Shown here: positions 1 to 64,000 of the stretch, piece by piece
Numbering within the stretch: the first letter of the stretch is position 1
How the letters are laid out: each line of letters begins with the position of its first letter
DNA from: Candidatus Omnitrophota bacterium
GTDB taxonomy: Bacteria; Omnitrophota; Gorgyraeia; Gygaellales; Profunditerraquicolaceae
Direction: 5' to 3'
DNA: 64,000 nt
NCBI GenBank assembly: GCA_041650835.1
Contig: JBAZKL010000002.1
Coordinates: 602,435 to 666,434 of the forward strand
Notes under the pieces: model-generated
What the model saw: only the letters and a program-made list of their open reading frames with translations
Databases searched by the model: none
Told to the model about the DNA's origin: nothing
Program-made: the position numbers and the translations under genes

Positions 1-707
1 AGAAAGATCAAATTATGGAATGTCAATGAATCAGCTCCCGCGCGCTCTGCAACGCCAAGCATCTCCTCGAGACGCTGATAATTATACCGATTGATAGTGC
101 ACTGCAGATTAACCAGCGGCTTACCATTACCCGTCTTTTTCTTAAAACCGCGGATCATTTCGAGGCCGGCCATGACCTTTTCGAATAAGCCGGGAAACCC
201 GCGGATCTGATCATGTAAAGCGGCATCCCCGTCAAGAGAAAGATTTAATTCATCCAACCCGCTTTCTACCAACTCACCTGCTTTATCCTGAATGAGAGAA
301 CCATTGGTAATGATCAGGCAATGCATCCCTTTTTGTTTTATATATTTTATGGCCTCAATGCACGCGGGATGCAATAAGGGTTCTCCTCCAAAAAGGGTGA
401 TATTCGGAGAAAATGCCGAGACATCATCAATAACCTCTTTAATCCCGTCAAAAGACAATTCCTCCTGAATAAAGCTTTTACCTTGTTTGGCGGTTACCCC
501 CGACTCCCCCCATTGGCCGCACATATGGCAGCGTAAATTACAACGATGCGTCAAGAATAAAGTTATTGCTTCCGGATATCCGCTGTAGCCGTCAGTCAGG
601 TAATAAGCGGCATACGCGCCCAAGCGCTTCAAAAATACCCGATAGGCATATCCCGGCTGCTTTAATGCCTTACTCGCAAAACGCCTCAAATTTCTCAACG
701 ACAGCAT
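1..707 (-). CDS. Radical SAM (SPASM-type) enzyme, 5'-partial at the window edge. The start codon is at 705-707 and the gene is truncated by the window at position 1.
   Basis: The reverse-strand translation gives MLSLRNLRRF...LTHRCNLRCHMCGQWGES, which is the CxxxCxxC radical-SAM cluster motif. GGEPLL follows downstream. This ORF is not in the supplied track because it is open at the window edge. Confidence 0.75.
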   Translation of the reverse strand, partial: MLSLRNLRRFASKALKQPGYAYRVFLKRLGAYAAYYLTDGYSGYPEAITLFLTHRCNLRCHMCGQWGESGVTAKQGKSFIQEELSFDGIKEVIDDVSAFSPNITLFGGEPLLHPACIEAIKYIKQKGMHCLIITNGSLIQDKAGELVESGLDELNLSLDGDAALHDQIRGFPGLFEKVMAGLEMIRGFKKKTGNGKPLVNLQCTINRYNYQRLEEMLGVAERAGADSLTFHNLIF

Positions 708-754
708 ATACCCCCCCACCGTGTATCAATTACCCGTGAACGCGCCGCTCTTTT

Positions 755-1945
755 TCAACTCGACGCCGCCTCATCAATAATATAGATCATTTTCAAAAGT
801 AAATGATCAGGCACATCAGGATGTACAGGCAGCGTCAAGAGATGAGCCGCTAAATAGCAGGCATGAGGAAAAGCAGCAGGTTGATAACCCAGTTCAAACA
901 TATGATGCAGCGGCCTTAAATACATCCGGGACGCTTCTATGCCGGCTTTCCATAAACGTTTCCTTACTTCTTCTACTTTATTGATATCCTTAAATACCAC
1001 CGGCAGCCGGTTGAAGACCGCGCGCGCATCAGGAGCGATGCGAGGTAAAATAATACCCTTTGATGCCTGCAGCGACTCGATGATCCGCATGCCATAACGG
1101 TTCCTGCGGGTAAAAAACTCCTCAGCCTTCTTCAAAAGCATTAATCCCAGACCGGCTGAAAAATTGGTGATCTTCTCAACGCTGAAATCACGCGGCGGAT
1201 GCGTTGATTTAAACAGAGATATTAACGGAAATCCCGCCCCATACAAAAAGGGATTAACCGCCTGGCCGAAGGCAAAGGTCTTAGCCGCGAGGATGCTGTT
1301 ACCCCATATCCCCTCCCGTTTAAATAACCGGGCATAGAGCCTCGAACTGATCTCGGCCAATTCTTTGGAATTGGTCATAAGCGCCCCGCCCGCATAGGCC
1401 GATAAATTCTTACCCCGGTTAAAGCTCAAGAAACTGATATCACTAAAGCTTCCTACCGGCTTAGCGTCTACCCTGCTGCCCATTGCCTGGGCGCAATCTT
1501 CGATCACAAAAACATCACGCCTGATTTTCTCCCGGATACGCCCGACCGACTGCATGCCTATGCCAAACATATGCACGCAAACAACTGCCAGGGTATCCGC
1601 TGATACCGCAGCAAACAATGATTCGGCATCAGCATTAAAATCGTCCATGCTGATATCGCATAAAACCGGCTTCAACCCTGCTTTTTTAACCGCGACCACA
1701 AGGCTGCCGGCAGTATAAGCAGGCAGAACCACTTCTTTCTTGTCCGATTTCTCCCGCAGGACCATAAGGGCTAAATATAACGAAGCAATGCCTGAATTGA
1801 CCAGGTAGACATATTTTTGCTGCATCTGCAACGATACCGCGAAAGAAAACTCGTTAGAAATAAACGCATCCCTGCTGTGGCGCACAGCATAGGCAAGATC
1901 ACCGAGGTCAAATACCCCTCCTATAATAGGGATTTTCGCGATCAT
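755..1945 (-). CDS. DegT/DnrJ/EryC1/StrS-family PLP-dependent sugar aminotransferase
   Basis: The 396-aa ORF has the family layout, including the SFNRGKNL lysine region and the ...VFVIEDCAQAMGS motif. Confidence 0.85.
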   Translation of the reverse strand: MIAKIPIIGGVFDLGDLAYAVRHSRDAFISNEFSFAVSLQMQQKYVYLVNSGIASLYLALMVLREKSDKKEVVLPAYTAGSLVVAVKKAGLKPVLCDISMDDFNADAESLFAAVSADTLAVVCVHMFGIGMQSVGRIREKIRRDVFVIEDCAQAMGSRVDAKPVGSFSDISFLSFNRGKNLSAYAGGALMTNSKELAEISSRLYARLFKREGIWGNSILAAKTFAFGQAVNPFLYGAGFPLISLFKSTHPPRDFSVEKITNFSAGLGLMLLKKAEEFFTRRNRYGMRIIESLQASKGIILPRIAPDARAVFNRLPVVFKDINKVEEVRKRLWKAGIEASRMYLRPLHHMFELGYQPAAFPHACYLAAHLLTLPVHPDVPDHLLLKMIYIIDEAASS

Positions 1946-2604
1946 AATTTAACAGCCTCCACGATAATAACAGGAGCGCAACGTTTTATTAAGGAACCTG
2001 CATACACCCGCCGAACGGGAGAGAAGCCTAATTCGCTCAGTAAGGATTCAATACGCTGCGGGTGATAGGTATTAAGCGGTAAATCACTGACTGTCCGGTC
2101 ATAGTAGCCTGCCAGGCGGAATTTAAGCCGCATGAACCAATTACGGGAATTACGAAAATCAAAAATAACTTTCCCCGACCGCTTGCATACGCGCCTGATC
2201 TCCTGAAATGCCTGGCGTACGGTGTCAAACGATTCCATATTCAAAAGGACATTCACGCATACCACCGTATCGAAGTATTCGTCTTCGAAAGCCAGCTTCG
2301 GCGCAGATGACTTCAACACGGTAATATTCGTAAGGCCCTGTTCCTTTATTCTTTCCCCGGCCCGGCGCAGCCTCGCCTCATCAAAATCAATACCCCAAAG
2401 ACGCATCTGAGGATTCTGCCTGGCGAGTTGTGTTATAAACAATCCTTCTCCACAGCCGACTTCAAGTCCCCTGCCGGATGCGCCGCGGCACATTTCCAGC
2501 GCCTGCCTGCGGATCTTATCCTGCCAATAACCGCTGGAATATTCTCCCCGCTCATCTTTTTTGGAAACATACCGGTGCAGCCAATAATAAAGCCTGGTGA
2601 TCAT
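1942..2604 (-). CDS. Class I SAM-dependent methyltransferase
   Basis: Motif I is present as LEVGCGEGLF, and the fold is Methyltransf_11/25-like. Confidence 0.8.
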   Translation of the reverse strand: MITRLYYWLHRYVSKKDERGEYSSGYWQDKIRRQALEMCRGASGRGLEVGCGEGLFITQLARQNPQMRLWGIDFDEARLRRAGERIKEQGLTNITVLKSSAPKLAFEDEYFDTVVCVNVLLNMESFDTVRQAFQEIRRVCKRSGKVIFDFRNSRNWFMRLKFRLAGYYDRTVSDLPLNTYHPQRIESLLSELGFSPVRRVYAGSLIKRCAPVIIVEAVKL

Positions 2605-2616
2605 CGTTTGCGCCCT

Positions 2617-3513
2617 TTATATAAGAAATTGTTGAAGGCCCTCGGGGAAACAGGAAAACTTATCTTTTTCATTGATATAAAGCATTTTATAAAGCCAAAT
2701 CAAAAGTAAAACATTTCTCTCCCTCTCCCCCAACCCGACGGATGAAGCGTACTGATTGATCTTTTCTTTAACCATCGCGGACAACGAACTATCCCGCGCG
2801 TAAAACAAATTAAAATATGCCAAAAAACACTCCGGTTGAAGATAAACATCTTTTTTCTGCAACCTGAAGCGCGAATGGACATAGCGTAAAATAAACTCCA
2901 GGAGGTCAAGAAGCGGTAAACCAGAGCGGCGCATATTATCCCAATCGAGGACCACGACCTTGTTTTTTTTAAGCATGATATTAGCGGGCCTGAAATCGCC
3001 ATGGCAGCATACGACGGGAATTGACACATCGTTATGCGGGACACCGACAAAAAGGTCAGCGATATAGAAGCTTATTTTATCGAATAAAAAAGCTATTTTT
3101 TCCGCAGGTATCACCACCGGAGATTGCAGGGTTTTGCGATGAAAACCGGCAAGCCACTCGCCTGCCAAGCCCAGATGCGAGGAAAAACTTCTTTGCCAAA
3201 ACAGTTTTTGCCGTTGCGCAAGCGATTCTAAAGTAACGCCGCTGGTATATTCCTCAAATACCAGGCAGTACCTGCCGGCGTCGATAAGATCAAGCATTTT
3301 CGGGATAGAATCTTTTAACGGCTCTTCGCAGGTAAGCATGACCTGTTGCAACAGCTTCAGCTTCTCCTGAAGGCAGTCTTTTCCTGATCTATCATAAACC
3401 TTAACTATTGAAGTGGGTTCATTCTTGTTCTCCTGAAACGAAAAGAAAGTGACCCGGTCTTTATTCTTATGCAGGATATAACCGCTCATTTTATTATTAT
3501 CGGTAAAAAACAT
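2617..3513 (-). CDS. Aminoglycoside-phosphotransferase/choline-kinase-fold (APH-like) kinase
   Basis: The catalytic loop CCHGDFRPANIML and the downstream VLDWDNM (DxD) match the APH/ChoK family. Confidence 0.75.
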   Translation of the reverse strand: MFFTDNNKMSGYILHKNKDRVTFFSFQENKNEPTSIVKVYDRSGKDCLQEKLKLLQQVMLTCEEPLKDSIPKMLDLIDAGRYCLVFEEYTSGVTLESLAQRQKLFWQRSFSSHLGLAGEWLAGFHRKTLQSPVVIPAEKIAFLFDKISFYIADLFVGVPHNDVSIPVVCCHGDFRPANIMLKKNKVVVLDWDNMRRSGLPLLDLLEFILRYVHSRFRLQKKDVYLQPECFLAYFNLFYARDSSLSAMVKEKINQYASSVGLGERERNVLLLIWLYKMLYINEKDKFSCFPEGLQQFLI

Positions 3514-3515
3514 TC

Positions 3516-4589
3516 TTAATCCCCGGGTTGGGCCAGAATACTAAAATCAGGCACAAAATATTTAACCAGCTTATAAAAAAAGAATGCCCGCGCAAAAGCC
3601 AAAAGGCATGCCTGCATAGTATTGCGGGGCGTCACCAGGTTCTTTAAAAAGAACCTGACCGCGCGGTCATCATCAATGGATACAATATTATGAAAGCGCC
3701 GGTACGCGGGGATCGGGGCAAAAAAACGTATCCGGGAGAAACCTGCTTTTGTGAGCATCCGGATATGGCCTCCATACGTATAGGTATATTCTCTGAAATC
3801 ACGTTTTCTCATATGCCTGCTGTACATATTTGCCAGACGCCGCGGCAAGAGAGGCGCGAAACGCAGGCCCGAATGGGTATCCTTATACCCGAGAAAATTC
3901 AAGAATGACCACCTGTTTTCTATCGCCAAATATAAAAACCCGTCTTTTTTTAAGACCCGGCGTAATTCCTTGAGCGCCTCCAATTGAGCTCGATAGGGAT
4001 CTATCCCTTCCTCGACCGAAGGGATCCATTCCAAAACTCCGTTTAAAACAACCAAGTCAAAATAAGCTTCAGGCAGCGGCAGATGATTGCTCTGCCCGCA
4101 GACCGGAAAAAGATTACTCAGATTTTCGCTCTGCCTCCTCAAAGAAACAAACTCGACCCGGGAAATCGACGTGTCAAAAGCCACGACTTCTTTATAGATC
4201 CGGGAAAGTGCCACTGAAAGGGTCCCCCATCCGCAGCCAAGGTCCAATATCCGCGCGTCATCCTTGAGTGGAACGATAAAGTGCCAGTCCGCCCGTGATT
4301 CATCAAGGATATATTCATAATACGAAGGGTCTGTTTTAAGGAATTTTTCCTTTAAAGCCTCCTGCCAGCCTGCCTGTTTTGCGCGAGCGATCAAATCCTG
4401 CATAACTTCCCGGCTGTATTCACCCCAATATCCGGGTTTCTCCACGCAAAAATCAACAATGCCCTCTTTCACGCTCCAGCTGCGGCCGCAGGCCGGGCAG
4501 GAAAACGATATGCCGGCATTCTGCAGAGGCGCTTTACACAGCGGACAGGCAAATTCAAGACCCTGATATATATTCATAGCTTCACTCAT
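3516..4589 (-). CDS. SAM-dependent methyltransferase with an N-terminal Trm112-like zinc ribbon
   Basis: The ribbon is CPLCKAPL...CPACG and motif I is ILDLGCGWGTLS. The track ORF extends to 4679 but would overlap the upstream gene by 94 bp, so the internal start MSEAMN at 4589 is more plausible. Confidence 0.75.
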   Translation of the reverse strand: MSEAMNIYQGLEFACPLCKAPLQNAGISFSCPACGRSWSVKEGIVDFCVEKPGYWGEYSREVMQDLIARAKQAGWQEALKEKFLKTDPSYYEYILDESRADWHFIVPLKDDARILDLGCGWGTLSVALSRIYKEVVAFDTSISRVEFVSLRRQSENLSNLFPVCGQSNHLPLPEAYFDLVVLNGVLEWIPSVEEGIDPYRAQLEALKELRRVLKKDGFLYLAIENRWSFLNFLGYKDTHSGLRFAPLLPRRLANMYSRHMRKRDFREYTYTYGGHIRMLTKAGFSRIRFFAPIPAYRRFHNIVSIDDDRAVRFFLKNLVTPRNTMQACLLAFARAFFFYKLVKYFVPDFSILAQPGD

Positions 4590-5686
4590 GATTCTCGAGT
4601 TTTCCCGGGTAAAATGCCGGGTGCAAGCAACAGCAATGCTGCCTGCAGGACTGCTTGCGGCTGTATCACTTTTAAGCAACGCATGGTAGAACAGGTCATC
4701 TTATTACACGGCGCGCACACTGCCTTTTGATACAGGACCACCGCCTGAGGGAAAATATTCCTGGGATCAAAACGACGCAGGCTCCCGGGGCCAAAGAGCG
4801 CCACGAGCGGAGTTTTGAGGACAGCTGCGATATGCATCGGCCCGGTATCATTGGAAATATAAAGGCTGCAGCGCGAAATAAGCGCGGCGAGCTCATTAAG
4901 ATCAAGTTTGCCCGCCAGATTCAGCACTGCCGCGCCGGGAACTCCCGCCAATTGCCGGGCGATCCCGGACTCCTGTTTCCCCCCGGTAATCACGAATTTA
5001 AACTCACCTGACTTACTGATACCGGCGATGACCCGGCAAAAGTTTTCTGCCGGCCATCTGCGTGAAAATTCCCCTCCCGGATGAATACCGATAAGGCGGT
5101 CCTCTGCGCTTATATTCGACCGTTCAAGCAAAATAGACACCGCCTGATAACTTTCTTGAGAAATGGATATATTTATATTCCGATCGGGGACAGTGGCTCC
5201 CAACGCAGAAACCATTTCAATATCATATTCCATCTCCCCCTTATCTCCCGGCCAGGATTCAGGTATTTTAACATCAAAGAACCATCCCCGCTTCTGCGTG
5301 TCTCTCCCGGCAGAAACCTTCGCGGCGACCAAGCGGAACAGGAAAAACATCTTTAACGCGCTCACCCGGCTAAGCATGGTCCTCATATTAACTGCCAGGT
5401 CATAACGCTTCTTTCTGAGGAGGAAAAACAAACGCAGCCGGTGAATCGGCCCTTTTTTATAAAAATAAAACGTATCGAAAAGAGCGCGCCCCTGCAATAA
5501 TTCAGCAGCGCGTTCGGTCGCAAGGATATCTATGCGCGCTTGAGGGAATCTGAGCTTTAAAGCCTCAAGAGCAGGAGACGATAAAAGAAGGTCGCCGATC
5601 CCCCCCAGGTTTACCACCAGGATTCTTTTTATATCAGGTAATTCCATACTCTTTTTGTAAAATGATCTTAACTGCCTGAAAAACAT
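4586..5686 (-). CDS. Glycosyltransferase family 9 (heptosyltransferase-like)
   Basis: The N-terminus RILVVNLGGIGDLLLSSPALEALK is the GT9 signature. An alternative start at M14 (5647) would reduce the overlap with the upstream gene. Confidence 0.8.
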   Translation of the reverse strand: MFFRQLRSFYKKSMELPDIKRILVVNLGGIGDLLLSSPALEALKLRFPQARIDILATERAAELLQGRALFDTFYFYKKGPIHRLRLFFLLRKKRYDLAVNMRTMLSRVSALKMFFLFRLVAAKVSAGRDTQKRGWFFDVKIPESWPGDKGEMEYDIEMVSALGATVPDRNINISISQESYQAVSILLERSNISAEDRLIGIHPGGEFSRRWPAENFCRVIAGISKSGEFKFVITGGKQESGIARQLAGVPGAAVLNLAGKLDLNELAALISRCSLYISNDTGPMHIAAVLKTPLVALFGPGSLRRFDPRNIFPQAVVLYQKAVCAPCNKMTCSTMRCLKVIQPQAVLQAALLLLAPGILPGKTRES

Positions 5687-6701
5687 CCTCTATAGAAATA
5701 GCTTTCATGCACGCGTGGCTTAAACAATCGCCTTTTGAACAAGGGCTGCACGCAAGGTCCTTGCGGATAACGGCCGCTTGCTTTCCTGCCGGAGAATAGC
5801 GCAACGGGTCAGTGGGCCCCATCAATGAAACAACCGGGGTTCCTAAGGCGCCTGCCAGGTGCATCGGCCCGGAATTATTGCATATCAAAAGTTTACACCC
5901 GGATAATACCGAAATGAGCGCTTTTATATCAGTTAAGCGCGCCTGGGCCCTGCTGTCATTGATCCCTGCGACGATATCGCTGACCAGGTCTTTTTCTCCG
6001 GGAGCTCCCAGTACAACGATCTTGAGGGAATAGGTTCCCAGCAATTTCTTCGCTAATAAAGCAAAAGAAGATTTATCCCAGCGCTGCGTTGCGTAAAATC
6101 CTCCGGGATGTATGGCGATGATATCATCTTTTGCGCCCCGGCTACCTAGGTCAAGCTTTGGGGTATCGACCGTAACCGGGATCTTTAACCCCTTTAATAA
6201 TTCAAGGTTCAGCTGGGCCATATTTTTTCCGGGGCGCCGTAGCGGGTCGGCCGTATGGGTGAAAAAGATCTCTTTAAAACCAAACCGGAAACCCGCCCGG
6301 ACAGGCGCGGCGCTTATATACGCTAAAAAGGCTGAATCGAACCGGTAATCACAATGCATATCGATCGCCAGGTCATAGCCTGCCCGCCGGATCTTTACGG
6401 CGGCAGGTATTATTTTATCATAGACTTCGATATGGTCGATACTTTTAATCAACTCCGCCAATTCTTTCAAATAGGGGCGCACGACGATACTGATCGCTGC
6501 CTGCGGCAGCGCCAGCTTAAGATTATCAATTAACGGTAACGTTAAGATCAAATCCCCCATACGGTCGATCCTGACGATCAAAATGTTCGCGAAAGAAGCG
6601 CTCGTGCGCGCGCGGGGAGGATAAACGCACTTGAGCAGAAAAATAAACGGCAATCGCAAAACAAAATACACTTCCCTGAGTATTTTCTTAAGTACCGTCA
6701 T
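5634..6701 (-). CDS. Glycosyltransferase family 9 (heptosyltransferase-like), second copy
   Basis: ILIVRIDRMGDLILTLPLIDNLK and the C-terminal GPMHLAGALGTPVVSL match GT9. Confidence 0.8.
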   Translation of the reverse strand: MTVLKKILREVYFVLRLPFIFLLKCVYPPRARTSASFANILIVRIDRMGDLILTLPLIDNLKLALPQAAISIVVRPYLKELAELIKSIDHIEVYDKIIPAAVKIRRAGYDLAIDMHCDYRFDSAFLAYISAAPVRAGFRFGFKEIFFTHTADPLRRPGKNMAQLNLELLKGLKIPVTVDTPKLDLGSRGAKDDIIAIHPGGFYATQRWDKSSFALLAKKLLGTYSLKIVVLGAPGEKDLVSDIVAGINDSRAQARLTDIKALISVLSGCKLLICNNSGPMHLAGALGTPVVSLMGPTDPLRYSPAGKQAAVIRKDLACSPCSKGDCLSHACMKAISIEDVFQAVKIILQKEYGIT

Positions 6702-8674
6702 TTTAAGGGTAACGATCCTTTCAGGCGGGGCCTGGCGTAAACCTCCAGCGAATCAAAGCATAACCGGCCTGAAATAAAAGAAAAAAAGCTGTTGATAAGG
6801 TTCAAAACATGTTCCTGCCAACGCGCGCCGTTACAATCCCCCGATACGGCAATAACCTCAAATCCCGACATTTCTAATAACGCGACGAGTGTTTCTTTCT
6901 TAAAGAAATTCAGGTGTAATTCACGGTCTAAAGGGCTGAAAAGATGCGGCTTTTTCCCCTTGACCAGCCGGTAGATACCTCGAGAAAGCCAGTTATCGAG
7001 ATTGGGAAGGGCCAGAACAAGAATCCCGTCATCCTTGAGCAGGCTGCGCAGCTTCTTGATCACCGCCACGGGGTCCCGGGTATGCTCCAACACGTGCCAA
7101 AGCGTAACCGCGTCGAACTCACTGCCCGGCGACTCATACTCGGTAATGTCCCCCCGGAACACTTCGATACCGTATTTCTCTTTGATAAAACTCACCGCGT
7201 AAGAAGAGAATTCCGTCCCAAAAACGCGCCAACCGGCATTTTGAGCAGTCTCAAGAAACAAGCCGTCACCGCAGCCGACATCTAAAAGCCTGCCCTTATG
7301 CGGCGCTGCCGCATTCAACCGCTTAAGCCGGTTGTGCCACATCTTTTGACGGCTTAGCCTTTGTTGGGTGATCCATGGTTTATAATAATCCTGCGCGTAA
7401 TTCCCTGACAAGAGATCATCGGCAGGCAAAGGCCTCACAAAAGCGAAGCGGCACCCTGAACACTGTAAAACTTTATACCCGCAGCCTGAATCTTCCTTCA
7501 CTTTAAAAGCATACCCGCCGCAGAGCTGGCAAGGAGTATCAACGACTTGCGTATTTGCGGCCTCAGCATAAACTTTTTCAATCAACTCCATATGCCGGGA
7601 AACGGTATAAAACGACTTGTACCGTTTTAACGCCTCTTGTTGCAGGCGAAGTCGCTTAAGAGGATCTTTCAATAACGCGACTAAAGCCTCAGCCAGAGCG
7701 TTCGCGCGAGCCGGTTCCACGAACACTCCTGATAAGCCATCTTCAATGATCTCAGCTAAGCCTCCCACCCGGGAAGCGACAACACAGACCCCCATTGCCA
7801 TAGATTCGATCGCCACCCGCCCAAAACCCTCGGTCAATGTCCCTTGCTCATTCTTGATCTCTACCGAAGGGACAACAGTAATATCAAACGCTGCTATCCC
7901 CGGCAATATATCGCGGCGAAAACCCGGAAATAAAAACCGGTCCTCCAGATGAAATCTCTTCACGCATTCTTGCAACTTATGAAAATACTGTCTTTTATCA
8001 GGATCGGCTTCATTCGTATCGGCGAAAATCGCGAAATAAGCGTCAGGAAATTCTTTTCGCACCATAGCCGCTGCCTCGATGAAATATTCGTAACCCTTCA
8101 CCGGATGGATCCTTCCTACCGCGCCGATGAGTAAAGCGGATTCAGGTATAGACAACTCCCTGCGCAATGCTCCACGATCTAAAGACTGGGATTCCGGGAC
8201 CTCGACCGCATTAGCGATAATGCTGAATTTAGCGATATACTTTTTCCCCTTATCCAGGTGGTCCGCCGCAGCCTCGGATACAGCGATCACCTTTCTGGCG
8301 AGTGAGACAAACAAGCGGTCCCTCCAGCTAAACGGATAGATCACGCGTAAATGGCCGATACAGGGCACACCGGCAAGACATGCGGCAACCCCGGCGCGTA
8401 TATCCAGGGAATTCACATGCACCAGGCTTATCGAATACCGCTTCATAAAGCGCGCCAGTTTCCAGATGATCGTAAAATTGGAAAAAAAAGAACCGCGCTG
8501 AAAAACAAACACCTCAACTCCCTGCCCTTTAAGCGCTTCAACCAGGGCGCCTTCTGCGTAACAAACAACATACGGCCGGAACCTCTTCTTATCGAGGCGC
8601 TTCAAGATCAACTGCAGGCTCACCTCGCCTCCGCCTATATGGGGAAATACCGAAACATATAAGATATTTTCCAT
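6698..8674 (-). CDS. Bifunctional GT4 glycosyltransferase fused to a C-terminal zinc-ribbon plus class I SAM methyltransferase
   Basis: The N-terminal half is a GT4 (EGFGRVAIESMAMGVCVVASRVGG). A CQLCGG...CSGCRF zinc ribbon follows, and then methyltransferase motif I LLDVGCGDGLF. Confidence 0.8.
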   Translation of the reverse strand: MENILYVSVFPHIGGGEVSLQLILKRLDKKRFRPYVVCYAEGALVEALKGQGVEVFVFQRGSFFSNFTIIWKLARFMKRYSISLVHVNSLDIRAGVAACLAGVPCIGHLRVIYPFSWRDRLFVSLARKVIAVSEAAADHLDKGKKYIAKFSIIANAVEVPESQSLDRGALRRELSIPESALLIGAVGRIHPVKGYEYFIEAAAMVRKEFPDAYFAIFADTNEADPDKRQYFHKLQECVKRFHLEDRFLFPGFRRDILPGIAAFDITVVPSVEIKNEQGTLTEGFGRVAIESMAMGVCVVASRVGGLAEIIEDGLSGVFVEPARANALAEALVALLKDPLKRLRLQQEALKRYKSFYTVSRHMELIEKVYAEAANTQVVDTPCQLCGGYAFKVKEDSGCGYKVLQCSGCRFAFVRPLPADDLLSGNYAQDYYKPWITQQRLSRQKMWHNRLKRLNAAAPHKGRLLDVGCGDGLFLETAQNAGWRVFGTEFSSYAVSFIKEKYGIEVFRGDITEYESPGSEFDAVTLWHVLEHTRDPVAVIKKLRSLLKDDGILVLALPNLDNWLSRGIYRLVKGKKPHLFSPLDRELHLNFFKKETLVALLEMSGFEVIAVSGDCNGARWQEHVLNLINSFFSFISGRLCFDSLEVYARPRLKGSLPLK

Positions 8675-8698
8675 CCGCTCACCTTAAATGATCATACG

Positions 8699-9382
8699 TC
8701 ATTGGGCAACTCTTAATTTTAACAGGATCCACAATGCCAGGACACCGTCTTTCCAACTTGTTTTCTTGCCGTCTTCAATAGTCCGGGGATAATACGAGAT
8801 CGGGACTTCTACTATCCTTTTACCTTGCAGCAAAAGTTTAGCGGTAACTTCCGGACAAAATTCAAAGCCCTTGCAGGAAAGCGCCAAAGATTTCAGGACT
8901 TCAGATTTAAAGGCTTTATACCCTGTCGATTCATCGGTAAGGCAGCTGCCGTATAAAAGGTTAGTCCACCAGCTTAATAACCTGCCTCCCCAGTAAAAAG
9001 CCGCGTAAGAGCGTTTATTTGTTTTTTTGAGTATCCGGGAACCATAAACCACATCTGCTTCTCCCGAAAAAAGCGGCTTCAAAAGCGCCGGATAATCCTG
9101 AGGGTCATACTCGCAATCAGCGTCCTGTATCAGAATAAACTCTCCCTTGGCGCTCTTCATGCCTCTCCTGATCGCTAATCCCTTTCCGAGATTTTTGTGC
9201 TGGTTCAGGTAAATTACCGGAAAGCCGCATACTTGGGCCTCTGAGGCGGTCAGATCAGTCGAGCCGTCATCAACGACGATCACTTCGAAATCAAAATCAA
9301 GCTTCAAAGCAAAAATATCACATAAGACCTTTCCAAGCGTATGCTCCTCATTATACGCGGGGATTATAATACTGAGCTTCAT
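8699..9382 (-). CDS. GT2 glycosyltransferase (polyprenyl-phosphate sugar transferase-like)
   Basis: MKLSIIIPAYNEE...VVDDGSTD is the GT2 signature with a DxD. Confidence 0.85.
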   Translation of the reverse strand: MKLSIIIPAYNEEHTLGKVLCDIFALKLDFDFEVIVVDDGSTDLTASEAQVCGFPVIYLNQHKNLGKGLAIRRGMKSAKGEFILIQDADCEYDPQDYPALLKPLFSGEADVVYGSRILKKTNKRSYAAFYWGGRLLSWWTNLLYGSCLTDESTGYKAFKSEVLKSLALSCKGFEFCPEVTAKLLLQGKRIVEVPISYYPRTIEDGKKTSWKDGVLALWILLKLRVAQ

Positions 9383-9842
9383 TACTCTCTCCCTTTATTT
9401 GAACTCAAAAGACACCTGCGACTATTCGAGCCGCTCATTATACCTGGCGCCCCAGAGCCCCAGTCACCAGTAACCAGTAACCAGCTACGATAACTAGTGA
9501 TTTAATATACGGTGAACGGGTCCTGTCTTGGACTATTTTCTCGCGGGGACGTTTGCCCCGCCCCGGCGTGGCGGGGCTGCACTCAGGTCGGCTGCGTCGC
9601 TCTGCCCGACTTCGTTTATCGAGGGGCATCCATGCCCGCCCCGTTAGAAACCACGTTTTCTAACGGGGCCCGCTCCTTGCCTTTATGCCCCGCTCGTAAA
9701 CAGTCCAAGCCACCCGTTCATCCGATACTCTATAACTCCCCGTCTACCATGGACCGGGGACTATGGACCATCGGCTAACTGTTTACCCCGAGCTTGTCGA
9801 GGGGTGTCTTGTGTCATGCGACCTGTTTACTCCGGACACGCT
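9383..9842. other. GC-rich, hairpin-dense structured intergenic element (copy A of a two-member family). It is a candidate ncRNA or MITE-like element.
   Basis: It contains tandem CCAGT heptads at 9449-9487, a 12-bp perfect stem at 9631-9660, a GCCCCGCC/GGCGGGGC stem, a ctaccatggaccggggactatggacc block at 9744-9772, a ccccgagcttgtcgagggg hairpin at 9786-9804 and a terminal hairpin at 9811-9839. Its GC content is far above the flanking genes. Confidence 0.5.
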
Positions 9843-11336
9843 TTAACGCACCACCTGATACACATATGCCTTCGGGTTCTCCGGGCTGACAAAGACCCGC
9901 TTAAAGCTGTCCGGATAATCGAACACTAAAGGCAGCAGGTAATCAGAAGCGCTGTCACGGTAAATCTTATTCCGGTCAATAATAAAATAATCGACCTTAT
10001 TGCTCTTGATATATTCGTATTGCGCCCGGGTATCGGTTGAGAGCATGAACTTTATCCCCCGCAGCCCATCGGTATAAATATACAGCCAGTTCGGCCTGCG
10101 GGACATTACAACGCTGTTTGGGGTGCCATGCTCTTTTATCCAGTCAACAGATGAAATAAATGCTTTTTCAGCAGGCGTAAAAAAAGAAGCTTGAAGGCGC
10201 GAACTTTCCAGGATATTCCCGGATAAACCGGCCATCAACAAGAATGCGACCGCCCAAGCAGCCGGTTTTCCCCCGCGCGCTATCCCTTGAACACCACGAA
10301 GCAAATAATACAATAAAAACGGCAGGATCGGCACCAGGTAGCGCGCGCCGTGATGAGTCCAGGAAAGGTACAAAACAAAAAAATATACCAGGACATAAAC
10401 GTCCGTTGGAAGTATCCCTTGTTTTTTTAAATGCCGCCAAAAACCGGCGATCACGCATAAAGCGATCACGCAGCCTATAACGGCTTTGAAGATAAACTCC
10501 GGGGTCACCGGGTCGATCATGGCAAAAAAAGGATACAGGAACAGATCCGGTAATTCTATGCTTACGGTAGCAAGCAAATTATAGATCCAGCGGTCCAAAA
10601 AGCCTGTTATCCCGGAGGTAGATGAAACAAATTCCGCGGTATACGCTGAATGGCCAAATAAGATATTTCGAATGACCCAGGGGGCAAGCAGCATAATAAA
10701 AACTATCCCGAAAAGTAAGCTTCGTTTCACATCCCTCTTAAATCCGAAAAATACTATCGCCGCTATAAAAAGCGAAACCCCGATCATTCTCGTATAATAA
10801 GCGGTTCCCGCGCTCAAAACAAACAACAAAAAGTACTCATTCAGCAAAGATTTACTTTCCCGGTACCGGAATAAAGAATATACAGCCAGCAAGGAAAATA
10901 AGGTATAGGGAATCTCGGATAACACCTGCCGGGCATATAAAACCATTTGGGGCGACAACGCGGCTAAAACTACCACTGCCAAAGACAAGCGTTTCTCAAA
11001 GAAAAAAGGAGCCGTATGCAAAAGCAGCATGACCAGAATGATCGCGAAAAGCACAGTTATTACCTTCAAAATAAAATAATCATGAGGAAAGAAATAAACC
11101 CAGGGCGATAATAACGAAGAATAAAAGAATGGATAGTAATTGCCCTTAACATCCTGAAGCCCGGATGTATACACATAGCCCAACCCCTTTGCCAGGGATT
11201 TGGCAAAAATAATATAGATCGCGCTGTCCTCCTGAAGCGGCAAGAGATTGTTTATCCCAAAGCAATAAAATATAACCGCCGTCAAAAGCAGGGACCCGCA
11301 GATCACTGTTTTATACCGGCTCAGCCAAAACATCAT
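9843..11336 (-). CDS. Polytopic GT-C-fold membrane glycosyltransferase-like protein (ArnT/PMT_2-like)
   Basis: The 497-aa ORF has more than 10 predicted TM helices and a soluble C-terminal domain. The YYTRMIGVSLF region resembles the PMT_2 family. Confidence 0.55.
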   Translation of the reverse strand: MMFWLSRYKTVICGSLLLTAVIFYCFGINNLLPLQEDSAIYIIFAKSLAKGLGYVYTSGLQDVKGNYYPFFYSSLLSPWVYFFPHDYFILKVITVLFAIILVMLLLHTAPFFFEKRLSLAVVVLAALSPQMVLYARQVLSEIPYTLFSLLAVYSLFRYRESKSLLNEYFLLFVLSAGTAYYTRMIGVSLFIAAIVFFGFKRDVKRSLLFGIVFIMLLAPWVIRNILFGHSAYTAEFVSSTSGITGFLDRWIYNLLATVSIELPDLFLYPFFAMIDPVTPEFIFKAVIGCVIALCVIAGFWRHLKKQGILPTDVYVLVYFFVLYLSWTHHGARYLVPILPFLLYYLLRGVQGIARGGKPAAWAVAFLLMAGLSGNILESSRLQASFFTPAEKAFISSVDWIKEHGTPNSVVMSRRPNWLYIYTDGLRGIKFMLSTDTRAQYEYIKSNKVDYFIIDRNKIYRDSASDYLLPLVFDYPDSFKRVFVSPENPKAYVYQVVR

Positions 11337-12480
11337 CGATTATCCTTTGCAGTTGCCCTTGCATCCTTTCAAGAGTCAATTCTTTCGCCACCCGCTCTCT
11401 TGCTTTATTACCCATTATTTGCCTTGCCTTTTCATCTTGCAGCAGCCTGACGATACAGCCGGCAATGCCTTCGATATCAAGCGGATCAACCAGCAGGCCC
11501 GTTTGACCGTCAATGACCGCCTCGGGAACACCGCCGGTCCTACCTGCGATGGCCGCTTTAGCGGAAGCCGCGGCCTCTAAGAACACAATACCAAACCCCT
11601 CAATTTCGCCTCTCTGGGGGATTTCCCTGCTGGTGAGGACAAAAATATCGCAGGCCTCATAATACGCGGGCAGAAGCTCATCAGTAACGCCTTTCTCAAA
11701 AATAACCGTATTCTCTAATCCCAGCTCTTTAACCAAGGCCCTCAAAACCGGCTCCAACGGGCCCTCCCCCACTATCACGTATTTACATTCAGGGAAATAC
11801 GCGCGCACCCGGAACATCGCCCTGATCACAGACTCATGACCCTTACTTTCCACCAGGCGCGCGACAGTAAGGATGACTTCCTTATTCCCAAGCTTTTTCT
11901 TAAGAGAGGCGCCCTTTTGATCAAAGCGCGAAAGCTCGACTATCGGATAAATAACCGCGGCATTCTCTTGTTTAACAATATTCTCAATCAGTTTTTTTGT
12001 AAACCCGCTGTTAGCTATTACATACGCCGCGTTACCAAGCACCAGCCTCATTAAAGCCATTGTTTTACGGTTTTTCTGAGGCGAGCTGACATCAAAACCG
12101 TGGACAAACACAATATAACGCACGCCAAAAAGCTTTTTGAGTGCAAACGCTGCCACGCCGGCCACCGACCAGGTATTCACAAAAAGCAGGCCTGCCTTAC
12201 GGGCGAGGACAAATTTAAGGCCTTTAAAAAAGAAAGCCGCACAACTGCGCGCGTATGAACAAAAGATCTTCTCCGGTTCTAATCCCCGTATCCGTTCGAT
12301 CAGCATTCCGGAAGGCTGCGGTGACCCGGGCATGGCGCCGCAATCAGGAGCGACAACCGTAAGCGCGCGGCCTATCCCCGTAAGAGCTCGCGCCACATCA
12401 AGGCTATGGCGTGCCATGCCACCCGGCATCGGAGGAAAATCAATCGTTAAGAATAATATTTTTCCTATTTTTTTCTGCAT
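11311..12480 (-). CDS. GT4 glycosyltransferase
   Basis: EGFGIVFLEAAASAKAAIAGRTGGVPEAVIDGQTGLLV is the GT4 signature. The start was trimmed to M23 to avoid an 82-bp overlap with the upstream gene. Confidence 0.8.
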   Translation of the reverse strand: MQKKIGKILFLTIDFPPMPGGMARHSLDVARALTGIGRALTVVAPDCGAMPGSPQPSGMLIERIRGLEPEKIFCSYARSCAAFFFKGLKFVLARKAGLLFVNTWSVAGVAAFALKKLFGVRYIVFVHGFDVSSPQKNRKTMALMRLVLGNAAYVIANSGFTKKLIENIVKQENAAVIYPIVELSRFDQKGASLKKKLGNKEVILTVARLVESKGHESVIRAMFRVRAYFPECKYVIVGEGPLEPVLRALVKELGLENTVIFEKGVTDELLPAYYEACDIFVLTSREIPQRGEIEGFGIVFLEAAASAKAAIAGRTGGVPEAVIDGQTGLLVDPLDIEGIAGCIVRLLQDEKARQIMGNKARERVAKELTLERMQGQLQRIIDDVLAEPV

Positions 12481-13214
12481 ATAAGTAATTGTATCCCCCG
12501 GCCGCTTTGAGGACGGTAGATCCGGTCTATCCAATAGATAAACCACGCCAGGGAATCGATGAGTTTAGCGCATATTCTTGAAGTTATTTTCTTATCATTC
12601 ATACAAGGACTTCTTCCCATAAGATTAAAAACAGGAACAGCTTCCACGATATCAATTCCTTGCCGGCGCAAAGCTTCCCGGTACTCGGGTAATTGCCGGT
12701 AACAAACATGAGCATCGGTTATTGCTTTTTCGCCAAGCGCGTCGGTTATAAAGATCCAGGCTCCGGGACGAGCAAAGCGGCTTATATTTTCTATCGCCTT
12801 ACGGAACCCTTGCGGCTCAATGATATGGTATAAAACATCAAAGACATTGATAATATCAAACTTTTCTTCAAGGGGCGCAGTATCGCTGCCGGCATCAAAG
12901 CGGTAAAAATGCTGCGCGGGAAACAGCTTATTAAGAGAAGCAACACTCACTTCCGAAAAATCAATTCCGGTCACCTTACCTGCCTGTTTTTTAATATACT
13001 GCTTTACAAAAAAGCCGGTTCCCGCGCCGATATCCAAAACAGAGCTGCCTCTGACCTTGATCTTATGGCGCTTGAGCGCTTCTTCCAGTACGCGAACCTT
13101 TAATTTATACATAAACCGGTTATAATACCGGCTAAAACCGATGTGGCCGGAGGCCCCCAGAGAAAAATCACGCTTCAACCTCGTTTCCCAATATTCCCGC
13201 GGCTTATACGTCAT
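12465..13214 (-). CDS. Class I SAM-dependent methyltransferase
   Basis: Motif I is VLDIGAGTGFF. Confidence 0.8.
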   Translation of the reverse strand: MTYKPREYWETRLKRDFSLGASGHIGFSRYYNRFMYKLKVRVLEEALKRHKIKVRGSSVLDIGAGTGFFVKQYIKKQAGKVTGIDFSEVSVASLNKLFPAQHFYRFDAGSDTAPLEEKFDIINVFDVLYHIIEPQGFRKAIENISRFARPGAWIFITDALGEKAITDAHVCYRQLPEYREALRRQGIDIVEAVPVFNLMGRSPCMNDKKITSRICAKLIDSLAWFIYWIDRIYRPQSGRGIQLLICRKK

Positions 13215-13286
13215 CTGCGATAAGCTCCTTTATAATCAGCGATATCCCGGATAAACACCGCTTTCTTTAAACTCATCCCGGCCTTA

Positions 13287-14204
13287 TTATTCCACATTAT
13301 AAATAAAATTAGTATCGTAGAGATACCCCGGGCAATAGCGGTTTGCTTCTGCCGTCTTCCGGGCGACAATATAAAGCTGGTCTCCTTTTTTCTTTTGAAA
13401 AAAAGCGACCGGCAATTTAAACAGCAGCCCGAAGAAAATATATCCCAGGTCCTGCGCGAGATTGACCAAAGTGAAATGCTTTTTACTCATAAACTCCCTG
13501 GAATTATCGCGGCTGTAATTAGAGAACGTATGTATGACCTTCAAATTATTGCCCTCGAGTATATCGCAGGCCTCATTGAGCGCCCAAAGACGGTTATGCC
13601 GGCCATACACCCCGTACTTCGAATACGGCTCCCAAGAGCCGTAAAAAAAGAGTTTATATAAATACTTCCAGAAAAGCCCGTTCGGGGTCGTCAAGATAAG
13701 GACCCCGTTATCTTTAAGGACACGGTTGATCTCACAGATCATGTGCGCGGGGGAATGGATAAGATGTTCCAGGACCTCAGAGCATAAAACCATATCAAAG
13801 GTTTTGTCCGCAAAAGGGAAACGGTCTTTTTCCGCGTTGAGCTGCCAGTAGGGGAATTGATACACCTTCCCTATCGCTCTAATAAAGGCGTTTTCCTGTT
13901 TTATATCGTAGCTGCCGCCCGGCCAGACCCCTTTCGGGGCTGAAATTCCCGTCAGCGTATCATCGCTGAATTCCAACAAGGCGGTCGTTAAAAAGTACGG
14001 GAAACAGCCGATCTCCAGGACCGATCCTTTTTCTTGCCGGTAAAACTTTTTGATCAAACCAAGGGTGTGGGAGATCCGGTTAAAAGAGACGCGCAAATAC
14101 TCGTTTAATTCATGAGAAAGCTCTCCCTGAACGGTCTTTAAAGACTCAATACGGCTCTTTAAAAGCGCTTCCAGCGATTCATCAGTGAACGCCCGCAGTG
14201 CCAT
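13287..14204 (-). CDS. Class I SAM-dependent methyltransferase
   Basis: VLEIGCFPYF and DMVLCSEVLEHL match motifs I and II. Confidence 0.7.
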   Translation of the reverse strand: MALRAFTDESLEALLKSRIESLKTVQGELSHELNEYLRVSFNRISHTLGLIKKFYRQEKGSVLEIGCFPYFLTTALLEFSDDTLTGISAPKGVWPGGSYDIKQENAFIRAIGKVYQFPYWQLNAEKDRFPFADKTFDMVLCSEVLEHLIHSPAHMICEINRVLKDNGVLILTTPNGLFWKYLYKLFFYGSWEPYSKYGVYGRHNRLWALNEACDILEGNNLKVIHTFSNYSRDNSREFMSKKHFTLVNLAQDLGYIFFGLLFKLPVAFFQKKKGDQLYIVARKTAEANRYCPGYLYDTNFIYNVE

Positions 14205-15690
14205 AATCCCTTCCTTGTAACGCGTCTAAGTTCTTTGCCCGGGAAAAAAGCCTGAATAAACAAACAAAAACTAAGGGCAAGAAAATAAACGGTAAAAACC
14301 GCAAGAACGGCTTATGAAAACGCCGCGCCGCGTAATAATACCAGAGGTTAAACTCTTTATAGTATTGCGCCGAAGACGTATCAAAAACACGCTCTCCGGC
14401 AATGCCGAATTCAGATGAGCGGTAAAGATTATCTCCCGCGAATAACTTATGCTTCAAAAGCAGGGCGGCGCCGGCAATGTCTGAAGGCATCTTCAAGGAT
14501 GCTTCTTGGCTACCGGAAGCTGCCAAGGTATAGCGGATATGATGGTATTCCTGGTCGCTCTGTAAAACACCGATGATTTGTATGAACGAAGAAACCAGGA
14601 TCAAGACCGCCATGATCGCGCTGATGAATTTCCCTTTATCAAATACCAGGTACGCCGGTAACAACCACAAAGGAATAAAGGGCACCAGGAAACGCGGCCC
14701 CCACGCCCACCCCCCGCCGGCAGAATGCCACGACGCGAACAGGAACACTGCGGCGGTAATGATTGAAATAAAGAACACCGCCTCCCGCCTGGATATTTTC
14801 ATAAACGAGTGAAATCCGAAAGTGCCGGCAAGTAAAACAGGCGAATAGATAAAAATACCTTTATCAAAAGAAAACAATAAATTGCCTATTCTTCCCGGTA
14901 TATTCGCGCAGGAAAACCCGAAAGCTTCCCTCCCATACCCGGTCTCGAATATATTCCCGAACCGCGCCTGATTCATCAGGCCAAGCAAAAGGACAGCCGC
15001 AACCGGCGCCGTTAACAAATAAGCGAACGTTTTCCGGCGTTTTTCTTTTTCGCGAAAGTTACGGCTTAAACAATAGCCGACAAATAACGGAATAAAGACC
15101 AGATAAACGATCTTTAACAAAACAAGCGCGGACAACGCCCCTGATGCCGTAAGGAGAGACTTCCCGGTATTGCGTAAAACCCCATAAACCGCCAATAGCA
15201 GAAAGAACATCTGCGTTGCTTCTGTTAACTCCCAAACGCTGTACCTCCAGCACAGAGTCGCCAGGCCTAAACATAATACAACGGACAACGCCGGCTCATT
15301 CCCGGATTTAAAGAACCCGAGGATCAGGAACAATAAAACGCACGCTCCCGCCCCGAAGCCGATATTATAAAAAGAAGCCAGAAAATCCATTATTGAAACA
15401 TCCCTGACCGCGGTGAAAAAAGAAAGCAGCTTCGCAACAGCGGCGATAGGCACCCACAAGAGCGCCAGGCCGATGCCGTATTTGGAATATTTTCTCCCGG
15501 CAGCCGTCTCGAATACATAATCTTTTTCATGCTCCCCCGCCTCGATCGCGAAAGTCCCCCGGCTCAAAAGAGCATCCGCGGTCTTAAGCGAAAAAACGCT
15601 GTCGGATGACTGCATATAGCCCTTGGCGGAAATAAAATAAAACATCCCAAAGAACAAGAATATCATCATTGCTATTCTTTTATCACCCAT
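14182..15690 (-). CDS. Polytopic membrane protein, GT-C-like (possible glycosyltransferase or polymerase)
   Basis: The 502-aa ORF has many TM helices and no soluble enzymatic motif. Confidence 0.45.
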   Translation of the reverse strand: MGDKRIAMMIFLFFGMFYFISAKGYMQSSDSVFSLKTADALLSRGTFAIEAGEHEKDYVFETAAGRKYSKYGIGLALLWVPIAAVAKLLSFFTAVRDVSIMDFLASFYNIGFGAGACVLLFLILGFFKSGNEPALSVVLCLGLATLCWRYSVWELTEATQMFFLLLAVYGVLRNTGKSLLTASGALSALVLLKIVYLVFIPLFVGYCLSRNFREKEKRRKTFAYLLTAPVAAVLLLGLMNQARFGNIFETGYGREAFGFSCANIPGRIGNLLFSFDKGIFIYSPVLLAGTFGFHSFMKISRREAVFFISIITAAVFLFASWHSAGGGWAWGPRFLVPFIPLWLLPAYLVFDKGKFISAIMAVLILVSSFIQIIGVLQSDQEYHHIRYTLAASGSQEASLKMPSDIAGAALLLKHKLFAGDNLYRSSEFGIAGERVFDTSSAQYYKEFNLWYYYAARRFHKPFLRFLPFIFLPLVFVCLFRLFSRAKNLDALQGRDYGTAGVH

Positions 15691-15695
15691 AGCCC

Positions 15696-16844
15696 TTAAT
15701 GGTTACCCGATAAAACACCTTGATAAACCTGCAATGTCTTTTCCGCGATACGGAAATAACTAAAACGGGCGCTGTATTCTTCGGTTAACTTTACAAGCTC
15801 GTTCATCCGCGGGAGGTCCCGCAATAACCCCGTTATTTTTTCCCGCGCGTGCGCTGCGTCATCATGGCGAAACAACTCTAAACAGGGGACACGCTCATTG
15901 ATCTCGCGATGCGCCTCGATGTCAGACGCCACGATCGGCTTATGATACCCGATGCATAGGCTCAGCGCGCCGGAGGCGCCGGTTGAAGAAAACGGCGCCA
16001 GGCAAATATCGGTCGAGGCGACAATATCGGGGATATCATGCTCCTGAATATATCCGGAAATCCTCACCCGCTGCTGCAGCTTTTTTTGCGCTATTATTTT
16101 CAAAAGACCATGATAATATTCTTGATCAATGCTGTTATCGGTCATACAGCCTCCGGCAATAAACAAAATAACCTCCGGAGGCAATTGCGGTAAAATATCC
16201 AAAATAAGCTCATAACCTTTTTTCCTGTTAATAAACCCGAAAATTGTAATGACGGCCTTATCTTCCAACCCCAGCCTCCTTTTGGCTTGCGCTTTTTCCG
16301 TCGGGCCTAAAGCCCGTGATAACTCCGGTATCCCGTGAGGAATAAGCACTACCCTTTCACGGTTATCAACAAAACGATTCACCGTTACTTGCTGGCAGAG
16401 GGTATGCACGATAATCTTATCGACCCGGGTATACATCGCCTTATGGTACCAGCCTGCCCAGGCATTCCAAAATAAAAGCGTATGATTAAAAACAAACTTT
16501 TTAAGATCTTCGTTAAATCCGCCCTGTACCGGCTTATATGTCGGCCTTACTTCATGCGCGGTCATAATAACGGGGACATTGACGTTTTTCAAGAAATAAA
16601 GGAACCGGTTACGATAAGGCAATTCACCGTTAAAATAAACATAGTTAAACTGCACATGGCAAATATCCGCGCCGGTAATACTCCTGGCTAATGAAGCGTA
16701 ATACGCTTTATCATTGATATAAAACCCGAGCTTGGCGATCTTGATATGAACGCCGCATCGTTTTAAGCCGGTAACCAGATACTGTGAATAATCCGCGATA
16801 CCGTCACGCGAAGTATCCCAGCCGGTACAAAAGGCAACTTTCAT
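15696..16844 (-). CDS. GT4 glycosyltransferase
   Basis: The C-terminal GT1/GT4 fold includes ...APFSSTGASGALSLCIGYHKPIVASD. The start was trimmed to M24. Confidence 0.7.
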   Translation of the reverse strand: MKVAFCTGWDTSRDGIADYSQYLVTGLKRCGVHIKIAKLGFYINDKAYYASLARSITGADICHVQFNYVYFNGELPYRNRFLYFLKNVNVPVIMTAHEVRPTYKPVQGGFNEDLKKFVFNHTLLFWNAWAGWYHKAMYTRVDKIIVHTLCQQVTVNRFVDNRERVVLIPHGIPELSRALGPTEKAQAKRRLGLEDKAVITIFGFINRKKGYELILDILPQLPPEVILFIAGGCMTDNSIDQEYYHGLLKIIAQKKLQQRVRISGYIQEHDIPDIVASTDICLAPFSSTGASGALSLCIGYHKPIVASDIEAHREINERVPCLELFRHDDAAHAREKITGLLRDLPRMNELVKLTEEYSARFSYFRIAEKTLQVYQGVLSGNH

Positions 16845-16845
16845 C

Positions 16846-17418
16846 TTACTTTTTAACCTCCAATTCCAGGTAAATCCCTTCAGCCCTGAATATATAACAG
16901 AAAACTTCTTCATATAACGCGATATGCCTGTTAAAAAAAGCCTCCAGGAGCTTAAAAAAACGGTGCAGCATGAGCTGCCGCCTCCTCAAGTGAAAACGGC
17001 AAGACGCATAAAAACCGTATTCTTTCGATAGAGGCTCGCCTTCGATAAAGTAATCGAAAGAACGGGCGCTGAAATGATGGATATGCGTCGGGTCTATAAA
17101 AGAGCCGTCATCACTGAAATGAGGCGTTACGATATAGACTACGGCTGCGGGTTTTGAGACCCGATAGATCTCTTTCATAACACCGACCGTATCAGGTAAA
17201 TGTTCAAGGGCATTGATGCAAACCACGGTATCAAACTCATTATCAGCGAACGGCCAGGGGAACACATTGAGGTCGGCAAACACATCAGCGTGAGAATCGC
17301 GGTTATTATCTATACCGATCGACCCGGGATATTTATTCTTTCCGCAACAAACATGAAGCGCTTTGCCGGCGCGTGCGCGCTCTTGTATCTTAAGGATGTT
17401 GTCCGTCCAATGCTTCAT
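16846..17418 (-). CDS. Class I SAM-dependent methyltransferase (Methyltransf_11)
   Basis: LHVCCGKNKYPGSIGID and DTVVCINALEHL match the family motifs. Confidence 0.8.
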   Translation of the reverse strand: MKHWTDNILKIQERARAGKALHVCCGKNKYPGSIGIDNNRDSHADVFADLNVFPWPFADNEFDTVVCINALEHLPDTVGVMKEIYRVSKPAAVVYIVTPHFSDDGSFIDPTHIHHFSARSFDYFIEGEPLSKEYGFYASCRFHLRRRQLMLHRFFKLLEAFFNRHIALYEEVFCYIFRAEGIYLELEVKK

Positions 17419-18581
17419 AGATCACCCGCCATTTCCTTTGAACAAGCTTCCTGATAAACCGCCAGGGTCTTCTCCGCGGTTTTTTTCCACGAGAAGCTTC
17501 TTGTTATATTTGAACAATCTTGCCGGGTGCGCGCAGCCAGGTCTTTATCCGTAAGCAGCACCCGGATTGAACGGGCGATCTCCTCACTCTGGAACGGGTC
17601 AAAGCTCACTACGCGCTCTCCAACCACTTCTAAAGCCCCTGTATTACGGGAACAGGCTACGGGAATGCCGCAAGCCAAAGCCTCTAAAACCGGCAAACCA
17701 AACCATTCATAGAGGGTAGGTAAAACAAAGGCTGCTGCCCCGTTATAAAGAGCAGGAAGGTATTGATGGCTAACATAATCGGTAAAGATAACCCTTTCGG
17801 AGATCCCTGCCTTTCGGGCTTCTCCTATTAACGCCTGATAATTGGCATCGAGCCTGCCTGCCAGCACTAAATAATGCTCACCCAGGCTTTTATCCTGCAA
17901 CACTATTTTGTAAGCATCTAAAAGCCGGGAGAGATTTTTATTTGCCTCCGCCGAACCGGTATACAACAGGAATCGTTTTCCTGAAAGTCCCAGGTCAGAC
18001 AATACCGGCTCGAGCTCTTTTTCATCGGAGATACGCATGAATTTGTCATCGACGCCCGGATGCACGACCGAAACGCGATTGTACGGCAGGGAAATACGCC
18101 CTAAAAGGTCCTTCCTGGCTAATTCCGAGACCGCGATTATCTTATGCGCAACGCGCCCTACCAGCTTGAGCCACCGGCGTATCTTATCAGCGTTATATTC
18201 TACCCACAGCGTCTGCGGCTGGGCCATACCGTGGAAGGTAACAACCATTTTCCCGCGGGCAGGGACCGGCGAATAATGGGTAAGATTATAATTTATCGTA
18301 TTATGGAACAGGTCCAGGTCACCCAAGAAATATTCAACAGGCGGAAACGACAACTTCTCCCATGAGCGGGCAAGGCAACTCCCCGGAAAACGGCACCACA
18401 CCTGTTTTAACCGCGGGTTATTCTCGGGAAAAGCAAATTGCCCTTTTTTAAACCCATTATAAAAAAGCGCATATTCATGCTCTGTGCCTGCCTCCAATAA
18501 ATTCTTGATCAAATAATACGCGTATTGCCCCTGTCCCCGCAACTCATTCTGCAATACCCGAGCATCAATACCTATCCGCAT
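17415..18581 (-). CDS. GT4 glycosyltransferase
   Basis: FVLPTLYEWFGLPVLEALACGIPVACS is the GT4 signature. Confidence 0.85.
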   Translation of the reverse strand: MRIGIDARVLQNELRGQGQYAYYLIKNLLEAGTEHEYALFYNGFKKGQFAFPENNPRLKQVWCRFPGSCLARSWEKLSFPPVEYFLGDLDLFHNTINYNLTHYSPVPARGKMVVTFHGMAQPQTLWVEYNADKIRRWLKLVGRVAHKIIAVSELARKDLLGRISLPYNRVSVVHPGVDDKFMRISDEKELEPVLSDLGLSGKRFLLYTGSAEANKNLSRLLDAYKIVLQDKSLGEHYLVLAGRLDANYQALIGEARKAGISERVIFTDYVSHQYLPALYNGAAAFVLPTLYEWFGLPVLEALACGIPVACSRNTGALEVVGERVVSFDPFQSEEIARSIRVLLTDKDLAARTRQDCSNITRSFSWKKTAEKTLAVYQEACSKEMAGDL

Positions 18582-18583
18582 AA

Positions 18584-19588
18584 TTATTTCCCGCTGCTGT
18601 TAGAAAATAAAGCTTTGATTGCCAAGCCCCAAAGACGCACCTTGCGTAATACGCTCCATCCGCCTTTGTACTTCCGGGGAAAAGCCCGCCTATCCTGCTT
18701 CCAGGCGCCGCTGAGCGCCGAGCAGACCCCATCCATGACCGCGTCCGCTAAATCCTGTTTTCCGCCGGCTGCTAATTGCCGGGATTTATTTACCGAATCA
18801 GAAACATACGTAACGCTGAATTGGAGCTTTCTCAACAACGGCGCGTGCTTCTTAATAAGAAGAAACCGGTTGCGAAAGAGATAAAAATAAACCGATGCCG
18901 AATAGACTCCGCCGGTAGCCCGCGACCCCTTATGATACACCAGGACTTTCGGATATAAAAAAGACTTTATCCCCAGTTTAGCGCCGCGCACCCCCCACTC
19001 CACATCTTCGTAATACGCGAAGAAGTCTTCATCCAGCAACCCGACCCGTTCAATGACTTCACGTTTAAAAAAAACGGCGCACCAGGAAGCAAAATCAATT
19101 TCCAAAAGGCCTTTCTGCGCCGCGATATATTCCCATTCATACTGCCTGCATTGATCGCCGTTGCCCCAATCTATCCTGGACCCGGAAAACTGCATCCTTT
19201 GACGATCATCATAAAATGCGATAAGCGGAGAAACAACCGATAACCGGCTTTGCTGTCTCAGGGAGCCCATTAAATCATGAATGATCCCCGGCTCAACAAC
19301 CGTATCGTTATTAAGAATGAACAAATAATCTGCGCCATGGCGCAAAGCGTATCGGATGCCGATATTGTTAGCCAGGCAAAAGCCTTTATTTTCCTTATTC
19401 TCGATTATCACGGTATCTTTAAAGCGGGCGCGGACATCCTCAAGAGAACCGTCGGTCGACCCATTATCGACCAGGATGACTTCGTAATTCCGGTAATCGA
19501 TGCGCGAAACCGATTCCAGGCACTCTAAGGTATCGTTCTTACCGTTCCAATTTATAATAATTATGCTGACTTTTTGCTCAGTGCTCAT
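18584..19588 (-). CDS. GT2 glycosyltransferase
   Basis: VSIIIINWNGKNDTLECL...VILVDNGSTDGS is the GT2 signature. Confidence 0.85.
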   Translation of the reverse strand: MSTEQKVSIIIINWNGKNDTLECLESVSRIDYRNYEVILVDNGSTDGSLEDVRARFKDTVIIENKENKGFCLANNIGIRYALRHGADYLFILNNDTVVEPGIIHDLMGSLRQQSRLSVVSPLIAFYDDRQRMQFSGSRIDWGNGDQCRQYEWEYIAAQKGLLEIDFASWCAVFFKREVIERVGLLDEDFFAYYEDVEWGVRGAKLGIKSFLYPKVLVYHKGSRATGGVYSASVYFYLFRNRFLLIKKHAPLLRKLQFSVTYVSDSVNKSRQLAAGGKQDLADAVMDGVCSALSGAWKQDRRAFPRKYKGGWSVLRKVRLWGLAIKALFSNSSGK

Positions 19589-19590
19589 AT

Positions 19591-20247
19591 TTACCCGATG
19601 ATCTTGTCTATATTTTTATGCAGGAATTCTTTCAACCGCTGCCGGAAAACCAGCCTCTTAAAGCTGCCGGCGGTTAAATCTTCATCACGCAACTCCTTTA
19701 TCCGCTTGCCCGTGACCATAGAATACAGTAAGAATCCCGAAAGGTCTTGTTCATGAAGGTCCTGTGGCCTGACGCATTTCAATAAAACTCCCGGCTGCAC
19801 GTCGCTCTCAAGCTTCTCTATGCGGCAATCCAGGAAAATAGAGCGCATATCCTCCAGTTCAAATCTCCAGAAATCATAGGGATAGCCATGGTATACAAAT
19901 CCGGGAGAACGCGTCGTGATCACCATAACGCCGCCGGGCTTACAGACGGCTTTCATATTATGGATTGCCAGGCGCCAATCCCTGACGTGCTCTAAGAGTT
20001 CGGTCGAAACGACAAGGTCAAAGCTGCGCTCGCCGAACCGGGAAATCAAAGCAGTCACGTCGCAAACTATATCTACCCCCTGCCCCGCGGCTATATCCAC
20101 GCCGATATATTCTTGAGGCCCGTACTGCTCGATCAAAGGACGCAGGGAGCCGTTAACATTACAGGCGCCTATTTCAATGACCCGCTTACCCCTGACCTCA
20201 TCGGCTAAAAGGTTCTTCATTCCAAACATGAAACAGTTTATATTCAT
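19591..20247 (-). CDS. Class I SAM-dependent methyltransferase
   Basis: RVIEIGACNVNGS and DLVVSTELLEHV match motifs I and II. Confidence 0.75.
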   Translation of the reverse strand: MNINCFMFGMKNLLADEVRGKRVIEIGACNVNGSLRPLIEQYGPQEYIGVDIAAGQGVDIVCDVTALISRFGERSFDLVVSTELLEHVRDWRLAIHNMKAVCKPGGVMVITTRSPGFVYHGYPYDFWRFELEDMRSIFLDCRIEKLESDVQPGVLLKCVRPQDLHEQDLSGFLLYSMVTGKRIKELRDEDLTAGSFKRLVFRQRLKEFLHKNIDKIIG

Positions 20248-20257
20248 TCCTCTACCT

Positions 20258-21259
20258 TCATCCTGATTGCCTGGTTAAATAAACACAAACCTGGTCGCCT
20301 TTCCTCTCTTTATTCAACGCGACAGCTTTTTCCCGGAATTTTTCAACATTCTCCGCGGTAAAAATGCTATGGTGAGGCTCAACGCAATACGACCGCCCGT
20401 CCCTTAAAGGGATATCCTGCGCGTATTGAAGGCTCCCGATGAATTGGAATTCAGTCGAATCAAAATCAATTCTTTTTATCGATAACCCGGAATTCCGCGC
20501 GAGCGTATCAATATTTTGTAGCGTAAACAGGAAGAAATGGCGGGGAGCGTCGATCTGCACCCAGTTTACGCCGAATTCCCTCCAGGCATAGGAAGATACT
20601 GTCGGGATCCTGATCAAAGCATGACCTGCCTTGTTCAAGAGCCGCGCGATATCAAAGAATACCTTTTGGGGCTGGCGCATATGCTCCAAAGAATGATGCA
20701 GCATAATAACATCGAAGGCCCCGGAAACAGCGGATATTTCCTTCTTTTCCACACGCACCGTCCCCCGGGTAAAATCCCCGTCAATAAAACTGTCGGCTCC
20801 GTGAAGCCGGCGAAAACCATACCAGGCTAACTCCGACAAAAGCCTCGCGTTGCCGCATCCCACATCCAGAATCCGGGAATCAAGACGAGCGTTACATAGC
20901 TTAAGCCAGGAGAGATATTCGGCTAACTGCCGCTCCAGCGGCCTATACCGGCAAACCAGCCTTCCGATACAGCTTTTTCGTCCCAAATAATACTCCGTGC
21001 GCTTATGGCGTAAAAACCGGGCAACCGGAAAATCCGGTTTATCCAAAGGTATCACGGCATCTGTTTGAAACGAATAGTACTCTTGCGGATAATAGCCGGA
21101 CATATCCGCGGGTATTTCTTTTATTTGCAAACACCCGCAGGCAGAACATTCAAAATAAACAAATACCTCTGCCGAACCGAACATCATTTCCCTGATGCGG
21201 AATTCCTTATTTTTGTCCCGATTCCCGCAAATCTTACAAACAAATATCCGCTCCTCCAT
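20258..21259 (-). CDS. SAM-dependent methyltransferase with an N-terminal zinc ribbon
   Basis: The ribbon is CKICGN...CSACGC and motif I is ILDVGCGNARLLS. Confidence 0.75.
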   Translation of the reverse strand: MEERIFVCKICGNRDKNKEFRIREMMFGSAEVFVYFECSACGCLQIKEIPADMSGYYPQEYYSFQTDAVIPLDKPDFPVARFLRHKRTEYYLGRKSCIGRLVCRYRPLERQLAEYLSWLKLCNARLDSRILDVGCGNARLLSELAWYGFRRLHGADSFIDGDFTRGTVRVEKKEISAVSGAFDVIMLHHSLEHMRQPQKVFFDIARLLNKAGHALIRIPTVSSYAWREFGVNWVQIDAPRHFFLFTLQNIDTLARNSGLSIKRIDFDSTEFQFIGSLQYAQDIPLRDGRSYCVEPHHSIFTAENVEKFREKAVALNKERKGDQVCVYLTRQSG

Positions 21260-21267
21260 ACAGACTC

Positions 21268-22875
21268 CTACGCCAGGCTCTTTATAATTACGCGCGCAAA
21301 GGGCAGCTTTTCCTGCAAGAACAGGATATCATTCGCGCTCATCGACTTTCCAAAGCGTATCCCCGGGATATAAGCAGCGGTAAAAACGATTCCCCGCGCC
21401 AAAAGCATGATAAAAAGTAAAGGCCGTGACGGGGCAATAACGATATAATTAACCAGCATATCAAAAACATAAACGAATGCCGCGGCAAAGATACCCGCCG
21501 CACAATAAGGAACGATGATCTGGAAGAACTTTCTCACCGGGATCCCCAGGGCCTTATGCAAAGTTACCAGGAAATAGAGCGTACCGGCATTGGAGGCGAT
21601 CATCGTACCCCATGCCACCCCGTAAAAGCCCATCAGTTTGATGAACAAGAAGCTCAAAATAATATTTAAAACAATAATAATGACCGATCCGCGCGCCATC
21701 AGTTGCGGCTTATCAATCGCCAAACATGTCGAAGAAGCGACTTGCGCGATAACATTGATCATCGAGCTCAAAGCCAGTATCTGGACAATAAAAGCCGCCC
21801 GCTCATAGCCTTTCCCCATCCAAACCGACATAATATGGAACGCTGAAATAAACAAAAAGATAAATGCCGGCACCATTAAGAATGCCAGGTATTTTGTTGT
21901 CATTAAATATGCTTCAATAAGCTTTATTCGCTCGCCTTTGCTTTCGATCTCGGTAAAAGCGGGAATAAGAGCGGCAATAAGCACTGACGATATGCCGATA
22001 ACGCTGCCGACGATCCCGCTGCCTAACTGATAAAACGATACTAAACCCAGGGAAAGAAAATATACGATCAAGACCTTGTCGGTCTGAGCGGTTATGACCC
22101 CGGAGATCTTGGTGATCTGAACCCGGAACCCGAAGTTAAATAACGCTTTCATCATAGGCCAATCAAAAAAACTTATCCCTAACCGTATTGAAGGGACTAA
22201 ACGCAAAGCTATCGCCACATTAATAACGGTAACGATGCCGAAAAGAATGATGCTATTGATGATCAGGCCGTTGAGCCCATAGCCTGACTTCAAAAAGAAA
22301 ACCACTCCCGCAACATTAAGGCAAGACATTCCTATAGCGACCTTATTGCTTATGTCCATTCTTTGCAAGCCGCTTTGGATAGAGCTCAAAGGGCCTAATG
22401 CATTATTGCAAACAAAAAGAAAGACTCCCGCAACTACAACGAATTTAGCTTCGCTCAATAATCCCGGAGGGATCTTAAAGAAACCAAGGAATAAATGGAC
22501 AAAGAGCAGCGTCACGGCCATTACCACCAGGCCAAAAATAGAATAAAAAAGTAAGCCGGTATTAATGACCCGGTTAATCTTCCCGAAATCCCTCTTCGTA
22601 TAACAATCCGATATGAATTTAACGAAGGTTGAACCTATCCCGCAATCAAATAAAGCAAAATAACCGGTAATTACCGTCATGATCGCCCAAAGCCCGAAGC
22701 GTTCAAGGCCGATATAATGGATAATATACGGGATGAGGAATAATCCGACGATCGCCCCCCACGCCCTCCCGAAGAAATTATAGATAGTATTACGCACTAT
22801 CTTCCCCGAGACTCCTTGAGAAGGCCCTGAACACTTATCCATGCTGATACGCCCCCTGTATATTTTCTTCAGCAA
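21268..22875 (-). CDS. wzx: Wzx-type oligosaccharide flippase (MOP superfamily)
   Basis: The 535-aa ORF has about 12-14 TM helices and an N-terminus typical of the polysaccharide biosynthesis protein family. The start may instead be M12. Confidence 0.75.
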   Translation of the reverse strand: MLKKIYRGRISMDKCSGPSQGVSGKIVRNTIYNFFGRAWGAIVGLFLIPYIIHYIGLERFGLWAIMTVITGYFALFDCGIGSTFVKFISDCYTKRDFGKINRVINTGLLFYSIFGLVVMAVTLLFVHLFLGFFKIPPGLLSEAKFVVVAGVFLFVCNNALGPLSSIQSGLQRMDISNKVAIGMSCLNVAGVVFFLKSGYGLNGLIINSIILFGIVTVINVAIALRLVPSIRLGISFFDWPMMKALFNFGFRVQITKISGVITAQTDKVLIVYFLSLGLVSFYQLGSGIVGSVIGISSVLIAALIPAFTEIESKGERIKLIEAYLMTTKYLAFLMVPAFIFLFISAFHIMSVWMGKGYERAAFIVQILALSSMINVIAQVASSTCLAIDKPQLMARGSVIIIVLNIILSFLFIKLMGFYGVAWGTMIASNAGTLYFLVTLHKALGIPVRKFFQIIVPYCAAGIFAAAFVYVFDMLVNYIVIAPSRPLLFIMLLARGIVFTAAYIPGIRFGKSMSANDILFLQEKLPFARVIIKSLA

Positions 22876-24211
22876 TTATATCCGGGAGGATCGCCACCAG
22901 GGCCGTTAAAAACCAGAACGGCTCCATGATACGGATAATAATAAACGTTGCTGAAGAAAAAGAATGGAATAAAAGCCCGACCAATCCCGCTAAATACCCT
23001 AAACAGAGCCCTTGAATAAAATTATTATCCCTGGTCTGGACATACGATGTCCAGACCACCCGGAAGATCATCACGATAAGGACCAAAAACGCTGAAAACC
23101 CGATAAGGCCGGTTTCACTCAAAACCCTGGTGTATTGATTATCAACAACACTGCCTATCGGAATACCATAGCCAAGTAACGGTTTCTCTTGCAGGCGCGC
23201 GAAAGCAGTGCTCCACGCGTCAATACGCGCCGCGGCAGATTCCGAAACATCAATACGCTTACCCATCATCTTATAGGAACGATCCGGCGCAAACGTTTCA
23301 TTGACGCGCTTATACACTTTCTGGGGAAAGATAAACGGCGAGAGCAGGATCAAAGAAACAAAAACAGCGACCAATTGCACTTTATATCTTTTGCTCAGCA
23401 TGATAATGACCAGGAACATCGGGAAAAAAGCGAGCCACCCGCCGCGGGAAAGCGTAAGGACAAACACTACCCCGATAAACCCAAGGAAACAAACCAGGAA
23501 TAAACGCTGCATTTTTGTTTCAGGGTATACGATAAATCCCAGCGTTAACGAGATCATAAAAAGCAAATAACCCGCGAACGTATTGGGCTCCCCTCCCCTG
23601 CCTTCAAAAGGCGCCGATAAACGCTCCCCCCCGGGTATTTGCCCCCACGCGTAAACACAAACAAAAAAGCAAGTCAGAAGAATAAAAAAAACAAAGACCT
23701 TAGCCTGCTTTACGGAACGCAGATTATTGACGACCATGAAATAAAGCAGGAAATATTCCACATACTTCAGAAGAAAAAAGAATGAATGCTTTACGTTCAA
23801 ATACCCTTGCAATATACCTAAAAGAGTAGAAAGAAAACAAATAAAAGTATAGATCAGTATCGGCCGGTTCAGCGTCGTGACTTTCAATAAGCCGAATTCT
23901 TTATTGACTGCCATTTTCGCCAGCCACCCGAAGAAAATAACGAATAAAAAAATATCGTCAATACGCACCATGACTGACCTGCCGGAGGCCCCTCCCCCCG
24001 CCTCTATTTCAGGAGACAGGAGCATGGAAAGGATAAGGATAACTAACGCGAAATTGGTATTCGCGAAAGAGACGGCGAATATCAACGCGGCAAAAATAAA
24101 AACAAACGCGTACTGGAGCGGAAGATGCAGAACTACGAAAAGAAGGGATGAGAATACCACGAAGAGAAAAACAACCAAATGGACCGTCTGCGCCTTTTGA
24201 TTATGAACCAT
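22835..24211 (-). CDS. O-antigen ligase/polymerase family membrane protein (Wzy-like)
   Basis: The polytopic protein has the LSRGGWLAF motif of the Wzy_C/O-antigen ligase domain. Confidence 0.7.
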   Translation of the reverse strand: MVHNQKAQTVHLVVFLFVVFSSLLFVVLHLPLQYAFVFIFAALIFAVSFANTNFALVILILSMLLSPEIEAGGGASGRSVMVRIDDIFLFVIFFGWLAKMAVNKEFGLLKVTTLNRPILIYTFICFLSTLLGILQGYLNVKHSFFFLLKYVEYFLLYFMVVNNLRSVKQAKVFVFFILLTCFFVCVYAWGQIPGGERLSAPFEGRGGEPNTFAGYLLFMISLTLGFIVYPETKMQRLFLVCFLGFIGVVFVLTLSRGGWLAFFPMFLVIIMLSKRYKVQLVAVFVSLILLSPFIFPQKVYKRVNETFAPDRSYKMMGKRIDVSESAAARIDAWSTAFARLQEKPLLGYGIPIGSVVDNQYTRVLSETGLIGFSAFLVLIVMIFRVVWTSYVQTRDNNFIQGLCLGYLAGLVGLLFHSFSSATFIIIRIMEPFWFLTALVAILPDIIAEENIQGAYQHG

Positions 24212-24250
24212 AGATGTCCGAATGTATCCGGTATTACCAAATTATATTTT

Positions 24251-24290
24251 CTCTAAAAAAGAAAAGAGGGACATTTCGCCCCTTTCATTA
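24251..24290 (-). terminator. Weak candidate intrinsic terminator or attenuator downstream of the Wzc gene
   Basis: On the minus strand the sequence reads GAAAGGGGCGAAAUGUCCCUCUUUUCUUUUUU, a short stem followed by a U-tract. Confidence 0.3.
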
Positions 24291-24333
24291 CTTCTCAGAA
24301 AACCATAACTGTGCGCATGAACAAAACCCTGCC

Positions 24334-26256
24334 CTACGCCTCCTTCTTTATCGTTTTATACGGCTTCGGAGGCTCTTCTTTACCGTAATAACGGTATTTA
24401 TGAGAATAATACGGATAGGTCGCGATCGCTTCAGTTTGAGGCTTGGTATGATTAAGGACAATCCCCGCGATCTTCGCCCCGACAGATTCTAACTGCCCCT
24501 TCGCCCGGATGAGCGCTTCACGGCTTGTCCTTCCGATCTCGTAAACCACGACCACGCAATCTATCTTAGGCGCCAGAAGGCTCGCGTCAGTAACGGGAAG
24601 GATCGGAGGAGAATCAAAGATGATCACTTCGAACTTCATTTTTAATTTCTCGATCACATTATTTAACTCCCTGGATTCTATCAATTCAGCAGGATTAAAG
24701 GGAAGGCGGCCGGAAGTAAGAAGCCATATATTCTCAAGCCCCGGGGTCATCCTGATCTCTTCAAAATTCATTTCCCCCATCATAAGGTCGGTAACATTCT
24801 TTAATGCCTCTTCAAGAGGAATAGTGCCGGTCAAAAGTTCATTTAAGCCGGGTTCTTTTTTAATACCGAAGGTCTTAGCGATGACCGGACGCCGCAGGTC
24901 AGCGGAAACTAAAAGCGTCTTCAGGCCGGCCTGAGCTATAACGATCGATAAATTGACCGCGATACTGCTCTTTCCTTCCCGGGGTCCGGAACTGGTGACC
25001 ATGATAGTCTTCCTGGAAGGATTAAGCTTTAAATTCGTATGGATATTACGATACGCTTCAGTTGTCGGGGATTTCGGATTATAATGCGCGAATAATCTGA
25101 TGAGCCGTTCCTGCTCTTCAGTTTTCTCAGGCGGAGAGAATTTTTCCCTAATGCGGTCAAGGATCCCGTATCCGTGATCGCTATCGTTGATCACCGAGGG
25201 AATAACTCCTAAAACCGGAAGCTTGACAACATTCTCCACGTCTTCTATGGTCCCGATCGAAGTATCCAAGGTCTCAAGCACAAAGGCCAACGCCACACCT
25301 AAGATCAATCCCATGAACGCTCCTACCACGATCCCCATCTTTTCGTTGCCGGCGACAGGGCCGGAAGGCAGAACAGCGGGATTAACGATCGAGATATCCC
25401 CCACCTTCTGCGCTTCGGTAATGCGGGCTTCCTCAAGTTTTTCCTTAAGCATAGCGTAAAGCTTTTTGTTAACATCGATCTCCCTGGTCAGGCGGGTATA
25501 TTCCAGCTCCTGCCCGGAAAAACCTTTAACCTGGGATTCCATTTGTTCGATTTGTTCACGGGCCTGCATAACACGAGGATGTTTTTCCGTATATTTTTGC
25601 AGTAGATCAGCCAGTTGAAATTCCAATTCCAGCAATTTCTGCTGCATAGGTTCGGCTAATTTAATATTCTTCACTTCATCGCCAAAAATACGCAATTTAT
25701 CTTCGGCTTGGCGCAGGCGGTCCTCTAAAGACGCCAGCTGTTCTTCAATGAACTGACGGGTATGGCGCGCCTGTTTTGCTTTATCAACCAGGTTTTCATC
25801 AATATATACCTGCGCGACATTATTAGCCAGGTCCATTGCCTCTTTGGCATTATCAGCGGTAGCGACGATACGGATCATATTGGTATTACCGACTTTTTCC
25901 GAATCGATACTTCCCTGCAAATTGCTCACGACGCTGTTAACAAGCTCCACCGGAGACTTTTCATCGATCATACCGCGCAATAACGCGACCTTCTTCATAA
26001 CCGGATACCCTTTAATGAATTTAGTCTCCGATTCCATCACATCGCCGGGATTATACATGACCATTTCGGTCAAAAGCCCGGCAATGGTCTTACGTTCTTC
26101 TATTTTAATAGTAGCGCTGGATTGATAGACAGGTTGTTTTTTAGAAAGGTAGTATATACTGCCGATAAAAACAGTAAGGAAGGTAAAAAAAATGATTAAT
26201 TTTCTTTTATGAAAAATACGGACATAATCTCTTAGATTAAGTTCATACTGCGGCAA
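24334..26256 (-). CDS. wzc: Polysaccharide co-polymerase fused to a BY tyrosine autokinase (Wzc/EpsB-like)
   Basis: The N-terminal TM region plus Wzz-like domain is followed by a C-terminal Walker A (SSGPREGKSSIAVNLS) and a Tyr-rich tail YPYYSHKYRYYG. Confidence 0.85.
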   Translation of the reverse strand: MPQYELNLRDYVRIFHKRKLIIFFTFLTVFIGSIYYLSKKQPVYQSSATIKIEERKTIAGLLTEMVMYNPGDVMESETKFIKGYPVMKKVALLRGMIDEKSPVELVNSVVSNLQGSIDSEKVGNTNMIRIVATADNAKEAMDLANNVAQVYIDENLVDKAKQARHTRQFIEEQLASLEDRLRQAEDKLRIFGDEVKNIKLAEPMQQKLLELEFQLADLLQKYTEKHPRVMQAREQIEQMESQVKGFSGQELEYTRLTREIDVNKKLYAMLKEKLEEARITEAQKVGDISIVNPAVLPSGPVAGNEKMGIVVGAFMGLILGVALAFVLETLDTSIGTIEDVENVVKLPVLGVIPSVINDSDHGYGILDRIREKFSPPEKTEEQERLIRLFAHYNPKSPTTEAYRNIHTNLKLNPSRKTIMVTSSGPREGKSSIAVNLSIVIAQAGLKTLLVSADLRRPVIAKTFGIKKEPGLNELLTGTIPLEEALKNVTDLMMGEMNFEEIRMTPGLENIWLLTSGRLPFNPAELIESRELNNVIEKLKMKFEVIIFDSPPILPVTDASLLAPKIDCVVVVYEIGRTSREALIRAKGQLESVGAKIAGIVLNHTKPQTEAIATYPYYSHKYRYYGKEEPPKPYKTIKKEA

Positions 26257-26742
26257 ATTTACCTCCTCGTCTAATGTTCTAACATATCATAGAATCAATG
26301 GGTTATCAAGTGTTTTCTGTCGTTGGATTATGCTAAGATAGGGTTAAAAACATCAGGCGCGATAACACAGGCCGCAAGTGTTCGATAGTCCACAGTCCAT
26401 GGTAGATGAGAAACTTTACGGTTATGCTGGAGCGCACATTAGAAAACTTTCGGCACAGAGTCATATGGGGAGTGCACAAGGAATTACGGCGAGTTGAAGC
26501 ACGCTCTTTACGTAAGTCTATAGCGTAAACGAGCCGTAAACCGCAGTGCACGGCGAAAGTTTTCAGTGCGCGGAAGCATGACCGTAAAGTTTGATCGTAA
26601 AAAAACAGATGACTGGAACACTGGAGACTGGAGCATCCGGAAAACAGGGAATCAGGTTGCAGGTCACCCCTTGACAAACTCGGGGTGAATGAGGCATAAG
26701 CGCGCCATAGGCATGCCTCATTCAAGCTCAAATAACATAGGA
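26257..26742. repeat. Structured intergenic element (copy B), related to 9383-9842. It has a 48-bp imperfect inverted repeat and is MITE-like or a candidate ncRNA.
   Basis: The inverted-repeat arms at 26411-26458 and 26548-26595 are about 85% identical. The element also has ACTGG (CCAGT on the minus strand) heptads at 26611-26635, a ccccttgacaaactcgggg hairpin at 26667-26685, a 12-bp stem hairpin at 26686-26724 and a ccatggac...ggactat block at 26378-26405. Confidence 0.5.
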
Positions 26743-27639
26743 TTAGAAATTCTTGATCTCCTGATTGACATACGAGCCTCGCGATAGCGGTTCAAGTATC
26801 TGGCTGAGGAAGTAATTAAGGTTGGCAATGAATTTCTTCGGGACAAAGATTATATCTTCCGACACAAGAGAAATATTCTGATGAGCATCGCCCCTGAGTA
26901 CCTTGTTGAGCGTGATACGTTTGACCTCGGGCTTTTCCAAGCCTCCGCGGATAATGACAATACTGGAGGCCACCGCGTCCTTGGTCAACCCGCCTGCTAA
27001 GGTAATAGCTTCAACGATCGTTTTAGCGCCGGTGAGAGAATAAACACCCGGCCGGTAGATCTCCCCGAGTACCAGCACTCTTTGGCCGCCGATCTTCTTG
27101 ATCGATATGGAAACCTCCGGATACTTGACAAATTCTTTTAACCGCTCGGTCAGGAGCGCGTCGAGCTCTGTAAGCGTCAACCCTTGCGCCTCTACTTCAC
27201 CGATCAAAGGGAACGAGATCATGCCGTCAGGGCGCACAACCGCTTCCTGGTCCAGGTCCTGGTTCTGCCAGACAGAAATATGCAGGACGTCGTCCTCTCC
27301 AATGGTATATTCCTGAACAGGCTTTCTTTTAACGCTTAAAACCTTAGCTTTACTCTCAGGCGCCGCCGGCGTTACTTCAGGAGCTGTTAAAGCGGAAGCG
27401 GACTGCTTTTGCTCCGGAATAACCTCACTCAAAGCTTCTTCTTTTTGGTTCAAAAGGTCCAATGCTTTCTTAAACTCACCTTGAGCTTCAGGGAACTTAT
27501 CCTGTTGATAATACAGATTACCCTTGAGATAATATTCACGCGCCTGCTCTTGAATATGCTCATCCTGCCCGTAAAGGCCAGGATGAGCCATCCCGGAAAT
27601 TAGTAGAACAAATACCGTTCTCCTGACACAATTAAACAT
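26743..27639 (-). CDS. wza: Wza-type outer-membrane polysaccharide export protein (Poly_export plus SLBB)
   Basis: YTIGEDDVLHISVWQNQDL...PDGMISFPLIGEV is the Poly_export signature, and a signal peptide is present. Confidence 0.8.
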   Translation of the reverse strand: MFNCVRRTVFVLLISGMAHPGLYGQDEHIQEQAREYYLKGNLYYQQDKFPEAQGEFKKALDLLNQKEEALSEVIPEQKQSASALTAPEVTPAAPESKAKVLSVKRKPVQEYTIGEDDVLHISVWQNQDLDQEAVVRPDGMISFPLIGEVEAQGLTLTELDALLTERLKEFVKYPEVSISIKKIGGQRVLVLGEIYRPGVYSLTGAKTIVEAITLAGGLTKDAVASSIVIIRGGLEKPEVKRITLNKVLRGDAHQNISLVSEDIIFVPKKFIANLNYFLSQILEPLSRGSYVNQEIKNF

Positions 27640-27644
27640 AGATA

Positions 27645-29612
27645 TTAGTTTTTGCCGTTTGCCGGTTCTAAGATCACTTCTATCTTTCTTTTTAAATCCT
27701 CAGCATCCTGCTTATCTTTAGAGAAAATATCCGTAGATTCACTCGCGTAAGGGCTGGAACCCAACTTATCCTGCAGAAGAGCGTTAATACGCACCGCGGA
27801 GGCAAGGTCATCAATGGTTTTTTTCTGAAGGCTCTTGGTTATCGTTAATTCTTCCTGTAATTTCTCGGAGCGCACCCGTAAACCGGCGATTTCCTGGCGG
27901 AGCGAACCAAGCTCCCGGTTTTTCTGCTTCAATTCCGATTCTTTATCATTCAAAAGCTGGTTCAATTGAGTGATTTGAGACCGCAGGCTGTTATATAACA
28001 AATTCACTTCATCCACATGCGCCTGTTGTTTGGCTAACTCTTCCTGAGTAGAAGCCTTTGATGCCTGGATCGCGGCAAGACTATTCTCCAAAGACCTTTT
28101 CTCTTCTTCTTTACGCGATATCTGCTGGCTTAAATAATCAAGATTCTTTTGCAAAGAAAGGCTTATTTCCTCTTTCTTGGAGAGCGCTAATTGGGCATCG
28201 CTTAACTGCGACTGTAACGAAATCTTCTGAGTTTCCAGGTCCCGCACTTTATCTTTATTATCCTGCGTTATTTTCAGGTTATTCTCCAATTCCGCGATCT
28301 TATTCTGCAGAGAAAGCATTTTGTCTTTTGATAAGGATAATTCGGTTTTCGCTTTGTCAAGTTCCAACTCCTTACGGACCATGATATCCGCAAGCTGCCG
28401 GGCATCTCCCGTCGATTCCTCAATTGCCGACGATAGTCCGGCATTGCCGGTTTTATTCTGCCGCAGGCGTTCCAGCGAAGAGGATAATCGTTCTTTTTCA
28501 GCGTTGAGCTTGGCGATAATGGAATCCTGGTTGCGGATCTCCTCCTGTGCCTGGCGCAAAGACTCCTCCGACACGCTCTTTACTGATTCCCAATCCCTGA
28601 CCCGCCGCACCGACTGCTTACTGCCGGTCAATTCGTCATCGACCGTCCCCAGGCGCGCCTTTAGATCCGCGACATCACTCTTCAGACGCGCGCTTTCCGC
28701 TTTTTGAGAATCTAATTCCTGCCGCTTCTTCGACAAGTCATCTGAAAGCAGGGACAACTGGCTTTTAAGGTTACGATTAGCCGCCTCCAATGAACTGATG
28801 GAATCCTGATATTGCCTCGACTGTTTTTCCTGGGTGAATTTCGCGGAATTCAACTGTGACAGCTCCGCCTGAAGAGAACTGATCTGGCTCCTCTTTTGGC
28901 TCAATTCTGAATTTAACTGGGCGATATTTTCTTCCAATGATTTGAGCGGCCCGCTCTGGCGGGAGACCGTCTGCTGAAATTCGCTGATCTTAGACTGAAG
29001 GGAAACCTTTTCAAGCCCCAGATCCTTGACCCTTTTCGAAAGCTCTTTATTGTTTGCCGCCGCCGCTTGGGTCTGGCCCCTCAGTTCTTTTAATTCAGCT
29101 TTAGCCTTGGCCAATTCCTCTTCTTTCACCTGGCTGTTGGAGGATAATTTCTCTATTTTCTCCCTTAAGGGGAGTATCTGCATCTTATCCGCGTGCAATA
29201 ACTGCCCTTTTATATTCTTAAGTTCTTCGGTCACCCGGACAAATTCCTTGGTCGTGTTCGCTAAACGATTAGCCATGCCGGAATTACTTTCCTGCAGCGT
29301 GATCCGTTCTTTGTTGACCGCGGCCAGTTCCCGGCTTAACTGGTCTATCGTGGACTGCGCGTTGGTCACTGATTTCCGGATCGCCTCCACGTGCGCGAGC
29401 TCTTTTAACGTCTTTTCTTTTTCTTCAAGGGACATTTGTAATTCCGCAGCCCTGCTCTCAACCTGCTGAGTATAACCCTGCAACTCTTCTTTTTCCTGAT
29501 AGAGTTGGGAACTTAGATCATGGGCGTTCTGCAGCTTTGTGTAAACCGCAAACGCCGCGTAACCCGCGATAACAACCGCCGTAATTATTCCGATCAAACG
29601 AATACGTTTCAT
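27645..29612 (-). CDS. Membrane-anchored long coiled-coil protein
   Basis: An N-terminal TM helix is followed by about 600 aa of heptad-rich, Q/E/L/K-rich sequence with no enzymatic motif. Confidence 0.55.
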   Translation of the reverse strand: MKRIRLIGIITAVVIAGYAAFAVYTKLQNAHDLSSQLYQEKEELQGYTQQVESRAAELQMSLEEKEKTLKELAHVEAIRKSVTNAQSTIDQLSRELAAVNKERITLQESNSGMANRLANTTKEFVRVTEELKNIKGQLLHADKMQILPLREKIEKLSSNSQVKEEELAKAKAELKELRGQTQAAAANNKELSKRVKDLGLEKVSLQSKISEFQQTVSRQSGPLKSLEENIAQLNSELSQKRSQISSLQAELSQLNSAKFTQEKQSRQYQDSISSLEAANRNLKSQLSLLSDDLSKKRQELDSQKAESARLKSDVADLKARLGTVDDELTGSKQSVRRVRDWESVKSVSEESLRQAQEEIRNQDSIIAKLNAEKERLSSSLERLRQNKTGNAGLSSAIEESTGDARQLADIMVRKELELDKAKTELSLSKDKMLSLQNKIAELENNLKITQDNKDKVRDLETQKISLQSQLSDAQLALSKKEEISLSLQKNLDYLSQQISRKEEEKRSLENSLAAIQASKASTQEELAKQQAHVDEVNLLYNSLRSQITQLNQLLNDKESELKQKNRELGSLRQEIAGLRVRSEKLQEELTITKSLQKKTIDDLASAVRINALLQDKLGSSPYASESTDIFSKDKQDAEDLKRKIEVILEPANGKN

Positions 29613-29619
29613 TTTTAGT

Positions 29620-30705
29620 TTAATTATTTAAACATTCATCGACATAAAGCATCGAATTATCCGCCAAGTTTACCTGCTTGGGTTCTTTTAATTCTTTCCC
29701 ATAGGCGTCAACGATGATATTGATCGTCGGCCGAAGCGGCAGTTCAGGATTCTCCCTGATCACTAAACCGATCTCTTTAGTGTTAAGCCTGACCAGAGTC
29801 CCCATAGGAAATACCCCGATGCGCTCGATCAAAAGCTTAATGACTTTATGGTCAAAACATGACTTATTCTTTAAAATCGTCTTTATCGTTTCCAAAGGGC
29901 TGAATTTCGCGCGGTACGGCCGTTTATGGATCATCGCTTCATAAACATCGACTAATCCGACAATGCGCGCATATTCACCGATCTGCTCATCCTTAAGGCC
30001 GGCAGGATACCCTGAGCCGTCCATACGTTCATGTTCCTGGCGCACAACATCGAAGACCCGTTGGCTGAACGGGCCTCCTGACTGCTGCAGTATCTCAATT
30101 CCCGATAACGGGTGTTCTTTAACACGTTTGCTTTCTTCCTGAGATAAACAATCCGGCTTATTGATGACAGCCAAACATTTCACCATACCCAGGTCATGCA
30201 GCAAAGAGGCAACGCCCAATTCAATTACCCCGGGTTGATCAAAACGCAGCGCTATCCCCAGCTCAAGGGAAATAACGCACACATTGACCGTATGATAATA
30301 AAAATAATCCTGAACTTGAGGATAATCGATCAAAGCGCAGCGCAATAGATTCTTGCTGCCCCCTTGCAGTAAACCAACCGCTTTCTCGACCAACGGGGTG
30401 AGGCCGGCAAGAAATCCTTCTTCATATTTTAAATCGGGATTATACAATACGCGGGCTGCCGCTACAAGCTGGTCATACAACTCCACGGCCTTGGCGCCGT
30501 TAATAGAATTCAATTCTTTATGGACAGCCGCGGAAATATTGATCTTATGCGAATGAGAAGCTTGATTTTGACAGGAAGGTTCTTCACGGCCTTGCGGATG
30601 AGGGCCTCGAGCGCCTCCAAGGGGGTCCTGGCCTAACCCTAATTCAGCATCAAGGTCCTTCTTGGGCTCTTTAAGTTTTTTAAAGATATCTGATATTCTA
30701 AGCAT
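29620..30705 (-). CDS. HD-GYP domain phosphohydrolase (probable c-di-GMP phosphodiesterase)
   Basis: HDLGM and HERMDGSGYP match the HD and GYP motifs. Confidence 0.8.
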   Translation of the reverse strand: MLRISDIFKKLKEPKKDLDAELGLGQDPLGGARGPHPQGREEPSCQNQASHSHKINISAAVHKELNSINGAKAVELYDQLVAAARVLYNPDLKYEEGFLAGLTPLVEKAVGLLQGGSKNLLRCALIDYPQVQDYFYYHTVNVCVISLELGIALRFDQPGVIELGVASLLHDLGMVKCLAVINKPDCLSQEESKRVKEHPLSGIEILQQSGGPFSQRVFDVVRQEHERMDGSGYPAGLKDEQIGEYARIVGLVDVYEAMIHKRPYRAKFSPLETIKTILKNKSCFDHKVIKLLIERIGVFPMGTLVRLNTKEIGLVIRENPELPLRPTINIIVDAYGKELKEPKQVNLADNSMLYVDECLNN

Positions 30706-31540
30706 TCGTTTTGTCTACCGGGAGTTGATTGCTGAAATTCGAGGCTTCGAGGTCATCATTAATCTTGGTAATTGTTTTCTTCTCGATAACGCCCATTTCA
30801 CTGCCAAAACCAACCAATAATGCCAGATCGCAAATATTATTGATCCGCCGCGGTATGCCCCCGGAACAAAGGAATATTTCTTTATACGCGTCTTCTTCAA
30901 AGATCTGCTTTATTGCTCCCGCGATATTTAAACGGTGCAGGATATATTCTTTGACTTCCTGCTCGCTTAATGCCTTCAAATGGAAACGCACCGCCATGCG
31001 CTGGCTCAACTGAGGTAAATTCGATACCGCGTAATTGAGCTCCGGCTGGCCTAACAAAATAAGCGTCAAAAGAAAAGCGTTATCAAGTTGAAAATTCAAT
31101 AAAAGCCGCAATTCCTCGAATATCTCTTTGCTCTCGATAGCCTGGGCTTCATCGATCATGATCACGCTATGCTTGCCCATACTATGGTTTGAATACAGGA
31201 TCTTATGCAGGCAATGAAAAAGGTCGATCTTGGTCGCCAACTCTTCTCCCCCCAGCTGATGGATGATCTCACGGATGAATTCCAGACCGGACAGCCTCGG
31301 GTTAAGGATAAAAACCGACTGGTATAAATGCTCCTGTTGTAATTCCTGCCAGAGTATACGGTTCAAAAGGGTCTTCCCGCTGCCGTATTCTCCGGTAATT
31401 AAACCCGCCCCCTTACGTTCGCGCACCACATACAGCATACGCGCCAAAGCCTCTTTATGCTGCTGGGAATAATACACGAACCGCGGGTCAGGAGTATTCT
31501 CAAAGGGTTTCTCTTTTAACCCCCAATATGCTTCATACAT
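30698..31540 (-). CDS. ExeA/GspA/MshM-like AAA+ ATPase
   Basis: Walker A is GEYGSGKT and Walker B is VIMIDEAQ. The size and layout match the ExeA family. Confidence 0.75.
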   Translation of the reverse strand: MYEAYWGLKEKPFENTPDPRFVYYSQQHKEALARMLYVVRERKGAGLITGEYGSGKTLLNRILWQELQQEHLYQSVFILNPRLSGLEFIREIIHQLGGEELATKIDLFHCLHKILYSNHSMGKHSVIMIDEAQAIESKEIFEELRLLLNFQLDNAFLLTLILLGQPELNYAVSNLPQLSQRMAVRFHLKALSEQEVKEYILHRLNIAGAIKQIFEEDAYKEIFLCSGGIPRRINNICDLALLVGFGSEMGVIEKKTITKINDDLEASNFSNQLPVDKTNA

Positions 31541-31543
31541 AGT

Positions 31544-32128
31544 TTAGTTCCCGCTGACCGGGATGCCTTTTTTGCTGATGCTGACAAACGAATAATCTGT
31601 TTTGGTCTTTTCGTCGATCTGATAGCTCAAGACCCCGCGCATACCCTGCATATCCGGGGACATTTCACCGCGCCAGAAACAAACTCCTGTTTTCTCGGAA
31701 GTCTGCATAGTCTCCCAGACCACCTGATTTTCATCCTGGACCGTCAAAGTATAATTGGTGGAAGGAAATCCCTTTTTCCCGAAATTCATGAAAGAAACCT
31801 GGCTGTTCTTAAAGGAAACCGTTTCTTTTTCTTTCTTACCAGCACCGGTAAGCGGAGATAACTCGATAAGCCATTCGGTATTGTTCAATTCACCGCGCTT
31901 TTTCTCAGCCATCGCCTTTTGGTTCCTGTCAGCCGCTTCCTTGGCTTTATCAACTTTCTTTTCCACGGCTTTTTTGGCTGCGGGAGCAGCTTTTACTGCA
32001 GCAGCCGAAGACTCAACCTGAGGCGCAGCATCATCGGCCTTTTTCTTATTCCCGAACCAGGCCTGCGCGTCATTCATATAAATAAACATAAAACTTAAAA
32101 CCACCGTCACTGCTAACCCTTTTTTCAT
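31544..32128 (-). CDS. Secreted protein of unknown function with an Ala/Lys-rich low-complexity region
   Basis: A signal peptide is followed by an AAPQVESSAAAVKAAPAAKKAVEKKVDKAKE linker and a C-terminal domain. Confidence 0.5.
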   Translation of the reverse strand: MKKGLAVTVVLSFMFIYMNDAQAWFGNKKKADDAAPQVESSAAAVKAAPAAKKAVEKKVDKAKEAADRNQKAMAEKKRGELNNTEWLIELSPLTGAGKKEKETVSFKNSQVSFMNFGKKGFPSTNYTLTVQDENQVVWETMQTSEKTGVCFWRGEMSPDMQGMRGVLSYQIDEKTKTDYSFVSISKKGIPVSGN

Positions 32129-32150
32129 TTCTTCCTCCTTTAATGAAAGA

Positions 32151-33137
32151 TTAATTCATGGGCTTTTTACCTTCCCATGTCTGCCATGTTAAAATATACT
32201 TCTTGACCCAGTCGACATCTTTATCGCTGCCTTTGGTTAAACTTAAATATTTCCTGAAATGCTCTATTGCCTTCGGACGATTAACCAGGTATTCCGAATA
32301 AATGTAGCCGATATTATAATGAGACGAGGCATCTTCGGGATTTAATTCCGTTGATTTTTCGAATTCCGCGATCGCGCGCGAGAATTCCTTATTTTTGGTA
32401 TAGAAAACACCCAGGTTATAATGCATCAGCGCTGTTTCTTTTATCAAGACCTTATTTTCCCGCGCGATCTCAGCGATACGCGCCGGCAGAGCTTCCGCTT
32501 TTTTCTCAAGTGAACGGTTCTTGATGAGCGCTTCCTCATACCTGCGCTTGAATTCTTTTACCTGGCGGCGGTAGACTTCGATCTGCGCGTCACTATCGAG
32601 CTTACGCTCCTCATAACGCTTGAGTTGAGCTTCAATACCCCCGTATTTCCTCTGTAGATCTTTTTTATCATTTTGTAACCGGCCGATCTCTTTTCTTGTC
32701 TCAGGGACAACCTTATATTCAACCTCAAGTTTATCAACAGCGCTCTCCAGAGATTGTTTTTCCTGCGCCAGCAGGGTTACCCGGTCTTCCAGGTCTTTCA
32801 CGCCTTTTTTTAAAGCGGCATTTTCTTCTTCTAAGACCCTGGATGCCTCTGCCGACTGGGACTTATTCGTGTCATATGCTGATTGCAGCTTCATATTTTC
32901 TTCCTGCAATTGCTTGATCTTCACGTCTACCTCTAAATATTTCGCTTTATACTCAAGAAGATTCTTCGACTGCGCCAGGACATTATCCCGGTCAGCGACA
33001 ACTTTTTCGTATTCTTTTTTCAGCTTATCGTATTCTGTTTTAAGGTTATCCTGCGCGTAAACCCGCGGTATGAAACCGATGACCATGGCCACAATAAATA
33101 AGGTTTTTATTTTCATAGGTAAGGGATTATGCTCCAT
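32151..33137 (-). CDS. Secreted coiled-coil protein with C-terminal TPR repeats. It is a paralog of the C-terminus of the 35153-38230 protein.
   Basis: It has a signal peptide and coiled coil. The C-terminus HYNLGVFY...SHYNIGYIYSE...KAIEHFRKYLSL matches the C-terminus of the 1025-aa protein. Confidence 0.6.
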   Translation of the reverse strand: MEHNPLPMKIKTLFIVAMVIGFIPRVYAQDNLKTEYDKLKKEYEKVVADRDNVLAQSKNLLEYKAKYLEVDVKIKQLQEENMKLQSAYDTNKSQSAEASRVLEEENAALKKGVKDLEDRVTLLAQEKQSLESAVDKLEVEYKVVPETRKEIGRLQNDKKDLQRKYGGIEAQLKRYEERKLDSDAQIEVYRRQVKEFKRRYEEALIKNRSLEKKAEALPARIAEIARENKVLIKETALMHYNLGVFYTKNKEFSRAIAEFEKSTELNPEDASSHYNIGYIYSEYLVNRPKAIEHFRKYLSLTKGSDKDVDWVKKYILTWQTWEGKKPMN

Positions 33138-33138
33138 G

Positions 33139-34932
33139 TTAAAAATTCTTGACCGGTTTTAATACCGGCAAACGATCCATATCCTGTTTTACCGGTTGAT
33201 AATTCTGGTACGCCTTCAACTCTACCGGTGTATTTTCCTCGGAAAAATCCTGGTATTTCTGGTACTCTTTATCCAAGGTATGGCCAAAATCACGGTCATA
33301 ACCGGTAACAAGTTCATCGCCTTCCACGACATGAGGGGTCAATAAGATCACCAATTCCGCCCGCACCTTCTTATTGGTTTTCGTCTTAAAAGCCTCACCG
33401 ATGAACGGGATCTTGCTTAAAAACGGCGTGCCGCTGGAATCAAGGGTCTTTTCTTCTTTACTTAAACCGCCGATCAAGATACTGGAACCGTCCTTGACCA
33501 TAACGATCGTTTCCGCGGTCGATGTGTCGATTATCGGGATCTTATTCTTACTGGAAGTTTCCAGGAATGAGATAACGCTTGAGATCTCCGGTTTTATTTT
33601 AACGGTAACGAAACCATCATCATTGATCGTAGGAGTGACCATCATTTGTATACCGACATCAACATAGGTGACTGCTTCCGATACGGTCGTGCTTGTCTGC
33701 GTTTGAGTAGTTGTCGTCGTTATATAGGCCTGCCGCTCGCCGACATGGATCTTGGCTTCCTGATTGTTGACCACGGCCAGCTTCGGGTTGGAAAGTATGC
33801 GCGTTTCTCCTAAAGTCTGCAAATAATGGATAATGACGTCAAAATCATTCTTGCCGACAACGCCCAAATGGATCTCTTCGGTCGAGGTTTTCGGAGTCGA
33901 GGAGGAAAAATCAGTTGTCGTCCCGGAAAAGGGGTACGCACCGACATATCCGGTATCCTCAACGACCTCCTTGCGGGAACGCCAGGTATTGCTCGTTGCC
34001 GTCGTAGACGGGCCGACTGAACTCAAAGGAGTCGATCCAAGATACGTAGTCCCCCATCTCTTTCCGAGGTTAAACAAGCCCTCCCATTCAACGCCGGAAC
34101 CGACGGAATCGGTCAGTTTGACCTGGATGATCTTTGCGTCAATAAGTATCTGCTTGGTCTTTTTATCCAGGCTCTGTATTAAACGGCTGATATCCTCCAT
34201 GCGCTCAGGCAGGGTTTGCACGATAACCTGGTTTGTCCGCTCATCAGCTTTAATAGAGCCTAATTTCTTTACATCGATTTGAGGCTTTAATTGCTCTTCA
34301 ATGTCCTTGGCGCGGGCGTATTTCAGGTCAAAGACCATAATAACATTCTTTTTCTCCATCGCCTGCAAGGTGGCCTCCATGCTCTTGACACGCTCCGCGG
34401 TATCCATAACCAGGATAACCCCGGAATCCTGGTCCAGGAGTATCTTACCTATCTCGCTCTTAAGCGTGTTCAAAAGATTATACGCCTGTTCGGGGATCGC
34501 GTATTTTAGATTAAAGACGCGGGTGACCCTGGTATCAATAAAATTCTTGCCGTAGCGGGCCTTATATTCATTCTCGGTCATTACATTATAAATATCGCCT
34601 TTTTTCTCATACGCCAGGTTATTACTGCGCAAGATAATGTCAAAAACATCCTTGGCAGGCACATTATCGACCATAAGCGATGTCCGGCCGGAAACTTCTT
34701 TTGTAGGGATGATATTCAAACTCGCTTTTGTGGCGATATATTTCAATGCTTCGATTATTTCCATGTCCCGCAGGTCTAAAGAGATCGTTACCTTGGGAAA
34801 ATCATCGTTTATGGCAGCTGCTTCCTTTTGAAAAGGGAGCTTATCCGCGCGCTGTAACCCCTGCGCGTAAGAATTCATTATCCCGCAAAAAACGGGAATA
34901 ATCAATAAAGAATACACCTTAAATAATTTCAT
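33139..34932 (-). CDS. Secretin (GspD/PilQ/MshL family)
   Basis: Secretin_N repeats are followed by the C-terminal secretin domain ...TAETIVMVKDGSSILIGGL...PFLSKIPFIGEAF...LVILLTPHVV. Confidence 0.85.
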   Translation of the reverse strand: MKLFKVYSLLIIPVFCGIMNSYAQGLQRADKLPFQKEAAAINDDFPKVTISLDLRDMEIIEALKYIATKASLNIIPTKEVSGRTSLMVDNVPAKDVFDIILRSNNLAYEKKGDIYNVMTENEYKARYGKNFIDTRVTRVFNLKYAIPEQAYNLLNTLKSEIGKILLDQDSGVILVMDTAERVKSMEATLQAMEKKNVIMVFDLKYARAKDIEEQLKPQIDVKKLGSIKADERTNQVIVQTLPERMEDISRLIQSLDKKTKQILIDAKIIQVKLTDSVGSGVEWEGLFNLGKRWGTTYLGSTPLSSVGPSTTATSNTWRSRKEVVEDTGYVGAYPFSGTTTDFSSSTPKTSTEEIHLGVVGKNDFDVIIHYLQTLGETRILSNPKLAVVNNQEAKIHVGERQAYITTTTTQTQTSTTVSEAVTYVDVGIQMMVTPTINDDGFVTVKIKPEISSVISFLETSSKNKIPIIDTSTAETIVMVKDGSSILIGGLSKEEKTLDSSGTPFLSKIPFIGEAFKTKTNKKVRAELVILLTPHVVEGDELVTGYDRDFGHTLDKEYQKYQDFSEENTPVELKAYQNYQPVKQDMDRLPVLKPVKNF

Positions 34933-34935
34933 ATC

Positions 34936-35163
34936 TTATATGCCTAAGAGGCGCTTACGGATCAACATAAGCGAATAGCCTTCTTTGGAAAGTGCAATGA
35001 TCTGTTTAACGCGTTTATGAGCCAGGAGGCGTTCGTAATAACGCACATTACCTTTCTTAAAGGCCAGGCTCAACAGCCCCGCATCGCAATAACGGTTTAT
35101 CGTCTGTGAAGATATACCGTATAACTGTGATAACTCTTTTACCGTGATAAATTTATCTGGCAT
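34936..35163 (-). CDS. Small MerR/excisionase-type HTH DNA-binding protein. It is a paralog of the 41632-41871 protein.
   Basis: The 75-aa protein reads ITVKELSQLYGISSQTINRYCDAGLL...KKGNVRYY...EGYSL, close to the other small HTH protein. Confidence 0.65.
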   Translation of the reverse strand: MPDKFITVKELSQLYGISSQTINRYCDAGLLSLAFKKGNVRYYERLLAHKRVKQIIALSKEGYSLMLIRKRLLGI

Positions 35164-38100
35164 TTTTTAGTTCCTGATCCGCGGTCTCCCACGTAAGCAC
35201 GAACCTTCTGACCTGTTCGGCTTCGGGGTCATTGGGCGCTAACGCTAAATATTTCCTGAAATGGACGATCGCCTTCTTACGGTCATTTAATTGCTCGCTG
35301 AAGATAACGCCTAAATTATAATGGCTCTCAGCGTCATCCGGTTTTAATTCCAAGACTTTCTGGAATTCCTTGACCGCCTTATCATATTCCTGCTTCTGGG
35401 CATACATGACCCCCAGGTTATACCGTAACACGGTATTTTCCTGAGGCAATTCAGCGTACCGGTTGGTCAGTGTCTCATGCCTGTCCTTGGCCTCTTCGGT
35501 GATCTTGAAACGCTGCGTTAACTGGTCATAATTATTTTTCAAATTCTGATAATCCTCCATTAATTCCTTATATTGCTTTTCCACCTCTTCTTTATTCTTG
35601 ACCCGCTGTTCATAATCCTGGAGCTTGCGGTTATATTCTTTTGTTTTCTCAAGTAATTCGTTTTTCGAAGCCTCCAAGTCAGCCACTTTCTTAGTCATTG
35701 CGGGAGGCGGCATTCCGCCCATCTTTTCTTTATCTTTTTCTAACCGGGTGAACTGATTTTGTAAATCATTGACCTGTTCGGAAACAGCCACGTATTGATT
35801 TTTCAAGAAAGTATTTTGCTCAAGCAGCTTCTTATTTTCATCCGTTAAAAGATTCTTTTGAGCTTCCAATTCTTTAAGCTGGGAGAGATTCTGTTTTTGC
35901 TGGTTCAAGAGAGTGCTTTTTTCCTGCACGAGCTGATAAGAGAGGTCCTGAGAACTGCGCAGATCAGACTGGACTTTATTAAGCGAATCGGTAAGTGAAC
36001 GCGTATCCGCTTCTTGGAGGGATTTATATTCCCTGAACTTGTCATTAAGCTGCGCCCACTCGCCCTCTTTATGCGCTTTCACCTGCGCGATCTCGGCATC
36101 AAGGAGCGCCCTATCCTGCTCCTTATTGGTTTTTAACTTTGTGATCTGATCAAAAAGCCCGTCCCGCCCCCGTTTAAGCTCATCACATTCCTGCCGAAGC
36201 TGGGCCTTCTCTTTTTCATTCTGGGATATTTGCGCCAGCAATTGCTCGGTCTTTTGCTGGTAACTTTGGGCTTGGGCCGCTGAACCTGTTTTGAGATTTT
36301 CCGCGTCCGCAAGCCTGACCATGGCGCGCGCTAACTGTTCGGAGATCCTGGTGCGCTCCTCAAGGATAGTCAGGTTTTTCTGCATACAATCCTGATACTG
36401 CTCTTCTAAAACCGCGTTCGCGCTCTCTAACGCTTTGGTCTTAGCGCTCAACACATTCTCCTGGCTCTGATAAACCGCTTTTTCCTGGATCAATTGCCCG
36501 GAAAGCTCCTGCGCGACCTTCAGGTCCTTTTGCAGCTTACTTATCTGTTGCGCAAAAGTATTATCGCTCTGGGCTTCAGAGAGAGAAGCTTCTTTTTCCC
36601 TGCTTTCTTTGAGCTGCGCCGATAGGACAGTAATGCTGTTTTTAAGCTCATCGGCCTGTTTCTGGGCGGTTAAACGCTCCTTTTCCAACTGTTCGGATCT
36701 ATTGCGCAGCTGCGCTAATTCCTGCGATGAAATATTTTTCTGTTTACTCGTAAGGGCTTCCTGCCGCGAGAGATTGCGCTCCGCTTCAAGATGAACCAGC
36801 TTCTGGCGTAACTGCGCGATATCCCGGTCAGACCCCAGTTGCTTCTTTAACTCCTCAGCCTGCGCCGCTATCTGGTCCCGTTCAGATTCAACCTTAGCTA
36901 ACTTTGCGCGTAACTGATCCAGATCCTTGGGCGAAGACAGCTGTTTCTTTAACGCCGCCCCTTCATCCCGCAGATGGTCGCGCTCTTCCTCCAATTTCAT
37001 CACCTTGTTACGCAACACGGAAACTTCTTTTTCCGAACCCAGCTGTTTCTTTAAAACTTCAACCTGCTTCTGTAAAACATTACGGTCTTCTTCTATTGCC
37101 GCGAATTTAGAGCGCACCCGCGCGATATCATCCTCAGAGCCTATCTGCGATCTCACCGTTTTAACTTCAGACTGCAAAGAATTACGTTCTTCTTCTAATT
37201 GAGCGAATTTCTCCCGCAATTTTTCAATTTCTTTTTGAGAGACCAGTTGTTTTTTAAGGCCTGCTGCTTCCTGCTGAAGCCGGTTACGCTCTTCCTCAAG
37301 CTTTGAGGCCTTATCACGCAGAGCGTCAAAATCACGTTTCGCGATGATCTCTTTTTTCAGGCGCGCGGCATCTTCTTTTAACGTATCGCGTTCTTCTTCG
37401 ACGAGCGACAATCTTTCGCGAAGTTCTTTTGCTTCCTGAGAAGCAACCGACAGCTCCTTAAAACGGATATCTTTTTCTTTCAAATCATCCGTCAACTGCC
37501 GGCGCTCTTCCTGGAGTTCCGATACCCGCAGGCGTATCTGGTCAATATCTTTTTGCGCGACGATCTTCCTTTTCAGCGAATTTGACTCTTCCTGCAGCTG
37601 GACGCGCTCGGTCACCGCGTCTGCCAATTTATCACGCAGCGCCTCGAGTTCTTTCTGCGGCACCTGTTTTTTCTTAAGGGCGTTTAATTTAACATTAAGC
37701 TCATTGCGCTCTAATTCGACGCCGGTGAGCTTATCGCGCAGCTGTTCAATCTCTTTCCTTAACGACTGGACCTCCCCTCCTAAGACAACCCTGACTGTTT
37801 CAAGGTCACTGAGCTGCCCGGAAACATCCTTTTGTTTACTTTGAATAAATTCTTTCTCTTGGGTCAAGCGGTTGATCAATTCCTGAAAGCTCTTAAAATC
37901 ATCCTGAAGCTTGAATATCTTCTCATTCAAAGACCTGTTTTCCTGTTCCTTCAACCCGCAGAGCTCCTTAAGCTGTAAAAGCGCCTGCTGAGAGAGCAAA
38001 AGCTCATCCTTTGCTTTTTTAAGCAAATTAATAAGCTTGTCTTTGCTCAAGGCTGAATCAACGCTATCAAGATCGGCCGTGATCGCCTTGAGATCGTCTT

Positions 38101-38230
38101 TTGCCTGTGCCCGATCAAACGGTCCAGGAAAAAACGCCATAGCTGCGGATAATAGAATACTCATGCTCAAAAGCACTCCCCGTGAACCAGGTTTTCTCTT
38201 CATAGAGTCTCCGCTTAAAATTGAAATCAC
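35153..38230 (-). CDS. Giant secreted coiled-coil protein with about ten 33-aa tandem repeats and C-terminal TPR
   Basis: The 1025-aa ORF has a signal peptide and repeats of the pattern LRxKxxxLEEERNxLxxExxxLKKQLxSxKE. The C-terminal TPR is paralogous to the 32151-33137 protein. Confidence 0.65.
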   Translation of the reverse strand: MISILSGDSMKRKPGSRGVLLSMSILLSAAMAFFPGPFDRAQAKDDLKAITADLDSVDSALSKDKLINLLKKAKDELLLSQQALLQLKELCGLKEQENRSLNEKIFKLQDDFKSFQELINRLTQEKEFIQSKQKDVSGQLSDLETVRVVLGGEVQSLRKEIEQLRDKLTGVELERNELNVKLNALKKKQVPQKELEALRDKLADAVTERVQLQEESNSLKRKIVAQKDIDQIRLRVSELQEERRQLTDDLKEKDIRFKELSVASQEAKELRERLSLVEEERDTLKEDAARLKKEIIAKRDFDALRDKASKLEEERNRLQQEAAGLKKQLVSQKEIEKLREKFAQLEEERNSLQSEVKTVRSQIGSEDDIARVRSKFAAIEEDRNVLQKQVEVLKKQLGSEKEVSVLRNKVMKLEEERDHLRDEGAALKKQLSSPKDLDQLRAKLAKVESERDQIAAQAEELKKQLGSDRDIAQLRQKLVHLEAERNLSRQEALTSKQKNISSQELAQLRNRSEQLEKERLTAQKQADELKNSITVLSAQLKESREKEASLSEAQSDNTFAQQISKLQKDLKVAQELSGQLIQEKAVYQSQENVLSAKTKALESANAVLEEQYQDCMQKNLTILEERTRISEQLARAMVRLADAENLKTGSAAQAQSYQQKTEQLLAQISQNEKEKAQLRQECDELKRGRDGLFDQITKLKTNKEQDRALLDAEIAQVKAHKEGEWAQLNDKFREYKSLQEADTRSLTDSLNKVQSDLRSSQDLSYQLVQEKSTLLNQQKQNLSQLKELEAQKNLLTDENKKLLEQNTFLKNQYVAVSEQVNDLQNQFTRLEKDKEKMGGMPPPAMTKKVADLEASKNELLEKTKEYNRKLQDYEQRVKNKEEVEKQYKELMEDYQNLKNNYDQLTQRFKITEEAKDRHETLTNRYAELPQENTVLRYNLGVMYAQKQEYDKAVKEFQKVLELKPDDAESHYNLGVIFSEQLNDRKKAIVHFRKYLALAPNDPEAEQVRRFVLTWETADQELKNAR
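36730..37740 (-). repeat. Intragenic tandem repeat with a period of about 99 bp (about 10 diverged units) that encodes the 33-aa coiled-coil repeats
   Basis: The unit recurs about every 99-102 bp, with the cagctgtttctttaa/ccagttgttttttaa motif at about 36838, 36941, 37040, 37242 and 37343. Confidence 0.6.
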
Positions 38231-40044
38231 CGTGAAAGCGATTTAGGCCCTTTCATTTCCAATCTTTGTTTCTCAACCGGCATAAAAACCGGAGCCGCCG
38301 GTTCAACAAGTTCTTCTTTCTTCAATGCGCGGTAATCTTTCGGCGGCTTGACTGCGCCACCGCCGACTTCCTTCAAAACAGGGCCGGCTACCAAAACTTC
38401 TCCGGAGATCATTTTTGGCGTCAGAATGATCAATAACTCCGTCTTTTCTTTTGACTTCGATTTTACACTGAAGAAGCGGCCAAGTAAAGGAATATCTCCC
38501 AATACCGGAGTCTGCTGCGCGGTAGAACTTTCCGTTTCTTTACGCAGCCCCCCGATAATAACGGTTGAACCGTCTTTAACCATAACGGTGGTTTCCGCAA
38601 GCGACGTATCGATGATAGGGATCTGATTTTTAGTCGGAGTAATCAGCATCTCCAGGACGCTGTTGATCTCAGCTTTTATTTTCAGGGTGATGAAGCCTTC
38701 ATCGTTTATGATCGGAACGACGGAAATGATAACGCCGACGTCGACAAAGGTCACCTGTTCGGAAACAGTATTGGTAGTCTGTCCGGTTGTCGTCGTTGTC
38801 GTCACATAGGCTTCTTTCTGTCCGACATGGATCTTCGCTTCCTGATTATTAATTATGGCGAGTTTTGGATTGGAAATAACCTTGGTCTTTCCTTTTGTCT
38901 GCAAATACTTAATGACCGTATCAAAATCATGCTTACCGACAACCCCCAGGTGCATTTCTTCGGTCCCGATCTTCGAACTGCTGGAAGAATAATTGGTTGT
39001 CGTACCGCTAAAAGGATATGAACCTACGTTTCCCACGGTATCCCATACCGAACTGCGTGAACGCCAGGTATCGGTTGACGCCTGCACCGACGCAAACGGC
39101 GTAGACCCCAGGTAACTCATGCCGAATTGCCGGCCTAAATCAAATAATCCTTCCCACTGTATTCCTTCGCTGGTATCATCCGATAATTTCACATTGACGA
39201 TATTGATATCAACAATGATCTCCTTTGTCTTCTGGTCAAGGGCTTTGATCAGCTTTTCGATCTGATCCATACGCTTCGGAAGAGTCTGCACGATTAATTG
39301 ATTACCCCGCTCATCCGCCTTGATCAAGCCGACCTTCTTGGAATCAAGCTGATTCTTCAAGGCTTCTTCCACATCCTTAGCCTTGGCGTAATTCAATTTG
39401 AAGACTTTAACGGTATTTTTTTCCTCAAAATCCTTCAACACCTTATCCATAATTTCGATGCGAGCGGCGGAATCGATCACTAATACATTACCGGATTCCG
39501 GATCGACTAATACCCTGCCGATCTCGCTTTTAAGCATATCCAGCAAGCTGAAAGCCTGTTCCGGAACGATGTAATTCAAATAAAAGACCTTTACCTGGCG
39601 GATATCGGCAAAATTCTTCCCGTAAAGCACCCGGTATTCTTCCTGAGTCATGACATTATAGATCTCCCCCTGCTTATCGTACGCGAGATTATTACTGCGA
39701 AGCATAAGATCGAAGACATCCTGGATAGGGGCATTCTCGACCATAAGCGTTACCCTGCCTATGACGGCCTTTGTCGTAACAATATTCATTCCGGCCTTCA
39801 TAGACAAAAACTTTAACGCATCAACAACATCGATATTTCTTAAATCAAGGGAGATCTTCCCCGCGAGGACAGTTACCGGAGGAGCGACCATGGGTTGCAG
39901 GAGCGTCGCTTGAGCTAATTGTATTAATTTATTATCGGCTGAGCCCGCAGGCTCAGCATGAAGGCCGGGAGTAACGCAAAGGCTTACGCAGGCAAAGGAA
40001 GGGATGAAAACAAGGTATTTTAAGAACTTTTTCTTTAATATCAT
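38227..40044 (-). CDS. Secretin (second paralog)
   Basis: LAETTVMVKDGSTVIIGGL...PVLGDIPLLGRFF...LLIILTPKMI is the secretin signature, preceded by N-terminal Secretin_N-type domains. Confidence 0.85.
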   Translation of the reverse strand: MILKKKFLKYLVFIPSFACVSLCVTPGLHAEPAGSADNKLIQLAQATLLQPMVAPPVTVLAGKISLDLRNIDVVDALKFLSMKAGMNIVTTKAVIGRVTLMVENAPIQDVFDLMLRSNNLAYDKQGEIYNVMTQEEYRVLYGKNFADIRQVKVFYLNYIVPEQAFSLLDMLKSEIGRVLVDPESGNVLVIDSAARIEIMDKVLKDFEEKNTVKVFKLNYAKAKDVEEALKNQLDSKKVGLIKADERGNQLIVQTLPKRMDQIEKLIKALDQKTKEIIVDINIVNVKLSDDTSEGIQWEGLFDLGRQFGMSYLGSTPFASVQASTDTWRSRSSVWDTVGNVGSYPFSGTTTNYSSSSSKIGTEEMHLGVVGKHDFDTVIKYLQTKGKTKVISNPKLAIINNQEAKIHVGQKEAYVTTTTTTGQTTNTVSEQVTFVDVGVIISVVPIINDEGFITLKIKAEINSVLEMLITPTKNQIPIIDTSLAETTVMVKDGSTVIIGGLRKETESSTAQQTPVLGDIPLLGRFFSVKSKSKEKTELLIILTPKMISGEVLVAGPVLKEVGGGAVKPPKDYRALKKEELVEPAAPVFMPVEKQRLEMKGPKSLSR

Positions 40045-40637
40045 CGTAATTCGATCAATTCTTCTCCATAGCGCAAAATTATCTTATCTTTAAATACACT
40101 TTCTACTTTAAGATCTCCGATCATCTGCCCTTTTTTGACGAAAGAAGTGCGCGCGGACTTAACGTCTTCTATCATGATATCGGGATTATCCGACCAGGAG
40201 ATCCCGACGAGCCTTAAATTTTGCATTACTTCAGCCGCTTTAGAAGAAATGACCTCATTGACCGATGAAGATGAATTAAGCCCCATTTTGAATATATCCC
40301 TGCTTTGTGTTTTTCCTATATAATAGGCGAGATCTTTTAACCGGGGCGTCTCTTTTCTGACTTGTGCGTCTTTCACTAACTCAGGAGCCGCCCATTTTCC
40401 CGGGTTGATCTTCTTTATACCCTGGGAAAGGCTATACACAAAATAAACGGACAAGAGAATAACACATAATAAAAGAACAAGATTGATTACTTTAATATCG
40501 ACTTCATTCTGCTTTTTCTTGAAGAGCTTCAGTATATTTTCTTTGAGAGCAGAAAAAGCCGAACCCAATTGCTCCGGTGAAAAAACGCCTAAAATATTCG
40601 TTTTTACCGCCATAATGCCTTGCCGCAAGCCGCTCAA
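40041..40637 (-). CDS. GspC/PilP-like secretin-interacting protein
   Basis: A single TM helix is followed by a C-terminal beta-sandwich-like segment LRLVGISWS...FVKKGQMIGDLKVESVFKDKIILRYGEELIEL, which resembles the GspC HR and PilP C-domains. Confidence 0.5.
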   Translation of the reverse strand: MSGLRQGIMAVKTNILGVFSPEQLGSAFSALKENILKLFKKKQNEVDIKVINLVLLLCVILLSVYFVYSLSQGIKKINPGKWAAPELVKDAQVRKETPRLKDLAYYIGKTQSRDIFKMGLNSSSSVNEVISSKAAEVMQNLRLVGISWSDNPDIMIEDVKSARTSFVKKGQMIGDLKVESVFKDKIILRYGEELIELR

Positions 40638-41623
40638 TTGGCCTTTCCAGGCGGAGATCCGGCCTCAAGAAATTGAGGATATACCAGGATCTTTGCTTCA
40701 ACCTTTAATTTCTCCAGCCAAACATTCAACTCATCGTATTTCTTTATCATCTCTACCTGCTTAAAATACGAATCCCGCAGTTTCGGGAAATCCTCTTTAA
40801 GCGCAAGCCTCTTTTTCAAGATACGGATCACACCATACCCCTTATATACGGGGATAGGAGGATAGACGGTATTGACCTCTCGCTCGAGCATTTTATATAA
40901 ATCATCCTTGGGGATCTTCCACATATTAATAAGGAACTCAAGGGAAACGAACCCCGGATGCTTGGCGAATTTCGGGTCTTTCTTGGCTTCGGCATCCCAA
41001 AGAGCAGGATCGGCCATTTTAGCATAAAAAGCATCCGCGTCTTTTTTCTCGTCAAACTGTACCAGCTCCAGTTCCAGAGTATTGTATTCATTCAAGAACT
41101 CCTGGTAGGCTTCTTCCTCGGTGACTGCCGGCTTAAACGTCTCCAGGACCTGCTGGCGCAATTTTTCTAATTGTATCAAATGGCGCATTTGATTTTCAAA
41201 AAGCTCGGAATTCCCGCCGGTTTTCTCTTTGAGCCATTTATCGTATTCAGCTTTATCTTTTTGCCAATCGAAGGTTACCTTTTCGCTTTTAAGCGTCTTG
41301 GAGACTTCCTGTTCCACCTCTTCCCTGCTGACAGTGATATTACGGCGGAACGCTTCGTAAGAAAGAAGCAACTGCTCCCATGTCCTATCCTCAAACTCCA
41401 CTTCAGTCTGAGGAGGCTGCCCCCAGCGCGTCCCAAAAACACCGATCACTCTTTTAATAAAATAATAATTACCCGCGGTGACCTTAACGCCGTAACCGCT
41501 CAATTCCCCGGCAAATTCCTCCGGCTTCCCCTGGATTTGCTGGCAAAGGGCTTGCCTGCAATCATACATAGGCCCGGCGCACGCAAAGATTAAAATAAAA
41601 ATTATGTCGAGATACTTCCTCAT
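40634..41623 (-). CDS. Periplasmic or lipoprotein-like protein of unknown function
   Basis: It has a signal peptide with a possible lipobox cysteine and a helical soluble domain (SurA-N-like at best). Confidence 0.45.
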   Translation of the reverse strand: MRKYLDIIFILIFACAGPMYDCRQALCQQIQGKPEEFAGELSGYGVKVTAGNYYFIKRVIGVFGTRWGQPPQTEVEFEDRTWEQLLLSYEAFRRNITVSREEVEQEVSKTLKSEKVTFDWQKDKAEYDKWLKEKTGGNSELFENQMRHLIQLEKLRQQVLETFKPAVTEEEAYQEFLNEYNTLELELVQFDEKKDADAFYAKMADPALWDAEAKKDPKFAKHPGFVSLEFLINMWKIPKDDLYKMLEREVNTVYPPIPVYKGYGVIRILKKRLALKEDFPKLRDSYFKQVEMIKKYDELNVWLEKLKVEAKILVYPQFLEAGSPPGKAN

Positions 41624-41631
41624 AAAACCTT

Positions 41632-41871
41632 TTAAACTCCTATTAGCCTTTTTTTGATCAGGCGCAGCGAATAACCTTCACGCGACAGCCGGGTGATCAA
41701 AGCAATGCGCTGCTTCACCAACTTAGAATCATAAAAGCGTATATTCCCCTTTTTAAAAGCAAGCGGCAGCAAGCCAAAATCGGTATAATGATTTACCGTC
41801 TGGTAAGTCAAATGATACCTGTTCATGATCTCTTTCGCCGAAACTAATGTATTTTCGTCTGCCATACTCAC
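41632..41871 (-). CDS. Small MerR/excisionase-type HTH DNA-binding protein
   Basis: The 79-aa protein reads SAKEIMNRYHLTYQTVNHYTDFGLLPLAFKKGNIRFY...EGYSLRLIKKRLIGV. Confidence 0.65.
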   Translation of the reverse strand: MSMADENTLVSAKEIMNRYHLTYQTVNHYTDFGLLPLAFKKGNIRFYDSKLVKQRIALITRLSREGYSLRLIKKRLIGV

Positions 41872-41905
41872 CTATTCACGCGCATTTCACTTGTGATAAC
41901 CTTTG

Positions 41906-41949
41906 TATATATAAGACTTATTGTACCTACCATAAGTCTTATATATACT
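41906..41949. promoter_or_regulatory. 16-bp perfect inverted-repeat candidate operator
   Basis: The two arms, gtatatataagactta and taagtcttatatatac, are separated by a 12-nt spacer and overlap the predicted -10 element. Confidence 0.6.
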
Positions 41950-41970
41950 ACAGATTCCGGGCTTGTCAAT
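41940..41970 (-). promoter_or_regulatory. Sigma70-like promoter for the HTH-secretin operon
   Basis: On the minus strand the -35 is TTGACA (41964-41969), the spacer is 16-17 nt, and the -10 is TATATA/TATAAT-like (about 41942-41947). It lies about 70 nt upstream of the ATG. Confidence 0.55.
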
Positions 41971-42111
41971 AGTTTTTTTAATATTTTTTAGGGAGGCAGA
42001 TGTGAGCGGCTGCGGCACGCCATTGCCGGTCACCCATGACCGCAGCCCGGGTTTAAACCCGGGCTACGTGACATAAACGAGCATCATTGCAAAACGATCT
42101 TTTTAACAAGC

Positions 42112-42143
42112 AAAAAACCGGGCTTATACGCAATAAGGCCCGG
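42112..42143 (-). terminator. Rho-independent terminator after the response-regulator gene
   Basis: On the minus strand the stem CCGGGCCUUAU/AUAAGCCCGG is followed by UUUUUU. Confidence 0.5.
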
Positions 42144-42261
42144 CCTTAAGCTGTGACCTTTTAAGTTACAGATAAGTCCGGGCCTTGAATATCCTGCCCG
42201 TCTTTCCAGTCCGCGCAAAGCAGACGGCAAAGAACCTTGCTTTAGGCGCCGATAACTGAGA

Positions 42262-42651
42262 TCACTTCTTCAGCTTCTTATGCGTGCGTAAAGCAGCCTC
42301 AAGAAGGGATAGCCCCTCCTGAAAATCAGTACCCTTGTAAAACACGCCTGAAACACCGTAACCCATTGCTTCATTGACGCGCTTATCATCGACAAAAGCG
42401 CTGATAAAGATCACCGGCACATTCGCGTTGAATTTTCTGATCCTTTTTAACGATTCTACGCCGTCCATAACCGGCATATTCAGGTCCAGGAAAATAATAT
42501 CGGGTGACTGTTCCTTCACCATGACCAAAGCGTTCTCCCCGTTAGAAGCAGAAATAACGCTATAGCCTTTTGATTGCAGCCAAAACGTCATCACCTGGCG
42601 GAAATCAGATTCATCATCAACCACTAAAACTTTAATATCATTATTTTCCAT
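42262..42651 (-). CDS. Stand-alone response-regulator receiver domain protein (CheY-like)
   Basis: KVLVVDDESDFRQ...DIIFLDLNMPVMDG carries the phospho-acceptor Asp. Confidence 0.85.
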   Translation of the reverse strand: MENNDIKVLVVDDESDFRQVMTFWLQSKGYSVISASNGENALVMVKEQSPDIIFLDLNMPVMDGVESLKRIRKFNANVPVIFISAFVDDKRVNEAMGYGVSGVFYKGTDFQEGLSLLEAALRTHKKLKK

Positions 42652-44719
42652 CCGTAACCTCCATCATAGGCATTCCCGAGAAAGGAAGCGTAAAAGTAAA
42701 GACCGTCCCCTCCCCCCGCTTGCTCTCAACCCGGATTTTTCCGCCATGCAACTCTACGATCTCTTTGGCTACCGCTAAACCAATACCGGTGCCTCCCACA
42801 TCAGCCGTGGACTTCTCCCCTATCTGATAGAATTTATCAAAAACCTTTTTGAGGTTTTGCTCTTCGATCCCGATCCCGTTATCTTTAACCAGGACATAGC
42901 ACTCTTGTTTTTCCGGCGAGGCTTTGGCTTCTACGGTGATCAAACCGTTTTGAGGCGTAAATTTGATTGAATTACCGATAAGATTATTTAAGACCTGGAT
43001 GATCCTGTTAGCGTCTATATTGATTTCAGGAAGGCCCTCCTGAACGGACTTACGTATTTCTATCGCTTTGGTCTTTGCCCAGATATTCAGGCTCTCGGTT
43101 GAATCGCCGATCACCTTATCGATCCGGCACAAAGAACGCTTGATCCGCATCTGGCCCGCCTCAAGCTTGGAAAGATCCAGCAGGTCATTGATCAAAAGGC
43201 TCAAACGCTTGAGGTTGCGTTCCGCGATGGAAAGGAATTGCTCCTGAGGCTCCGATATCTCTCCCGCGGTTTTCTCCAATATCAATGAAATTGACTTCTG
43301 AATAGCTACCAGCGGCGTGCGCAATTCATGCGAGACATTGGCGACAAAATTCGACTTTATCTGGTCAAGCTCTTTCTGCTTAGTGACATCATTGAGTATC
43401 GTCACCATACCGACGGTCTTGCCAAAGCTGTCCTCGACAACCGCGGAACTTGTGCGCAGGATCTTTTTTGTCGTTTCATTGCTGCCGACTAATTCGATAT
43501 CCTTCTGCATGACTTCATCTTTGGCGGTAGGGATATCTTTTACCACGGTCAAGAGATGGTCATCTTTAACCAGGTCTTTGATCGGAGTCCCTGAATATTG
43601 ATGATTAACTCCCAGCATTGTTTCCGCCTGGGGGTTCATTAACAGTATTTTACCCTGCGGATCAACGACCACTAAACCATCAGCCATATGGTGGATAATA
43701 TTATCAATACGGTCCTTCTCGCTCTGAACGACTTTACTGTGTTTTTTCACCTGCTCCAACTCAAGGTTGAAGCGGTCCCGCTCCTCCTGGATCCGGCGAA
43801 GCTTTACCCTTAACTCCTCATTTTCCTTCTTAAGGCTCTCTGATTCTCCCGTACCCGTAGCCGAACCCGTACCCGGCCCCCCGCCCGAACCTTCACCCGC
43901 GCCCCCTCCCCCGCCCGCAGCCGGACCGCGCCCCTTCTTCACCGGGCGGGCGATCTCATCCTGGATCTTATTCACCAGCGCTTCAACTTCCTTCGACGGA
44001 CAGCCGTAGCCGATCAACGCTTCTTTTAAAACCTGCAGCGTATCAGTTTTATCTCTTGAAGCCACAGAGATGAATTTTTTAAACAGGCTTTTCGTTGCCG
44101 GGCTTATTTTATTCTTTTCTTTAAACTCAGCGCTCATCATAGTAAAAAGCTCTTTTTCTATCCCGCCGACATCCTGCGATTTAACTGCCTTGCCTGACGA
44201 TAATTCTTTTATTTTATCTTTTAAAGCGTTCCAAGCGTTTAATTCGGCGCCCAAGAGCGCTTCTTTATCTTTATTGATCTTAATATAGGAATACTGGTCT
44301 GCTTTAATATGCTGAATATTCTTGTCGGCGAATATTTTATTGATATCCCCCAGGCCCTTTAACTGCGCGGCGTCCAAAAGCAATAACTGCAGAAAATCTT
44401 CGACCTCCTGTTCAGTGATTCCTCTCTGAAAAGTCATATTCTCTATGTCGATTTTTTTAAGATACGGAAGGATATCCTTGGCAAGCCCGGGATTTTTATC
44501 GTTCAAAGGCTCCCCATCAATAAGCACCTTATTGTCCTGTGACAAGCTTAAGCTTAACGCTTCTTTACCGGAGAATATCTCGGATATCACCGCATAGACA
44601 TTTGTAATCGATTCCACCACTATAGGATGTTTCGCGGGATAAATAGAGATCTTTCGGATAGCGGTTACAAGGTTTGAAATGAATTGAGAGGGTTTATTTT
44701 GAGGGGATTGATTCTCCAT
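42641..44719 (-). CDS. Sensor histidine kinase with an N-terminal soluble domain, a Gly-rich linker, PAS, HisKA and HATPase_c
   Basis: The H-box is HELRTPL and the G-box is GGTGIGLAVAKEIVELHGGKI. PAS follows a GGGGGAGEGSGGGPGTGSATGTG linker. Confidence 0.85.
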   Translation of the reverse strand: MENQSPQNKPSQFISNLVTAIRKISIYPAKHPIVVESITNVYAVISEIFSGKEALSLSLSQDNKVLIDGEPLNDKNPGLAKDILPYLKKIDIENMTFQRGITEQEVEDFLQLLLLDAAQLKGLGDINKIFADKNIQHIKADQYSYIKINKDKEALLGAELNAWNALKDKIKELSSGKAVKSQDVGGIEKELFTMMSAEFKEKNKISPATKSLFKKFISVASRDKTDTLQVLKEALIGYGCPSKEVEALVNKIQDEIARPVKKGRGPAAGGGGGAGEGSGGGPGTGSATGTGESESLKKENEELRVKLRRIQEERDRFNLELEQVKKHSKVVQSEKDRIDNIIHHMADGLVVVDPQGKILLMNPQAETMLGVNHQYSGTPIKDLVKDDHLLTVVKDIPTAKDEVMQKDIELVGSNETTKKILRTSSAVVEDSFGKTVGMVTILNDVTKQKELDQIKSNFVANVSHELRTPLVAIQKSISLILEKTAGEISEPQEQFLSIAERNLKRLSLLINDLLDLSKLEAGQMRIKRSLCRIDKVIGDSTESLNIWAKTKAIEIRKSVQEGLPEINIDANRIIQVLNNLIGNSIKFTPQNGLITVEAKASPEKQECYVLVKDNGIGIEEQNLKKVFDKFYQIGEKSTADVGGTGIGLAVAKEIVELHGGKIRVESKRGEGTVFTFTLPFSGMPMMEVTDGK

Positions 44720-44787
44720 GAAATAGATTATATAGCAGCAGTCTATACTTTACAACAAGAAAATAGTACGTCCGGGATGATACAGAG

Positions 44788-44930
44788 CAAGTCTAAAGTT
44801 TAAAGTCTAAATATCCAAGGAAGGTTCAAGACTAAAGGCTAAATTTTAAAATTACCTGCCGGCCGGCAGGCAGGAACCTTTAACCTTCAAACTTCCTTTG
44901 TTATTTATACTTTGGCCTTTAAAATTAAAA
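44788..44930. repeat. AT-rich palindromic intergenic repeat of about 140 bp, family copy 1
   Basis: The arms are built from taaag/ctttaa words with aaggaagg and cttccttt cores, around a GC palindromic centre cctgccggccggcagg. The other three copies are at 54235, 57385 and 61960. Confidence 0.65.
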
Positions 44931-44991
44931 TGAGATACGGGAAGAAATCAAAATAATGCCATGAGGATAGTACCCCTGAGAAAACTGGGGT

Positions 44992-46185
44992 TTACAGCCT
45001 GACGCGGTCGACCTTCTCTTGCAGCTTCTTTGAGATATCGGAAAGCTGCACCGCGGCTCCCGCGATTTCTTCGGTAGCGGCTGTCTGCTCTTCGGCAACA
45101 GCAGTAACCTCTTCCGAGGAACTGGCGGTTTCCTGCACCGCAGAGGCAATACGCTCTACCTGGGACGTAATAACATTGACGCCCAAGGCAATTTCATCGA
45201 ACTGTTTAGCGACAGTCGCGATCAATACCGCCCCTACCTGTATCCGCTGTTTGGTTTCCCCGGCGGTAGTTGTTGCCTGTACGATCGATTCCTGGACCTG
45301 CTGAACGATTTTCTTTATTTCCTGGACCGACTCAGCGGAGTTTTCAGCCAGCTTTCGCACTTCATCGGCAACTACGGCAAATCCCACCCCTGCCTCACCG
45401 GCGCGCGCGGCTTCAATAGCGGCGTTTAACGCCAAAAGATTTGTCTGTTCGGCTATCTTAGTGATCATATTGACCATTTTACTGATCTGTTCGGAATATT
45501 CTGAAACCCGCTGCATGATCTTAGTATTGAAGTCGGCGTGGGACTGGAGCTGTTTTACCTGTTCTGTAAACTTATCGATATTTTCTTTGCCCTTTTCGGT
45601 GAAACTATGCGTCTCCTTGGCGCTATTCAACGCCTTCAGGGAACTGCCTGAAATATCCGAGATCGATTGCGAGATCAGATAAACAGTTTCGGTAAACTGG
45701 CTGACGCGCTCTTTAAACGAGTTGGAAGTGCTTGCCAAAACACCGGAATGGTTGGCGACGACCATGGATGACTCCTGCAAGTGCTGGATTAAATCCCTTA
45801 AATACTCCAAGATGCGGTTAGTTGTTTTCCCTAAAGACCTTAATAATTCATCGTCTACAGCCTCATTTGCTACTACCGTAAAATCGCCTTCGCTGACACT
45901 CTTTAAGGTCTTAAAGAAATCGGTCAAATAACACGCCATATTCATGGAATTATTATGAAGCCCGTCTTTTTCTGAACTTATATTACCCAACTCCCGGGCA
46001 GCGTCCTTTACCCAATTAAAAACTAAAATAAAACATACCCCTGCCAGGGCTGAAACAACACGGACCACGAGATCAACCTTCCCCAGATTTATTACGAGCA
46101 GTAAAAGAAAACCGACAAAAAGAAAGAATTGCGCTCCGATCTTGATTTTCTGCGGCGCGGGGATGGTCCGGAAATTCATGCCCAT
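44992..46185 (-). CDS. Methyl-accepting chemotaxis protein (2 TM helices, minimal periplasmic loop)
   Basis: The signalling domain reads [32 protein letters not shown]. Confidence 0.85.
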
Positions 46186-46346
46186 AAAGAATATCCTTTG
46201 TTTACAGGTTAAAAATATCGCGTTTTAACCTTCTCTCGTATAATTATCGCTCAAAATATCCTTTTCAACAGCAAAACTGAAATTATTATCTTTGATAAAA
46301 AACCGTAAAACCCGTCAGTGAAAGAACAGCAAAGAACTTTGCGCGG

Positions 46347-46571
46347 CTAGAACTGGATTTGCGCCCTGCTCCTCCCATCGCCTTCATCCCGGCAAAACAA
46401 TAAAGTTTTCTTCGAACGCTCGCACCACATTTGGACATCTTTCGGGAATGACGGGCAATCCGCCATAACTTCTAAAACATCCGCCGGTTTCAACTCAGGG
46501 ACTTTAGCCGCTATTTTTAGCACCGGTTGCGGGCATTTTAAACCTGTCGCGTCTAATCGTATCACTGCCAT
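46347..46571 (-). CDS. TusA-family sulfurtransferase-like protein
   Basis: LDATGLKCPQPVLK contains the CPxP motif. Confidence 0.75.
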   Translation of the reverse strand: MAVIRLDATGLKCPQPVLKIAAKVPELKPADVLEVMADCPSFPKDVQMWCERSKKTLLFCRDEGDGRSRAQIQF

Positions 46572-46684
46572 AATTTTCCTCCCTTTTATCTTCTCTTACG
46601 AAAAACATAACCCTTCAATGATTGCCAATTCTACCTTTACGGGTATGCTTTGTCAAGTTAAATTAATCCTTACAAATCAGCGTT

Positions 46685-46933
46685 TTATTCCCCTTCAATC
46701 GACGCTAATGCGGCTAATTTAGAGTCTACCGTTTCAATATCAAACCTGCATCCATAGACACAGCCTGCTTCTTTTTGCGCCAAAACCATCAAACAATCAC
46801 GAAATTCATCTATACCTATATGTAAACGCCTGCCCAGTTTTATTTCTGCCGCAACGACTTTGGTAAGCCCATTTTCCGAAGCGCTCTCTTTGATCTTCTC
46901 GATAATATCCGCTGCGATCCCCCATTCATGCAT
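46685..46933 (-). CDS. Small HypA-like (N-terminal-domain-like) protein. The assignment is uncertain.
   Basis: MHEWGIAADIIEKIKESASENGLTKV resembles the HypA N-terminus, but the canonical double CxxC zinc finger is absent. The start was trimmed to the internal Met. Confidence 0.35.
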   Translation of the reverse strand: MHEWGIAADIIEKIKESASENGLTKVVAAEIKLGRRLHIGIDEFRDCLMVLAQKEAGCVYGCRFDIETVDSKLAALASIEGE

Positions 46934-47414
46934 AAAGCCTGTCTCCCTCCCGGGGCATTCCGGGGAACTCATTTTTAATGATTTCAGATAAAATATCCGG
47001 CACCTTGTTCATGATCTGCTCGCTGATCTGTTCGGAGAAATCATAGATTGTCCTGGCGGCGACCGCGTATACAACGATCCGGGCCGCCGTGACCATGCCT
47101 GTCTGCCGGGCAAGCTCAAGCATTTCGAGAAAACCGACATTATGAGAGCTTTGACGGTGTAAAGGAATAGTTTTGGGAAGGTCCATCTTAAAACATTCCC
47201 CCGGCTGGTGCAACGGATCGCAAATCACATCAATAATAATGATCTTTTCATACCCCGGAAAGAAATCGATACAACGCCAGCCCGCGTACGATGATTCGAT
47301 AAAATCCACAGACTCCGACTTGACCCGGGCATAGACTTCCCGCGCGATCAAAAGCCCGGCAGCGTCATCGCTGAGGATCGTATTGCCTAAACCGACAATA
47401 AGCGTCTTACCCAC
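46926..47414 (-). CDS. [NiFe] hydrogenase maturation endopeptidase (HyaD/HybD/HycI family)
   Basis: MGKTLIVGLGNTILSDDAAG is the family N-terminus. Confidence 0.8.
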   Translation of the reverse strand: MGKTLIVGLGNTILSDDAAGLLIAREVYARVKSESVDFIESSYAGWRCIDFFPGYEKIIIIDVICDPLHQPGECFKMDLPKTIPLHRQSSHNVGFLEMLELARQTGMVTAARIVVYAVAARTIYDFSEQISEQIMNKVPDILSEIIKNEFPGMPREGDRLYA

Positions 47415-47418
47415 TCGA

Positions 47419-48879
47419 TCAGTCCCTTCGCAGAGAATATATTACTTGAGCGCGACTATCGTAAACATTCACGATCAACGGCGTTTCCCCGATAGCATGG
47501 GTCGCGCAGGAAAAACACGGGTCATACGCCCGGAAAGCCATCTCTACCATATTCAACAACCCGTCATTGACCTGCCCCTTCTTAATGACCCCACGTGCTG
47601 CGTCTCTTATCGACATGCAGATCGCGGCATGATTATTACAGGTAGCGACAATTAAATTAACCGCTTGCGTAGTACCCGACTCATCAGTTTTATAATGATG
47701 GAACAGCGTTCCCCGGGGAGCTTCCACCACCCCCGTTCCTTCATCAGGCGTCTGAGATGGAATAGTCCTTACCTGCGTAGAAGTGATTTCCGGGTCCCTG
47801 CTCAACTGCAGCATGCGTTCTGAAGCATAGAGCAATTCAATGATCCGCGCCCAATGCATGGACATCGTATGATGGACCGGTTTACCGCCGAAAGTATGGT
47901 ACATCTTATCGTATTCAGCCTGGGCTAAAGGAGTCGCCATACCGTCTGCCGCGTTTAAACGGGCAAGAGGAGCTACCCGGAAAACACCGCTATCCCGCCC
48001 GGCCTTAAGACCATGCCAACCGATTTTCTTCAAATACGTAAACTTCAAATACGTCCATGGCTCGACAACTTCACCGATATGCTCCAGGTAATCCTGCGGT
48101 TTGAATTTCAGGAATTCCTTCCCGTCCGGATAGACGACCCTGATATCTCCGTCGTAAAAATTCACCTTATTATCCTTATCCACCAGCCCCATATAATATG
48201 TTTCCATATAATAAAGGTCTTTTGCCAGGATAAGGTCAACATATTGTTTATTCTTTAAAACAATATTTTCAAAGATCTTCTGGGTGAATTGAGAAAACTC
48301 GACACAAGAGGCTGATTTCTCCTCAATTATTTTTCTTTCCTCTTCGTTCAGCGCTTTTGAACAGCCCCCCGGAAGGCCGCAAACCGGCTGCGTTGCCCTG
48401 CCTCCGATAAGCGCCTGGATATCCTGAGCGTAGGCACGGTGTTTAATAACTTCTTTCCCTATATCCAAACCGACCCGAGCGATGACTCCCAGGATATTGC
48501 GTTCTGACGCGGGAGCATCCGGCCCGACTATAAAATCAGGGCCGGCCAAGGCGTAAAAATGAGCGATATGCGAATGGATCATATGAGCGCAATAAAACAA
48601 TTCCCGTAATTTCTTTGCCGCAGACGGTGGATCGACCTTATATACCGCATCGACCGCTTTCGCTGAAGCCAAATGATGGGCCTCAGGACATACCCCGCAT
48701 ATTTTCGGGGTTATTCTCGGTAATTCTTCAACATTCCTGCCTTCGCAGAATTTTTCAAAACCGCGCAGCTCCGGCACCTGAAAATAAGCATTTTCAACGT
48801 CACCTGCGTCATTCAAGAAGATATCAATCTTACCATGCCCTTCAAGCCGGGTAACAGGATCTATGGTGATCTTTTTCAT
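47419..48879 (-). CDS. mvhA: [NiFe] hydrogenase large subunit (MvhA-like, group 3c)
   Basis: RLEGHG, the N-terminal RxCGxC (CGVCPEAH) and the C-terminal DPCFSCATH are all present. Confidence 0.9.
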   Translation of the reverse strand: MKKITIDPVTRLEGHGKIDIFLNDAGDVENAYFQVPELRGFEKFCEGRNVEELPRITPKICGVCPEAHHLASAKAVDAVYKVDPPSAAKKLRELFYCAHMIHSHIAHFYALAGPDFIVGPDAPASERNILGVIARVGLDIGKEVIKHRAYAQDIQALIGGRATQPVCGLPGGCSKALNEEERKIIEEKSASCVEFSQFTQKIFENIVLKNKQYVDLILAKDLYYMETYYMGLVDKDNKVNFYDGDIRVVYPDGKEFLKFKPQDYLEHIGEVVEPWTYLKFTYLKKIGWHGLKAGRDSGVFRVAPLARLNAADGMATPLAQAEYDKMYHTFGGKPVHHTMSMHWARIIELLYASERMLQLSRDPEITSTQVRTIPSQTPDEGTGVVEAPRGTLFHHYKTDESGTTQAVNLIVATCNNHAAICMSIRDAARGVIKKGQVNDGLLNMVEMAFRAYDPCFSCATHAIGETPLIVNVYDSRAQVIYSLRRD

Positions 48880-49835
48880 TTAACAACCCCTTTAAGTATC
48901 GATTTAGCCAGGCTGAATTGATAAAAAATGCCGACCGGATCCTTAATGTCGGAAACAATGCGGGCAATTTCCTGTTCATCATTAGAATCAATAGCGCACG
49001 CGATCACGCTTAACATTTTCGCGCCCTGGTCGCTGATCCCCGGAGGCGGCCCGTAACAGCCGCGGCAGGGCATATTGACTTCCATGCATTTGGCGCCGCA
49101 GCCGCCCCGCGTGGCAGGGCCGCAACAGATGAGCCCCTGATCAAGCAGGCATTGCTTTGTATCGGCGATTATCTCATGCGGGCGAAAGAACTTCAGGATC
49201 TTCCGGTCAGAAGACCTCTCTCGGGGGCACTCATCACAGAGCGTCTTCTCCAAGCCGATCACCGAGCCCGCGGAAGGAAGCGTATGAGACGCGATCGCTT
49301 CAACGGTTTTAAGCACCCACTCTACTGTCGGCGGACAGCCGGGAAGGTAATACTCGACTCCGACTATCTCATCAAGCGGAAAAACCTTATCGTAGAATTT
49401 CGGGATTTCCAATTCGCCTTCCGGAACCGCTGTCTTCATAGCGGGACGAATACGCCGCGGATTATCGGTGGAAGGCGTGGTTTCATACACCCGCGTTAAG
49501 ATATCTTCGGCATGGAATTGATTCGCTAACCCGGGAATGCCTCCCCAGCTGGCACAGGCTCCATAAGCGATCATTATTTTCGATTTCTGCCGCAAAAGCT
49601 TTGCCAAATGTTCGGCTTCAGAATTCCTGATACCGCCGTTAAAAAAACAGATATCGATCCCCTTCTCAGGTAAGGCCTCAATATCCTTATATTTCCCGTC
49701 AAAAGCAACCGGCATTATTAATACATCAACCAAAGCGCTTACCTCAAGTATCTTCTCATTAATATCCAAGAAAGACACCTCGCATCCGCCGCAGGAAGCT
49801 CCCCAATAAAAAGCGATCTTCAATTTAGCGTTCAT
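48876..49835 (-). CDS. mvhG: [NiFe] hydrogenase small subunit (MvhG-like)
   Basis: WGASCGGCEVSFLD is the proximal cluster motif. The start was trimmed to MNAKLK to avoid a 108-bp overlap with the upstream gene. Confidence 0.8.
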   Translation of the reverse strand: MNAKLKIAFYWGASCGGCEVSFLDINEKILEVSALVDVLIMPVAFDGKYKDIEALPEKGIDICFFNGGIRNSEAEHLAKLLRQKSKIMIAYGACASWGGIPGLANQFHAEDILTRVYETTPSTDNPRRIRPAMKTAVPEGELEIPKFYDKVFPLDEIVGVEYYLPGCPPTVEWVLKTVEAIASHTLPSAGSVIGLEKTLCDECPRERSSDRKILKFFRPHEIIADTKQCLLDQGLICCGPATRGGCGAKCMEVNMPCRGCYGPPPGISDQGAKMLSVIACAIDSNDEQEIARIVSDIKDPVGIFYQFSLAKSILKGVVK

Positions 49836-50254
49836 CGCCGATCCCCCGTGTTCCCCGCCAGAGGACCCAGCTTCTTGACTGCTTCGACCATCTCCCGCGC
49901 CAGGAGTGAAAAACGCTCCGCTTCGTCGGCAGATACCCAATCAAGGAGGACGCGCTCCTTTTCAATACCAAACTGCCCAAGCATTACCTCTAACAATCTT
50001 TTGCGCCTCAGCGCTTTATAATTACCCTCTTTATAATGACAGTCGCCGGGGTGGCAGCCTAAGATCATTACTGCGTCCGCGCCCTCGCGGAACGCCTTAA
50101 GGACAAACTGCGGGTCAACCCTTCCCGAACACATAACTCGAATGACCGTAATATTACTCGGGACGTCTTTGTGCTGATTTCCCGCTAAATCAGCGCCCGC
50201 GTAACTGCACCAATTACACAAAAACCCTACGATCCTGGGTTGGAATCCGTTCAT
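49832..50254 (-). CDS. mvhD: MvhD/FlpD-type hydrogenase iron-sulfur subunit
   Basis: IVGFLCNWCSYAGADLAG...IRVMCSGRVD is the MvhD signature. Confidence 0.8.
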   Translation of the reverse strand: MNGFQPRIVGFLCNWCSYAGADLAGNQHKDVPSNITVIRVMCSGRVDPQFVLKAFREGADAVMILGCHPGDCHYKEGNYKALRRKRLLEVMLGQFGIEKERVLLDWVSADEAERFSLLAREMVEAVKKLGPLAGNTGDRR

Positions 50255-52188
50255 GACAATAACCCCTCGATCTCGCCGAATATTTGTTCATCGGTAAAAT
50301 GCTTACTTCTGATCGCCCCTGCCGGACAGGCAGCAGTACAAACCCCGCAGCCGAGGCATAAAACCTCGTTAATGACCGCGACCCTTTTCTCTTGGTCGAA
50401 TTTGATCGCCTGGAACGGGCACAAAGAAATACAGCTGCGGCATCCGCCGCAACGCTTCTCATCGACAGTTGATGTAAAGACTTCCAGGTCCAGCTTCTCG
50501 CCAGGGACGATCAAACTGAGTGCCATAGCAGCTGCGGCCTGCGCGTGTAATACCGATTGAGTAATATCTTTCGGCCCGGCAGCGCATCCCGCGATATATA
50601 TACCGCGTAAGTTGGCAGAAGACGGCCCTAATTTGTCATGCAAAGCGGTATAAAAACCATACGTATCAACCGATATCCCTAAAACAGACGCAAATCTGGC
50701 AGCATCAGGCGGACAGACCATTGCCGTAGCTAAAACACACATATCGACCGTAAAGGTACTATCGCCATTTCTAACGGCAAGGGCGTTTCCCTGAGGATAT
50801 ATCGCGACCTCGTTGGTATTATTCACCCGGATATATTCAGCCCCCGCGCCAAAAACCTTCTTGCAAAAAGAGGGATACTCTTTCCCGGGAAAGCACCAAT
50901 CAGAATAGATCTCATATATCTTTACATCGGGGAGTTTTTTCTTTGCCAGATACGCTAACTTCAATGAATAAGCGCAACAGACTCCGCTGCAGTATTCCTG
51001 ATAATTCTTATCTCTGCCTCCCGAACAATGCACAAACGCAATACTCCGGGGATTGTTTCCGGAAGCAGTCAATATTTTGCCTGCGGTCGGGCCGGTAGAA
51101 CTCATTAAACGCTCAAATTGGAAAGCGTCAACAATATCAGGATTATCGGCGGCAATATTCTTAAGTATAGCTTTATCCAAAAGTTCAAATCCGGTTGCCA
51201 CGACGATCGCTGCGACTTCCACCGAAAAAGACCGGTCTTGCTGTTCATAGTCAACCGCGCCAAAAGAACAAGCCTGCCGGCACTTACGGCAATCCTGGCC
51301 TTTTGACCTCAGGCAATTTTGATGATCTATTGCGGGTAAATTCGGAAGAGCTCCCGCAAAAGGAGTATATATCGCGTGGCGCAAGGACAGATTACCGTTA
51401 AACTTATTCTGGACGCTTACCGGGCATACTTCAAAGCACTCACCGCAACCGATGCATTTTTCAGCGTCAATACCGCGCGCCTTCTGCTTGATCTGGACAG
51501 TAAAGTTACCGAAAAACCCCGTGATATTCTCTACCGTACTATTGGTCAGAAGTACGATACGCTCATGATGCATGACACTGTCCATGGCAGGCTCAAGCAT
51601 ACAGGGAGCGCATTCCATATTCGGGAACACCTCTTCATACGCGACGGTCTTACCCCCGATCCATGCTTCTTTTTCAACAAGGTAAACTTTGCGGCTTTTT
51701 TGCTGCGCAAGGGTCAAAGCGGCAGTCATTCCGGCAACACCGGCGCCGATAACCAGGAAATCAGTCTTACATTCGATCTGTGATTTTTCCAGAGGTTCGT
51801 GCAATTGGACGCGTTTTATAGCGGCGTACAGTTGAGCGATCGCTTTTTGTGTAGCTGATACTTTATCTTTAGTTACCCAGGCAATCTGCTCCCGGATGTT
51901 GACGACCTGCAAGAGGAACGGGTTTAACCCCGCTTGGGCGAGGAGATTCTGAAAAGTTAATTCGTGCTGTTTGGGAGAGCACGCGGCGATAATAACACGG
52001 GAAATATCTTTTTCTTTGATCGCTCGCTTTAGTTCTTCCCGGCCTTCTTCTGAACACCAAAGCCGGTGGATCTTACTTTCAACCACGCCGGGTATAGACC
52101 GGGCGGCAACTGATAATGCTTGCGTATCGATAATCTCGGAGATATTATTGCCGCAATCGCAAATAAAAACACCGGTTTTTACATCCAT
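50251..52188 (-). CDS. hdrA: HdrA-like heterodisulfide reductase subunit A (FAD plus multiple 4Fe-4S)
   Basis: FAD/NAD fingerprint VIGAGVAGMTAAL and several CxxCxxCxxxCP ferredoxin motifs. Confidence 0.85.
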   Translation of the reverse strand: MDVKTGVFICDCGNNISEIIDTQALSVAARSIPGVVESKIHRLWCSEEGREELKRAIKEKDISRVIIAACSPKQHELTFQNLLAQAGLNPFLLQVVNIREQIAWVTKDKVSATQKAIAQLYAAIKRVQLHEPLEKSQIECKTDFLVIGAGVAGMTAALTLAQQKSRKVYLVEKEAWIGGKTVAYEEVFPNMECAPCMLEPAMDSVMHHERIVLLTNSTVENITGFFGNFTVQIKQKARGIDAEKCIGCGECFEVCPVSVQNKFNGNLSLRHAIYTPFAGALPNLPAIDHQNCLRSKGQDCRKCRQACSFGAVDYEQQDRSFSVEVAAIVVATGFELLDKAILKNIAADNPDIVDAFQFERLMSSTGPTAGKILTASGNNPRSIAFVHCSGGRDKNYQEYCSGVCCAYSLKLAYLAKKKLPDVKIYEIYSDWCFPGKEYPSFCKKVFGAGAEYIRVNNTNEVAIYPQGNALAVRNGDSTFTVDMCVLATAMVCPPDAARFASVLGISVDTYGFYTALHDKLGPSSANLRGIYIAGCAAGPKDITQSVLHAQAAAAMALSLIVPGEKLDLEVFTSTVDEKRCGGCRSCISLCPFQAIKFDQEKRVAVINEVLCLGCGVCTAACPAGAIRSKHFTDEQIFGEIEGLLS

Positions 52189-52421
52189 AAAATCGGCTCC
52201 TGTTTTTTATCTGTGGCTATAATATTTTGATTATCAATAACTTATTACTACTTAATAAATCTATTAAAGAACTTTTCCGCGTAAAAAACGAATTAATATC
52301 GCTTAATTTATTAAAATAATTGTAACAAATCCCTATCAAAAGTAAAGGTAATTTATTGGGCCATGATTACGAAAATATACATTTCCAGCGCAAGGTTTAC
52401 TCACATAAACACGCGCCTGGA

Positions 52422-53231
52422 TTACGGCCGCTCCATTTCTGTAAGGCAATCGGCTAAACGCGCGAAATCTTCCAAAGATAACCGTTCAGGCCGGGTATTT
52501 CTATCAATACGGCAGCGCAGGAAAAACTCGGCAAGGCTGCTTTCTTTCACCGTATCCTGAAGGCTGTTGCGCAGGGTCTTACGCCTCTGTTGAAAGGAGG
52601 TCCTGATAATATTGAACATTAACGCTTCATCTTTTACCTGAACGGGCGGCTCAGAGCGCACCTCTAATCTTAACAAACACGAATCAACCTTTGGCCGCGG
52701 ATTAAAACAACCCTTAGGGATCATCATCACGATACGCGGCAGCGTAAAATAACGAACAAAACAACTGAAAGACCCAAACAGCTTCGTTCCGGCTTCAGCG
52801 GTTATTCTCTCGGCAAATTCTTTTTGCACGGTAATAAAAATAACACTGATGTGCTCACGCGCGGCGAAAAGATGCTCAATGATCGGAGTAGTAATATAAT
52901 AGGGGATATTACCGAATACTTTAACCTTACGCTCCCCCGCCAGCCCGCACTCTCCTGCTATATCCGCTGTCAATATGTCCTTGTCATGGATATGGACATG
53001 CCGGTTCCCTTTAAACATATCGGATAAAACACTCTTGAGCCTGCGGTCTATCTCAAAAGCGTGGAGCTCACCTGTAACCGCTGCCAGCAATTGCGTCATT
53101 ATCCCGGTGCCTGCCCCTATTTCCACGACAGTATCCGACGCGGTAAAAGCGCAGGTAGCGATAATCTTCCTTTGAATATTCTTATCAACAAGGAAATTCT
53201 GGCCTAAACTTTTTCTGGGTTTGATCTGCAT
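52422..53231 (-). CDS. rsmA: 16S rRNA (adenine1518/1519-N6)-dimethyltransferase RsmA/KsgA
   Basis: SLGQNFLVD and VVEIGAGTGIMT match the KsgA motifs. Confidence 0.9.
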   Translation of the reverse strand: MQIKPRKSLGQNFLVDKNIQRKIIATCAFTASDTVVEIGAGTGIMTQLLAAVTGELHAFEIDRRLKSVLSDMFKGNRHVHIHDKDILTADIAGECGLAGERKVKVFGNIPYYITTPIIEHLFAAREHISVIFITVQKEFAERITAEAGTKLFGSFSCFVRYFTLPRIVMMIPKGCFNPRPKVDSCLLRLEVRSEPPVQVKDEALMFNIIRTSFQQRRKTLRNSLQDTVKESSLAEFFLRCRIDRNTRPERLSLEDFARLADCLTEMERP

Positions 53232-54208
53232 TGAATGGCTTGCTTAACCGCCGCGATTAAAGAACGGGGATCGGCATTGCCGGTAGCGGCGATATCAAAG
53301 GCAGTGCCGTGCAAAGGAGATGTCCGCACAAAGCCAAGCCCCAGGGTAATATTAACTCCGCTTGAAGCGTCAAGCAGCTTTAAAGGGATCAATGCCTGGT
53401 CATGATAACAGGCAATGACACAATCATATTCCTTCTTGTATGCTTGGGCAATAGCGGTATCCGCGGAAACCGGGCCCTTCAAACCGGGGAATTCTTTTTT
53501 GAGCGCGTCGACCGCTGGAAAGATAATATCGTTCTCTTCCCTGCCTAAAAGGCCGTTATCGGAAGCGTGCGGATTCAAGCCGCAGATGATAATACGCGGC
53601 TTGCGAATGCCGAATAATGTCTTTAAAGAATCATGCGTGAGCCTGAGCGTATCGCAGATAGAATCCTTACTTAAACGCCCTGATACATTCTTAAGCGGGA
53701 CATGCCTGGTCAATAAACTGAATCTTATATATTTATTTAACAGCATCATCACGGTATTGCCGGCATGCGCGTGGCGGGCGAAATATTCGGTATGCCCTGA
53801 ATAATGAAACCCCGCCAGGTTAATCGCTTCTTTAGAGATCGGGCAGGTCACCAGGCAATCGACGGCATTGCCCCTTATGAGTTCCATCGCCTTATCCAGG
53901 TATTCCACCGAAGCCCGGCCATAATCCGCGCTCACGCGGCCGAAGGAAAAATTTTTGCGCGGGACATTAGCTAAATCGATAAAGGTGGAATAATACGGTT
54001 TTTGGCGGCCGGGAAAAGGTGATCGGCGCCTGGAGTTCGCTTGGCGGCAAAGCGCTTGAGCTTTATCGAATACCCACTGGTCGCCGATGACCACAAACTC
54101 AACTCTTGAGCCGAAGTGGCCAAGCGCTAATGCGATGATAGACGGCCCGATACCGGAGGGATCTCCCATCGTGATACCGACTCTTATGGGGACTTGTTTT
54201 CTATGCAT
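53204..54208 (-). CDS. pdxA: 4-hydroxythreonine-4-phosphate dehydrogenase PdxA
   Basis: ITMGDPSGIGP, and the C-terminus matches the PdxA family. Confidence 0.85.
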   Translation of the reverse strand: MHRKQVPIRVGITMGDPSGIGPSIIALALGHFGSRVEFVVIGDQWVFDKAQALCRQANSRRRSPFPGRQKPYYSTFIDLANVPRKNFSFGRVSADYGRASVEYLDKAMELIRGNAVDCLVTCPISKEAINLAGFHYSGHTEYFARHAHAGNTVMMLLNKYIRFSLLTRHVPLKNVSGRLSKDSICDTLRLTHDSLKTLFGIRKPRIIICGLNPHASDNGLLGREENDIIFPAVDALKKEFPGLKGPVSADTAIAQAYKKEYDCVIACYHDQALIPLKLLDASSGVNITLGLGFVRTSPLHGTAFDIAATGNADPRSLIAAVKQAIQCRSNPEKV

Positions 54209-54234
54209 GAGTTCAGAAATTAAGGATACGATAT

Positions 54235-54376
54235 AAATTTTAAAGTTTAAAGGTTAAATAACAAAGGAAGTCTCAAGTTTAAAGGATAAATTTTAAAATT
54301 TCGTACCTGCCGGTAAGCAGGAACCTTTGGACTTTGAACTTCCTTTATTCTTTGGATTTTAACCTTTGATCTTTAC
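54235..54376. repeat. AT-rich palindromic intergenic repeat, family copy 2
   Basis: It has the same arm words as copy 1 and the centre cctgccggtaagcagg. Confidence 0.65.
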
Positions 54377-54409
54377 TAACGACCTGGCATGCAAACACAA
54401 GAATAAAAC

Positions 54410-55345
54410 TTATAAGATTTTAATGTAGGCCTGTTTTCTTAACCCTTCTACCCATTTGAGAAGCTCTTCCTGCATCTTCTTTTCGAAAATAAACCGGTAG
54501 ATCTCCTGTTGAGCCTCTTCAAAGCTCTGCTCTTTCGGCGGGATGATATTATTCAGTCTAAAAACATAAAAATAACCTTCACTCTTTACCGGATGGCTTA
54601 GTTCGCCGACCTTAAGATTAAAAACAGCCTCTTCGATCTCTTTACGTAATTCCTGGCCGCCGCCGCGCGCGCTCAACTTAGTGATCTTTATCGGATATTT
54701 AAGGGAAAGGTCGATAAAACTCTCTCCCGCGGCGATCTTTGCATAAACTTCCTGAGCGGTCGCGGCATCCTCCGCTTCAATAGAATCAAACTCACGCTGC
54801 TCGGGAACCCTAAAATCTTTAATGTTCTTGTAATAGAAATCCGTAACCTCTCCCGGATTAATACTGATCTTAGCGCGGACCTGTGTTTCGACAATAGCAT
54901 ACATGAGCATCTGCTCACGGATCCTCTTTTCCAGGTCAGCGGTTACCAGCCCTTGGGCAGCCAAAGAGCTCTGATATTCCGCTTCACTATTATAGCGCTT
55001 ACGGATCTCCGCCAATTTATCTTTGACCCTGGTCTCATCGATCCCGGTATCTTTCTTCTTAGCCTCCTGAAGGATAAGCCGGTCTTCGATCAAACGCTCC
55101 AACAGGTCTGATTTTATCGACGCGATCTTTTGCTGGACCTGGTCTTCGGGATATTCGCGCGAAAGCTGCACATAGGTAAAATTAATAAAATCATTCAGGT
55201 CTTTTTGCGTGATAATATCGCTATTGACCACCGCGATCATTTTATCCGCGGCGACGGCCTGCGAAGAGAATACAAAAAAAACAGAACATACAATAAGAAA
55301 AATAAGGGGCGCGAGCGCCTGGTTTTGAGCGTTACATTTGCGCAT
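54410..55345 (-). CDS. SurA/PrsA-like periplasmic chaperone with a PpiC-type PPIase domain
   Basis: A signal peptide, a SurA-N-like helical region and a parvulin-like SHPVKSEGYFYVF are present. The start was trimmed to M23. Confidence 0.7.
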   Translation of the reverse strand: MRKCNAQNQALAPLIFLIVCSVFFVFSSQAVAADKMIAVVNSDIITQKDLNDFINFTYVQLSREYPEDQVQQKIASIKSDLLERLIEDRLILQEAKKKDTGIDETRVKDKLAEIRKRYNSEAEYQSSLAAQGLVTADLEKRIREQMLMYAIVETQVRAKISINPGEVTDFYYKNIKDFRVPEQREFDSIEAEDAATAQEVYAKIAAGESFIDLSLKYPIKITKLSARGGGQELRKEIEEAVFNLKVGELSHPVKSEGYFYVFRLNNIIPPKEQSFEEAQQEIYRFIFEKKMQEELLKWVEGLRKQAYIKIL

Positions 55346-57239
55346 GGTTAAAAACTCCTGCTTGTTTAAAATTGTCAATCGCTTCTCTGAGCAGCCGGCA
55401 ATACAGGTCAAATCCGACGGCGTTAATAAAACCGTGCTGTTGCACGCCCAAAAGATTACCTGCGCCTCTGATCTCCAGATCTTCCATCGCGATCTTAAAG
55501 CCGGAACCTAATTGCGTGTATTCCTGAATAGCATGCAGCCGTTTATGGGCATCCGTGCTTAAAACCCGGTGCCGGGGGACTAAAAAAAAGGCGTAGGCCG
55601 GACGGTTAAACCTGCCTACCCTTCCCCTGAGCTGATGCAGATCAGACACCCCGAACGTATGCGCGTCATCAATAATGATGGTATTCACATTCGGGATATC
55701 GATCCCTGATTCAATGATCATGGTGCATAAAAGGACGTCGATCTTGCCTTTTAAAAGCTCGGACATTACCTTTTCCAGGTATTGCGGCGGCATCTTTCCG
55801 TGCGCCACCTCTATCACGGTAGTCACCGGAAGGAGTTTTACCAGGCGCTGGCGCACCTTCTCAATATCATGGATGCGGTTATGCAAAAAATAGACCTGCC
55901 CCTTACGGTTGAGCTCCCGCGAGATCGCCTGGAGGATAATATCTTCGTCATATTCTATCACAATCGTTTTTATAGGCAATCTATTTTCAGGAGGAGTATT
56001 GATCACGGAAAAATCCTTGGCGTTCATCAGGCTTAAATATAATGTCCGGGGTATAGGCGTGGCCGTCAAGGTCAAAACATCGGTGGTCAAGCGAAGCGAT
56101 TTGAGCTTTTCCTTGGCTTTGACGCCGAAACGCTGCTCTTCATCGATGATCACCAGGCCCAGGTCTTTAAACCTGACATCATCGGACAATAAGCGGTGCG
56201 TCCCGATGACAATATCGATCGCGCCGGCGCTAATACCTTCAATGATCTGTTTTTGCTCACCCGGAGTCTTGAACCTAGAGAGCATTTCGACATTAACGGG
56301 AAAATCTTTAAGCCGCTGAGTGAAATTCTGGTAATGCTGCTCAGCCAGGATAGTCGTCGGGACTAAATACGCCACCTGTTTATTATCCATGACAGCCTTA
56401 AATGCGGCTCGCATCGCGACTTCCGTCTTGCCGTAACCTACGTCGCCGCACAAAAGGCGGTCCATCGGCTTAATACTTTCCATATCTTTTTTTACTTCGG
56501 AAGCTGCGGTAATCTGGTCCGGCGTCTCTTTATAGGGGAATGTCCGCTCAAATTCTTTCTGCCAGGGGGTATCCACGGCGAATGAAAAACCCTGGATCGA
56601 TAAACGCATCGCCTGTAACGATAACAGCTCGATCGCCAGCTTTTGGATCCCCTTCTTTGCCCGCTCTTTGATCCTCTGCCATTCTTTACTTCCCAAGCGG
56701 TAGAGCTTTGGCCTGCGCAGCTGGAAAGCCACATATTTTTGCACCAGGTTCATGCTCTCGACAGGGACAAAAAGCTTTTCCTGCCGGTCGTATTCAATGA
56801 CCAGATGCTCCTGCATCTTTTCCCTGACCTTGATCTTTTCAAAGCCGAGGAACCTGCCGATACCATGCTGGTTATGGACGACATAATCTCCTCTGTGCAA
56901 ATCAAGGAAGTTATCCAGAGGGAAGGATTCATTAAAAGCAGCCGCCTTAAAAGAATGCAGCTTCTTCACCGGCAGGATAATGACCATGGTGTGGGGCCAC
57001 AGAGGGTTGCCTTCCGCGGGATTATACGTCTTTATCGAGAGGACCACATCATCCTCAAGTTCAATGCGGACAGGCAGCTCAAAAGTATAGGGAAAGATAT
57101 CGACAATAGAGCCGCGACAGGCGAAATCGCCTTCTTCAGCAGCAAAATCCTGCCGCTTATACCCGAATTCGGCCAGCAAACGGATGATCGCTTCCAGCCC
57201 AAGGGAGCTACCGATATGTAGTTTAAGGGATTTAAACAC
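55332..57239 (-). CDS. mfd: Transcription-repair coupling factor Mfd, short form lacking the UvrB-homology N-terminal domains
   Basis: A CarD/TRCF RNAP-interaction domain is followed by a DEAD-box helicase (GDVGYGKTEVAMRAAF, DEEQRFG). The protein is only 635 aa. Confidence 0.75.
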   Translation of the reverse strand: MFKSLKLHIGSSLGLEAIIRLLAEFGYKRQDFAAEEGDFACRGSIVDIFPYTFELPVRIELEDDVVLSIKTYNPAEGNPLWPHTMVIILPVKKLHSFKAAAFNESFPLDNFLDLHRGDYVVHNQHGIGRFLGFEKIKVREKMQEHLVIEYDRQEKLFVPVESMNLVQKYVAFQLRRPKLYRLGSKEWQRIKERAKKGIQKLAIELLSLQAMRLSIQGFSFAVDTPWQKEFERTFPYKETPDQITAASEVKKDMESIKPMDRLLCGDVGYGKTEVAMRAAFKAVMDNKQVAYLVPTTILAEQHYQNFTQRLKDFPVNVEMLSRFKTPGEQKQIIEGISAGAIDIVIGTHRLLSDDVRFKDLGLVIIDEEQRFGVKAKEKLKSLRLTTDVLTLTATPIPRTLYLSLMNAKDFSVINTPPENRLPIKTIVIEYDEDIILQAISRELNRKGQVYFLHNRIHDIEKVRQRLVKLLPVTTVIEVAHGKMPPQYLEKVMSELLKGKIDVLLCTMIIESGIDIPNVNTIIIDDAHTFGVSDLHQLRGRVGRFNRPAYAFFLVPRHRVLSTDAHKRLHAIQEYTQLGSGFKIAMEDLEIRGAGNLLGVQQHGFINAVGFDLYCRLLREAIDNFKQAGVFNHAQM

Positions 57240-57263
57240 GATCGTTAATGTCGTTATTTTCGT

Positions 57264-57330
57264 TACTATCGTTTAGTTCGTTAAACGAAACTAATGATGT
57301 TACCGAAAACAACGAACTAAACGATAGTAA
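57264..57330. promoter_or_regulatory. 20-bp perfect inverted repeat immediately upstream of the mfd start
   Basis: The arms ttactatcgtttagttcgtt and aacgaactaaacgatagtaa are separated by a 27-nt spacer. Confidence 0.4.
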
Positions 57331-57364
57331 AAAGGACGCGAGGGAAATCCCTTGCGTCCTTTTA
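57331..57364 (-). terminator. Rho-independent terminator downstream of secDF
   Basis: The stem aaaggacgcgaggg/cccttgcgtccttt is followed on the minus strand by UUUUUAC. Confidence 0.55.
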
Positions 57365-57384
57365 GAGACGAGAATTGACACTTA

Positions 57385-57548
57385 AAATAACTATTTAAAA
57401 TTAAAGTCTAAAGGTTAAAGTCTAAATAATAAAGGAAGATTAAAGGCCTAATGTTCCTATCTGTTGGTAGGCAGGTAATTTTAAAATTTATCCTTTAAAC
57501 TTTAAGCTTCCTTTGTTATTTAACCTTTAGGCTTTAACCTTAACTTAC
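57385..57548. repeat. AT-rich palindromic intergenic repeat, family copy 3 (rearranged or inverted core)
   Basis: It contains taaagtctaaaggttaaagtctaaata ... cttcctttgttatttaacctttaggctttaacc and the centre ggtaggcagg. Confidence 0.6.
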
Positions 57549-57569
57549 TATTAGCAATTACCTGAAATC

Positions 57570-59777
57570 CTAAGCTTTCTTTACTCCTCGAGCTGTCCAG
57601 GCCAATACCAACGGGGAAGCGATATAAACAGTAGAATAAACACCGGAAATAAATCCTACCAGTAACGCAAAAGCAAAGTTACTTAAGACTTCTCCGCCGT
57701 ACAAGAGAATTGAAATGACGGTCAAAAGAGTAATTCCGGAAGTCAAAACAGTCCTTCCCAAACACTGATTTACGCTCAAATTGATCTGTTCATACAGGCT
57801 TTTTTTCGGGAACAGACGTATATTCTCGCGCACCCGGTCATAAATAACTATCGTATCATTAATAGAGTAACCGGCAATGGTCAAGAACGCGGTCACACTT
57901 AAAAGATCGATTTGCCGTGAGGTCAACGCCATGAATCCCAACGCTACTAATACGTCATGGAATAAGGCGACCACGCCTGCGGCGGCAAAATTAAAATGCT
58001 TAAACCGGAAGGCGACATACACTAAAATTCCCAGCAACGACCACAAAAGAGACCATGACGCTTTTTCCTTTAAATGCTTGCCGGCAACAGGCCCGACCCG
58101 CTCGATCCGCAACATTTGAATGTCCTGGTCAGGAAAAGCTTCCTTTAATTTCTGGGTCATCACATTACTCTTATCCTGGCTCGTCTTTACCAGGATCACC
58201 GCGGGAGTATCTTTAAATTGCTGGATCGTGGCGTCAGCCAAACCCAGGTCTTTTAAGGCCTGGCGCACCAGCTCGATCTTGGGAGGATTCTTGAACTTAT
58301 ATTCCTGGATCTGGCCCCCCGAGAAATCAATGCCGTACGCTTTAGGCCCCTTCTGGAAACACACTGTCAAGCCAATACAGATCACCAGAAGCGACAGGGC
58401 ATAAAAGATCTTCCTTTTACCGATAAAATCAAACTTTGTTTCTTTGATCAAGGACAGCATCGGCAGGGACTTGACCAGATTAAAATGTAATAACACCTCG
58501 AAAATAGCACGGGTAACCACGATCGCCGTAAACAAACTCGAGAGTAAACCGATAGTCAAGGTAACCGCAAAGCCTCGAATTGGGCCGGTCCCGAATTGAA
58601 ACAATAAGAAAGCGGCAATTAAAGTTGTAACGTTAGAATCAAAAATGGCGCTGAATGCCTTATGATACCCGTTTTGGATTGCCGCGCGCAAGGTTTTACC
58701 CGTTAACAATTCTTCACGAATACGCTCATTGATCAGGACATTGGCATCAACCGCCATGCCCAAAGACAAAACAATACCGGCAATACCCGGCAAGGTCAAC
58801 GTTGCGGCGATACCCGGGAATAAAACAGGAAGGACGCCTAATCCGCCCAAGACCATGACCAGGTTACACAAAAGCGCAATATCGGATATCACGCCCGCAA
58901 GAAGATAATATCCCGCCATAAAAACAAAGACTAACACGATCCCCACAATGCTGGCTTTGACGCCTTTATTGATCGAATCCTGGCCTAATAAAGGGCCGAT
59001 AGTCCTTTCTTCCTCAACGATCATAGGAGCGGGAAGCGCGCCCACCCTTAAGACAAGCGCTAAATCCTGCGCCTGGACAACGTCAAACCGCCCTGAAATA
59101 ACCGCCTCCCCGGAGGGGATAGCTTCTTTTATGTTCGGGGCTGATTGCACTTTTCCGTCCAGGACTATCGCCAGCCTCCTGCCGATATTATTCGCGGTGA
59201 TCTCTCCGAACTTTTTGGCGCCGGCCGCGTTAAATTTTAAACCCACCACCGGCTCATTGAATTGGGCGGAGCTGAAATTCACCGAAGCGTCGGTCAAAGC
59301 ATCACCGGTCAAAACCGCCTGTTTTTCCAGGAGTATCGGTTCATTGTTTTCTTCCGTATATTTCAACTCCAGGCCTTCAGGAACAGTGCCGGCGAGGGCA
59401 TCTTTGAGTTTTTGCGGATCGGCAACGGCAAGTTTAAATTCAAGCATCGCGGTCTTGCCGATGATCTCAAGGGCGCGTTCACGATCGGTAACGCCCGGCA
59501 ATTGCACAATAACTTCATCATCCCCTTGTTTCTGAATGGCGGTCTCTCTGACGCCAAATTGATCGATCCTGCCGCGGATCACTTCAACAGCCCTGTCAGC
59601 AGCGTCGAGTTTAGCCTTATCGGACAAATGGCTGGTATCGATCTTAAGCAAAAGATGCATTCCCCCCTGGAGGTCCAGGCCCAAGTTAATTCTCTTATTG
59701 ACCGGAAAAGCATAAAAAGCACAGGTGCCTAAGACTGCGAGAATTAAGATTATCTTACCAAGTAACTTACGCTCCAT
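57570..59777 (-). CDS. secDF: Fused SecD/SecF protein-export membrane protein
   Basis: The 735-aa ORF has two 6-TM bundles and a periplasmic P1 domain, matching both the SecD and SecF families. Confidence 0.85.
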   Translation of the reverse strand: MERKLLGKIILILAVLGTCAFYAFPVNKRINLGLDLQGGMHLLLKIDTSHLSDKAKLDAADRAVEVIRGRIDQFGVRETAIQKQGDDEVIVQLPGVTDRERALEIIGKTAMLEFKLAVADPQKLKDALAGTVPEGLELKYTEENNEPILLEKQAVLTGDALTDASVNFSSAQFNEPVVGLKFNAAGAKKFGEITANNIGRRLAIVLDGKVQSAPNIKEAIPSGEAVISGRFDVVQAQDLALVLRVGALPAPMIVEEERTIGPLLGQDSINKGVKASIVGIVLVFVFMAGYYLLAGVISDIALLCNLVMVLGGLGVLPVLFPGIAATLTLPGIAGIVLSLGMAVDANVLINERIREELLTGKTLRAAIQNGYHKAFSAIFDSNVTTLIAAFLLFQFGTGPIRGFAVTLTIGLLSSLFTAIVVTRAIFEVLLHFNLVKSLPMLSLIKETKFDFIGKRKIFYALSLLVICIGLTVCFQKGPKAYGIDFSGGQIQEYKFKNPPKIELVRQALKDLGLADATIQQFKDTPAVILVKTSQDKSNVMTQKLKEAFPDQDIQMLRIERVGPVAGKHLKEKASWSLLWSLLGILVYVAFRFKHFNFAAAGVVALFHDVLVALGFMALTSRQIDLLSVTAFLTIAGYSINDTIVIYDRVRENIRLFPKKSLYEQINLSVNQCLGRTVLTSGITLLTVISILLYGGEVLSNFAFALLVGFISGVYSTVYIASPLVLAWTARGVKKA

Positions 59778-59821
59778 AGCATATTCCCCTTTATGTTGTA
59801 AATTTCATTGTCACGGGACAC

Positions 59822-60109
59822 TTACGCGCTTTGCGCTTTCTTGACAAAAGAAACGCAATTCTTTTCAACTTCAACCTTAACATTTTCATCAATGCGTATG
59901 ATCACTGTTTTTTCTTTTACCGTAACGACCGTCCCATGTATTCCCCCGGTAGTAACCACTTCGTCATTTTTGTTCAAGCTGCTGATCATTTTCTGCCGGT
60001 CTTTCTCCTGCTTTTTCTGCGGGCGGATGATGAGAAAATAAAAAATAACGAACAACAGGGCTAACGGGACTAAATTCAAGATCGGATTAACCGGTGTTTG
60101 CGGCGGCAT
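59822..60109 (-). CDS. yajC: Preprotein translocase subunit YajC
   Basis: LALLFVIFYFLIIRPQKK is the YajC signature. Confidence 0.85.
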   Translation of the reverse strand: MPPQTPVNPILNLVPLALLFVIFYFLIIRPQKKQEKDRQKMISSLNKNDEVVTTGGIHGTVVTVKEKTVIIRIDENVKVEVEKNCVSFVKKAQSA

Positions 60110-60140
60110 ACTTCTACCTCCTCTATAAAATTAATGGTTA

Positions 60141-60377
60141 TTATGCAGTTTTATCAACAAGCCGGGCAATTGTCTGAGAAACAAGCGCTCCCTTGCTCTT
60201 CCAGAACGAAAGCCTTTCTTTATCGACCTTGATAGCGCCGGATATCGGATTATAATAACCGATCTCCTCGACAAACCTGCTGTCTCTGCCGGCTTCGCTG
60301 TTAAAGACCGAAACGCGAAAATGCGGATTTTTCTTCGGATTCTTACCTATTCTTCTTAACCTGATGCGTACTGCCAT
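60141..60377 (-). CDS. rpsP: 30S ribosomal protein S16
   Basis: MAVRIRLRRIGKNPKKNPHFRV matches S16. Confidence 0.9.
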   Translation of the reverse strand: MAVRIRLRRIGKNPKKNPHFRVSVFNSEAGRDSRFVEEIGYYNPISGAIKVDKERLSFWKSKGALVSQTIARLVDKTA

Positions 60378-60433
60378 GATACCTCCCTTTATTTTTTTAA
60401 TTACCCAAGATACTTAAAACAGCGGGCATCTTT

Positions 60434-61957
60434 TTAACAACGCAACGCCTCTAATAATACCTTGGCCTTATTAACCGATTCCATATATTCCCGTTCGGGT
60501 ATGGAATCAGCGACAATACCCGCGCCTGCCTGAACATAGGCGACCTTGTTTTTCACCAGGATCGTGCGTATGGTAATACACGTATCCATATTATGCGAAA
60601 AGCTGAAATACCCCACAGCTCCCGCATAGGTAGCGCGTTTAACATTCTCTAACTCATCAACGATCTCCATCGCCCTGATCTTGGGGCTGCCGGAAACAGT
60701 GCCGGCAGGAAAACACGCCCGCAAAGCATCATAGAGGTCCTTACCTTTTTGTAACTGGCCGCTGACGTCGCTGACCAGGTGCATAACGTGGGAATAGCGT
60801 TCTACTGCCATAAAGGTATTGACCTTCACCTTCCCCTGGACAGAAACCCTGCCGACGTCGTTTCTTCCCAGGTCAACCAGCATGATATGCTCTGCTTTTT
60901 CCTTGGCATCCCCTAAAAGCTCTTTTTCTAAAAGGGCGTCTTCGCTTTCAGTCGCGCCGCGCCTGCGGGTACCGGCAATAGGCCGGGTCTCGACACGCGT
61001 GTCTTCACAACGTACCAGCATTTCAGGGGAAGAACCGATCAAAGTGATCGCATCCAACTTCAAAAAGAACATATACGGAGAAGGATTAAGGCTGCGCAGG
61101 TCCCGGTAAATATCAAAGGGGTCCTTAGAGATCAGGGCTTTAAACCTCTGTGAAAGAACAACCTGGATAATATCGCCTTTACGGATATATTCTTTGGCCT
61201 TATTTACTATACCACAAAACTCGGCTTTTTTAAAATTAGATTCTATTTTTAACTCGCAGTCCGCTCTCGGCTCTCTTCTCTCCTGTTTGAGCGTTTTCTT
61301 GAAACCATCGCTGATAGAATCGATATTCCTGAGCGCTAAGCGGTAAATCTTCTCCTTTTCCTTCAAGGAAAGCTTTTGCCCCCCTTGAGGCAGGATAATA
61401 TTTGAAACGATCTTAATGGTATGATTGACATGGTCAAAAACCAGGAGGGTATCCGTTAAGATAAAGATACAATCCGGCACTTCCAGGTCATCAGGGTTCT
61501 TATCCGGGATCTCTTCAAAAAACCTCACCATATCATAACCGATATAACCGACAAACCCTCCGTAAAAACGCGGCAGGCCTTTAATACGAGCCGCGCGGAA
61601 ATCCTTCATGATCTTTTTGATCTCATCCAAGGGATCAGTTGCAGTGGCATACTGCTCGCGTTTCTTTAACGCCGCCCCAAAGTTGTTTATCTGGTCTTTC
61701 CCCGCGCCGCGGAATTCAATACTGATATTCTTACCTTTACTCTGGAAGACCAAACAGGGATTACTTCCTAAAAAAGAGAAGCGGGCGATATTTTCCTGCC
61801 CTTCAACGGATTCCAGTAAAAAAGCGTAAGCATCCTTCTTTATTTTCAGGTAAGCCGATACCGGCGTATCCAGGTCGGCATTGATCTCCTTGTAAACAGG
61901 GATAATGTTGCACTGTTTCGACAATTTAATGAATTCTTTGAGTGATGGGGTGTACAT
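60434..61957 (-). CDS. trpE: Anthranilate synthase component I-like chorismate-binding enzyme
   Basis: The N-terminal LLESVEG...RFSFLG is followed by the chorismate-binding C-domain PIAGTRRRG...GAVGYFSF. Confidence 0.8.
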   Translation of the reverse strand: MYTPSLKEFIKLSKQCNIIPVYKEINADLDTPVSAYLKIKKDAYAFLLESVEGQENIARFSFLGSNPCLVFQSKGKNISIEFRGAGKDQINNFGAALKKREQYATATDPLDEIKKIMKDFRAARIKGLPRFYGGFVGYIGYDMVRFFEEIPDKNPDDLEVPDCIFILTDTLLVFDHVNHTIKIVSNIILPQGGQKLSLKEKEKIYRLALRNIDSISDGFKKTLKQERREPRADCELKIESNFKKAEFCGIVNKAKEYIRKGDIIQVVLSQRFKALISKDPFDIYRDLRSLNPSPYMFFLKLDAITLIGSSPEMLVRCEDTRVETRPIAGTRRRGATESEDALLEKELLGDAKEKAEHIMLVDLGRNDVGRVSVQGKVKVNTFMAVERYSHVMHLVSDVSGQLQKGKDLYDALRACFPAGTVSGSPKIRAMEIVDELENVKRATYAGAVGYFSFSHNMDTCITIRTILVKNKVAYVQAGAGIVADSIPEREYMESVNKAKVLLEALRC

Positions 61958-61959
61958 AG

Positions 61960-62092
61960 TTAATTTTAAAGTCTAAAGTTTAAAGATCAAAGGAAGGTTT
62001 AAAATTAAAGTTTAAATTTTAAAATTGATCATTAAACCTTTAATCTTCCTTTGATATTTAGACTTTAACCTTTAAACTTTAGCTTTTAAAGC
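61960..62092. repeat. AT-rich palindromic intergenic repeat, family copy 4. Its right end overlaps the hisI 3' end and stop codon.
   Basis: ttttaaagtctaaagtttaaagatcaaaggaagg...cttcctttgatatttagactttaacctttaaacttt. The last 7 codons of hisI (KIALKAKV*) are encoded by the repeat. Confidence 0.65.
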
Positions 62093-62422
62093 TATTTTTC
62101 TATAAAAACACGAACGGTTTCCGGTGTGGCAGGCAACTCCGATCTGCCGTACCTTGATCAACAAAGCGTCCATATCGCAATCATAGGAAATTGATTTTAC
62201 ATATTGGAAATTCCCTGAAGTTGCGCCCTTGATCCAATATTCCTTGCGCGAGCGGGACCAAAAACAGGTCTTACCAAGCTTGATCGTCCGCCTGACCGAT
62301 TCAGCGTTCATATAGGCGACCATTAAAACTTCAAGGTCTTTATAATCCTGGATAATAGCAGGGATCAATCCTTTTTCATCAAATTTAAGGTCTTTCACTT
62401 TAAATACCTCTTTTTTTTCCAC
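62072..62422 (-). CDS. hisI: Phosphoribosyl-AMP cyclohydrolase HisI
   Basis: GLIPAIIQD...[10 protein letters not shown]...[10 protein letters not shown] matches HisI. Confidence 0.9.
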
Positions 62423-62446
62423 GAACCTTCCCTCCTTTTTTCAAGC

Positions 62447-63292
62447 TCACAATCTGACTGCCACGCCTTTTTCCTTTAAATATTCCTTCACCTGCTTAAC
62501 ATCCAATTCCTGATAATGAAAAAGAGACGCTGCTAAACAAGCATCCGCATTTGCTTTATCAATGACCTCATAAAAATCCGACAGCTTACCTGCTCCCCCT
62601 GAAGCAATTACAGGGATGTTGACCGCTTCAGCCACAGCCTTGGTCAAAGCGATATCATAACCGTCTTTTGTCCCGTCAAAATCCATACTGGTCAAAAGGA
62701 TCTCACCCGCCCCCAAAGAAGCGGCTTGCCTTGCCCAATCCAGGGCGTCAATTCCCGTCGCGGTCCTTCCCCCATTAATATAGACTTCCCATTTGTCAGT
62801 CCACGGTCCCTGCCTGTCCGGCAGGCAGGCATGGTCGATAGTCGACGGTTCATCCTTTTTCTCGCTATGGACTATCGACTGTGGGCTACTGACTGCTTTA
62901 GCGTCGATCGCCACGACGATACATTGACTGCCGAACCTGGCCGCGGCATCGCTGATCAAGTCAGGGCATTTAACGGCAGAAGTATTCATGGATACTTTTT
63001 CCGCTCCCGCGTTAAGCAGATTACGGATATCCGCGACAGAACCGATACCGCCGCCCACGGTGAAAGGCATGAATATATTTTGGGCGATGCGTTCAACCAG
63101 CTCCACGAAAGTCTTACGCTTCTCAAAACTTGCCGTAATATCAAGGAACACCAACTCATCAGAGCCTTGAGCGTCATAAACTTTGGCAACCTCGACAGGG
63201 TCACCCGCGTCCCGCAAACCTAAAAACTTCACTCCCTTGACAACCCTGCCCTCTTTAATATCCAGGCAGGGAATAATACGCTTCGTAAGCAT
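62447..63292 (-). CDS. hisF: Imidazole glycerol phosphate synthase cyclase subunit HisF (with an insertion of about 30 aa)
   Basis: [19 protein letters not shown]...[20 protein letters not shown] matches HisF. An extra segment, [31 protein letters not shown], is inserted. Confidence 0.9.
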
Positions 63293-63302
63293 ATGTTTAG
63301 AA

Positions 63303-63749
63303 TTATTTCTCTTTCTGGTATAAATAAGGGCTCAACAATTCCCAGGTCTTCTTGCCGACTGCACCGTCGGGTTTTAAACTATTGGCTCTTTGAAAAGATT
63401 TGATCGCTTCCCGCGTTTTCCTTCCCTTACGGCCGTCAATGGAACCGGGGTCAAAACCGGCGTTTCTTAAAGCAAGCTGTATTTGTTTCATTGTCGGGCG
63501 CATGACTTTTAAAGAACCTGTCTCAATAAACGTTGCCTTAGATGAAGCGGTTTCTTCAGTCACCCTGCGCAAAGCATCGCGCAAGCTGCTGATCTCCTGG
63601 TCCTTAGCCTGAAGCTGCGCTTCCAGAACGCCGACTTGATTACGTAACCCCTGGTTTTCCAGATCTGCCGGCTTACCGGTCGTAGCGCATCCGTTTAAAA
63701 GCAATAAAGCGAATAAAAACATCGAAAATCCTATTGTCTGCTTCACCAT
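63303..63749 (-). CDS. Lipoprotein with a coiled coil and a C-terminal peptidoglycan-binding (PG_binding_1) domain
   Basis: A signal peptide with a lipobox is followed by [43 protein letters not shown]. Confidence 0.7.
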
Positions 63750-63790
63750 CGTCTCCTCCTTCGTATTTCAAATACAATTGCACCGCGTAC

Positions 63791-64000
63791 CTATGCTAAC
63801 CGCAGCGCTTCCTGAAGCGTAAACTTCCCTTCATACAACGCTTTCCCGATAATAACCCCCGTAACACCTTCCTTTTCTAATGACTTCAGCTTCCCAATAT
63901 CAACAAGGCAAGATATTCCTCCCGAAGCGACAACGCCGATACCGACTTTCTTCAGCAGATCACTGATCGCCTCAATATTAGGGCCTTTCAGCGTCCCGTC
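63791..64000 (-). CDS. hisA: HisA (ProFAR isomerase) C-terminus, partial at the window edge
   Basis: The reverse-strand translation is DGTLKGPNIEAISDLLKKVGIGVVASGGISCLVDIGKLKSLEKEGVTGVIIGKALYEGKFTLQEALRLA*. Confidence 0.75.
   Translation of the reverse strand, partial: DGTLKGPNIEAISDLLKKVGIGVVASGGISCLVDIGKLKSLEKEGVTGVIIGKALYEGKFTLQEALRLA

Follow-up and report, generated by a model that had tools for sequence, protein, structure and literature searches.

The wza and wzc genes of this Candidatus Omnitrophota genome are separated by a spacer (positions 26257-26742 of the window, as we term the whole 64-kb stretch of DNA analysed here), and it is the nature of this spacer that we address. The initial annotation of the window described it as a structured element which shares blocks with a second spacer (spacer A, the 'copy A' of that annotation; 9383-9842), and read the differing order of these blocks as a circular permutation. 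Our analysis indicates that the wza-wzc spacer is very probably not one element at all but a mosaic of short, non-coding, hairpin-forming interspersed repeats of the BIME/ERIC/STRR-like kind.

Genomic setting and related contigs

The window derives from a 354-kb metagenome contig (ENA ERZ27247363), for which a partial second assembly by Logan from SRR8542065 was also available, and all of its large ORFs are carried on the minus strand. Upstream of the wza-wzc spacer lies wza (26743-27639, minus strand), encoding an outer-membrane polysaccharide export protein (Pfam Poly_export, 1.7e-24, plus SLBB) whose nearest homologues are polysaccharide export proteins of Candidatus Omnitrophota; downstream lies wzc (24334-26256, minus strand), encoding a chain-length determinant/tyrosine autokinase with Pfam Wzz, GNVR and AAA_31 domains. 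The spacer thereby sits within a long polysaccharide gene cluster. Spacer A, of 460 nt, is located between PMT_2-type and family-2 glycosyltransferase genes.

Three relatives in which wza-wzc synteny is kept were used for comparison: L064, with a Wza that is 98% identical; L055 (Wza 86%), a contig of the sister MAG GCA_964588175.1, which is labelled a 'Planctomycetales' MAG and was matched again in the genome scan for hairpin H described below; and the P0002 contig, from a third relative. L021 is a different locus in the sister MAG, and L056 belongs to a more distant relative.

Structure and modules of the wza-wzc spacer

A structured element is present between wza and wzc, as annotated, with slightly corrected coordinates: the whole spacer folds more stably than shuffled sequences on both strands (z = -5.2 for the minus strand and -4.8 for the plus strand; 0 of 100 shuffles equally stable). 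The annotation had given it 48-nt arms, about 85% complementary and enclosing about 90 nt that folds further. A repeat search recovered arms at 26411-26437/26566-26592 (27 nt, 85%) and 26442-26452/26554-26564 (11 nt, 100%), and in a gapped alignment the true arms extend over 26411-26452 and 26554-26592, pairing at 35 of 42 positions once a 3-nt indel is allowed for. The inverted repeat is therefore real; the arms as first drawn ran about 6 nt too far inward and were 3 nt out of register, and the enclosed segment, which does fold further, is 101 nt in length.

Read in the direction of transcription, the spacer comprises a hairpin P, a decayed copy of a second hairpin H, degenerate heptads, a B-type element of ~185 nt, a heptad block and ~125 nt of ancestral wzc leader. 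P (26686-26724, minus strand) begins 19 nt past the wza stop codon and was found by the repeat search as a perfect 12-bp stem (26686-26697/26713-26724, arms 100% complementary) with a 15-nt loop; it was not scored as an intrinsic terminator because no T-run follows it. Together with the adjoining H it forms a repeated unit, which is also found in L021 (about 2790-2735), where the P stem carries two fully compensatory changes (GAGGCAT/ATGCCTC to GAACCAT/ATGGTTC). H itself (26665-26686, minus strand), the 'CCCC hairpin' of the initial annotation, reads ACCCC-GAGTTTGTCAA-GGGGTG; this copy differs by two loop changes from the family consensus GAGCTTGTCGA and looks decayed. The degenerate heptad array that follows (26611-26664, minus strand) runs CCTGCAA CCTGATT CCCTGTT TTCCGGA ..., then CCAGTCT CCAGTGT(T) CCAGTC, and has an about 80% match to positions 5586-5631 of L055. 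The B-type element (26408-26595, minus strand) is a palindromic interspersed element with a conserved core, bounded by the corrected arms given above. Adjoining it, 'block 1' (26382-26406, minus strand; CCATGGA CTGTGGA CTATCGA) is simply the beginning of a heptad array of the kind that usually comes after A- or B-type elements: similar right flanks occur in L059, L057, L060 and L055, and H is found there instead in L058 and L063.

The remainder of the spacer, the wzc leader (26257-26381, minus strand), is orthologous to the corresponding sequence of the relatives: 124 nt of it are 88% identical in L064, and its final 64 nt are 91% identical in L055. It contains a promoter-like site with a TG extension (TTGATA-17-TATGTT, 26309-26281), a single match in the promoter scan that is not enriched over shuffles, although its hexamers are kept in L064 and L055. 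A ribosome-binding site (GAGGAGG, 26268-26262) precedes the TTG start of wzc at 26256, and both of these are likewise kept in the two relatives.

Searches for other kinds of feature were negative. No rho-independent terminator (GC-rich hairpin plus T-run) was found on either strand of 26150-26850; the window had no Rfam match at gathering thresholds, with E-value scans of both spacers giving only chance-level matches (all E > 1); and a tRNA/tmRNA scan returned none. An ORF of 132 amino acids (26333-26731) was considered as a gene and rejected, as it has no Pfam match and no gene call in the source record, and is broken by frame-breaking indels across the B-type family. The B-type element is taken to be non-coding because its subfamilies differ by indels of 1-2 nt, which are incompatible with coding. 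The P loop and the mutated H loop (TTGACA) were also inspected by eye as sigma-54 or antisense sigma-70 sites; this was set aside, the spacing being wrong and the promoter scan being empty on the plus strand.

Blocks shared with spacer A

The blocks which the initial annotation saw in both spacers were recovered by pairwise alignment as two matches in reverse orientation, 9743-9764 with 26406-26385 (block 1) and 9785-9806 with 26686-26665 (H), each of 20/22 positions; CCAGTCACCAGT is the match of CCAGTCTCCAGT in this alignment. They are significant, in that none of 300 dinucleotide shuffles of spacer A gave even one 20/22 match (maximum 19). The ACTGG/CCAGT heptads are likewise confirmed in both, as TRF arrays of period 7 at 9460-9484 (3.6 copies) and 26611-26633 (3.1 copies). 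The central domains are a different matter: the core of the A-type element in spacer A (9500-9730) has no similarity to the B-type core (26408-26595) beyond 9-mers, and each belongs to its own repeat family. The two spacers are consequently not two copies of one element.

Repeat families represented in the spacers

Copies of the B-type element, 85-95% identical and with different flanks, were found in L059, L057/L045, L058, L055, L063, L061 and L060; a metagenome scan for the 3' arm gave 7 JGI contigs. On related contigs the element occupies at least six other distinct loci; it is found in either orientation, upstream of some unrelated ORFs and downstream of others, and several copies lie at contig ends. 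In the sister MAG an 88%-identical B-type core is located within the wza-wzc spacer itself, and another contig of this MAG begins inside a further copy. The family falls into two subfamilies distinguished by concerted changes in both arms (GGTCATGCT/AGCATAACC versus GGTTTTTGCT/AGCAAAAACC) and by the replacement of an inner A-U pair with G-C.

The A-type element (9500-9730, plus strand) is GC-rich and forms several hairpins enclosed by long arms (about 9510-9548/9679-9722), with a fold z of -5.0. A copy with 75% identity over 204 nt is present at another locus in L056 (20659-20820); one stem has changed in a compensatory manner (GCCCCGCC/GGCGGGGC to GCCACGCC/GGCGTGGC), and two hairpins have been lost through a 41-nt deletion. 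Pieces of A-type elements also occur in L055 and L063. The H of spacer A (9785-9806, plus strand, opposite in orientation to the operon) is a consensus copy, ACCCCGAGCTTGTCGAGGGGTG, embedded in heptads; including its flanks it has a 48-nt exact match to L045 and L057. The CCAGTNN array of the same spacer (9457-9484, plus strand; TRF period 7, 94% matches) reads CCCCAGT CACCAGT AACCAGT, and the stretch 9443-9523 has an 88% match to L055 5602-5682, which lies inside the wza-wzc spacer of the sister species.

All eight period-7 TRF arrays of the window lie inside the 11% of it that is intergenic, and their units are diverse (CCAGTNN, TAAAGNN and CTTGTGN). Members of a third palindromic family, the C-type, are AT-rich, ~140 nt long and assembled from TAAAGNN heptads. 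Four lie in the window; a further 18.5 kb of flanking sequence yielded two more C-type copies and no additional copy of A, B or H. The 82.5 kb of this genome so covered thus contain one B-type element, one A-type element and two H copies, and most copies are known from related contigs. B-type and A-type patterns gave 0 matches in IMG/VR. Every module of the wza-wzc spacer recurs at other loci, the order of modules varies freely, and stems are kept by compensatory changes in the B-type and A-type elements, P and H. To this extent the present work constitutes a first catalogue of three palindromic repeat families and heptad arrays in Omnitrophota.

The same site in related genomes

In L064, with its 98% identical Wza, the wza-wzc spacer is 264 nt long and is without P, H, CCAGT heptads, the B-type element and block 1; its similarity to the window resumes only at 26380-26257. 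The spacer of L055, by comparison, is 968 nt long and holds B-like (5971-6149) and A-like pieces (5602-5682 and 6158-6247) together, interleaved with heptads and degenerate H, and that of the P0002 contig is ~320 nt. The first ~85 nt past the wza stop codon are common to L064 and L055, whereas the window diverges immediately after the stop. Since L064 and L055 share this sequence and orthology is confined to the final 64-125 nt of the spacer, the first ~361 nt must have replaced ancestral sequence; the exchange relative to L064 amounts to about 361 nt for about 139 nt. The spacer is accordingly not ancestral unique sequence, its first ~360 nt being absent from a relative with 98% Wza identity and its pieces recurring at other loci. 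A search of the window against L064 for a clean filled/empty pair with exact insertion ends found none. As the difference is a replacement without exact ends, we infer mobility of the modules from their distribution rather than from direct demonstration.

Alternative explanations of the spacer

The shared blocks could be taken to mean that spacers A and B are copies of one modular non-autonomous element, its order altered via a circular intermediate or by a separable terminator hairpin. The blocks are real and significant, and in these two spacers alone the module order does differ as the initial annotation described, and is formally a cyclic shift. However, the central structured domains are unrelated and come from different families, and other module orders occur beyond spacers A and B, in L055, L058, L063 and L021. 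A B-type element is followed by a reversed H in L058 and L063, and in L055 the A arms are split around H and the B-type element, with block 1 also interleaved; these arrangements are not cyclic shifts. Furthermore, H is found alone, without the other modules, in dozens of phyla. Because the cores are unrelated and the arrangements at other loci are non-cyclic, this model is contradicted by the relatives and extremely improbable. Judged from module order, the apparent circular permutation is a by-product of independent assortment of modules, which explains all of the orders observed where a circular intermediate does not. The proposal of a non-autonomous repeated element survives in general terms, as non-autonomous repeated DNA whose pieces recur and which has no transposase within 10 kb; the single element does not. 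The 185-nt hairpin taken by itself might instead be a classical MITE, that is, a deletion derivative of an IS moved by a DDE transposase which recognizes terminal inverted repeats. Long terminal inverted arms, multiple copies, absence of an ORF, a size of 150-200 bp and a long hairpin are the hallmarks of MITEs (PMC3184786), and the B-type element does have terminal inverted repeats (35/42 complementary) and no transposase gene, its only ORF being without a Pfam match. Nevertheless, no target-site duplication was found at any of the four complete copies (window, L059, L057 and L058), in which no direct repeat of at least 2 nt is common to both flanks; the element is palindromic almost throughout, not just at its ends; it is flanked by other repeats and not by unique target DNA; and roughly 150 kb of related DNA contains no parent IS with matching ends (AACTTTACGGT...). 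A MITE origin is on these grounds unlikely.

Given its position between two genes of a polysaccharide cluster whose stoichiometry matters, the spacer might also specify an RNA dedicated to the EPS operon, either cis-regulatory or small; it could, for example, be selected as an attenuator or processing element by which the Wza:Wzc ratio is set. Such a role would agree with the very stable fold of the sense strand (z = -5.2) and with the compensatory changes that keep the stems, but the antisense strand folds equally well, the element is absent at the same site in the 98% relative L064, and it is found beside unrelated genes in both orientations. It has no Rfam match and no terminator, and wzc has a conserved promoter-like site and ribosome-binding site of its own. 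We therefore regard an EPS-specific RNA as very unlikely; the sRNA option offered by the initial annotation is likewise unsupported, since copies point either way and may precede or follow unrelated genes. The remaining concern is an assembly artefact, in which repeats caused a chimeric or collapsed join and the module order is not biological. The Logan contigs break inside the B-type (26512) and A-type (9539) elements, and the full spacer is spanned by the ENA contig alone, from one short-read assembly; the breaks fit repeats, yet the internal module order rests on one contig. Set against this, an independent Logan contig matches the first 231 nt of the spacer exactly, wza-wzc synteny is shared with L055, L064 and P0002, complete B-type elements are covered, both flanks included, by independent JGI contigs, and copies at 85-95% identity can be told apart with the contig's k-mer size of 141. 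The probability of an artefact is in our view close to negligible.

A putative mobiliser and possible consequences for expression

If the spacer is a mosaic of interspersed repeats, its modules would be non-autonomous DNA repeats which spread and rapidly turn over as hairpin-forming DNA. They may be mobilized as single-stranded hairpins by an HUH/Y1 (RAYT-type) enzyme acting in trans, with recombination between modules contributing to their rearrangement. Such an enzyme is likelier than DDE cut-and-paste transposition because there is no target-site duplication and the ends are defined by hairpins. The initial annotation stated that no transposase is nearby, which holds within 10 kb; a gene for a RAYT-like Y1 transposase is, however, present elsewhere on the same contig (L088:19504-20697), about 44 kb away and about 7.6 kb beyond the window start. 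Its product scores 45.6 bits against Y1_Tnp and 71.6 bits against NF047646, the latter below the NCBIfam cutoff of 80; HUH and Tyr motifs ('NHLHLLV' and 'AYIHLNP') are present, along with an unusual membrane-anchored C-terminal region. The flanks of the gene contain no H, A-type or B-type element, and the next gene starts 2 nt after it. As it is not flanked by repeats and its C-terminal membrane segment is unusual, this gene is only a lead as the candidate mobiliser of the repeats.

From their position, the modules probably form the transcribed 3' tail of wza mRNA. REP and ERIC sequences provide an analogy (PMC3184786), under which stable hairpins at this point would block 3' exonucleases, or could serve as processing sites or partial transcription stops; a role of the modules at the RNA level is a conjecture drawn from that analogy. 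The promoter-like site in the leader suggests that a promoter of its own may account for at least part of wzc expression.

The finding removes a tempting wrong reading, that of a circular mobile element or an EPS-specific RNA. It also identifies the large 'structured' spacers of this Omnitrophota genome as repeat mosaics, which matters for annotation, for assembly (contig breaks) and for the reading of operons, and it does so in a little-studied phylum with almost no genetics, where the ordinary kind of bacterial intergenic repeat clutter is now seen.

Hairpin H across phyla and in viral contigs

The cross-phylum distribution of hairpin H is the more interesting by-product of this analysis and the part worth following up. 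H is a hairpin of 22-27 nt, extragenic in the window, of which there are two copies in 64 kb. A scan of 185,579 GTDB species genomes for the exact 22-mer ACCCCGAGNTTGTCNAGGGGTG gave 52 loci, against about one expected by chance. These came from CPR lineages (e.g. Patescibacteria), Spirochaetales (Spirochaetota), Chloroflexota, Actinomycetota, Gemmatimonadota, Acidobacteria, Proteobacteria and the 'Planctomycetales' MAG (Planctomycetota/Omnitrophota); in the Spirochaetales, H was present on 10 contigs of one MAG. Searching the fetched H loci with the loop alone yielded 81 hairpins compared with 1.6 expected. Among matches not selected by stem, 20 of 32 had four Watson-Crick closing pairs, in at least five different stem sequences. 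The 61 unseeded hairpins showed 80.9% pairing and a covariation of 0.695, versus 0.237 in shuffles (0/500), with slid registers reaching no more than 0.21. H is a family with a variable, covarying stem and an invariant 11-nt loop, GAGCTTGTCGA, and its consensus is GTCA-NNNN-GAGCTTGTCGA-NNNN-TGAC, the GTCA...TGAC base being a frequent feature.

H was also found in viral contigs of IMG/VR, where two stem variants matched 11 and 12 contigs, respectively, and the H loop was matched 104 times in 230 kb against 0.9 expected. One 11-kb viral stretch (L085) has about 24 H hairpins, which occupy almost all of the intervals between its co-directional ORFs, either singly or as head-to-head doublets of the form GTCA-NNNT-loop-ANNN-TGAC.

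Full-text literature searches with the H sequence as DNA, RNA or in translation returned primers only or nothing, and H had no Rfam match in either spacer at gathering or permissive E-values. Comparison of H with PLSDB plasmids gave chance-level partial matches only, and the H-rich viral contig had no match among INPHARED phages; the H doublet matched one freshwater 'Bacteriophage sp.' contig, which carries bacterial genes and is uninformative. When the 143 ORFs neighbouring the 52 loci were compared with Pfam, no family was enriched, and transposases were absent from the top families.

H might conceivably represent an undescribed, cross-phylum and virus-borne superfamily of REP-like elements, with a loop read by a conserved trans-acting factor such as a RAYT-like HUH enzyme or an RNA-binding or processing protein; the Omnitrophota mosaics, the wza-wzc spacer included, would then be sites at which H, lineage-specific palindromes and heptads accumulate. 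We put this forward tentatively and consider it rather doubtful. Were a common factor to read the H loop, H would be one of the rare repeat families that span the bacterial domain.

Comparison with known repeat systems

A close parallel in organization is with BIMEs, which are mosaic clusters of palindromic units and short motifs in variable order and alternating orientation, often placed after genes within operons, where they are transcribed together with those genes and influence the stability of the mRNA (PMC3184786; PMC2817692). MITEs and REPs are similarly often co-transcribed at the 3' ends of genes and affect mRNA stability (PMC3184786; PMC3733652; PMC2817692). As in the BIMEs of Enterobacteria and Pseudomonas, P, H, heptads and palindromes combine here in many orders, as observed in spacers A and B and in L055, L058, L063 and L021. 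The lineage, however, is Omnitrophota, the density is low (two H in 64 kb) and the clusters also hold palindromes of 140-230 nt and heptad arrays. Classified REPs have a GTAG/CGTC tag and loops of 2-5 nt (PMC3733652), whereas H has an invariant 11-nt loop and is without the unpaired GTAG/CGTC tag.

ERIC/IRU, Correia, RUP and RPE sequences are imperfect palindromes of 100-200 bp which are multicopy, intergenic, transcribed with their neighbours and capable of folding into a single long hairpin (PMC3184786). At about 185 and about 220 nt, respectively, the B-type and A-type elements are of this kind, but no TA or other target-site duplication was seen and they have no sequence similarity to those families; the A-type is, in addition, multi-branched and GC-rich and not a simple hairpin.

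The heptad arrays recall the STRR (short tandemly repeated repetitive) sequences of filamentous cyanobacteria, tandem 7-bp repeats confined to intergenic DNA which are capable of forming hairpins and have no known function (PMC2670836). The intergenic location of eight of eight period-7 arrays of the window agrees with this. The host here is a member of the Omnitrophota and not a heterocystous cyanobacterium, the units are not the defined STRR1-3 set, and the arrays are short (3-9 units) and degenerate, with several forming the arms of palindromes, as in the C-type. One STRR unit, STRR1, is reportedly CCCCAGT.

REPINs are head-to-head doublets of hairpins with a single-copy Y1/HUH transposase, the RAYT, as presumed mobiliser (PMC3116915; PMC2817692). 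Several genomes and viral contigs carry H in such doublets, and a RAYT-like gene is present on this contig; that gene, however, is not flanked by repeats and falls below the family cutoff, and the window has no doublets. Finally, REPINs are species-specific, whereas H is shared across phyla.

Hairpin H in bacterial and viral genomes

The small hairpin H, present in the window at 9785-9806 and 26665-26686, combines a covarying stem with an invariant 11-nt loop (GAGCTTGTCGA); in many cases there is also a GTCA...TGAC base. H is carried by 52 loci across many bacterial phyla and also by viral contigs (L003-L054 and L065-L087). One viral contig, L085, holds approximately 24 copies, either singly or as head-to-head doublets, and these fill nearly all of the gaps between its co-directional ORFs. 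H has no family in Rfam, and its sequence gave no relevant match in the searchable literature.

Palindromic repeats and assembly breaks

In the second, independent assembly of the same organism (Logan), contigs end exactly within the multi-hairpin A-type element (window 9539) and the palindromic B-type element of the wza-wzc spacer (26512); these repeats therefore break up short-read assemblies in this lineage. The sister species' B-type copy (locus L055) carries an insertion of ~50 nt within its 5' arm (5915-5965), which itself forms a hairpin (caccctgcgc...gcgcaggtgtg; ctgcagaaagcag-like) and suggests that even smaller repeats have inserted in a nested manner.

A third repeat family, C-type, is an AT-rich palindrome of ~140 nt with arms made up of TAAAGNN / NNCTTTA heptad arrays and a GC-rich centre (ACCTGCC..GGCAGG). 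Four copies lie in the window (44794-44929, 54240-54375, 57401-57543 and 61958-62098), with further ones in the flanks and the sister MAG (L088 ~12507-12579, in flanking DNA of the same contig; L090 ~8640-8763; and L021 2790-2917, in the sister MAG). Near-perfect palindromes were also seen at 41905-41948 (44 nt at 91%), 42041-42068 (28 nt at 93%) and 57263-57363 (a 20-nt exact inverted pair), within the gaps at 41624-42640 (1 kb) and upstream of secDF.

Other genes in the window and a RAYT-like gene on the same contig

The EPS/secretin cluster encodes two long coiled-coil proteins, one of 1025 aa with C-terminal TPR (window 35153-38230) and one of 655 aa (27645-29612), together with an HD-domain protein; the order of all three is conserved in relatives L055 and L056. 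Elsewhere in the window, the Mfd-like protein (55332-57239; 635 aa) appears short at both ends, since it covers only model positions 294-822 of 907 and its ORF overlaps the next (54410-55411), called a SurA-like protein in the source record.

On the same contig, ~7.6 kb beyond window position 1, is a gene for a RAYT-like protein of 397 aa (L088 19504-20697). A 27-nt direct repeat (CGAAAGTGCCAGGCACAAGC...) lies immediately upstream; no H, A-type or B-type element was found in the flanks of this gene (L088). At its N-terminus the protein carries a RAYT-like Y1/HUH transposase domain; beyond this come a predicted membrane helix and an additional C-terminal domain. The transposase domain scores 71.6 bits against NF047646, slightly below cutoff, and contains both the HUH and Tyr motifs.

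Follow-up and report, generated by a model that had tools for sequence, protein, structure and literature searches.

The MSHA secretory genes of Vibrio run in the order MshL-MshM-MshN-MshE-MshG. In the T2SS, the HR domains of GspB and GspC bind the secretin's N0 domain, and GspB partners the ATPase GspA (PMC9239104). The secretins PilQ, in filamentous cyanobacteria, and GspD, in Myxococcus xanthus, have been reported as slime nozzles that are required for exopolymer secretion (PMC12475490). In the Class-3 OPX system WzaB-WzpB-WzcB of M. xanthus, the C-terminal Phe-Phe of WzaB binds the porin WzpB, and WzaB oligomerisation requires lipidation (PMC12819527). Within the uncultured phylum Omnitrophota, type-4a pili have been reported in nearly all members and Tad systems in many, with possibly other pilus systems besides (PMC10066038), and T2SS-like loci were noted next to giant genes (preprint 10.1101/2023.11.21.568195).

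The twin-secretin block described here, which recurs in related loci across the Omnitrophota, resembles several of these systems in part. As for GspD with GspA/GspB (ExeA/ExeB, OutB), the secretin carries N0/STN and N domains, the gene of a bitopic inner-membrane protein with an HR-like domain lies directly 5' of the secretin gene, most relatives have an ExeA-type P-loop ATPase gene that overlaps the one for the HR protein, and in some related loci the module shares one operon with GspE-F-G-J-K-L-M. In contrast to that system, the Omnitrophota ATPase is purely cytoplasmic, with neither a transmembrane (TM) segment nor a peptidoglycan-binding domain (PG_binding_1), there are two secretin copies, the module mostly lies apart from GspE-M, and coiled-coil/TPR, P194, HD-GYP and OPX genes are added; both secretins also score under the curated GspD, PilQ and MshL cut-offs. 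The likeness to MSHA is seen in the related locus L064, where an MshEN-domain ATPase and a GspF-like platform protein come after a secretin, an ExeA-like ATPase and a TPR protein, and control by c-di-GMP would be a further parallel. However, the secretins reach 177-186 bits on the MshL model against a cut-off of 250, the Omnitrophota pseudopilins belong by their matches to GspG, GspJ and GspK, the TPR protein includes a long coiled coil, GspE has an added PilZ domain, and the locus is split.

On the polysaccharide side, the OPX protein is short like WzaB, with Poly_export and one SLBB domain, no helix spanning the outer membrane and a conserved aromatic C-terminus, and in this locus a PCP-2a gene lies downstream. 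Unlike in the M. xanthus system, no Wzp-type beta-barrel was found in the 64 kb, the OPX has no lipobox but does have an N-terminal TPR, and it is co-inherited with a secretin and a coiled-coil protein, not with a PCP. The slime nozzles offer the parallel of a secretin implicated in the release of a non-protein exopolymer, although they belong to complete T4P or T2SS machines, whereas the Omnitrophota case is known from genomes alone, and neither an OPX partner nor a dedicated secretin paralogue is reported for them (PMC12475490). The XrtA/PEP-CTERM exopolysaccharide loci supply the best NCBIfam matches of the ATPase (TIGR03015, 227.6 bits) and of the OPX (TIGR03027, 125.6 bits), but both fall below the curated cut-offs of 324.5 and 180, no window ORF scanned matched an exosortase family, and secretins are no known part of XrtA loci.

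Gene content of the twin-secretin locus

Every gene listed in Table 1 lies on the minus strand of the window, by which we mean the whole 64-kb stretch of DNA analysed, from a Candidatus Omnitrophota bacterium; domains were assigned with Pfam and NCBIfam profiles. The block carries two genes each for a MerR-like HTH protein, a secretin and a secreted coiled-coil protein, the last pair with paralogous TPR ends. Its other products are a bitopic protein resembling GspC/GspB (T198), an ATPase of the ExeA kind, an HD-GYP protein, an anchored coiled coil of 655 aa, a short OPX and a Wzc-like PCP. An initial annotation, made from the DNA alone, had named the HTH, secretin, coiled-coil/TPR, ExeA-like ATPase, HD-GYP, OPX and Wzc genes, and all were recovered by the profiles, the secretins with Secretin, Secretin_N and STN domains. 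The tandem duplication it proposed is equally clear, with identities of 54% (over 548 aa) between the secretins, 49% between the HTH proteins and 47% (E 3e-30) between the TPR ends. Its GspC/PilP-like call for T198 found weak support, and on the GspC side: a 26-sequence profile matched a single PDB chain, 3OSS_C, the GspC HR domain, at E 0.011.

Table 1. Positions of the features of the locus and its flanks in the window
Feature	Position	Strand	Basis or remark
PAS histidine kinase (692 aa) and REC-only response regulator (129 aa)	42262..44719	-	Pfam; upstream of locus
Promoter-like TTGACA, then 21-nt inverted repeat	41905..41969	-	just upstream of HTH1
HTH1, 79-aa MerR-type HTH, no effector domain, cytoplasmic	41632..41871	-	MerR_1 E 3e-7
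SurA_N/PpiC-like exported protein, 329 aa	40634..41623	-	weak Rotamase_2 and SurA_N_3 matches
T198, 198-aa bitopic inner-membrane protein, GspC/GspB HR-like C-terminal domain	40041..40637	-	TM residues 50-66
Secretin A, 605 aa	38227..40044	-	Secretin E 5e-45; two Secretin_N and STN
Secreted coiled-coil protein, 1025 aa, C-terminal TPR	35153..38230	-	TPR_1 E 1.5e-12; SMC-like coiled-coil matches
HTH2, 75-aa MerR-type HTH	34936..35163	-	MerR_1 E about 3e-7 to 4e-7; HTH_17
Secretin B, 597 aa	33139..34932	-	Secretin E 3e-46; two Secretin_N and STN
Secreted coiled-coil protein, 328 aa, C-terminal TPR	32151..33137	-	TPR_1 E 5e-9
P194, exported; helix then small 8-stranded beta-barrel	31544..32128	-	family found only in Omnitrophota
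ExeA/GspA-like AAA ATPase, 280 aa, cytoplasmic, ATP-2 paralogue type	30698..31540	-	AAA_22 E 6e-21
HD-GYP c-di-GMP phosphodiesterase-like protein, 361 aa, no REC	29620..30705	-	HD_5 E 5e-25
Coiled-coil protein, 655 aa, one N-terminal membrane anchor	27645..29612	-	coiled-coil family matches
Short OPX, 298 aa	26743..27639	-	Poly_export E 2e-24; SLBB_2 E 5e-11
Wzc-like PCP-2a tyrosine autokinase, 640 aa	24334..26256	-	Wzz, GNVR, AAA_31; TIGR01007

An HTH gene comes first in 60 of 85 related loci, and in the window HTH1 has no hydrophobic segment. The inverted repeat upstream of it could serve as an operator or form a 5'-UTR hairpin; the closest relative, L007, has a 33-nt inverted repeat at the same site, both arms of which read ATGAGT in place of AAGACT. 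Terminator-like hairpins at 42041-42068 and 42135-42186 separate the locus from the histidine kinase and response regulator genes; in 14 of 39 related loci such a pair is likewise found upstream, at a distance of up to 3.5 kb. The 329-aa protein, which has a hydrophobic segment at its N-terminus, is a candidate periplasmic chaperone, judging from an orthologue in a single-secretin locus that carries SurA_N and a cyclophilin PPIase domain (E 2e-54). The gene for T198 stands immediately 5' of a secretin gene in 67 loci, and the HR-like domain is predicted to bind the secretin N0 domain. The window T198 is without the N-terminal motif TPEKxLLxLIE that is conserved elsewhere, and the ATPase paralogue usually adjoining T198 is absent from the window lineage, so module A may work differently here. 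The 1025-aa coiled-coil/TPR protein begins with a signal-peptide-like sequence and has orthologues of 376 to 1628 aa.

The AlphaFold2 model of secretin B shows N0, two N domains, a low-confidence segment of 88 residues (276-363), the secretin domain and a disordered tail, and PilQ and GspD are equally near to it in the PDB. A coiled-coil/TPR protein is encoded 3' of the secretin in nearly all related loci; the 328-aa one in the window weakly matches the TPR lipoproteins Tgl, PilW and GltE and is a candidate MshN- or pilotin-like secretin partner. The ATPases form two distinct paralogue types, with the ATP-2 type adjoining HD-GYP, and Walker A and Walker B are retained in all 70 orthologues. 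Both the HD and GYP motifs of the HD-GYP protein are intact, HD and QEHERxDGSGYP being kept in about 30 of 36 orthologues. The sole hydrophobic segment of the 655-aa coiled coil spans residues 7-23, and 5 nt past the end of its gene the OPX gene begins. The OPX follows the Class-3 layout of signal peptide, one TPR, Poly_export and one SLBB, has no Wza_C domain, and ends in W, F or Y in a C-terminus conserved across sequences.

A gap of 486 nt separates the OPX gene from that of the Wzc-like PCP, which has two TM segments, scores 162 bits on TIGR01007, above the cut-off, and opens a Wzy/Wzx/glycosyltransferase cassette (about 3.5-24.2 kb). The initial annotation described the locus as fused to an EPS export locus, which comparison did not support: a PCP follows the OPX in just 2 of 26 related loci and the downstream genes are otherwise variable, with radical-SAM/PqqD, PGI or sigma-factor genes in its place, and L007, at 91% identity, differs from the window after the OPX. 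The Wzc/Wzy/Wzx/glycosyltransferase genes are thus a lineage-specific cassette outside the conserved machine.

Conservation and linkage to GspE-M operons

The initial annotation had proposed a survey of related genomes for the HTH-secretin-coiled-coil/TPR cassette; the locus recurs in at least 79 species. Secretin homologues at 52-93% identity occupy 79 loci in genomes representing GTDB species, most of them labelled Omnitrophota and the rest more loosely, for example as Planctomycetales, PVC group or Deltaproteobacteria, and on other large contigs the entire gene order is repeated at 63-72% secretin identity. In the secretin tree, secretin B forms a separate monophyletic clade confined to loci that carry an OPX. 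The secretin A clade, whose genes always come after T198, groups on the same side of the root with the single-secretin clade, which includes the L064 secretin. Complete secretin-B loci have the OPX and the 655-aa-type coiled coil in 26 of 26 cases and HD-GYP in 25 of 26; in the single-secretin loci the OPX, coiled coil, HD-GYP and PCP are all absent (0/11). The secretin-OPX link seen in the window is therefore genuine and conserved, and this strict coupling of the secretin B clade to an OPX is a pairing undescribed before.

No prepilin motif turned up anywhere in the 64 kb of the window, nor did any GspE, F, G, J, K, L or M homologue; the initial annotation had already remarked the lack of pilins and GspE/F. 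Its conclusion that these secretins have no pilus-type partner is not supported, however, for the same module lies beside or inside GspE-M operons elsewhere. At least three related loci join the ATPase/HR-protein/secretin module without a break to a complete GspE-F-G-J-K-L-M operon. In L064 the order is ATPase, T198, secretin, coiled-coil/TPR, GspE (MshEN+T2SSE+PilZ), GspF, GspG, pseudopilin, GspJ, GspK, PilM/N and GspM; in L095 GspE through GspM precede ATPase, T198 and secretin, and in L092 they precede ATPase and T198, after which the locus ends. Two further loci agree in part, L104 with GspE through GspM (GspJ not detected), T198 and secretin but no ATPase, and L091 with GspE through GspM followed by HTH and ATPase at the locus end.

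Across the Omnitrophota the GspE family is widespread, and GspE carries MshEN and PilZ domains. The usual GspE locus (L086, L087, L089) gave no HMM match to secretin, T198, ATPase, P194 or OPX. A 142,859-bp contig, ERZ1426844, holds a GspE locus and a double-secretin/OPX locus together. Complete T2SS sets elsewhere in the genome had been named as the finding that would overturn the original reading, and the data come close to it: secretin-less operons (L087, L089) and the contig with both loci exist, in other genomes, while L086 is a GspE contig from the window's own sample that belongs to another MAG, judged by NCBI accession-number distance. Given the module inside GspE-M operons, the secretin-less GspE-M operons and the one contig with both, the likeliest reading for at least one of the secretins is that it forms the outer-membrane part of a split T2SS/MSHA-like machine and is no orphan.

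Possible roles of the two modules

We consider that the region is probably the outer-membrane and periplasmic half of a T2SS/MSHA-like pseudopilus machine that the Omnitrophota encode in separate pieces. The ancestral module would have held a MerR-like HTH, a GspA-like ATPase, T198, a GspD-like secretin, a coiled-coil/TPR protein and P194, and the secretin and coiled-coil/TPR unit with its HTH gene would have duplicated in tandem at this locus. Module A (HTH1, the SurA-like chaperone, T198, secretin A and the long coiled-coil/TPR protein) most likely provides the secretin for a GspE(MshEN+PilZ)-F-G-J-K-L-M set, which in typical Omnitrophota lies elsewhere, with an F-type ATPase and the gene of a giant surface protein beside it; the synteny in other lineages points to this distant partnership, in which the HR domain of T198 should bind N0. 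Module B (HTH2, secretin B, coiled-coil/TPR, P194, the ATPase paralogue, HD-GYP, the anchored coiled coil and the short OPX) would be a diverged copy, most likely a second secretin outlet tied to polysaccharide-type cargo and to c-di-GMP. Levels of c-di-GMP, for which the partner GspE has two receptor domains, MshEN and PilZ, would be reduced by the HD-GYP enzyme. Counting against the split-machine explanation are the location of the GspE-M operons in other genomes, the missing ATPase paralogue and T198 motif of the window lineage, the sub-threshold secretin scores given above, and the co-inherited OPX, 655-aa anchored coiled coil and coiled-coil partners of 376-1628 aa, for none of which known T2SS biology accounts. 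Given the other Omnitrophota pilus systems, either secretin may have a different partner.

It is possible, as a tentative alternative, that module B is a new polysaccharide translocon in which the OPX ring docks under secretin B, replacing the Wzp-type porin of Class-3 systems, while the periplasm is spanned by the anchored coiled coil, or by a PCP in loci that have one, and c-di-GMP is adjusted by HD-GYP. The invariable company of secretin B and OPX, the 5-nt spacing and the aromatic OPX C-terminus, which recalls the Phe-Phe of WzaB, speak for it, as do the missing Wza_C domain and the secretins being the sole outer-membrane channels in a window where no Wzp-like barrel was found; slime nozzles give a precedent (PMC12475490). 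Against this, PCP, Wzy and Wzx genes are adjacent in just 2 of 26 related loci, and the OPX has no lipobox, although WzaB depends on lipidation. An OPX ring is 8-fold and a secretin ring 12- to 15-fold, so the two would be mismatched. Such a translocon is compatible with module A serving a T2SS and keeps the conserved core of the initial annotation's idea; a secretin-gated polysaccharide outlet is a plausible but tentative reading. The full form of that idea, with both modules as one autonomous, pilus-independent exporter of the polysaccharide that the neighbouring Wzc/Wzy/Wzx genes produce, we find very improbable. It fits the lack of pilins and GspE/F in the window and the OPX and PCP genes that follow the secretins on the same strand in the window, L002 and L013, but the same secretin module sits within complete T2SS operons of related loci, secretin-less GspE-M operons are widespread in the phylum, one of them on a contig with a double-secretin locus, and conservation of the locus does not extend to the EPS cassette.

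The secretins might instead export the giant surface proteins of the Omnitrophota, which we regard as possible but doubtful. A Kre9_KNH-repeat ORF of at least 1919 aa follows the module in single-secretin loci, and giant ORFs of more than 3000 aa immediately precede the GspE loci, in keeping with the preprint (10.1101/2023.11.21.568195); no giant ORF, however, occurs within 10 kb at the window locus or other double-secretin loci. As this proposal concerns the cargo and not the machine, it is compatible with the split-T2SS explanation. We think it unlikely that both secretins are ordinary outlets of two pilus or pseudopilus systems encoded elsewhere, for example GspE-M and a PilB-type system, with OPX, HD-GYP and coiled coil as mere neighbours. 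Chance neighbourhood is hard to credit when secretin B, OPX and coiled coil are inherited together in 26 diverged species with such tight spacing, and neither AMIN domains nor pilMNOP genes occur near the secretins, even though type-4a pili and Tad systems are reported in the phylum (PMC10066038), L086 ends in a second MshEN+T2SSE ATPase gene and the secretins are as similar to PilQ as to GspD.

The initial annotation is thus confirmed in its observations and partly right in its interpretation. Exopolymer secretion through secretins is already published, so the concept of a secretin-based polysaccharide exporter is, contrary to what had been suggested, not wholly undescribed, while the coupling of a secretin to an OPX has not been described before. 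What is new here is a secretin strictly inherited with a polysaccharide-export protein; secretin-dependent exopolymer release itself already has a precedent (PMC12475490).

Gene content and regulation of the locus

The genes between 26.7 and 42.0 kb are close-packed and lie on the minus strand throughout. They fall into two modules, each with a small HTH protein, a secretin (605 aa in module A, 597 aa in module B) and an exported coiled-coil/TPR protein. Module A also carries a SurA-like protein and T198, a protein of 198 aa; module B continues with P194, an exported protein of 194 aa, an ATPase, an HD-GYP protein, an anchored coiled coil and the polysaccharide-export protein OPX. Domain searches bore out all the gene and domain calls of the initial annotation. 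The duplication it had proposed is visible in the pairwise identities, which are 54% between the secretins, 49% between the HTH proteins and 47% between the TPR ends. Its statement that pilins and GspE/F are absent also held within the 64-kb window, where neither a prepilin motif nor relatives of GspE, F, G, J, K, L or M were found. For secretin B, gene callers place the start later, giving a 588-aa version.

Features of the locus, its surroundings and related loci (coordinates refer to the window unless a related locus, numbered with L, is named)
Coordinates	Feature	Details
	Two HTH proteins	75-79 aa; MerR_1 E 3e-7
	Two secretins	Secretin E ~1e-45 each, two Secretin_N, STN (Pfam)
	Two exported coiled-coil proteins	TPR at the C-terminus
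	ATPase	AAA_22 E 6e-21; best family TIGR03015
	HD-GYP protein	HD_5 E 5e-25
	655-aa coiled coil	Single N-terminal anchor
	OPX, 298 aa	Poly_export E 2e-24, SLBB_2 E 5e-11
	Genes 3' of OPX	Wzc-like PCP, then Wzy, Wzx, glycosyltransferase and methyltransferase genes
755-24211	Long glycan cassette	Wzy_C, Wzx, at least 8 methyltransferase-domain genes, GT2 and GT4 enzymes, two GT9 heptosyltransferases, PMT_2-like protein, DegT aminotransferase, kinase-like protein; priming phosphoglycosyl transferase and Wzp-like porin not seen
14182-15690	502-aa ORF	Polytopic membrane protein; ruled out as a Wzp-like porin
26257-26742	Stretch between OPX and PCP genes	486 nt without a credible gene; its 132-aa ORF has no family match; no Rfam hit; the same junction is 19 nt in L002
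41905-41969	TTGACA box, then inverted repeat	Repeat at 41905-41948: 21 nt, 95% complementary, 2-nt loop; ~30 nt upstream of HTH1
L007, 2967-3034	Inverted repeat at the equivalent spot	33 nt; relative 91% identical
42041-42068, 42135-42186	Two GC-rich hairpins	Between response-regulator gene and HTH1; T-run after the second
44992-46185	MCP gene
46347-46571	TusA-like gene
46926-52188	Mvh/Hdr-type cluster	HycI protease, NiFe hydrogenase large and small subunits, MvhD-like protein, HdrA-like flavoprotein
63303-63749	148-aa PG_binding_1 protein	>20 kb from the locus and probably unrelated to it; domain present in canonical GspA/ExeA, lacking in the locus ATPase
L061, 13813-19572	Genes 3' of the single-secretin module	Also in L052, L038, L071: small exported proteins, SurA_N+cyclophilin chaperone, giant ORF
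L086, L087, L089, ~4500-9600 each	Genes ahead of the GspE-F-G-J-K-L-M operon	F-type ATPase set and 3' end of a >3000-aa giant ORF always precede it

In a hydropathy scan the HTH, ATPase and HD-GYP proteins had no hydrophobic segment and T198 was bitopic, with signal-peptide-like hydrophobic N-termini on the secretins, the coiled-coil/TPR proteins and the SurA-like protein. The N-terminal hydrophobic stretches of P194 and OPX are shorter and fall under the scan threshold. These topologies fit those expected of the locus proteins. At their short length the HTH proteins are without the C-terminal effector-binding domain of MerR-family regulators. The inverted repeat ahead of HTH1 could form a leader hairpin or serve as an operator for these small MerR-like proteins; in the closest relative, L007, AAGACT of the window is replaced by ATGAGT, with both arms altered alike. 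The hairpins 3' of the response-regulator gene look terminator-like, which suggests that transcription of the secretin locus probably starts from a separate promoter. Between 24 and 43 kb, a scan for promoters and terminators gave no excess over the shuffled expectation. An Rfam scan of the entire window returned zero hits, and thus no c-di-GMP riboswitch was found in it.

Secretin, T198, ATPase and P194 families

Both secretins carry the GspD-type domain set, with N0/STN and Secretin_N domains and a C-terminal Secretin domain, and an AF2 model of secretin B, of moderate confidence (pLDDT 65.7), contains N0, two N domains and the secretin domain. The two proteins scored 226 and 238 bits against the GspD family TIGR02517, under its curated equivalog cut-off of 351, 231 and 239 bits against PilQ (TIGR02515, cut-off 284) and 177 and 186 bits against MshL (TIGR02519, cut-off 250), again under the cut-off in each case. 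The PilQ-type AMIN domain was not found in either secretin with Pfam, nor were pilMNOP genes found near the locus.

T198 has one transmembrane segment, at residues 50-66. Nothing in Pfam matched it, and TIGR01713 reached only E 0.008. Against the PDB, a profile of 26 T198 sequences gave a single match over the conserved C-terminal 54 residues, with a marginal E of 0.011, to 3OSS_C, the HR domain of GspC bound to the N0-N1 domains of GspD. This marginal match points to T198 as a predicted GspB/GspC-like protein of the HR type. GspB, GspC and PilP have a common fold, and GspB binds the secretin N0 domain and works with the ATPase GspA or a pilotin (OutB study, PMC9239104). Just upstream of the secretin gene, most loci have overlapping ATPase and T198 genes, and where the two adjoin, the N-terminal 30 residues of T198 contain a conserved cytoplasmic motif, TPEKxLLxLIE, which may be a docking site for the ATPase. 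The motif is lost in the window lineage, from which ATP-1, the ATPase paralogue paired with T198, is missing; the SurA-like gene occupies its usual place.

The ATPase in the window has a P-loop AAA domain with Walker A and B motifs, intact in 70/70 orthologues. Canonical GspA/ExeA ATPases have a transmembrane segment and a periplasmic PG_binding_1 domain (PMC9239104), whereas the window protein has neither a PG_binding_1 match nor a hydrophobic segment. It also differs in its neighbourhood, as GspA/ExeA is paired with a gspB-like gene and the window protein, the second paralogue (ATP-2), adjoins the HD-GYP gene instead. The score against TIGR03015, an XrtA/PEP-CTERM ATPase family, was 227.6 bits, under the cut-off of 324.5, and zero exosortase-family matches were obtained among the window ORFs scanned.

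The P194 family gave 151 hits, in Omnitrophota only, and an NCBI MAG encodes an identical protein. Its fold is a helix and an 8-stranded barrel, for which there were zero sequence matches in the PDB and only generic, uninformative 8-stranded barrels in a fold search. The top fold match, the cyclic-nucleotide binder Cap15, was set aside as a fold-level likeness because P194 is exported. A relationship to GspL/PilN was ruled out, the P194 profile not matching the T2SS proteins of L064, a related locus with a T2SS operon.

Conservation and relationship to type II secretion

The window belongs to a 354-kb contig (ENA ERZ27247363 k141_1717945) of a Candidatus Omnitrophota bacterium. Relatives of the secretins, at 52-93% identity, were found in 79 loci from genomes representing GTDB species. 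Most are labelled Omnitrophota, the others Planctomycetales/Planctomycetia, PVC group, Deltaproteobacteria, Margulisiibacteriota or plain "bacterium". Other large contigs, with secretin identities of 72%, 63% and 56%, have the full gene order: histidine kinase (HK), response regulator (RR), HTH, SurA-like protein or ATPase, T198, secretin A and coiled-coil/TPR in the first half, then HTH, secretin B, coiled-coil/TPR, P194, ATPase, HD-GYP, coiled coil and OPX. The 56% locus, L006, has neither HK and RR nor the second HTH. Labelling 85 loci with profiles made from the window proteins revealed two layouts, the double-secretin one of the window and a single-secretin one that runs HTH, ATPase, T198, secretin, coiled-coil/TPR and P194. 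Single-secretin modules often have a SurA_N+cyclophilin chaperone and a giant ORF behind them. This ORF has Kre9_KNH repeats, is at least 1919 aa long and usually extends past the fetched stretch; the secretin module may lie upstream of the phylum's giant genes.

In a neighbour-joining tree of 120 secretins we observed three groups, a single-secretin clade that includes L064, a secretin A clade in which T198 always precedes the secretin gene, and a monophyletic secretin B clade. Loci group similarly in clade A and in clade B, the pattern that an ancient duplication with vertical descent would give.

Omnitrophota are ultra-small and uncultured, and are thought to be predators or epibionts, a lifestyle to which surface machines are central. 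A T2SS/"type-4a pilus"-like gene set is widespread in the phylum and usually lacks a secretin. Reading the secretins as orphans fused to an EPS locus is not supported as stated. Several related loci carry the module inside a complete T2SS operon. In L064 the order is ATPase, T198, secretin, coiled-coil/TPR, GspE (MshEN+T2SSE+PilZ), GspF, GspG, a pseudopilin, GspJ, GspK, PilM/N and GspM. Both L092 and L095 have GspE through GspM and then the ATPase and T198, with the secretin next in L095 and the end of the stretch after T198 in L092; L104 has GspE through GspM (GspJ not detected) and then T198 and the secretin; and in L091 GspE through GspM is followed by HTH and ATPase genes at the locus end. 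The operons of L091, L092, L095 and L104 were found by a metagenome scan with a GspE alignment, in which the matches listed were mostly generic GspE at ≤58% identity and did not include the 1.62-Mb contig carrying L002. In L044 a GspM gene comes after P194.

The family of GspE orthologues is spread widely through the Omnitrophota. Its usual locus runs giant ORF, F-type ATPase, MshEN protein, GspE and GspF (L086, L087, L089), and in the longer stretches L087 and L089 continues beyond GspF with GspG, a pseudopilin, GspJ, GspK, PilM/N and GspM. HMMs for the secretin, T198, ATPase, P194 and OPX gave 0 hits in these three loci, and the operon of L087 and L089 stops one small ORF past GspM, around the expected position of a secretin. 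A GspE locus and a double-secretin/OPX locus are both present on one 142,859-bp contig, ERZ1426844. L086 comes from the same sample as the window and is the best tetranucleotide match (r = 0.92), but as a candidate for the GspE locus of the window's own genome it was rejected, since the NCBI accession numbers assign it to a different MAG.

The best-supported reading of the locus is a split T2SS/MSHA-like machine whose outer-membrane module has been duplicated, the second copy having become tied to OPX, the long anchored coiled coil and the HD-GYP enzyme. Most likely the conserved locus supplies the secretin and assembly factors for the phylum's usually secretin-less T2SS-like gene set. T4aP, Tad and T2SS-like genes are mentioned in Seymour 2023 and two preprints, which do not mention this locus. 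An "orphan" secretin call from a single window is unsafe, as partner genes can be elsewhere on the chromosome.

The predicted HD-GYP phosphodiesterase has the conserved LHDLG and QEHERMDGSGYP motifs, with Glu in every orthologue where the HHExxDGxGYP motif has its first His. MshEN and PilZ domains are both found in the GspE orthologues, which are preceded by a stand-alone MshEN protein. It is a reasonable inference that HD-GYP and GspE belong to a shared c-di-GMP circuit.

Pairing of secretin B with OPX

A pairing of secretins with polysaccharide export had also been proposed from the window alone, and it persists in related loci as secretin B with OPX. Among the 26 secretin-B loci whose downstream sequence extends for 7 kb or more, OPX, the anchored coiled coil and P194 were each present in 26/26 and HD-GYP in 25/26, while HD-GYP, coiled coil and OPX were each found in 0/11 single-secretin loci. 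The conserved secretin-OPX pairing is real. The suggested fusion to an EPS export locus did not generalise, as PCP is present in only 2/26 secretin-B loci and the genes 3' of OPX differ by lineage, being PCP/Wzy, radical-SAM/PqqD or PGI and a sigma factor. Radical-SAM/SPASM and PqqD genes lie 3' of OPX in L005, L010, L023, L051, L053 and the ERZ1426844 contig, the last with ScmC-like and ShlB/POTRA genes too; this set is peptide-maturation-like and not a glycan cassette. Between the coiled coil and OPX, four loci (L034, L037, L039, L048) have extra ORFs of 778-996 aa with an OPX-like N-terminal TPR and a long coiled coil, another length-variable coiled-coil component of the locus.

OPX shares the Class-3 layout of Poly_export and one SLBB domain without the outer-membrane-spanning Wza_C helix. 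Class-3 OPX proteins need a separate outer-membrane pore, and in their systems the OPX is lipidated at its N-terminus and a Wzp-type beta-barrel porin gene is co-located (PMC12819527). A Wzp-like beta-barrel porin gene was not found in the window; a PCP-2a gene lies 486 nt 3' of OPX there, with a PCP in only 2/26 related loci. The C-terminus of OPX is conserved among orthologues, with W, F or Y as the last residue, and this aromatic end recalls the C-terminal Phe-Phe through which WzaB binds its porin (PMC12819527). Unlike WzaB, OPX has an N-terminal TPR and lacks a lipobox, none being conserved in the orthologue N-termini.

Secretins have been proposed as nozzles for exopolymer (slime) (PMC12475490), and this proposal together with the strict co-inheritance of secretin B and OPX makes a secretin-OPX conduit plausible; we infer it only, because synthesis genes adjoin in few lineages. 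In its fuller form, which we regard as tentative and rather doubtful, secretin B, OPX and the 655-aa coiled coil would make up a trans-envelope conduit tuned by HD-GYP, with the secretin replacing the Wzp-type barrel as the Class-3 outlet. No description of a secretin-OPX pairing was found in the literature searched, and searches for Omnitrophota or Omnitrophica with secretin returned nothing relevant.

The locus touches on two questions, how the common porin-less Class-3 OPX pathways exit the outer membrane and whether secretins conduct polysaccharide. If the coupling between secretin B and OPX is physical, the locus would be a compact, testable example for both. Were the conduit reading true, it would be the first dedicated secretin-OPX translocon and would provide a genetic handle on the disputed passage of polysaccharide through secretins.

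Follow-up and report, generated by a model that had tools for sequence, protein, structure and literature searches.

Why should the gene for a very long coiled-coil protein with a small C-terminal TPR domain be placed directly next to that of a secretin? The question is raised by an uncultivated Candidatus Omnitrophota bacterium (GCA_041650835.1 JBAZKL010000002.1:602435-666434), of which we analysed a 64,000 nt window; the features given with coordinates here all lie on its minus strand. The first-pass annotation gave the long protein 1025 aa, and an ORF of that size, starting from GTG, does exist (35153..38230), but its GTG overlaps the stop codon of the secretin gene upstream, and translation probably begins at the ATG at 38203. 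Since GGAG is found 5 nt before this ATG and the ortholog P0001 (81% identical, 1016 aa) is called from the equivalent methionine, the likely product has 1016 aa plus stop (35153..38203). Residues of the long protein are numbered from the GTG at 38230 throughout. Its anatomy and repeat structure, the homology of the TPR ends, the gene order and the length statistics are direct observations, and we start from these.

Anatomy of the long protein and its short paralog

The N-terminus carries a Sec-type signal peptide, read from the sequence (aa 10-43, 38102..38203; MKRKPGSRG-VLLSMSILLSAAMAFF-PGPFDRAQA, followed by KDD). The suggestion that the protein is secreted is consistent with this n/h region ending in AQA before K, and a signal of the same n/h/AxA layout is present in 18 of 18 long orthologs. 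The signal has no lipobox cysteine, and neither does that of the short paralog, which ends in YAQ before D. Lacking the lipobox that marks TPR lipoprotein pilotins, the long protein is not a classical member of that class. The signal is followed by a coiled-coil head (aa 44-163, 37742..38101), which falls in one AlphaFold2 helix (aa 63-187), is 87-95% identical to close orthologs and has a motif recognisable in distant ones; its dN/dS is 0.04-0.06, as is that of the TPR region. Beyond the repeat array (aa 164-541) lies the central non-array rod (aa 542-836, 35723..36607; AlphaFold2 helices 502-645 and 651-836). It holds an old duplication of ~187 aa, in which the motif DLxxxQ[DE]LS[GY]QL[IV]QEK occurs at aa 568-584 (36479..36529) and again at aa 755-771 (35918..35968), and the motif is conserved in orthologs; the lag of 187 is found again in many orthologs of the long protein. 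The only proline cluster of the rod, the Gly/Pro hinge MGGMPPPA (aa 837-844, 35699..35722), coincides with a helix break at 837-842 and leads into the last coiled-coil segment before the TPRs (aa 845-926, 35453..35698; AlphaFold2 helix 843-926). No other part of the rod is as well conserved: the segment is 93% identical to orthologs, with a dN/dS of 0.022 in the comparison with locus L001 and of 0.116 with L002.

Over the rod as a whole, Leu, Glu, Lys and Gln make up 49% of the residues, with 0.6% Pro and 1.9% Gly. The best heptad register scores 3.38, compared with 2.03 ± 0.85 in shuffled sequences, and 38% and 22% of 28-residue windows exceed the 95th and 99th percentiles of the shuffles, respectively. 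The a/d pattern and the low Pro/Gly content are those of a canonical left-handed coiled coil, from which the array departs by one residue in 34. The AlphaFold2 monomer model is helical all the way from aa 63 to 926, although, being of low confidence (pLDDT 61, pTM 0.28) and built from a two-sequence alignment, it was used for helix boundaries only. Fully extended, the ~860 helical residues would form a rod of ~130 nm.

The C-terminal module (aa 933-1024, 35159..35434) consists of two near-consensus TPRs and a capping helix (AlphaFold2 helices 933-962, 967-979, 981-997 and 1004-1024), ending in a family-specific tail, F[RK]KYL...V..[FY][IV]LTW[EQ]T. Its TPR nature is clear from Pfam, where aa 937-980 match PF00515 (TPR_1; 47.2 bits, cut-off 27.8) and PF13414 (TPR_11; 46.4 bits, cut-off 26.8). 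PDB sequence and fold searches returned designed consensus or generic TPRs and no specific family; since it is nearly generic, the two-TPR module says little on specificity. It is shared with a second, much shorter protein, as had been proposed: the two TPR ends are 47% identical over 108 aa (E 3e-30). This short paralog (32151..33116; 321 aa from Met8, 328 aa as listed) has a signal peptide, two helices of ~105 residues with a conserved YK[IV]VPET hinge between them, and then the same arrangement of two TPRs and cap, in an AlphaFold2 monomer model of pLDDT 84. P0154 is 100% identical to it, and it has more than 400 homologs, of which the best 120 measure 298-356 aa when full-length, with one outlier of 421 aa. 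The element of constant length is the short paralog, at about 305-356 aa in more than 100 homologs, not the long protein.

Eleven 34-residue units in a segmented coiled coil

The array (36608..37741) was initially described as about ten tandem repeats of 33 aa (99 bp). The repeats are real, but the period is 34 aa (102 bp) and there are eleven units, starting at aa 164, 198, 232, 270, 304, 338, 372, 406, 440, 474 and 508; ten are clear and unit 3 is degenerate, with a 4-aa insertion. At lag 34 the BLOSUM62 autocorrelation is 1.50, while none of 200 shuffles exceeded 0.22; the repetition is far beyond chance. The unit motif, LRxKxxxLEEERNxLxxExxxLKKQ.xSxK[DE], recurs in diverged form, with units on average 32% identical in protein and 47% in DNA (DNA maximum 60%), in line with the divergence at DNA level that the annotation had noted. 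Tandem Repeats Finder reported no repeat in the DNA, as expected from units that are only 47% identical. The description of the array as an old, selected protein repeat also holds: dN/dS in the array, as in the central rod, is 0.11-0.13, and four close relatives have exactly 11 units without any indel at dS of 0.75-1.2.

Each unit comprises four heptads and a six-residue non-heptad linker (34 = 4 x 7 + 6) with the consensus [IL]-[GVSI]-[SA]-x-[KR]-[DE] or, more narrowly, [IL]-[GVS]-S-x-[KR]-[DE]. From one unit to the next the heptad register slips by one residue, and hydrophobic residues recur in the array with a period of 3.4. AlphaFold2 breaks the helix at the linkers (188-191, 299-300, 325-332, 362-365, 397-400, 431-434, 464-468 and 495-501). 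A period of 34 does not divide into complete heptads, and the rod is segmented rather than one smooth coiled coil; the original picture of a rod-like coiled coil is supported by the heptad statistics, the composition and the all-helical model, but needs this amendment. Leucine occupies ~70% of the d positions of the units, and the a position at residue 12 is an invariant arginine in this array and asparagine in units of the L007 type. Of the 40 g-e'(+5) pairs, 27 are attractive, 12 neutral and one repulsive, against a background of 13% attractive. Taken together, the leucines at d, the buried Arg/Asn at a and the g-e' pairs suggest that the coiled coil is segmented and that its strands run parallel and in register. 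By rules of thumb on core residues and g-e' pairs the rod is probably two-stranded, as leucine at d with Arg or Asn at an a position suggests dimeric coiled coils. We also considered a helical meander or solenoid and rejected it, as hydrophobic residues in the units are confined to a narrow a/d stripe, with charged residues at e and g. The idea that the 34-aa array is unique to the clade of the window and was derived from a 35-aa unit was likewise dropped, as 34-aa arrays are found in loci L007/L029, L009 and L011.

How are the linkers accommodated then? A six-residue insertion into a heptad frame forces beta-layers in trimeric alpha/beta coiled coils, with the consensus [aliphatic]-A-T-K-[polar]-[DE] (Hartmann et al., 2016, PMC4786415), and in the array the heptad frame is broken by just such an element, with a partly similar motif. 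Each hexad could then be a beta-layer in a trimer, one every 34 residues. The linker follows g and the core resumes three positions past the putative layer, similarly to the T6 and Tcar0761 hexads; residue types agree with the consensus at five of six positions, and the helix breaks of the model fall in the right places. However, the match is partial, since the lysine at motif position 4 is not conserved, and units of the L007 type keep the 34-residue period without the G-S motif. Moreover, all beta-layers known to us occur in trimers, whereas the leucines at d and Arg/Asn at a are dimer-like, and we know of no description of beta-layers spaced at one hexad per 34 residues. We therefore regard beta-layers in this rod as very improbable. 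In either case the array is a clean natural example of four heptads plus a hexad, with the 34-residue period kept over a long evolutionary distance, and would lend itself to testing how coiled coils of two or three strands cope with the loss of one residue in register.

Conserved gene order and variable rod length

Directly upstream of the long gene lies that of secretin A (38227..40044), a GspD-type protein of 605 aa with STN/N0, two Secretin_N and Secretin domains and a conserved C-terminal tail, VF[IV]P...LxLKGxK. Before it is encoded a 198-aa membrane-anchored protein (40041..40637) with a C-terminal domain like the HR domain of GspC; a profile of 14 of its orthologs matches GspC in PDB 3OSS (chain C; E 3.1e-5), and it is likely the inner-membrane partner of secretin A. 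On the other side, a 75-aa MerR-like helix-turn-helix ORF (34936..35163) shares 11 nt with the 3' end of the long gene; this MerR_1 gene is also found in L001, L028, L029 and L030. It precedes secretin B (33139..34932; 597 aa, 54% identical to secretin A, with a conserved tail of its own, DKEYQxY...YQxYP...[IL]KP.[RK]NF), behind which the short paralog is encoded. In ~25 Omnitrophota loci the genes follow one another in the same way, secretin A first, then the long protein, the MerR-like gene, secretin B and the short protein. The association with secretins noted earlier is strong, and it applies to both pairs. With the secretins 54% and the TPR ends 47% identical, the sequences tell us that a secretin and its coiled-coil/TPR partner were duplicated as a module. 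The neighbours further include an ExeA-like ATPase, an HD-GYP protein and OPX/PCP genes, and the cluster adjoins genes for polysaccharide export and synthesis. Genes for pseudopilins, GspE and GspF are found neither in the 64-kb window nor in the conserved cluster.

The long orthologs range from 736 to 1628 aa (2.2-fold) and have 0-12 units, whereas secretin A stays within 592-612 aa and the GspC-like protein is also constant in length. Unit number accounts for the length difference to the orthologs of L004 and L005, and all large gaps against orthologs of 806 and 756 aa fall within aa 165-549, which bears out the proposal that repeat number sets the length of the rod. The rod has grown longer in different lineages by means of unrelated repeats, of 50, 76/152, 116/157, 132 and 140 aa. 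Length shows no positive covariation with that of the neighbouring membrane-anchored coiled-coil protein in five genomes (long protein/neighbour, 1016/655, 1016/651, 1200/569, 1282/557 and 955/591 aa). Word-index protein searches were too insensitive for this family, returning one true ortholog with the full protein and one fragment with the 107-aa C-terminus, while the best 150 matches of an exhaustive profile search with the C-terminus were mostly multi-TPR proteins, the true relatives being those with a single matching stretch (313-425 aa).

Possible roles at the secretin

No described family fits the long protein, and it is not described in the literature searched, which covered Omnitrophota with secretin or coiled coil, PEP-CTERM with secretin, and OPX. 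CpoB (YbgF), which is Sec-exported and joins a periplasmic, N-terminal oligomeric coiled coil to a small C-terminal TPR domain, has a similar layout, the resemblance being closest to the short paralog. However, the context here is one of secretins and polysaccharide export with no tol-pal operon, the rod of the long protein is built from repeats and is far longer than the short coiled coil of CpoB, and neither paralog matches the NCBIfam CpoB/YbgF model (TIGR02795) at E <= 0.001. TPR proteins do serve as secretin pilotins or assembly factors (PilF/PilW/Tgl and TadD), and these are encoded with the secretins that need them, as here, but they are outer-membrane lipoproteins consisting almost wholly of TPRs, in contrast to two TPRs and a coiled coil of ~880 residues. 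The NCBIfam matches to Tgl and PilW are weak, with scores far below the family cut-offs (Tgl, NF033762, 34.7 bits against 225; PilW, TIGR02521, 23.3 bits for the short paralog against 154). FimV/HubP is a secretin-associated hub that also combines TPR motifs with a long repeat-rich region varying in length between species, but its LysM domain, transmembrane helix and cytoplasmic TPRs are absent from the long protein. Similarly to AlgK, PelB, BcsC and PgaA, a TPR-bearing periplasmic partner would be combined with an outer-membrane channel in an exopolysaccharide locus; those systems use long TPR superhelices and beta-barrel porins, while the channel here is a secretin and the spacer a coiled coil.

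What does the long protein do then? Its oligomeric state, its location after export, its docking site and its function we infer from the features above. Because the long gene always adjoins a secretin gene, we tentatively favour the view that the protein serves the secretin of the preceding gene as its dedicated accessory or tether, which we consider quite possible though short of probable. After Sec export, the almost entirely alpha-helical protein would present its head at one end and the two TPRs with their cap at the other. The TPR end would dock on the secretin, whose C-terminal tail, conserved and specific to each paralog, is a candidate dock in view of S-domain/pilotin pairs and of peptide binding by TPRs; this site is a guess, as both AlphaFold2 models are monomeric. 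The rod and head may then link the channel to another envelope component. The 28-residue leucine-zipper blocks and six-residue linkers would make the rod jointed, and gain or loss of units (of other repeats elsewhere) shifts its length between lineages, while within a lineage the length stays fixed. Known accessories of secretins are small lipoprotein pilotins, peptidoglycan-binding factors and hub proteins such as FimV; if the proposal is true, a further type would be added by these exported coiled-coil rods, whose TPR end is minimal, which were duplicated along with their secretin and which are conserved throughout an uncultivated phylum. We count against it that a rod of ~130 nm is too long to span the periplasm; it would have to be folded back, run alongside the membrane or reach out of the cell.

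The same length bears on two other explanations. The first-pass annotation had proposed a molecular ruler or periplasmic spacer. In molecular rulers such as Lpp, or the tape-measure-like FliK and YscP, protein length determines a physical dimension, and on this point the comparative data are mixed. Here the number of repeats would fix a distance at the secretin, the rod reaching from one membrane to the other or from the outer membrane to the cell wall. That the protein is exported and encoded beside secretins, that four relatives show no change at all in its length despite a dS near 1, and that unit number explains the difference to L004 and L005 would all suit such a device. But the extended rod measures about four to five times a typical periplasm, which makes a simple ruler of periplasm width unlikely; the orthologs vary 2.2-fold while secretin A, the GspC-like protein and the short paralog do not, length does not follow that of the membrane-anchored coiled-coil neighbour, and the six-residue linkers would give a jointed rather than a stiff rod. 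We consider the ruler improbable. A rod reaching far beyond the width of the periplasm would suit a place outside the cell, as cargo exported through secretin A to form a surface fibre of ~100-200 nm, anchored at the channel by its TPR end, with the conserved head as the distal tip (for example, in adhesion) and a stalk adapted in length per lineage, for instance to how thick a polysaccharide layer the adjacent genes produce. Conserved ends and a repeat-built stalk of variable length are typical of surface fibres in bacteria, trimeric autotransporters and M proteins among them, and both this layout and the recruitment of unrelated repeats in different lineages would fit, as would the neighbouring polysaccharide genes and the pairing of secretin A with a GspC-like protein, an arrangement known from type II secretion, which exports folded periplasmic proteins. 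Against a fibre stand the absence of pseudopilins, GspE and GspF from the window and the conserved cluster, the purifying selection on the rod with no sign of diversifying selection, and the short paralog, which shares the TPR end and the position behind a secretin but has a fixed length suiting the periplasm; cargo genes are also not usually duplicated along with their channel. A surface fibre seems to us unlikely, if less so than the ruler.

A broader reading, which we regard as rather doubtful, is that the long protein belongs to an undescribed, Omnitrophota-wide envelope machine. The conserved cluster contains two modules of secretin and coiled-coil/TPR protein, the GspC-like protein, an ExeA/MshM-like ATPase, the HD-GYP protein, the membrane-anchored coiled-coil protein and a short, Class-3-like OPX protein, which has no outer-membrane pore domain. 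The secretins might supply the missing outer-membrane pore for polysaccharide export, or might export the rod as a fibre, while the coiled-coil/TPR proteins would act as periplasmic or extracellular struts, with a new type of coiled coil, jointed or beta-layered, in their 34-residue units. Which protein forms the outer-membrane pore in Class-3 OPX polysaccharide export is an active question (PMC9601211, PMC12819527), and the conserved neighbourhood described here suggests a link between secretins and that type of export.

Gene, signal peptide and helical rod

The minus-strand open reading frame that the first-pass annotation had placed at 35153..38230 is present and encodes 1025 amino acids counted from a GTG (the numbering used here), which overlaps the stop codon of the upstream gene for secretin A (38227..40044, minus strand). 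An ATG lies at 38203, nine codons past the GTG, with GGAG five bases before it, and an 81%-identical ortholog (P0001, 1016 aa) is called from the equivalent methionine; we take the gene to be 35153..38203. The earlier observation on this long protein is real, with numbers in need of correction. Its predicted signal peptide (MKRKPGSRG, a hydrophobic stretch, then AQA/KDD) is without cysteine, and beyond it the protein is helical almost throughout. Four residues, Leu, Glu, Lys and Gln, account for 49% of aa 44-926, with 0.6% Pro and 1.9% Gly. The best-register heptad score has a mean of 3.38, compared to 2.03 ± 0.85 in shuffles, and 38% of the windows of 28 residues score above the 95th shuffle percentile (22% above the 99th).

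Since the confidence of the AlphaFold2 monomer model is low (pLDDT 61, pTM 0.28), we used it for helix boundaries only. It places long helices at 63-187, 502-645, 651-836 and 843-926, followed by TPR helices at 933-962, 967-979 and 981-997 and a capping helix at 1004-1024. Breaks within the repeat array (188-191, 299-300, 325-332, 362-365, 397-400, 431-434, 464-468 and 495-501) correspond to G-S-x-K linkers. If extended, the ~864 helical residues would, at 0.1485 nm each, span a calculated ~128 nm, and the array by itself ~56 nm. The motif DLxxxQ[DE]LS[GY]QL[IV]QEK occurs twice, 187 residues apart (35918..35968 and 36479..36529, minus strand), and in distant orthologs few parts of the rod are better conserved; it marks an old duplication of ~187 aa that most orthologs share.

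The array of 34-residue units

We confirm the tandem motif described earlier, with its period corrected from 33 aa (99 bp) to 34 aa (102 bp). The units begin at aa 164, 198, 232, 270, 304, 338, 372, 406, 440, 474 and 508, the third being degenerate with four additional residues. The lag-34 BLOSUM62 autocorrelation over aa 151-545 is 1.50, while 200 shuffles gave at most 0.22 at any lag. Mean identity between units is 32% for protein and 47% for DNA (DNA maximum 60%), and Tandem Repeats Finder run on the DNA gave no repeat at all. The units share the consensus LRxKlaxLEEERnxLqxeaxxLKKq[il]xSxk[de][il]xq, in which variation at R2, E11 and R12 is minimal or absent.

The hydrophobic periodicity of the array has a sharp peak at 3.4 residues, and the best heptad register drops by one with each successive unit (6, 5, 4, 3, 2, 1, 0). 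The frame reads a(32) d(1) a(5) d(8) a(12) d(15) a(19) d(22) e f g(25), then a six-residue linker, [IL]26-[GVS]27-S28-x29-[KR]30-[DE]31, after which comes the next a position. The unit is four heptads plus a hexad. Strand number and orientation can be judged by the heptad-core and g-e' pairing rules. About 70% of d positions are Leu, a position 12 is an invariant Arg, and 27 of the 40 g-e'(+5) pairs (K4-E9, E11-x16, E18-K23 and D31-R2') are attractive, with 1 repulsive and 12 neutral, against a background of 13% attractive among all i,i+5 pairs in the array. The hydrophobic surface is confined to a narrow a/d stripe, with charges at e and g. Taken together, these features point to a coiled coil whose strands, most likely two, run parallel and in register. 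The same narrow stripe with its charged e and g positions speaks against reading the array as a helical meander.

Long orthologs vary greatly in length (736, 756, 804, 806, 807, 955, 1022, 1025, 1034, 1133, 1134, 1154, 1175, 1179, 1200, 1230, 1282, 1300 and 1628 aa), while secretin A stays within 592-612 aa among the loci. In the clade of the window, the proteins of L001, L002 and L031 align with ours without gaps, each with 11 units (81-87% protein identity where computed); dS in the array reaches 0.75-1.2, yet the unit number is unchanged. Against the shorter orthologs L004 (806 aa) and L005 (756 aa), all large gaps fall within aa 165-549 of our protein, and the head (aa 60-164) and aa 550-1025 are colinear. 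Using a profile built from the units of the window and of L007, with a threshold of at least 8 bits, we counted 10 units plus the degenerate one in the window, 12 in L007 and L029 (eight of them contiguous, with spacings of 34, 34, 34, 35, 34, 34 and 34), 11 in L028, 5 in L011 and L008, 4 in L009, L006 and L023, 3 in L005 and 1-2 in L004, L012 and L030; none reached 8 bits with this profile in L014, L016, L018 and L020-L022. These counts and spacings in distant orthologs argue that the 34-residue period is old and has been retained over long distance. Units of the L007 type carry Asn, not Arg, at the polar core position, and copies of 35 residues occur in L004 and L005.

Rods of other lineages are extended by unrelated repeats of 50, 76/152, 116/157, 132 and 140 aa, which indicates that the rod expanded repeatedly and independently. 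Such unrelated internal repeats are seen in L006 (aa ~520-700), L028 (aa ~320-800), L016, L014 and L018. Purifying selection acts on the whole long protein; the array and central rod have dN/dS values of 0.11-0.13, the head and TPR values of 0.04-0.06.

A conserved cluster with two secretins

At the C-terminus of the long protein, TPR_1 and TPR_11 scores exceed the Pfam cut-offs. The module is near the designed consensus TPR, and PDB sequence and fold searches with it returned designed or generic TPRs only. A family-specific tail, F[RK]KYL...LTW[EQ]T, follows it. That this end is common to two paralogs, as noted at first pass, is borne out by 47% identity over 108 residues (E 3e-30) with the 328-aa product of 32151..33137. 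With the exception of a few MAGs under other labels (one Deltaproteobacteria, two Planctomycetales and one PVC-group), all named relatives come from Omnitrophota.

A scan with secretin A as query, taking one genome per species, gave 22 Omnitrophota loci, and searching these with a profile of the common C-terminus turned up two genes in each locus of sufficient length: the long gene directly after secretin A, and the short one directly after a second secretin. BLAST splits the secretins cleanly into classes A and B. Five further contigs have the complete conserved gene order: a MerR-like gene, a ~327-aa protein, a ~200-aa protein, secretin A, the long coiled-coil/TPR protein, a MerR-like gene, secretin B, the short coiled-coil/TPR protein, a ~200-aa protein, an AAA_22 ATPase, an HD-GYP protein, a membrane-anchored coiled-coil protein and a short OPX protein. 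Here all members lie on the minus strand, as do all substantial ORFs examined in the window (1..64000), where GC skew is negative throughout; a [NiFe] hydrogenase cluster with an adjoining large Fe-S/flavoprotein-like ORF is found at 46.9-52.2 kb.

Between the two secretin modules, a 75-aa MerR-like helix-turn-helix ORF (34936..35163, minus) lies ahead of secretin B (33139..34932, minus) and overlaps the long gene over that gene's final 11 nt. Orthologous loci have its equivalent and also a second MerR-like gene that heads the whole cluster. The 198-aa membrane-anchored protein before secretin A (40041..40637, minus) is GspC-like: searched as a 14-sequence profile, the C-terminal domain of this ~200-aa protein finds the HR domain of GspC (PDB 3OSS chain C, E 3.1e-5), which gives secretin A a probable GspC-type inner-membrane partner. 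No GspE, GspF or pilin/pseudopilin genes were found in the 64-kb window or the conserved cluster. The first gene of the secretin A module (40634..41623, minus) is weakly SurA/PpiC-like, with sub-threshold matches only, and a canonical SurA-like gene lies 13 kb from it (54410..55411, minus).

Past the secretin domain, both secretins carry tails of ~55-60 aa (38227..38400 in A and 33139..33320 in B, minus) with motifs kept within each class, VF[IV]P...LxLKGxK in A and DKEYQxY...YQxYP...[IL]KP.[RK]NF in B. These class-specific tails could be S-domain-like binding sites. Further members are an ExeA/MshM-like AAA_22 ATPase (30698..31540, minus) and the HD-GYP protein (29620..30705, minus). The ATPase resembles the XrtA-associated ATPase (TIGR03015) at 227.6 bits, under the 324.5 cut-off, and no exosortase or PEP-CTERM genes were seen in the window. 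Always between the HD-GYP and OPX genes is the membrane-anchored coiled-coil protein (27645..29612, minus; 655 aa here, 506-655 aa by genome), which has an N-terminal membrane helix. The 298-aa OPX protein (26743..27639, minus) has one TPR motif, no C-terminal outer-membrane helix and no lipobox; with Poly_export and a single SLBB domain only, it looks like a Class-3 protein. Class-3 OPX proteins have no outer-membrane pore domain and need a separate porin (PMC12819527, PMC9601211). We recognised no gene for a Wzp-type porin in the conserved cluster, and it is our speculation that a secretin could provide the outer-membrane pore.

Possible roles of the long protein and its short paralog

We find support for a modular arrangement in which every secretin is paired with a coiled-coil/TPR protein of its own. 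The long protein may well be a dedicated accessory or tether of its secretin, a reading we favour tentatively, in which the TPR end would dock on the secretin, possibly at its conserved tail. Its extended length of 130 nm, and the conservation of both ends around a variable stalk, would also fit a surface fibre or cargo, which we regard as rather unlikely. The first-pass annotation suggested a molecular ruler or periplasmic spacer, and this has support only in part: the length is fixed in the window's clade. A ruler standing perpendicular in the periplasm is, however, quite improbable, because the rod is too long and jointed in design, ortholog length varies 2.2-fold while the partners stay constant, and there is no covariation with the length of the neighbouring membrane-anchored coiled-coil protein (five length pairs). 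Least probable, in our opinion, is a trimeric alpha/beta coiled coil: the hexad agrees with the arithmetic, and partly with the motif, described for hexads in such structures (Hartmann et al., 2016; PMC4786415), but the core residues are dimer-like.

Among known systems, the nearest by architecture is CpoB, which shares the signal peptide, coiled coil and C-terminal TPR, and the nearest by gene context are the TPR secretin pilotins and FimV/HubP. The long protein falls outside each of these families: it does not match the CpoB model and has no tol-pal context; in contrast to Tgl and PilW it lacks a lipobox and scores far under their cut-offs; and, unlike FimV/HubP, it has neither a LysM domain nor a transmembrane helix. 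Our literature search found no paper on the coiled-coil/TPR family or on the cluster. We would provisionally describe the protein of the accessory reading, with somewhat less than even confidence, as a secretin-associated TPR accessory with a layout like that of CpoB, encoded in an uncharacterised cluster that is found across the phylum.

The short paralog is 100% identical to P0154, an NCBI protein from a Candidatus Omnitrophota MAG, and its 120 best-scoring homologs are ~305-356 aa long and align over nearly their full length at 45-88% identity. Its AlphaFold2 model (pLDDT 84, 56-sequence alignment) has helices at 25-130 and 137-241 with a conserved hinge, YK[IV]VPET, between them, and then the same TPR module. 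Each helical arm is ~15 nm long, which in the model would suit a periplasm. Since its length is fixed, the short paralog, and not the long protein, is the candidate for a dimension-constrained element.
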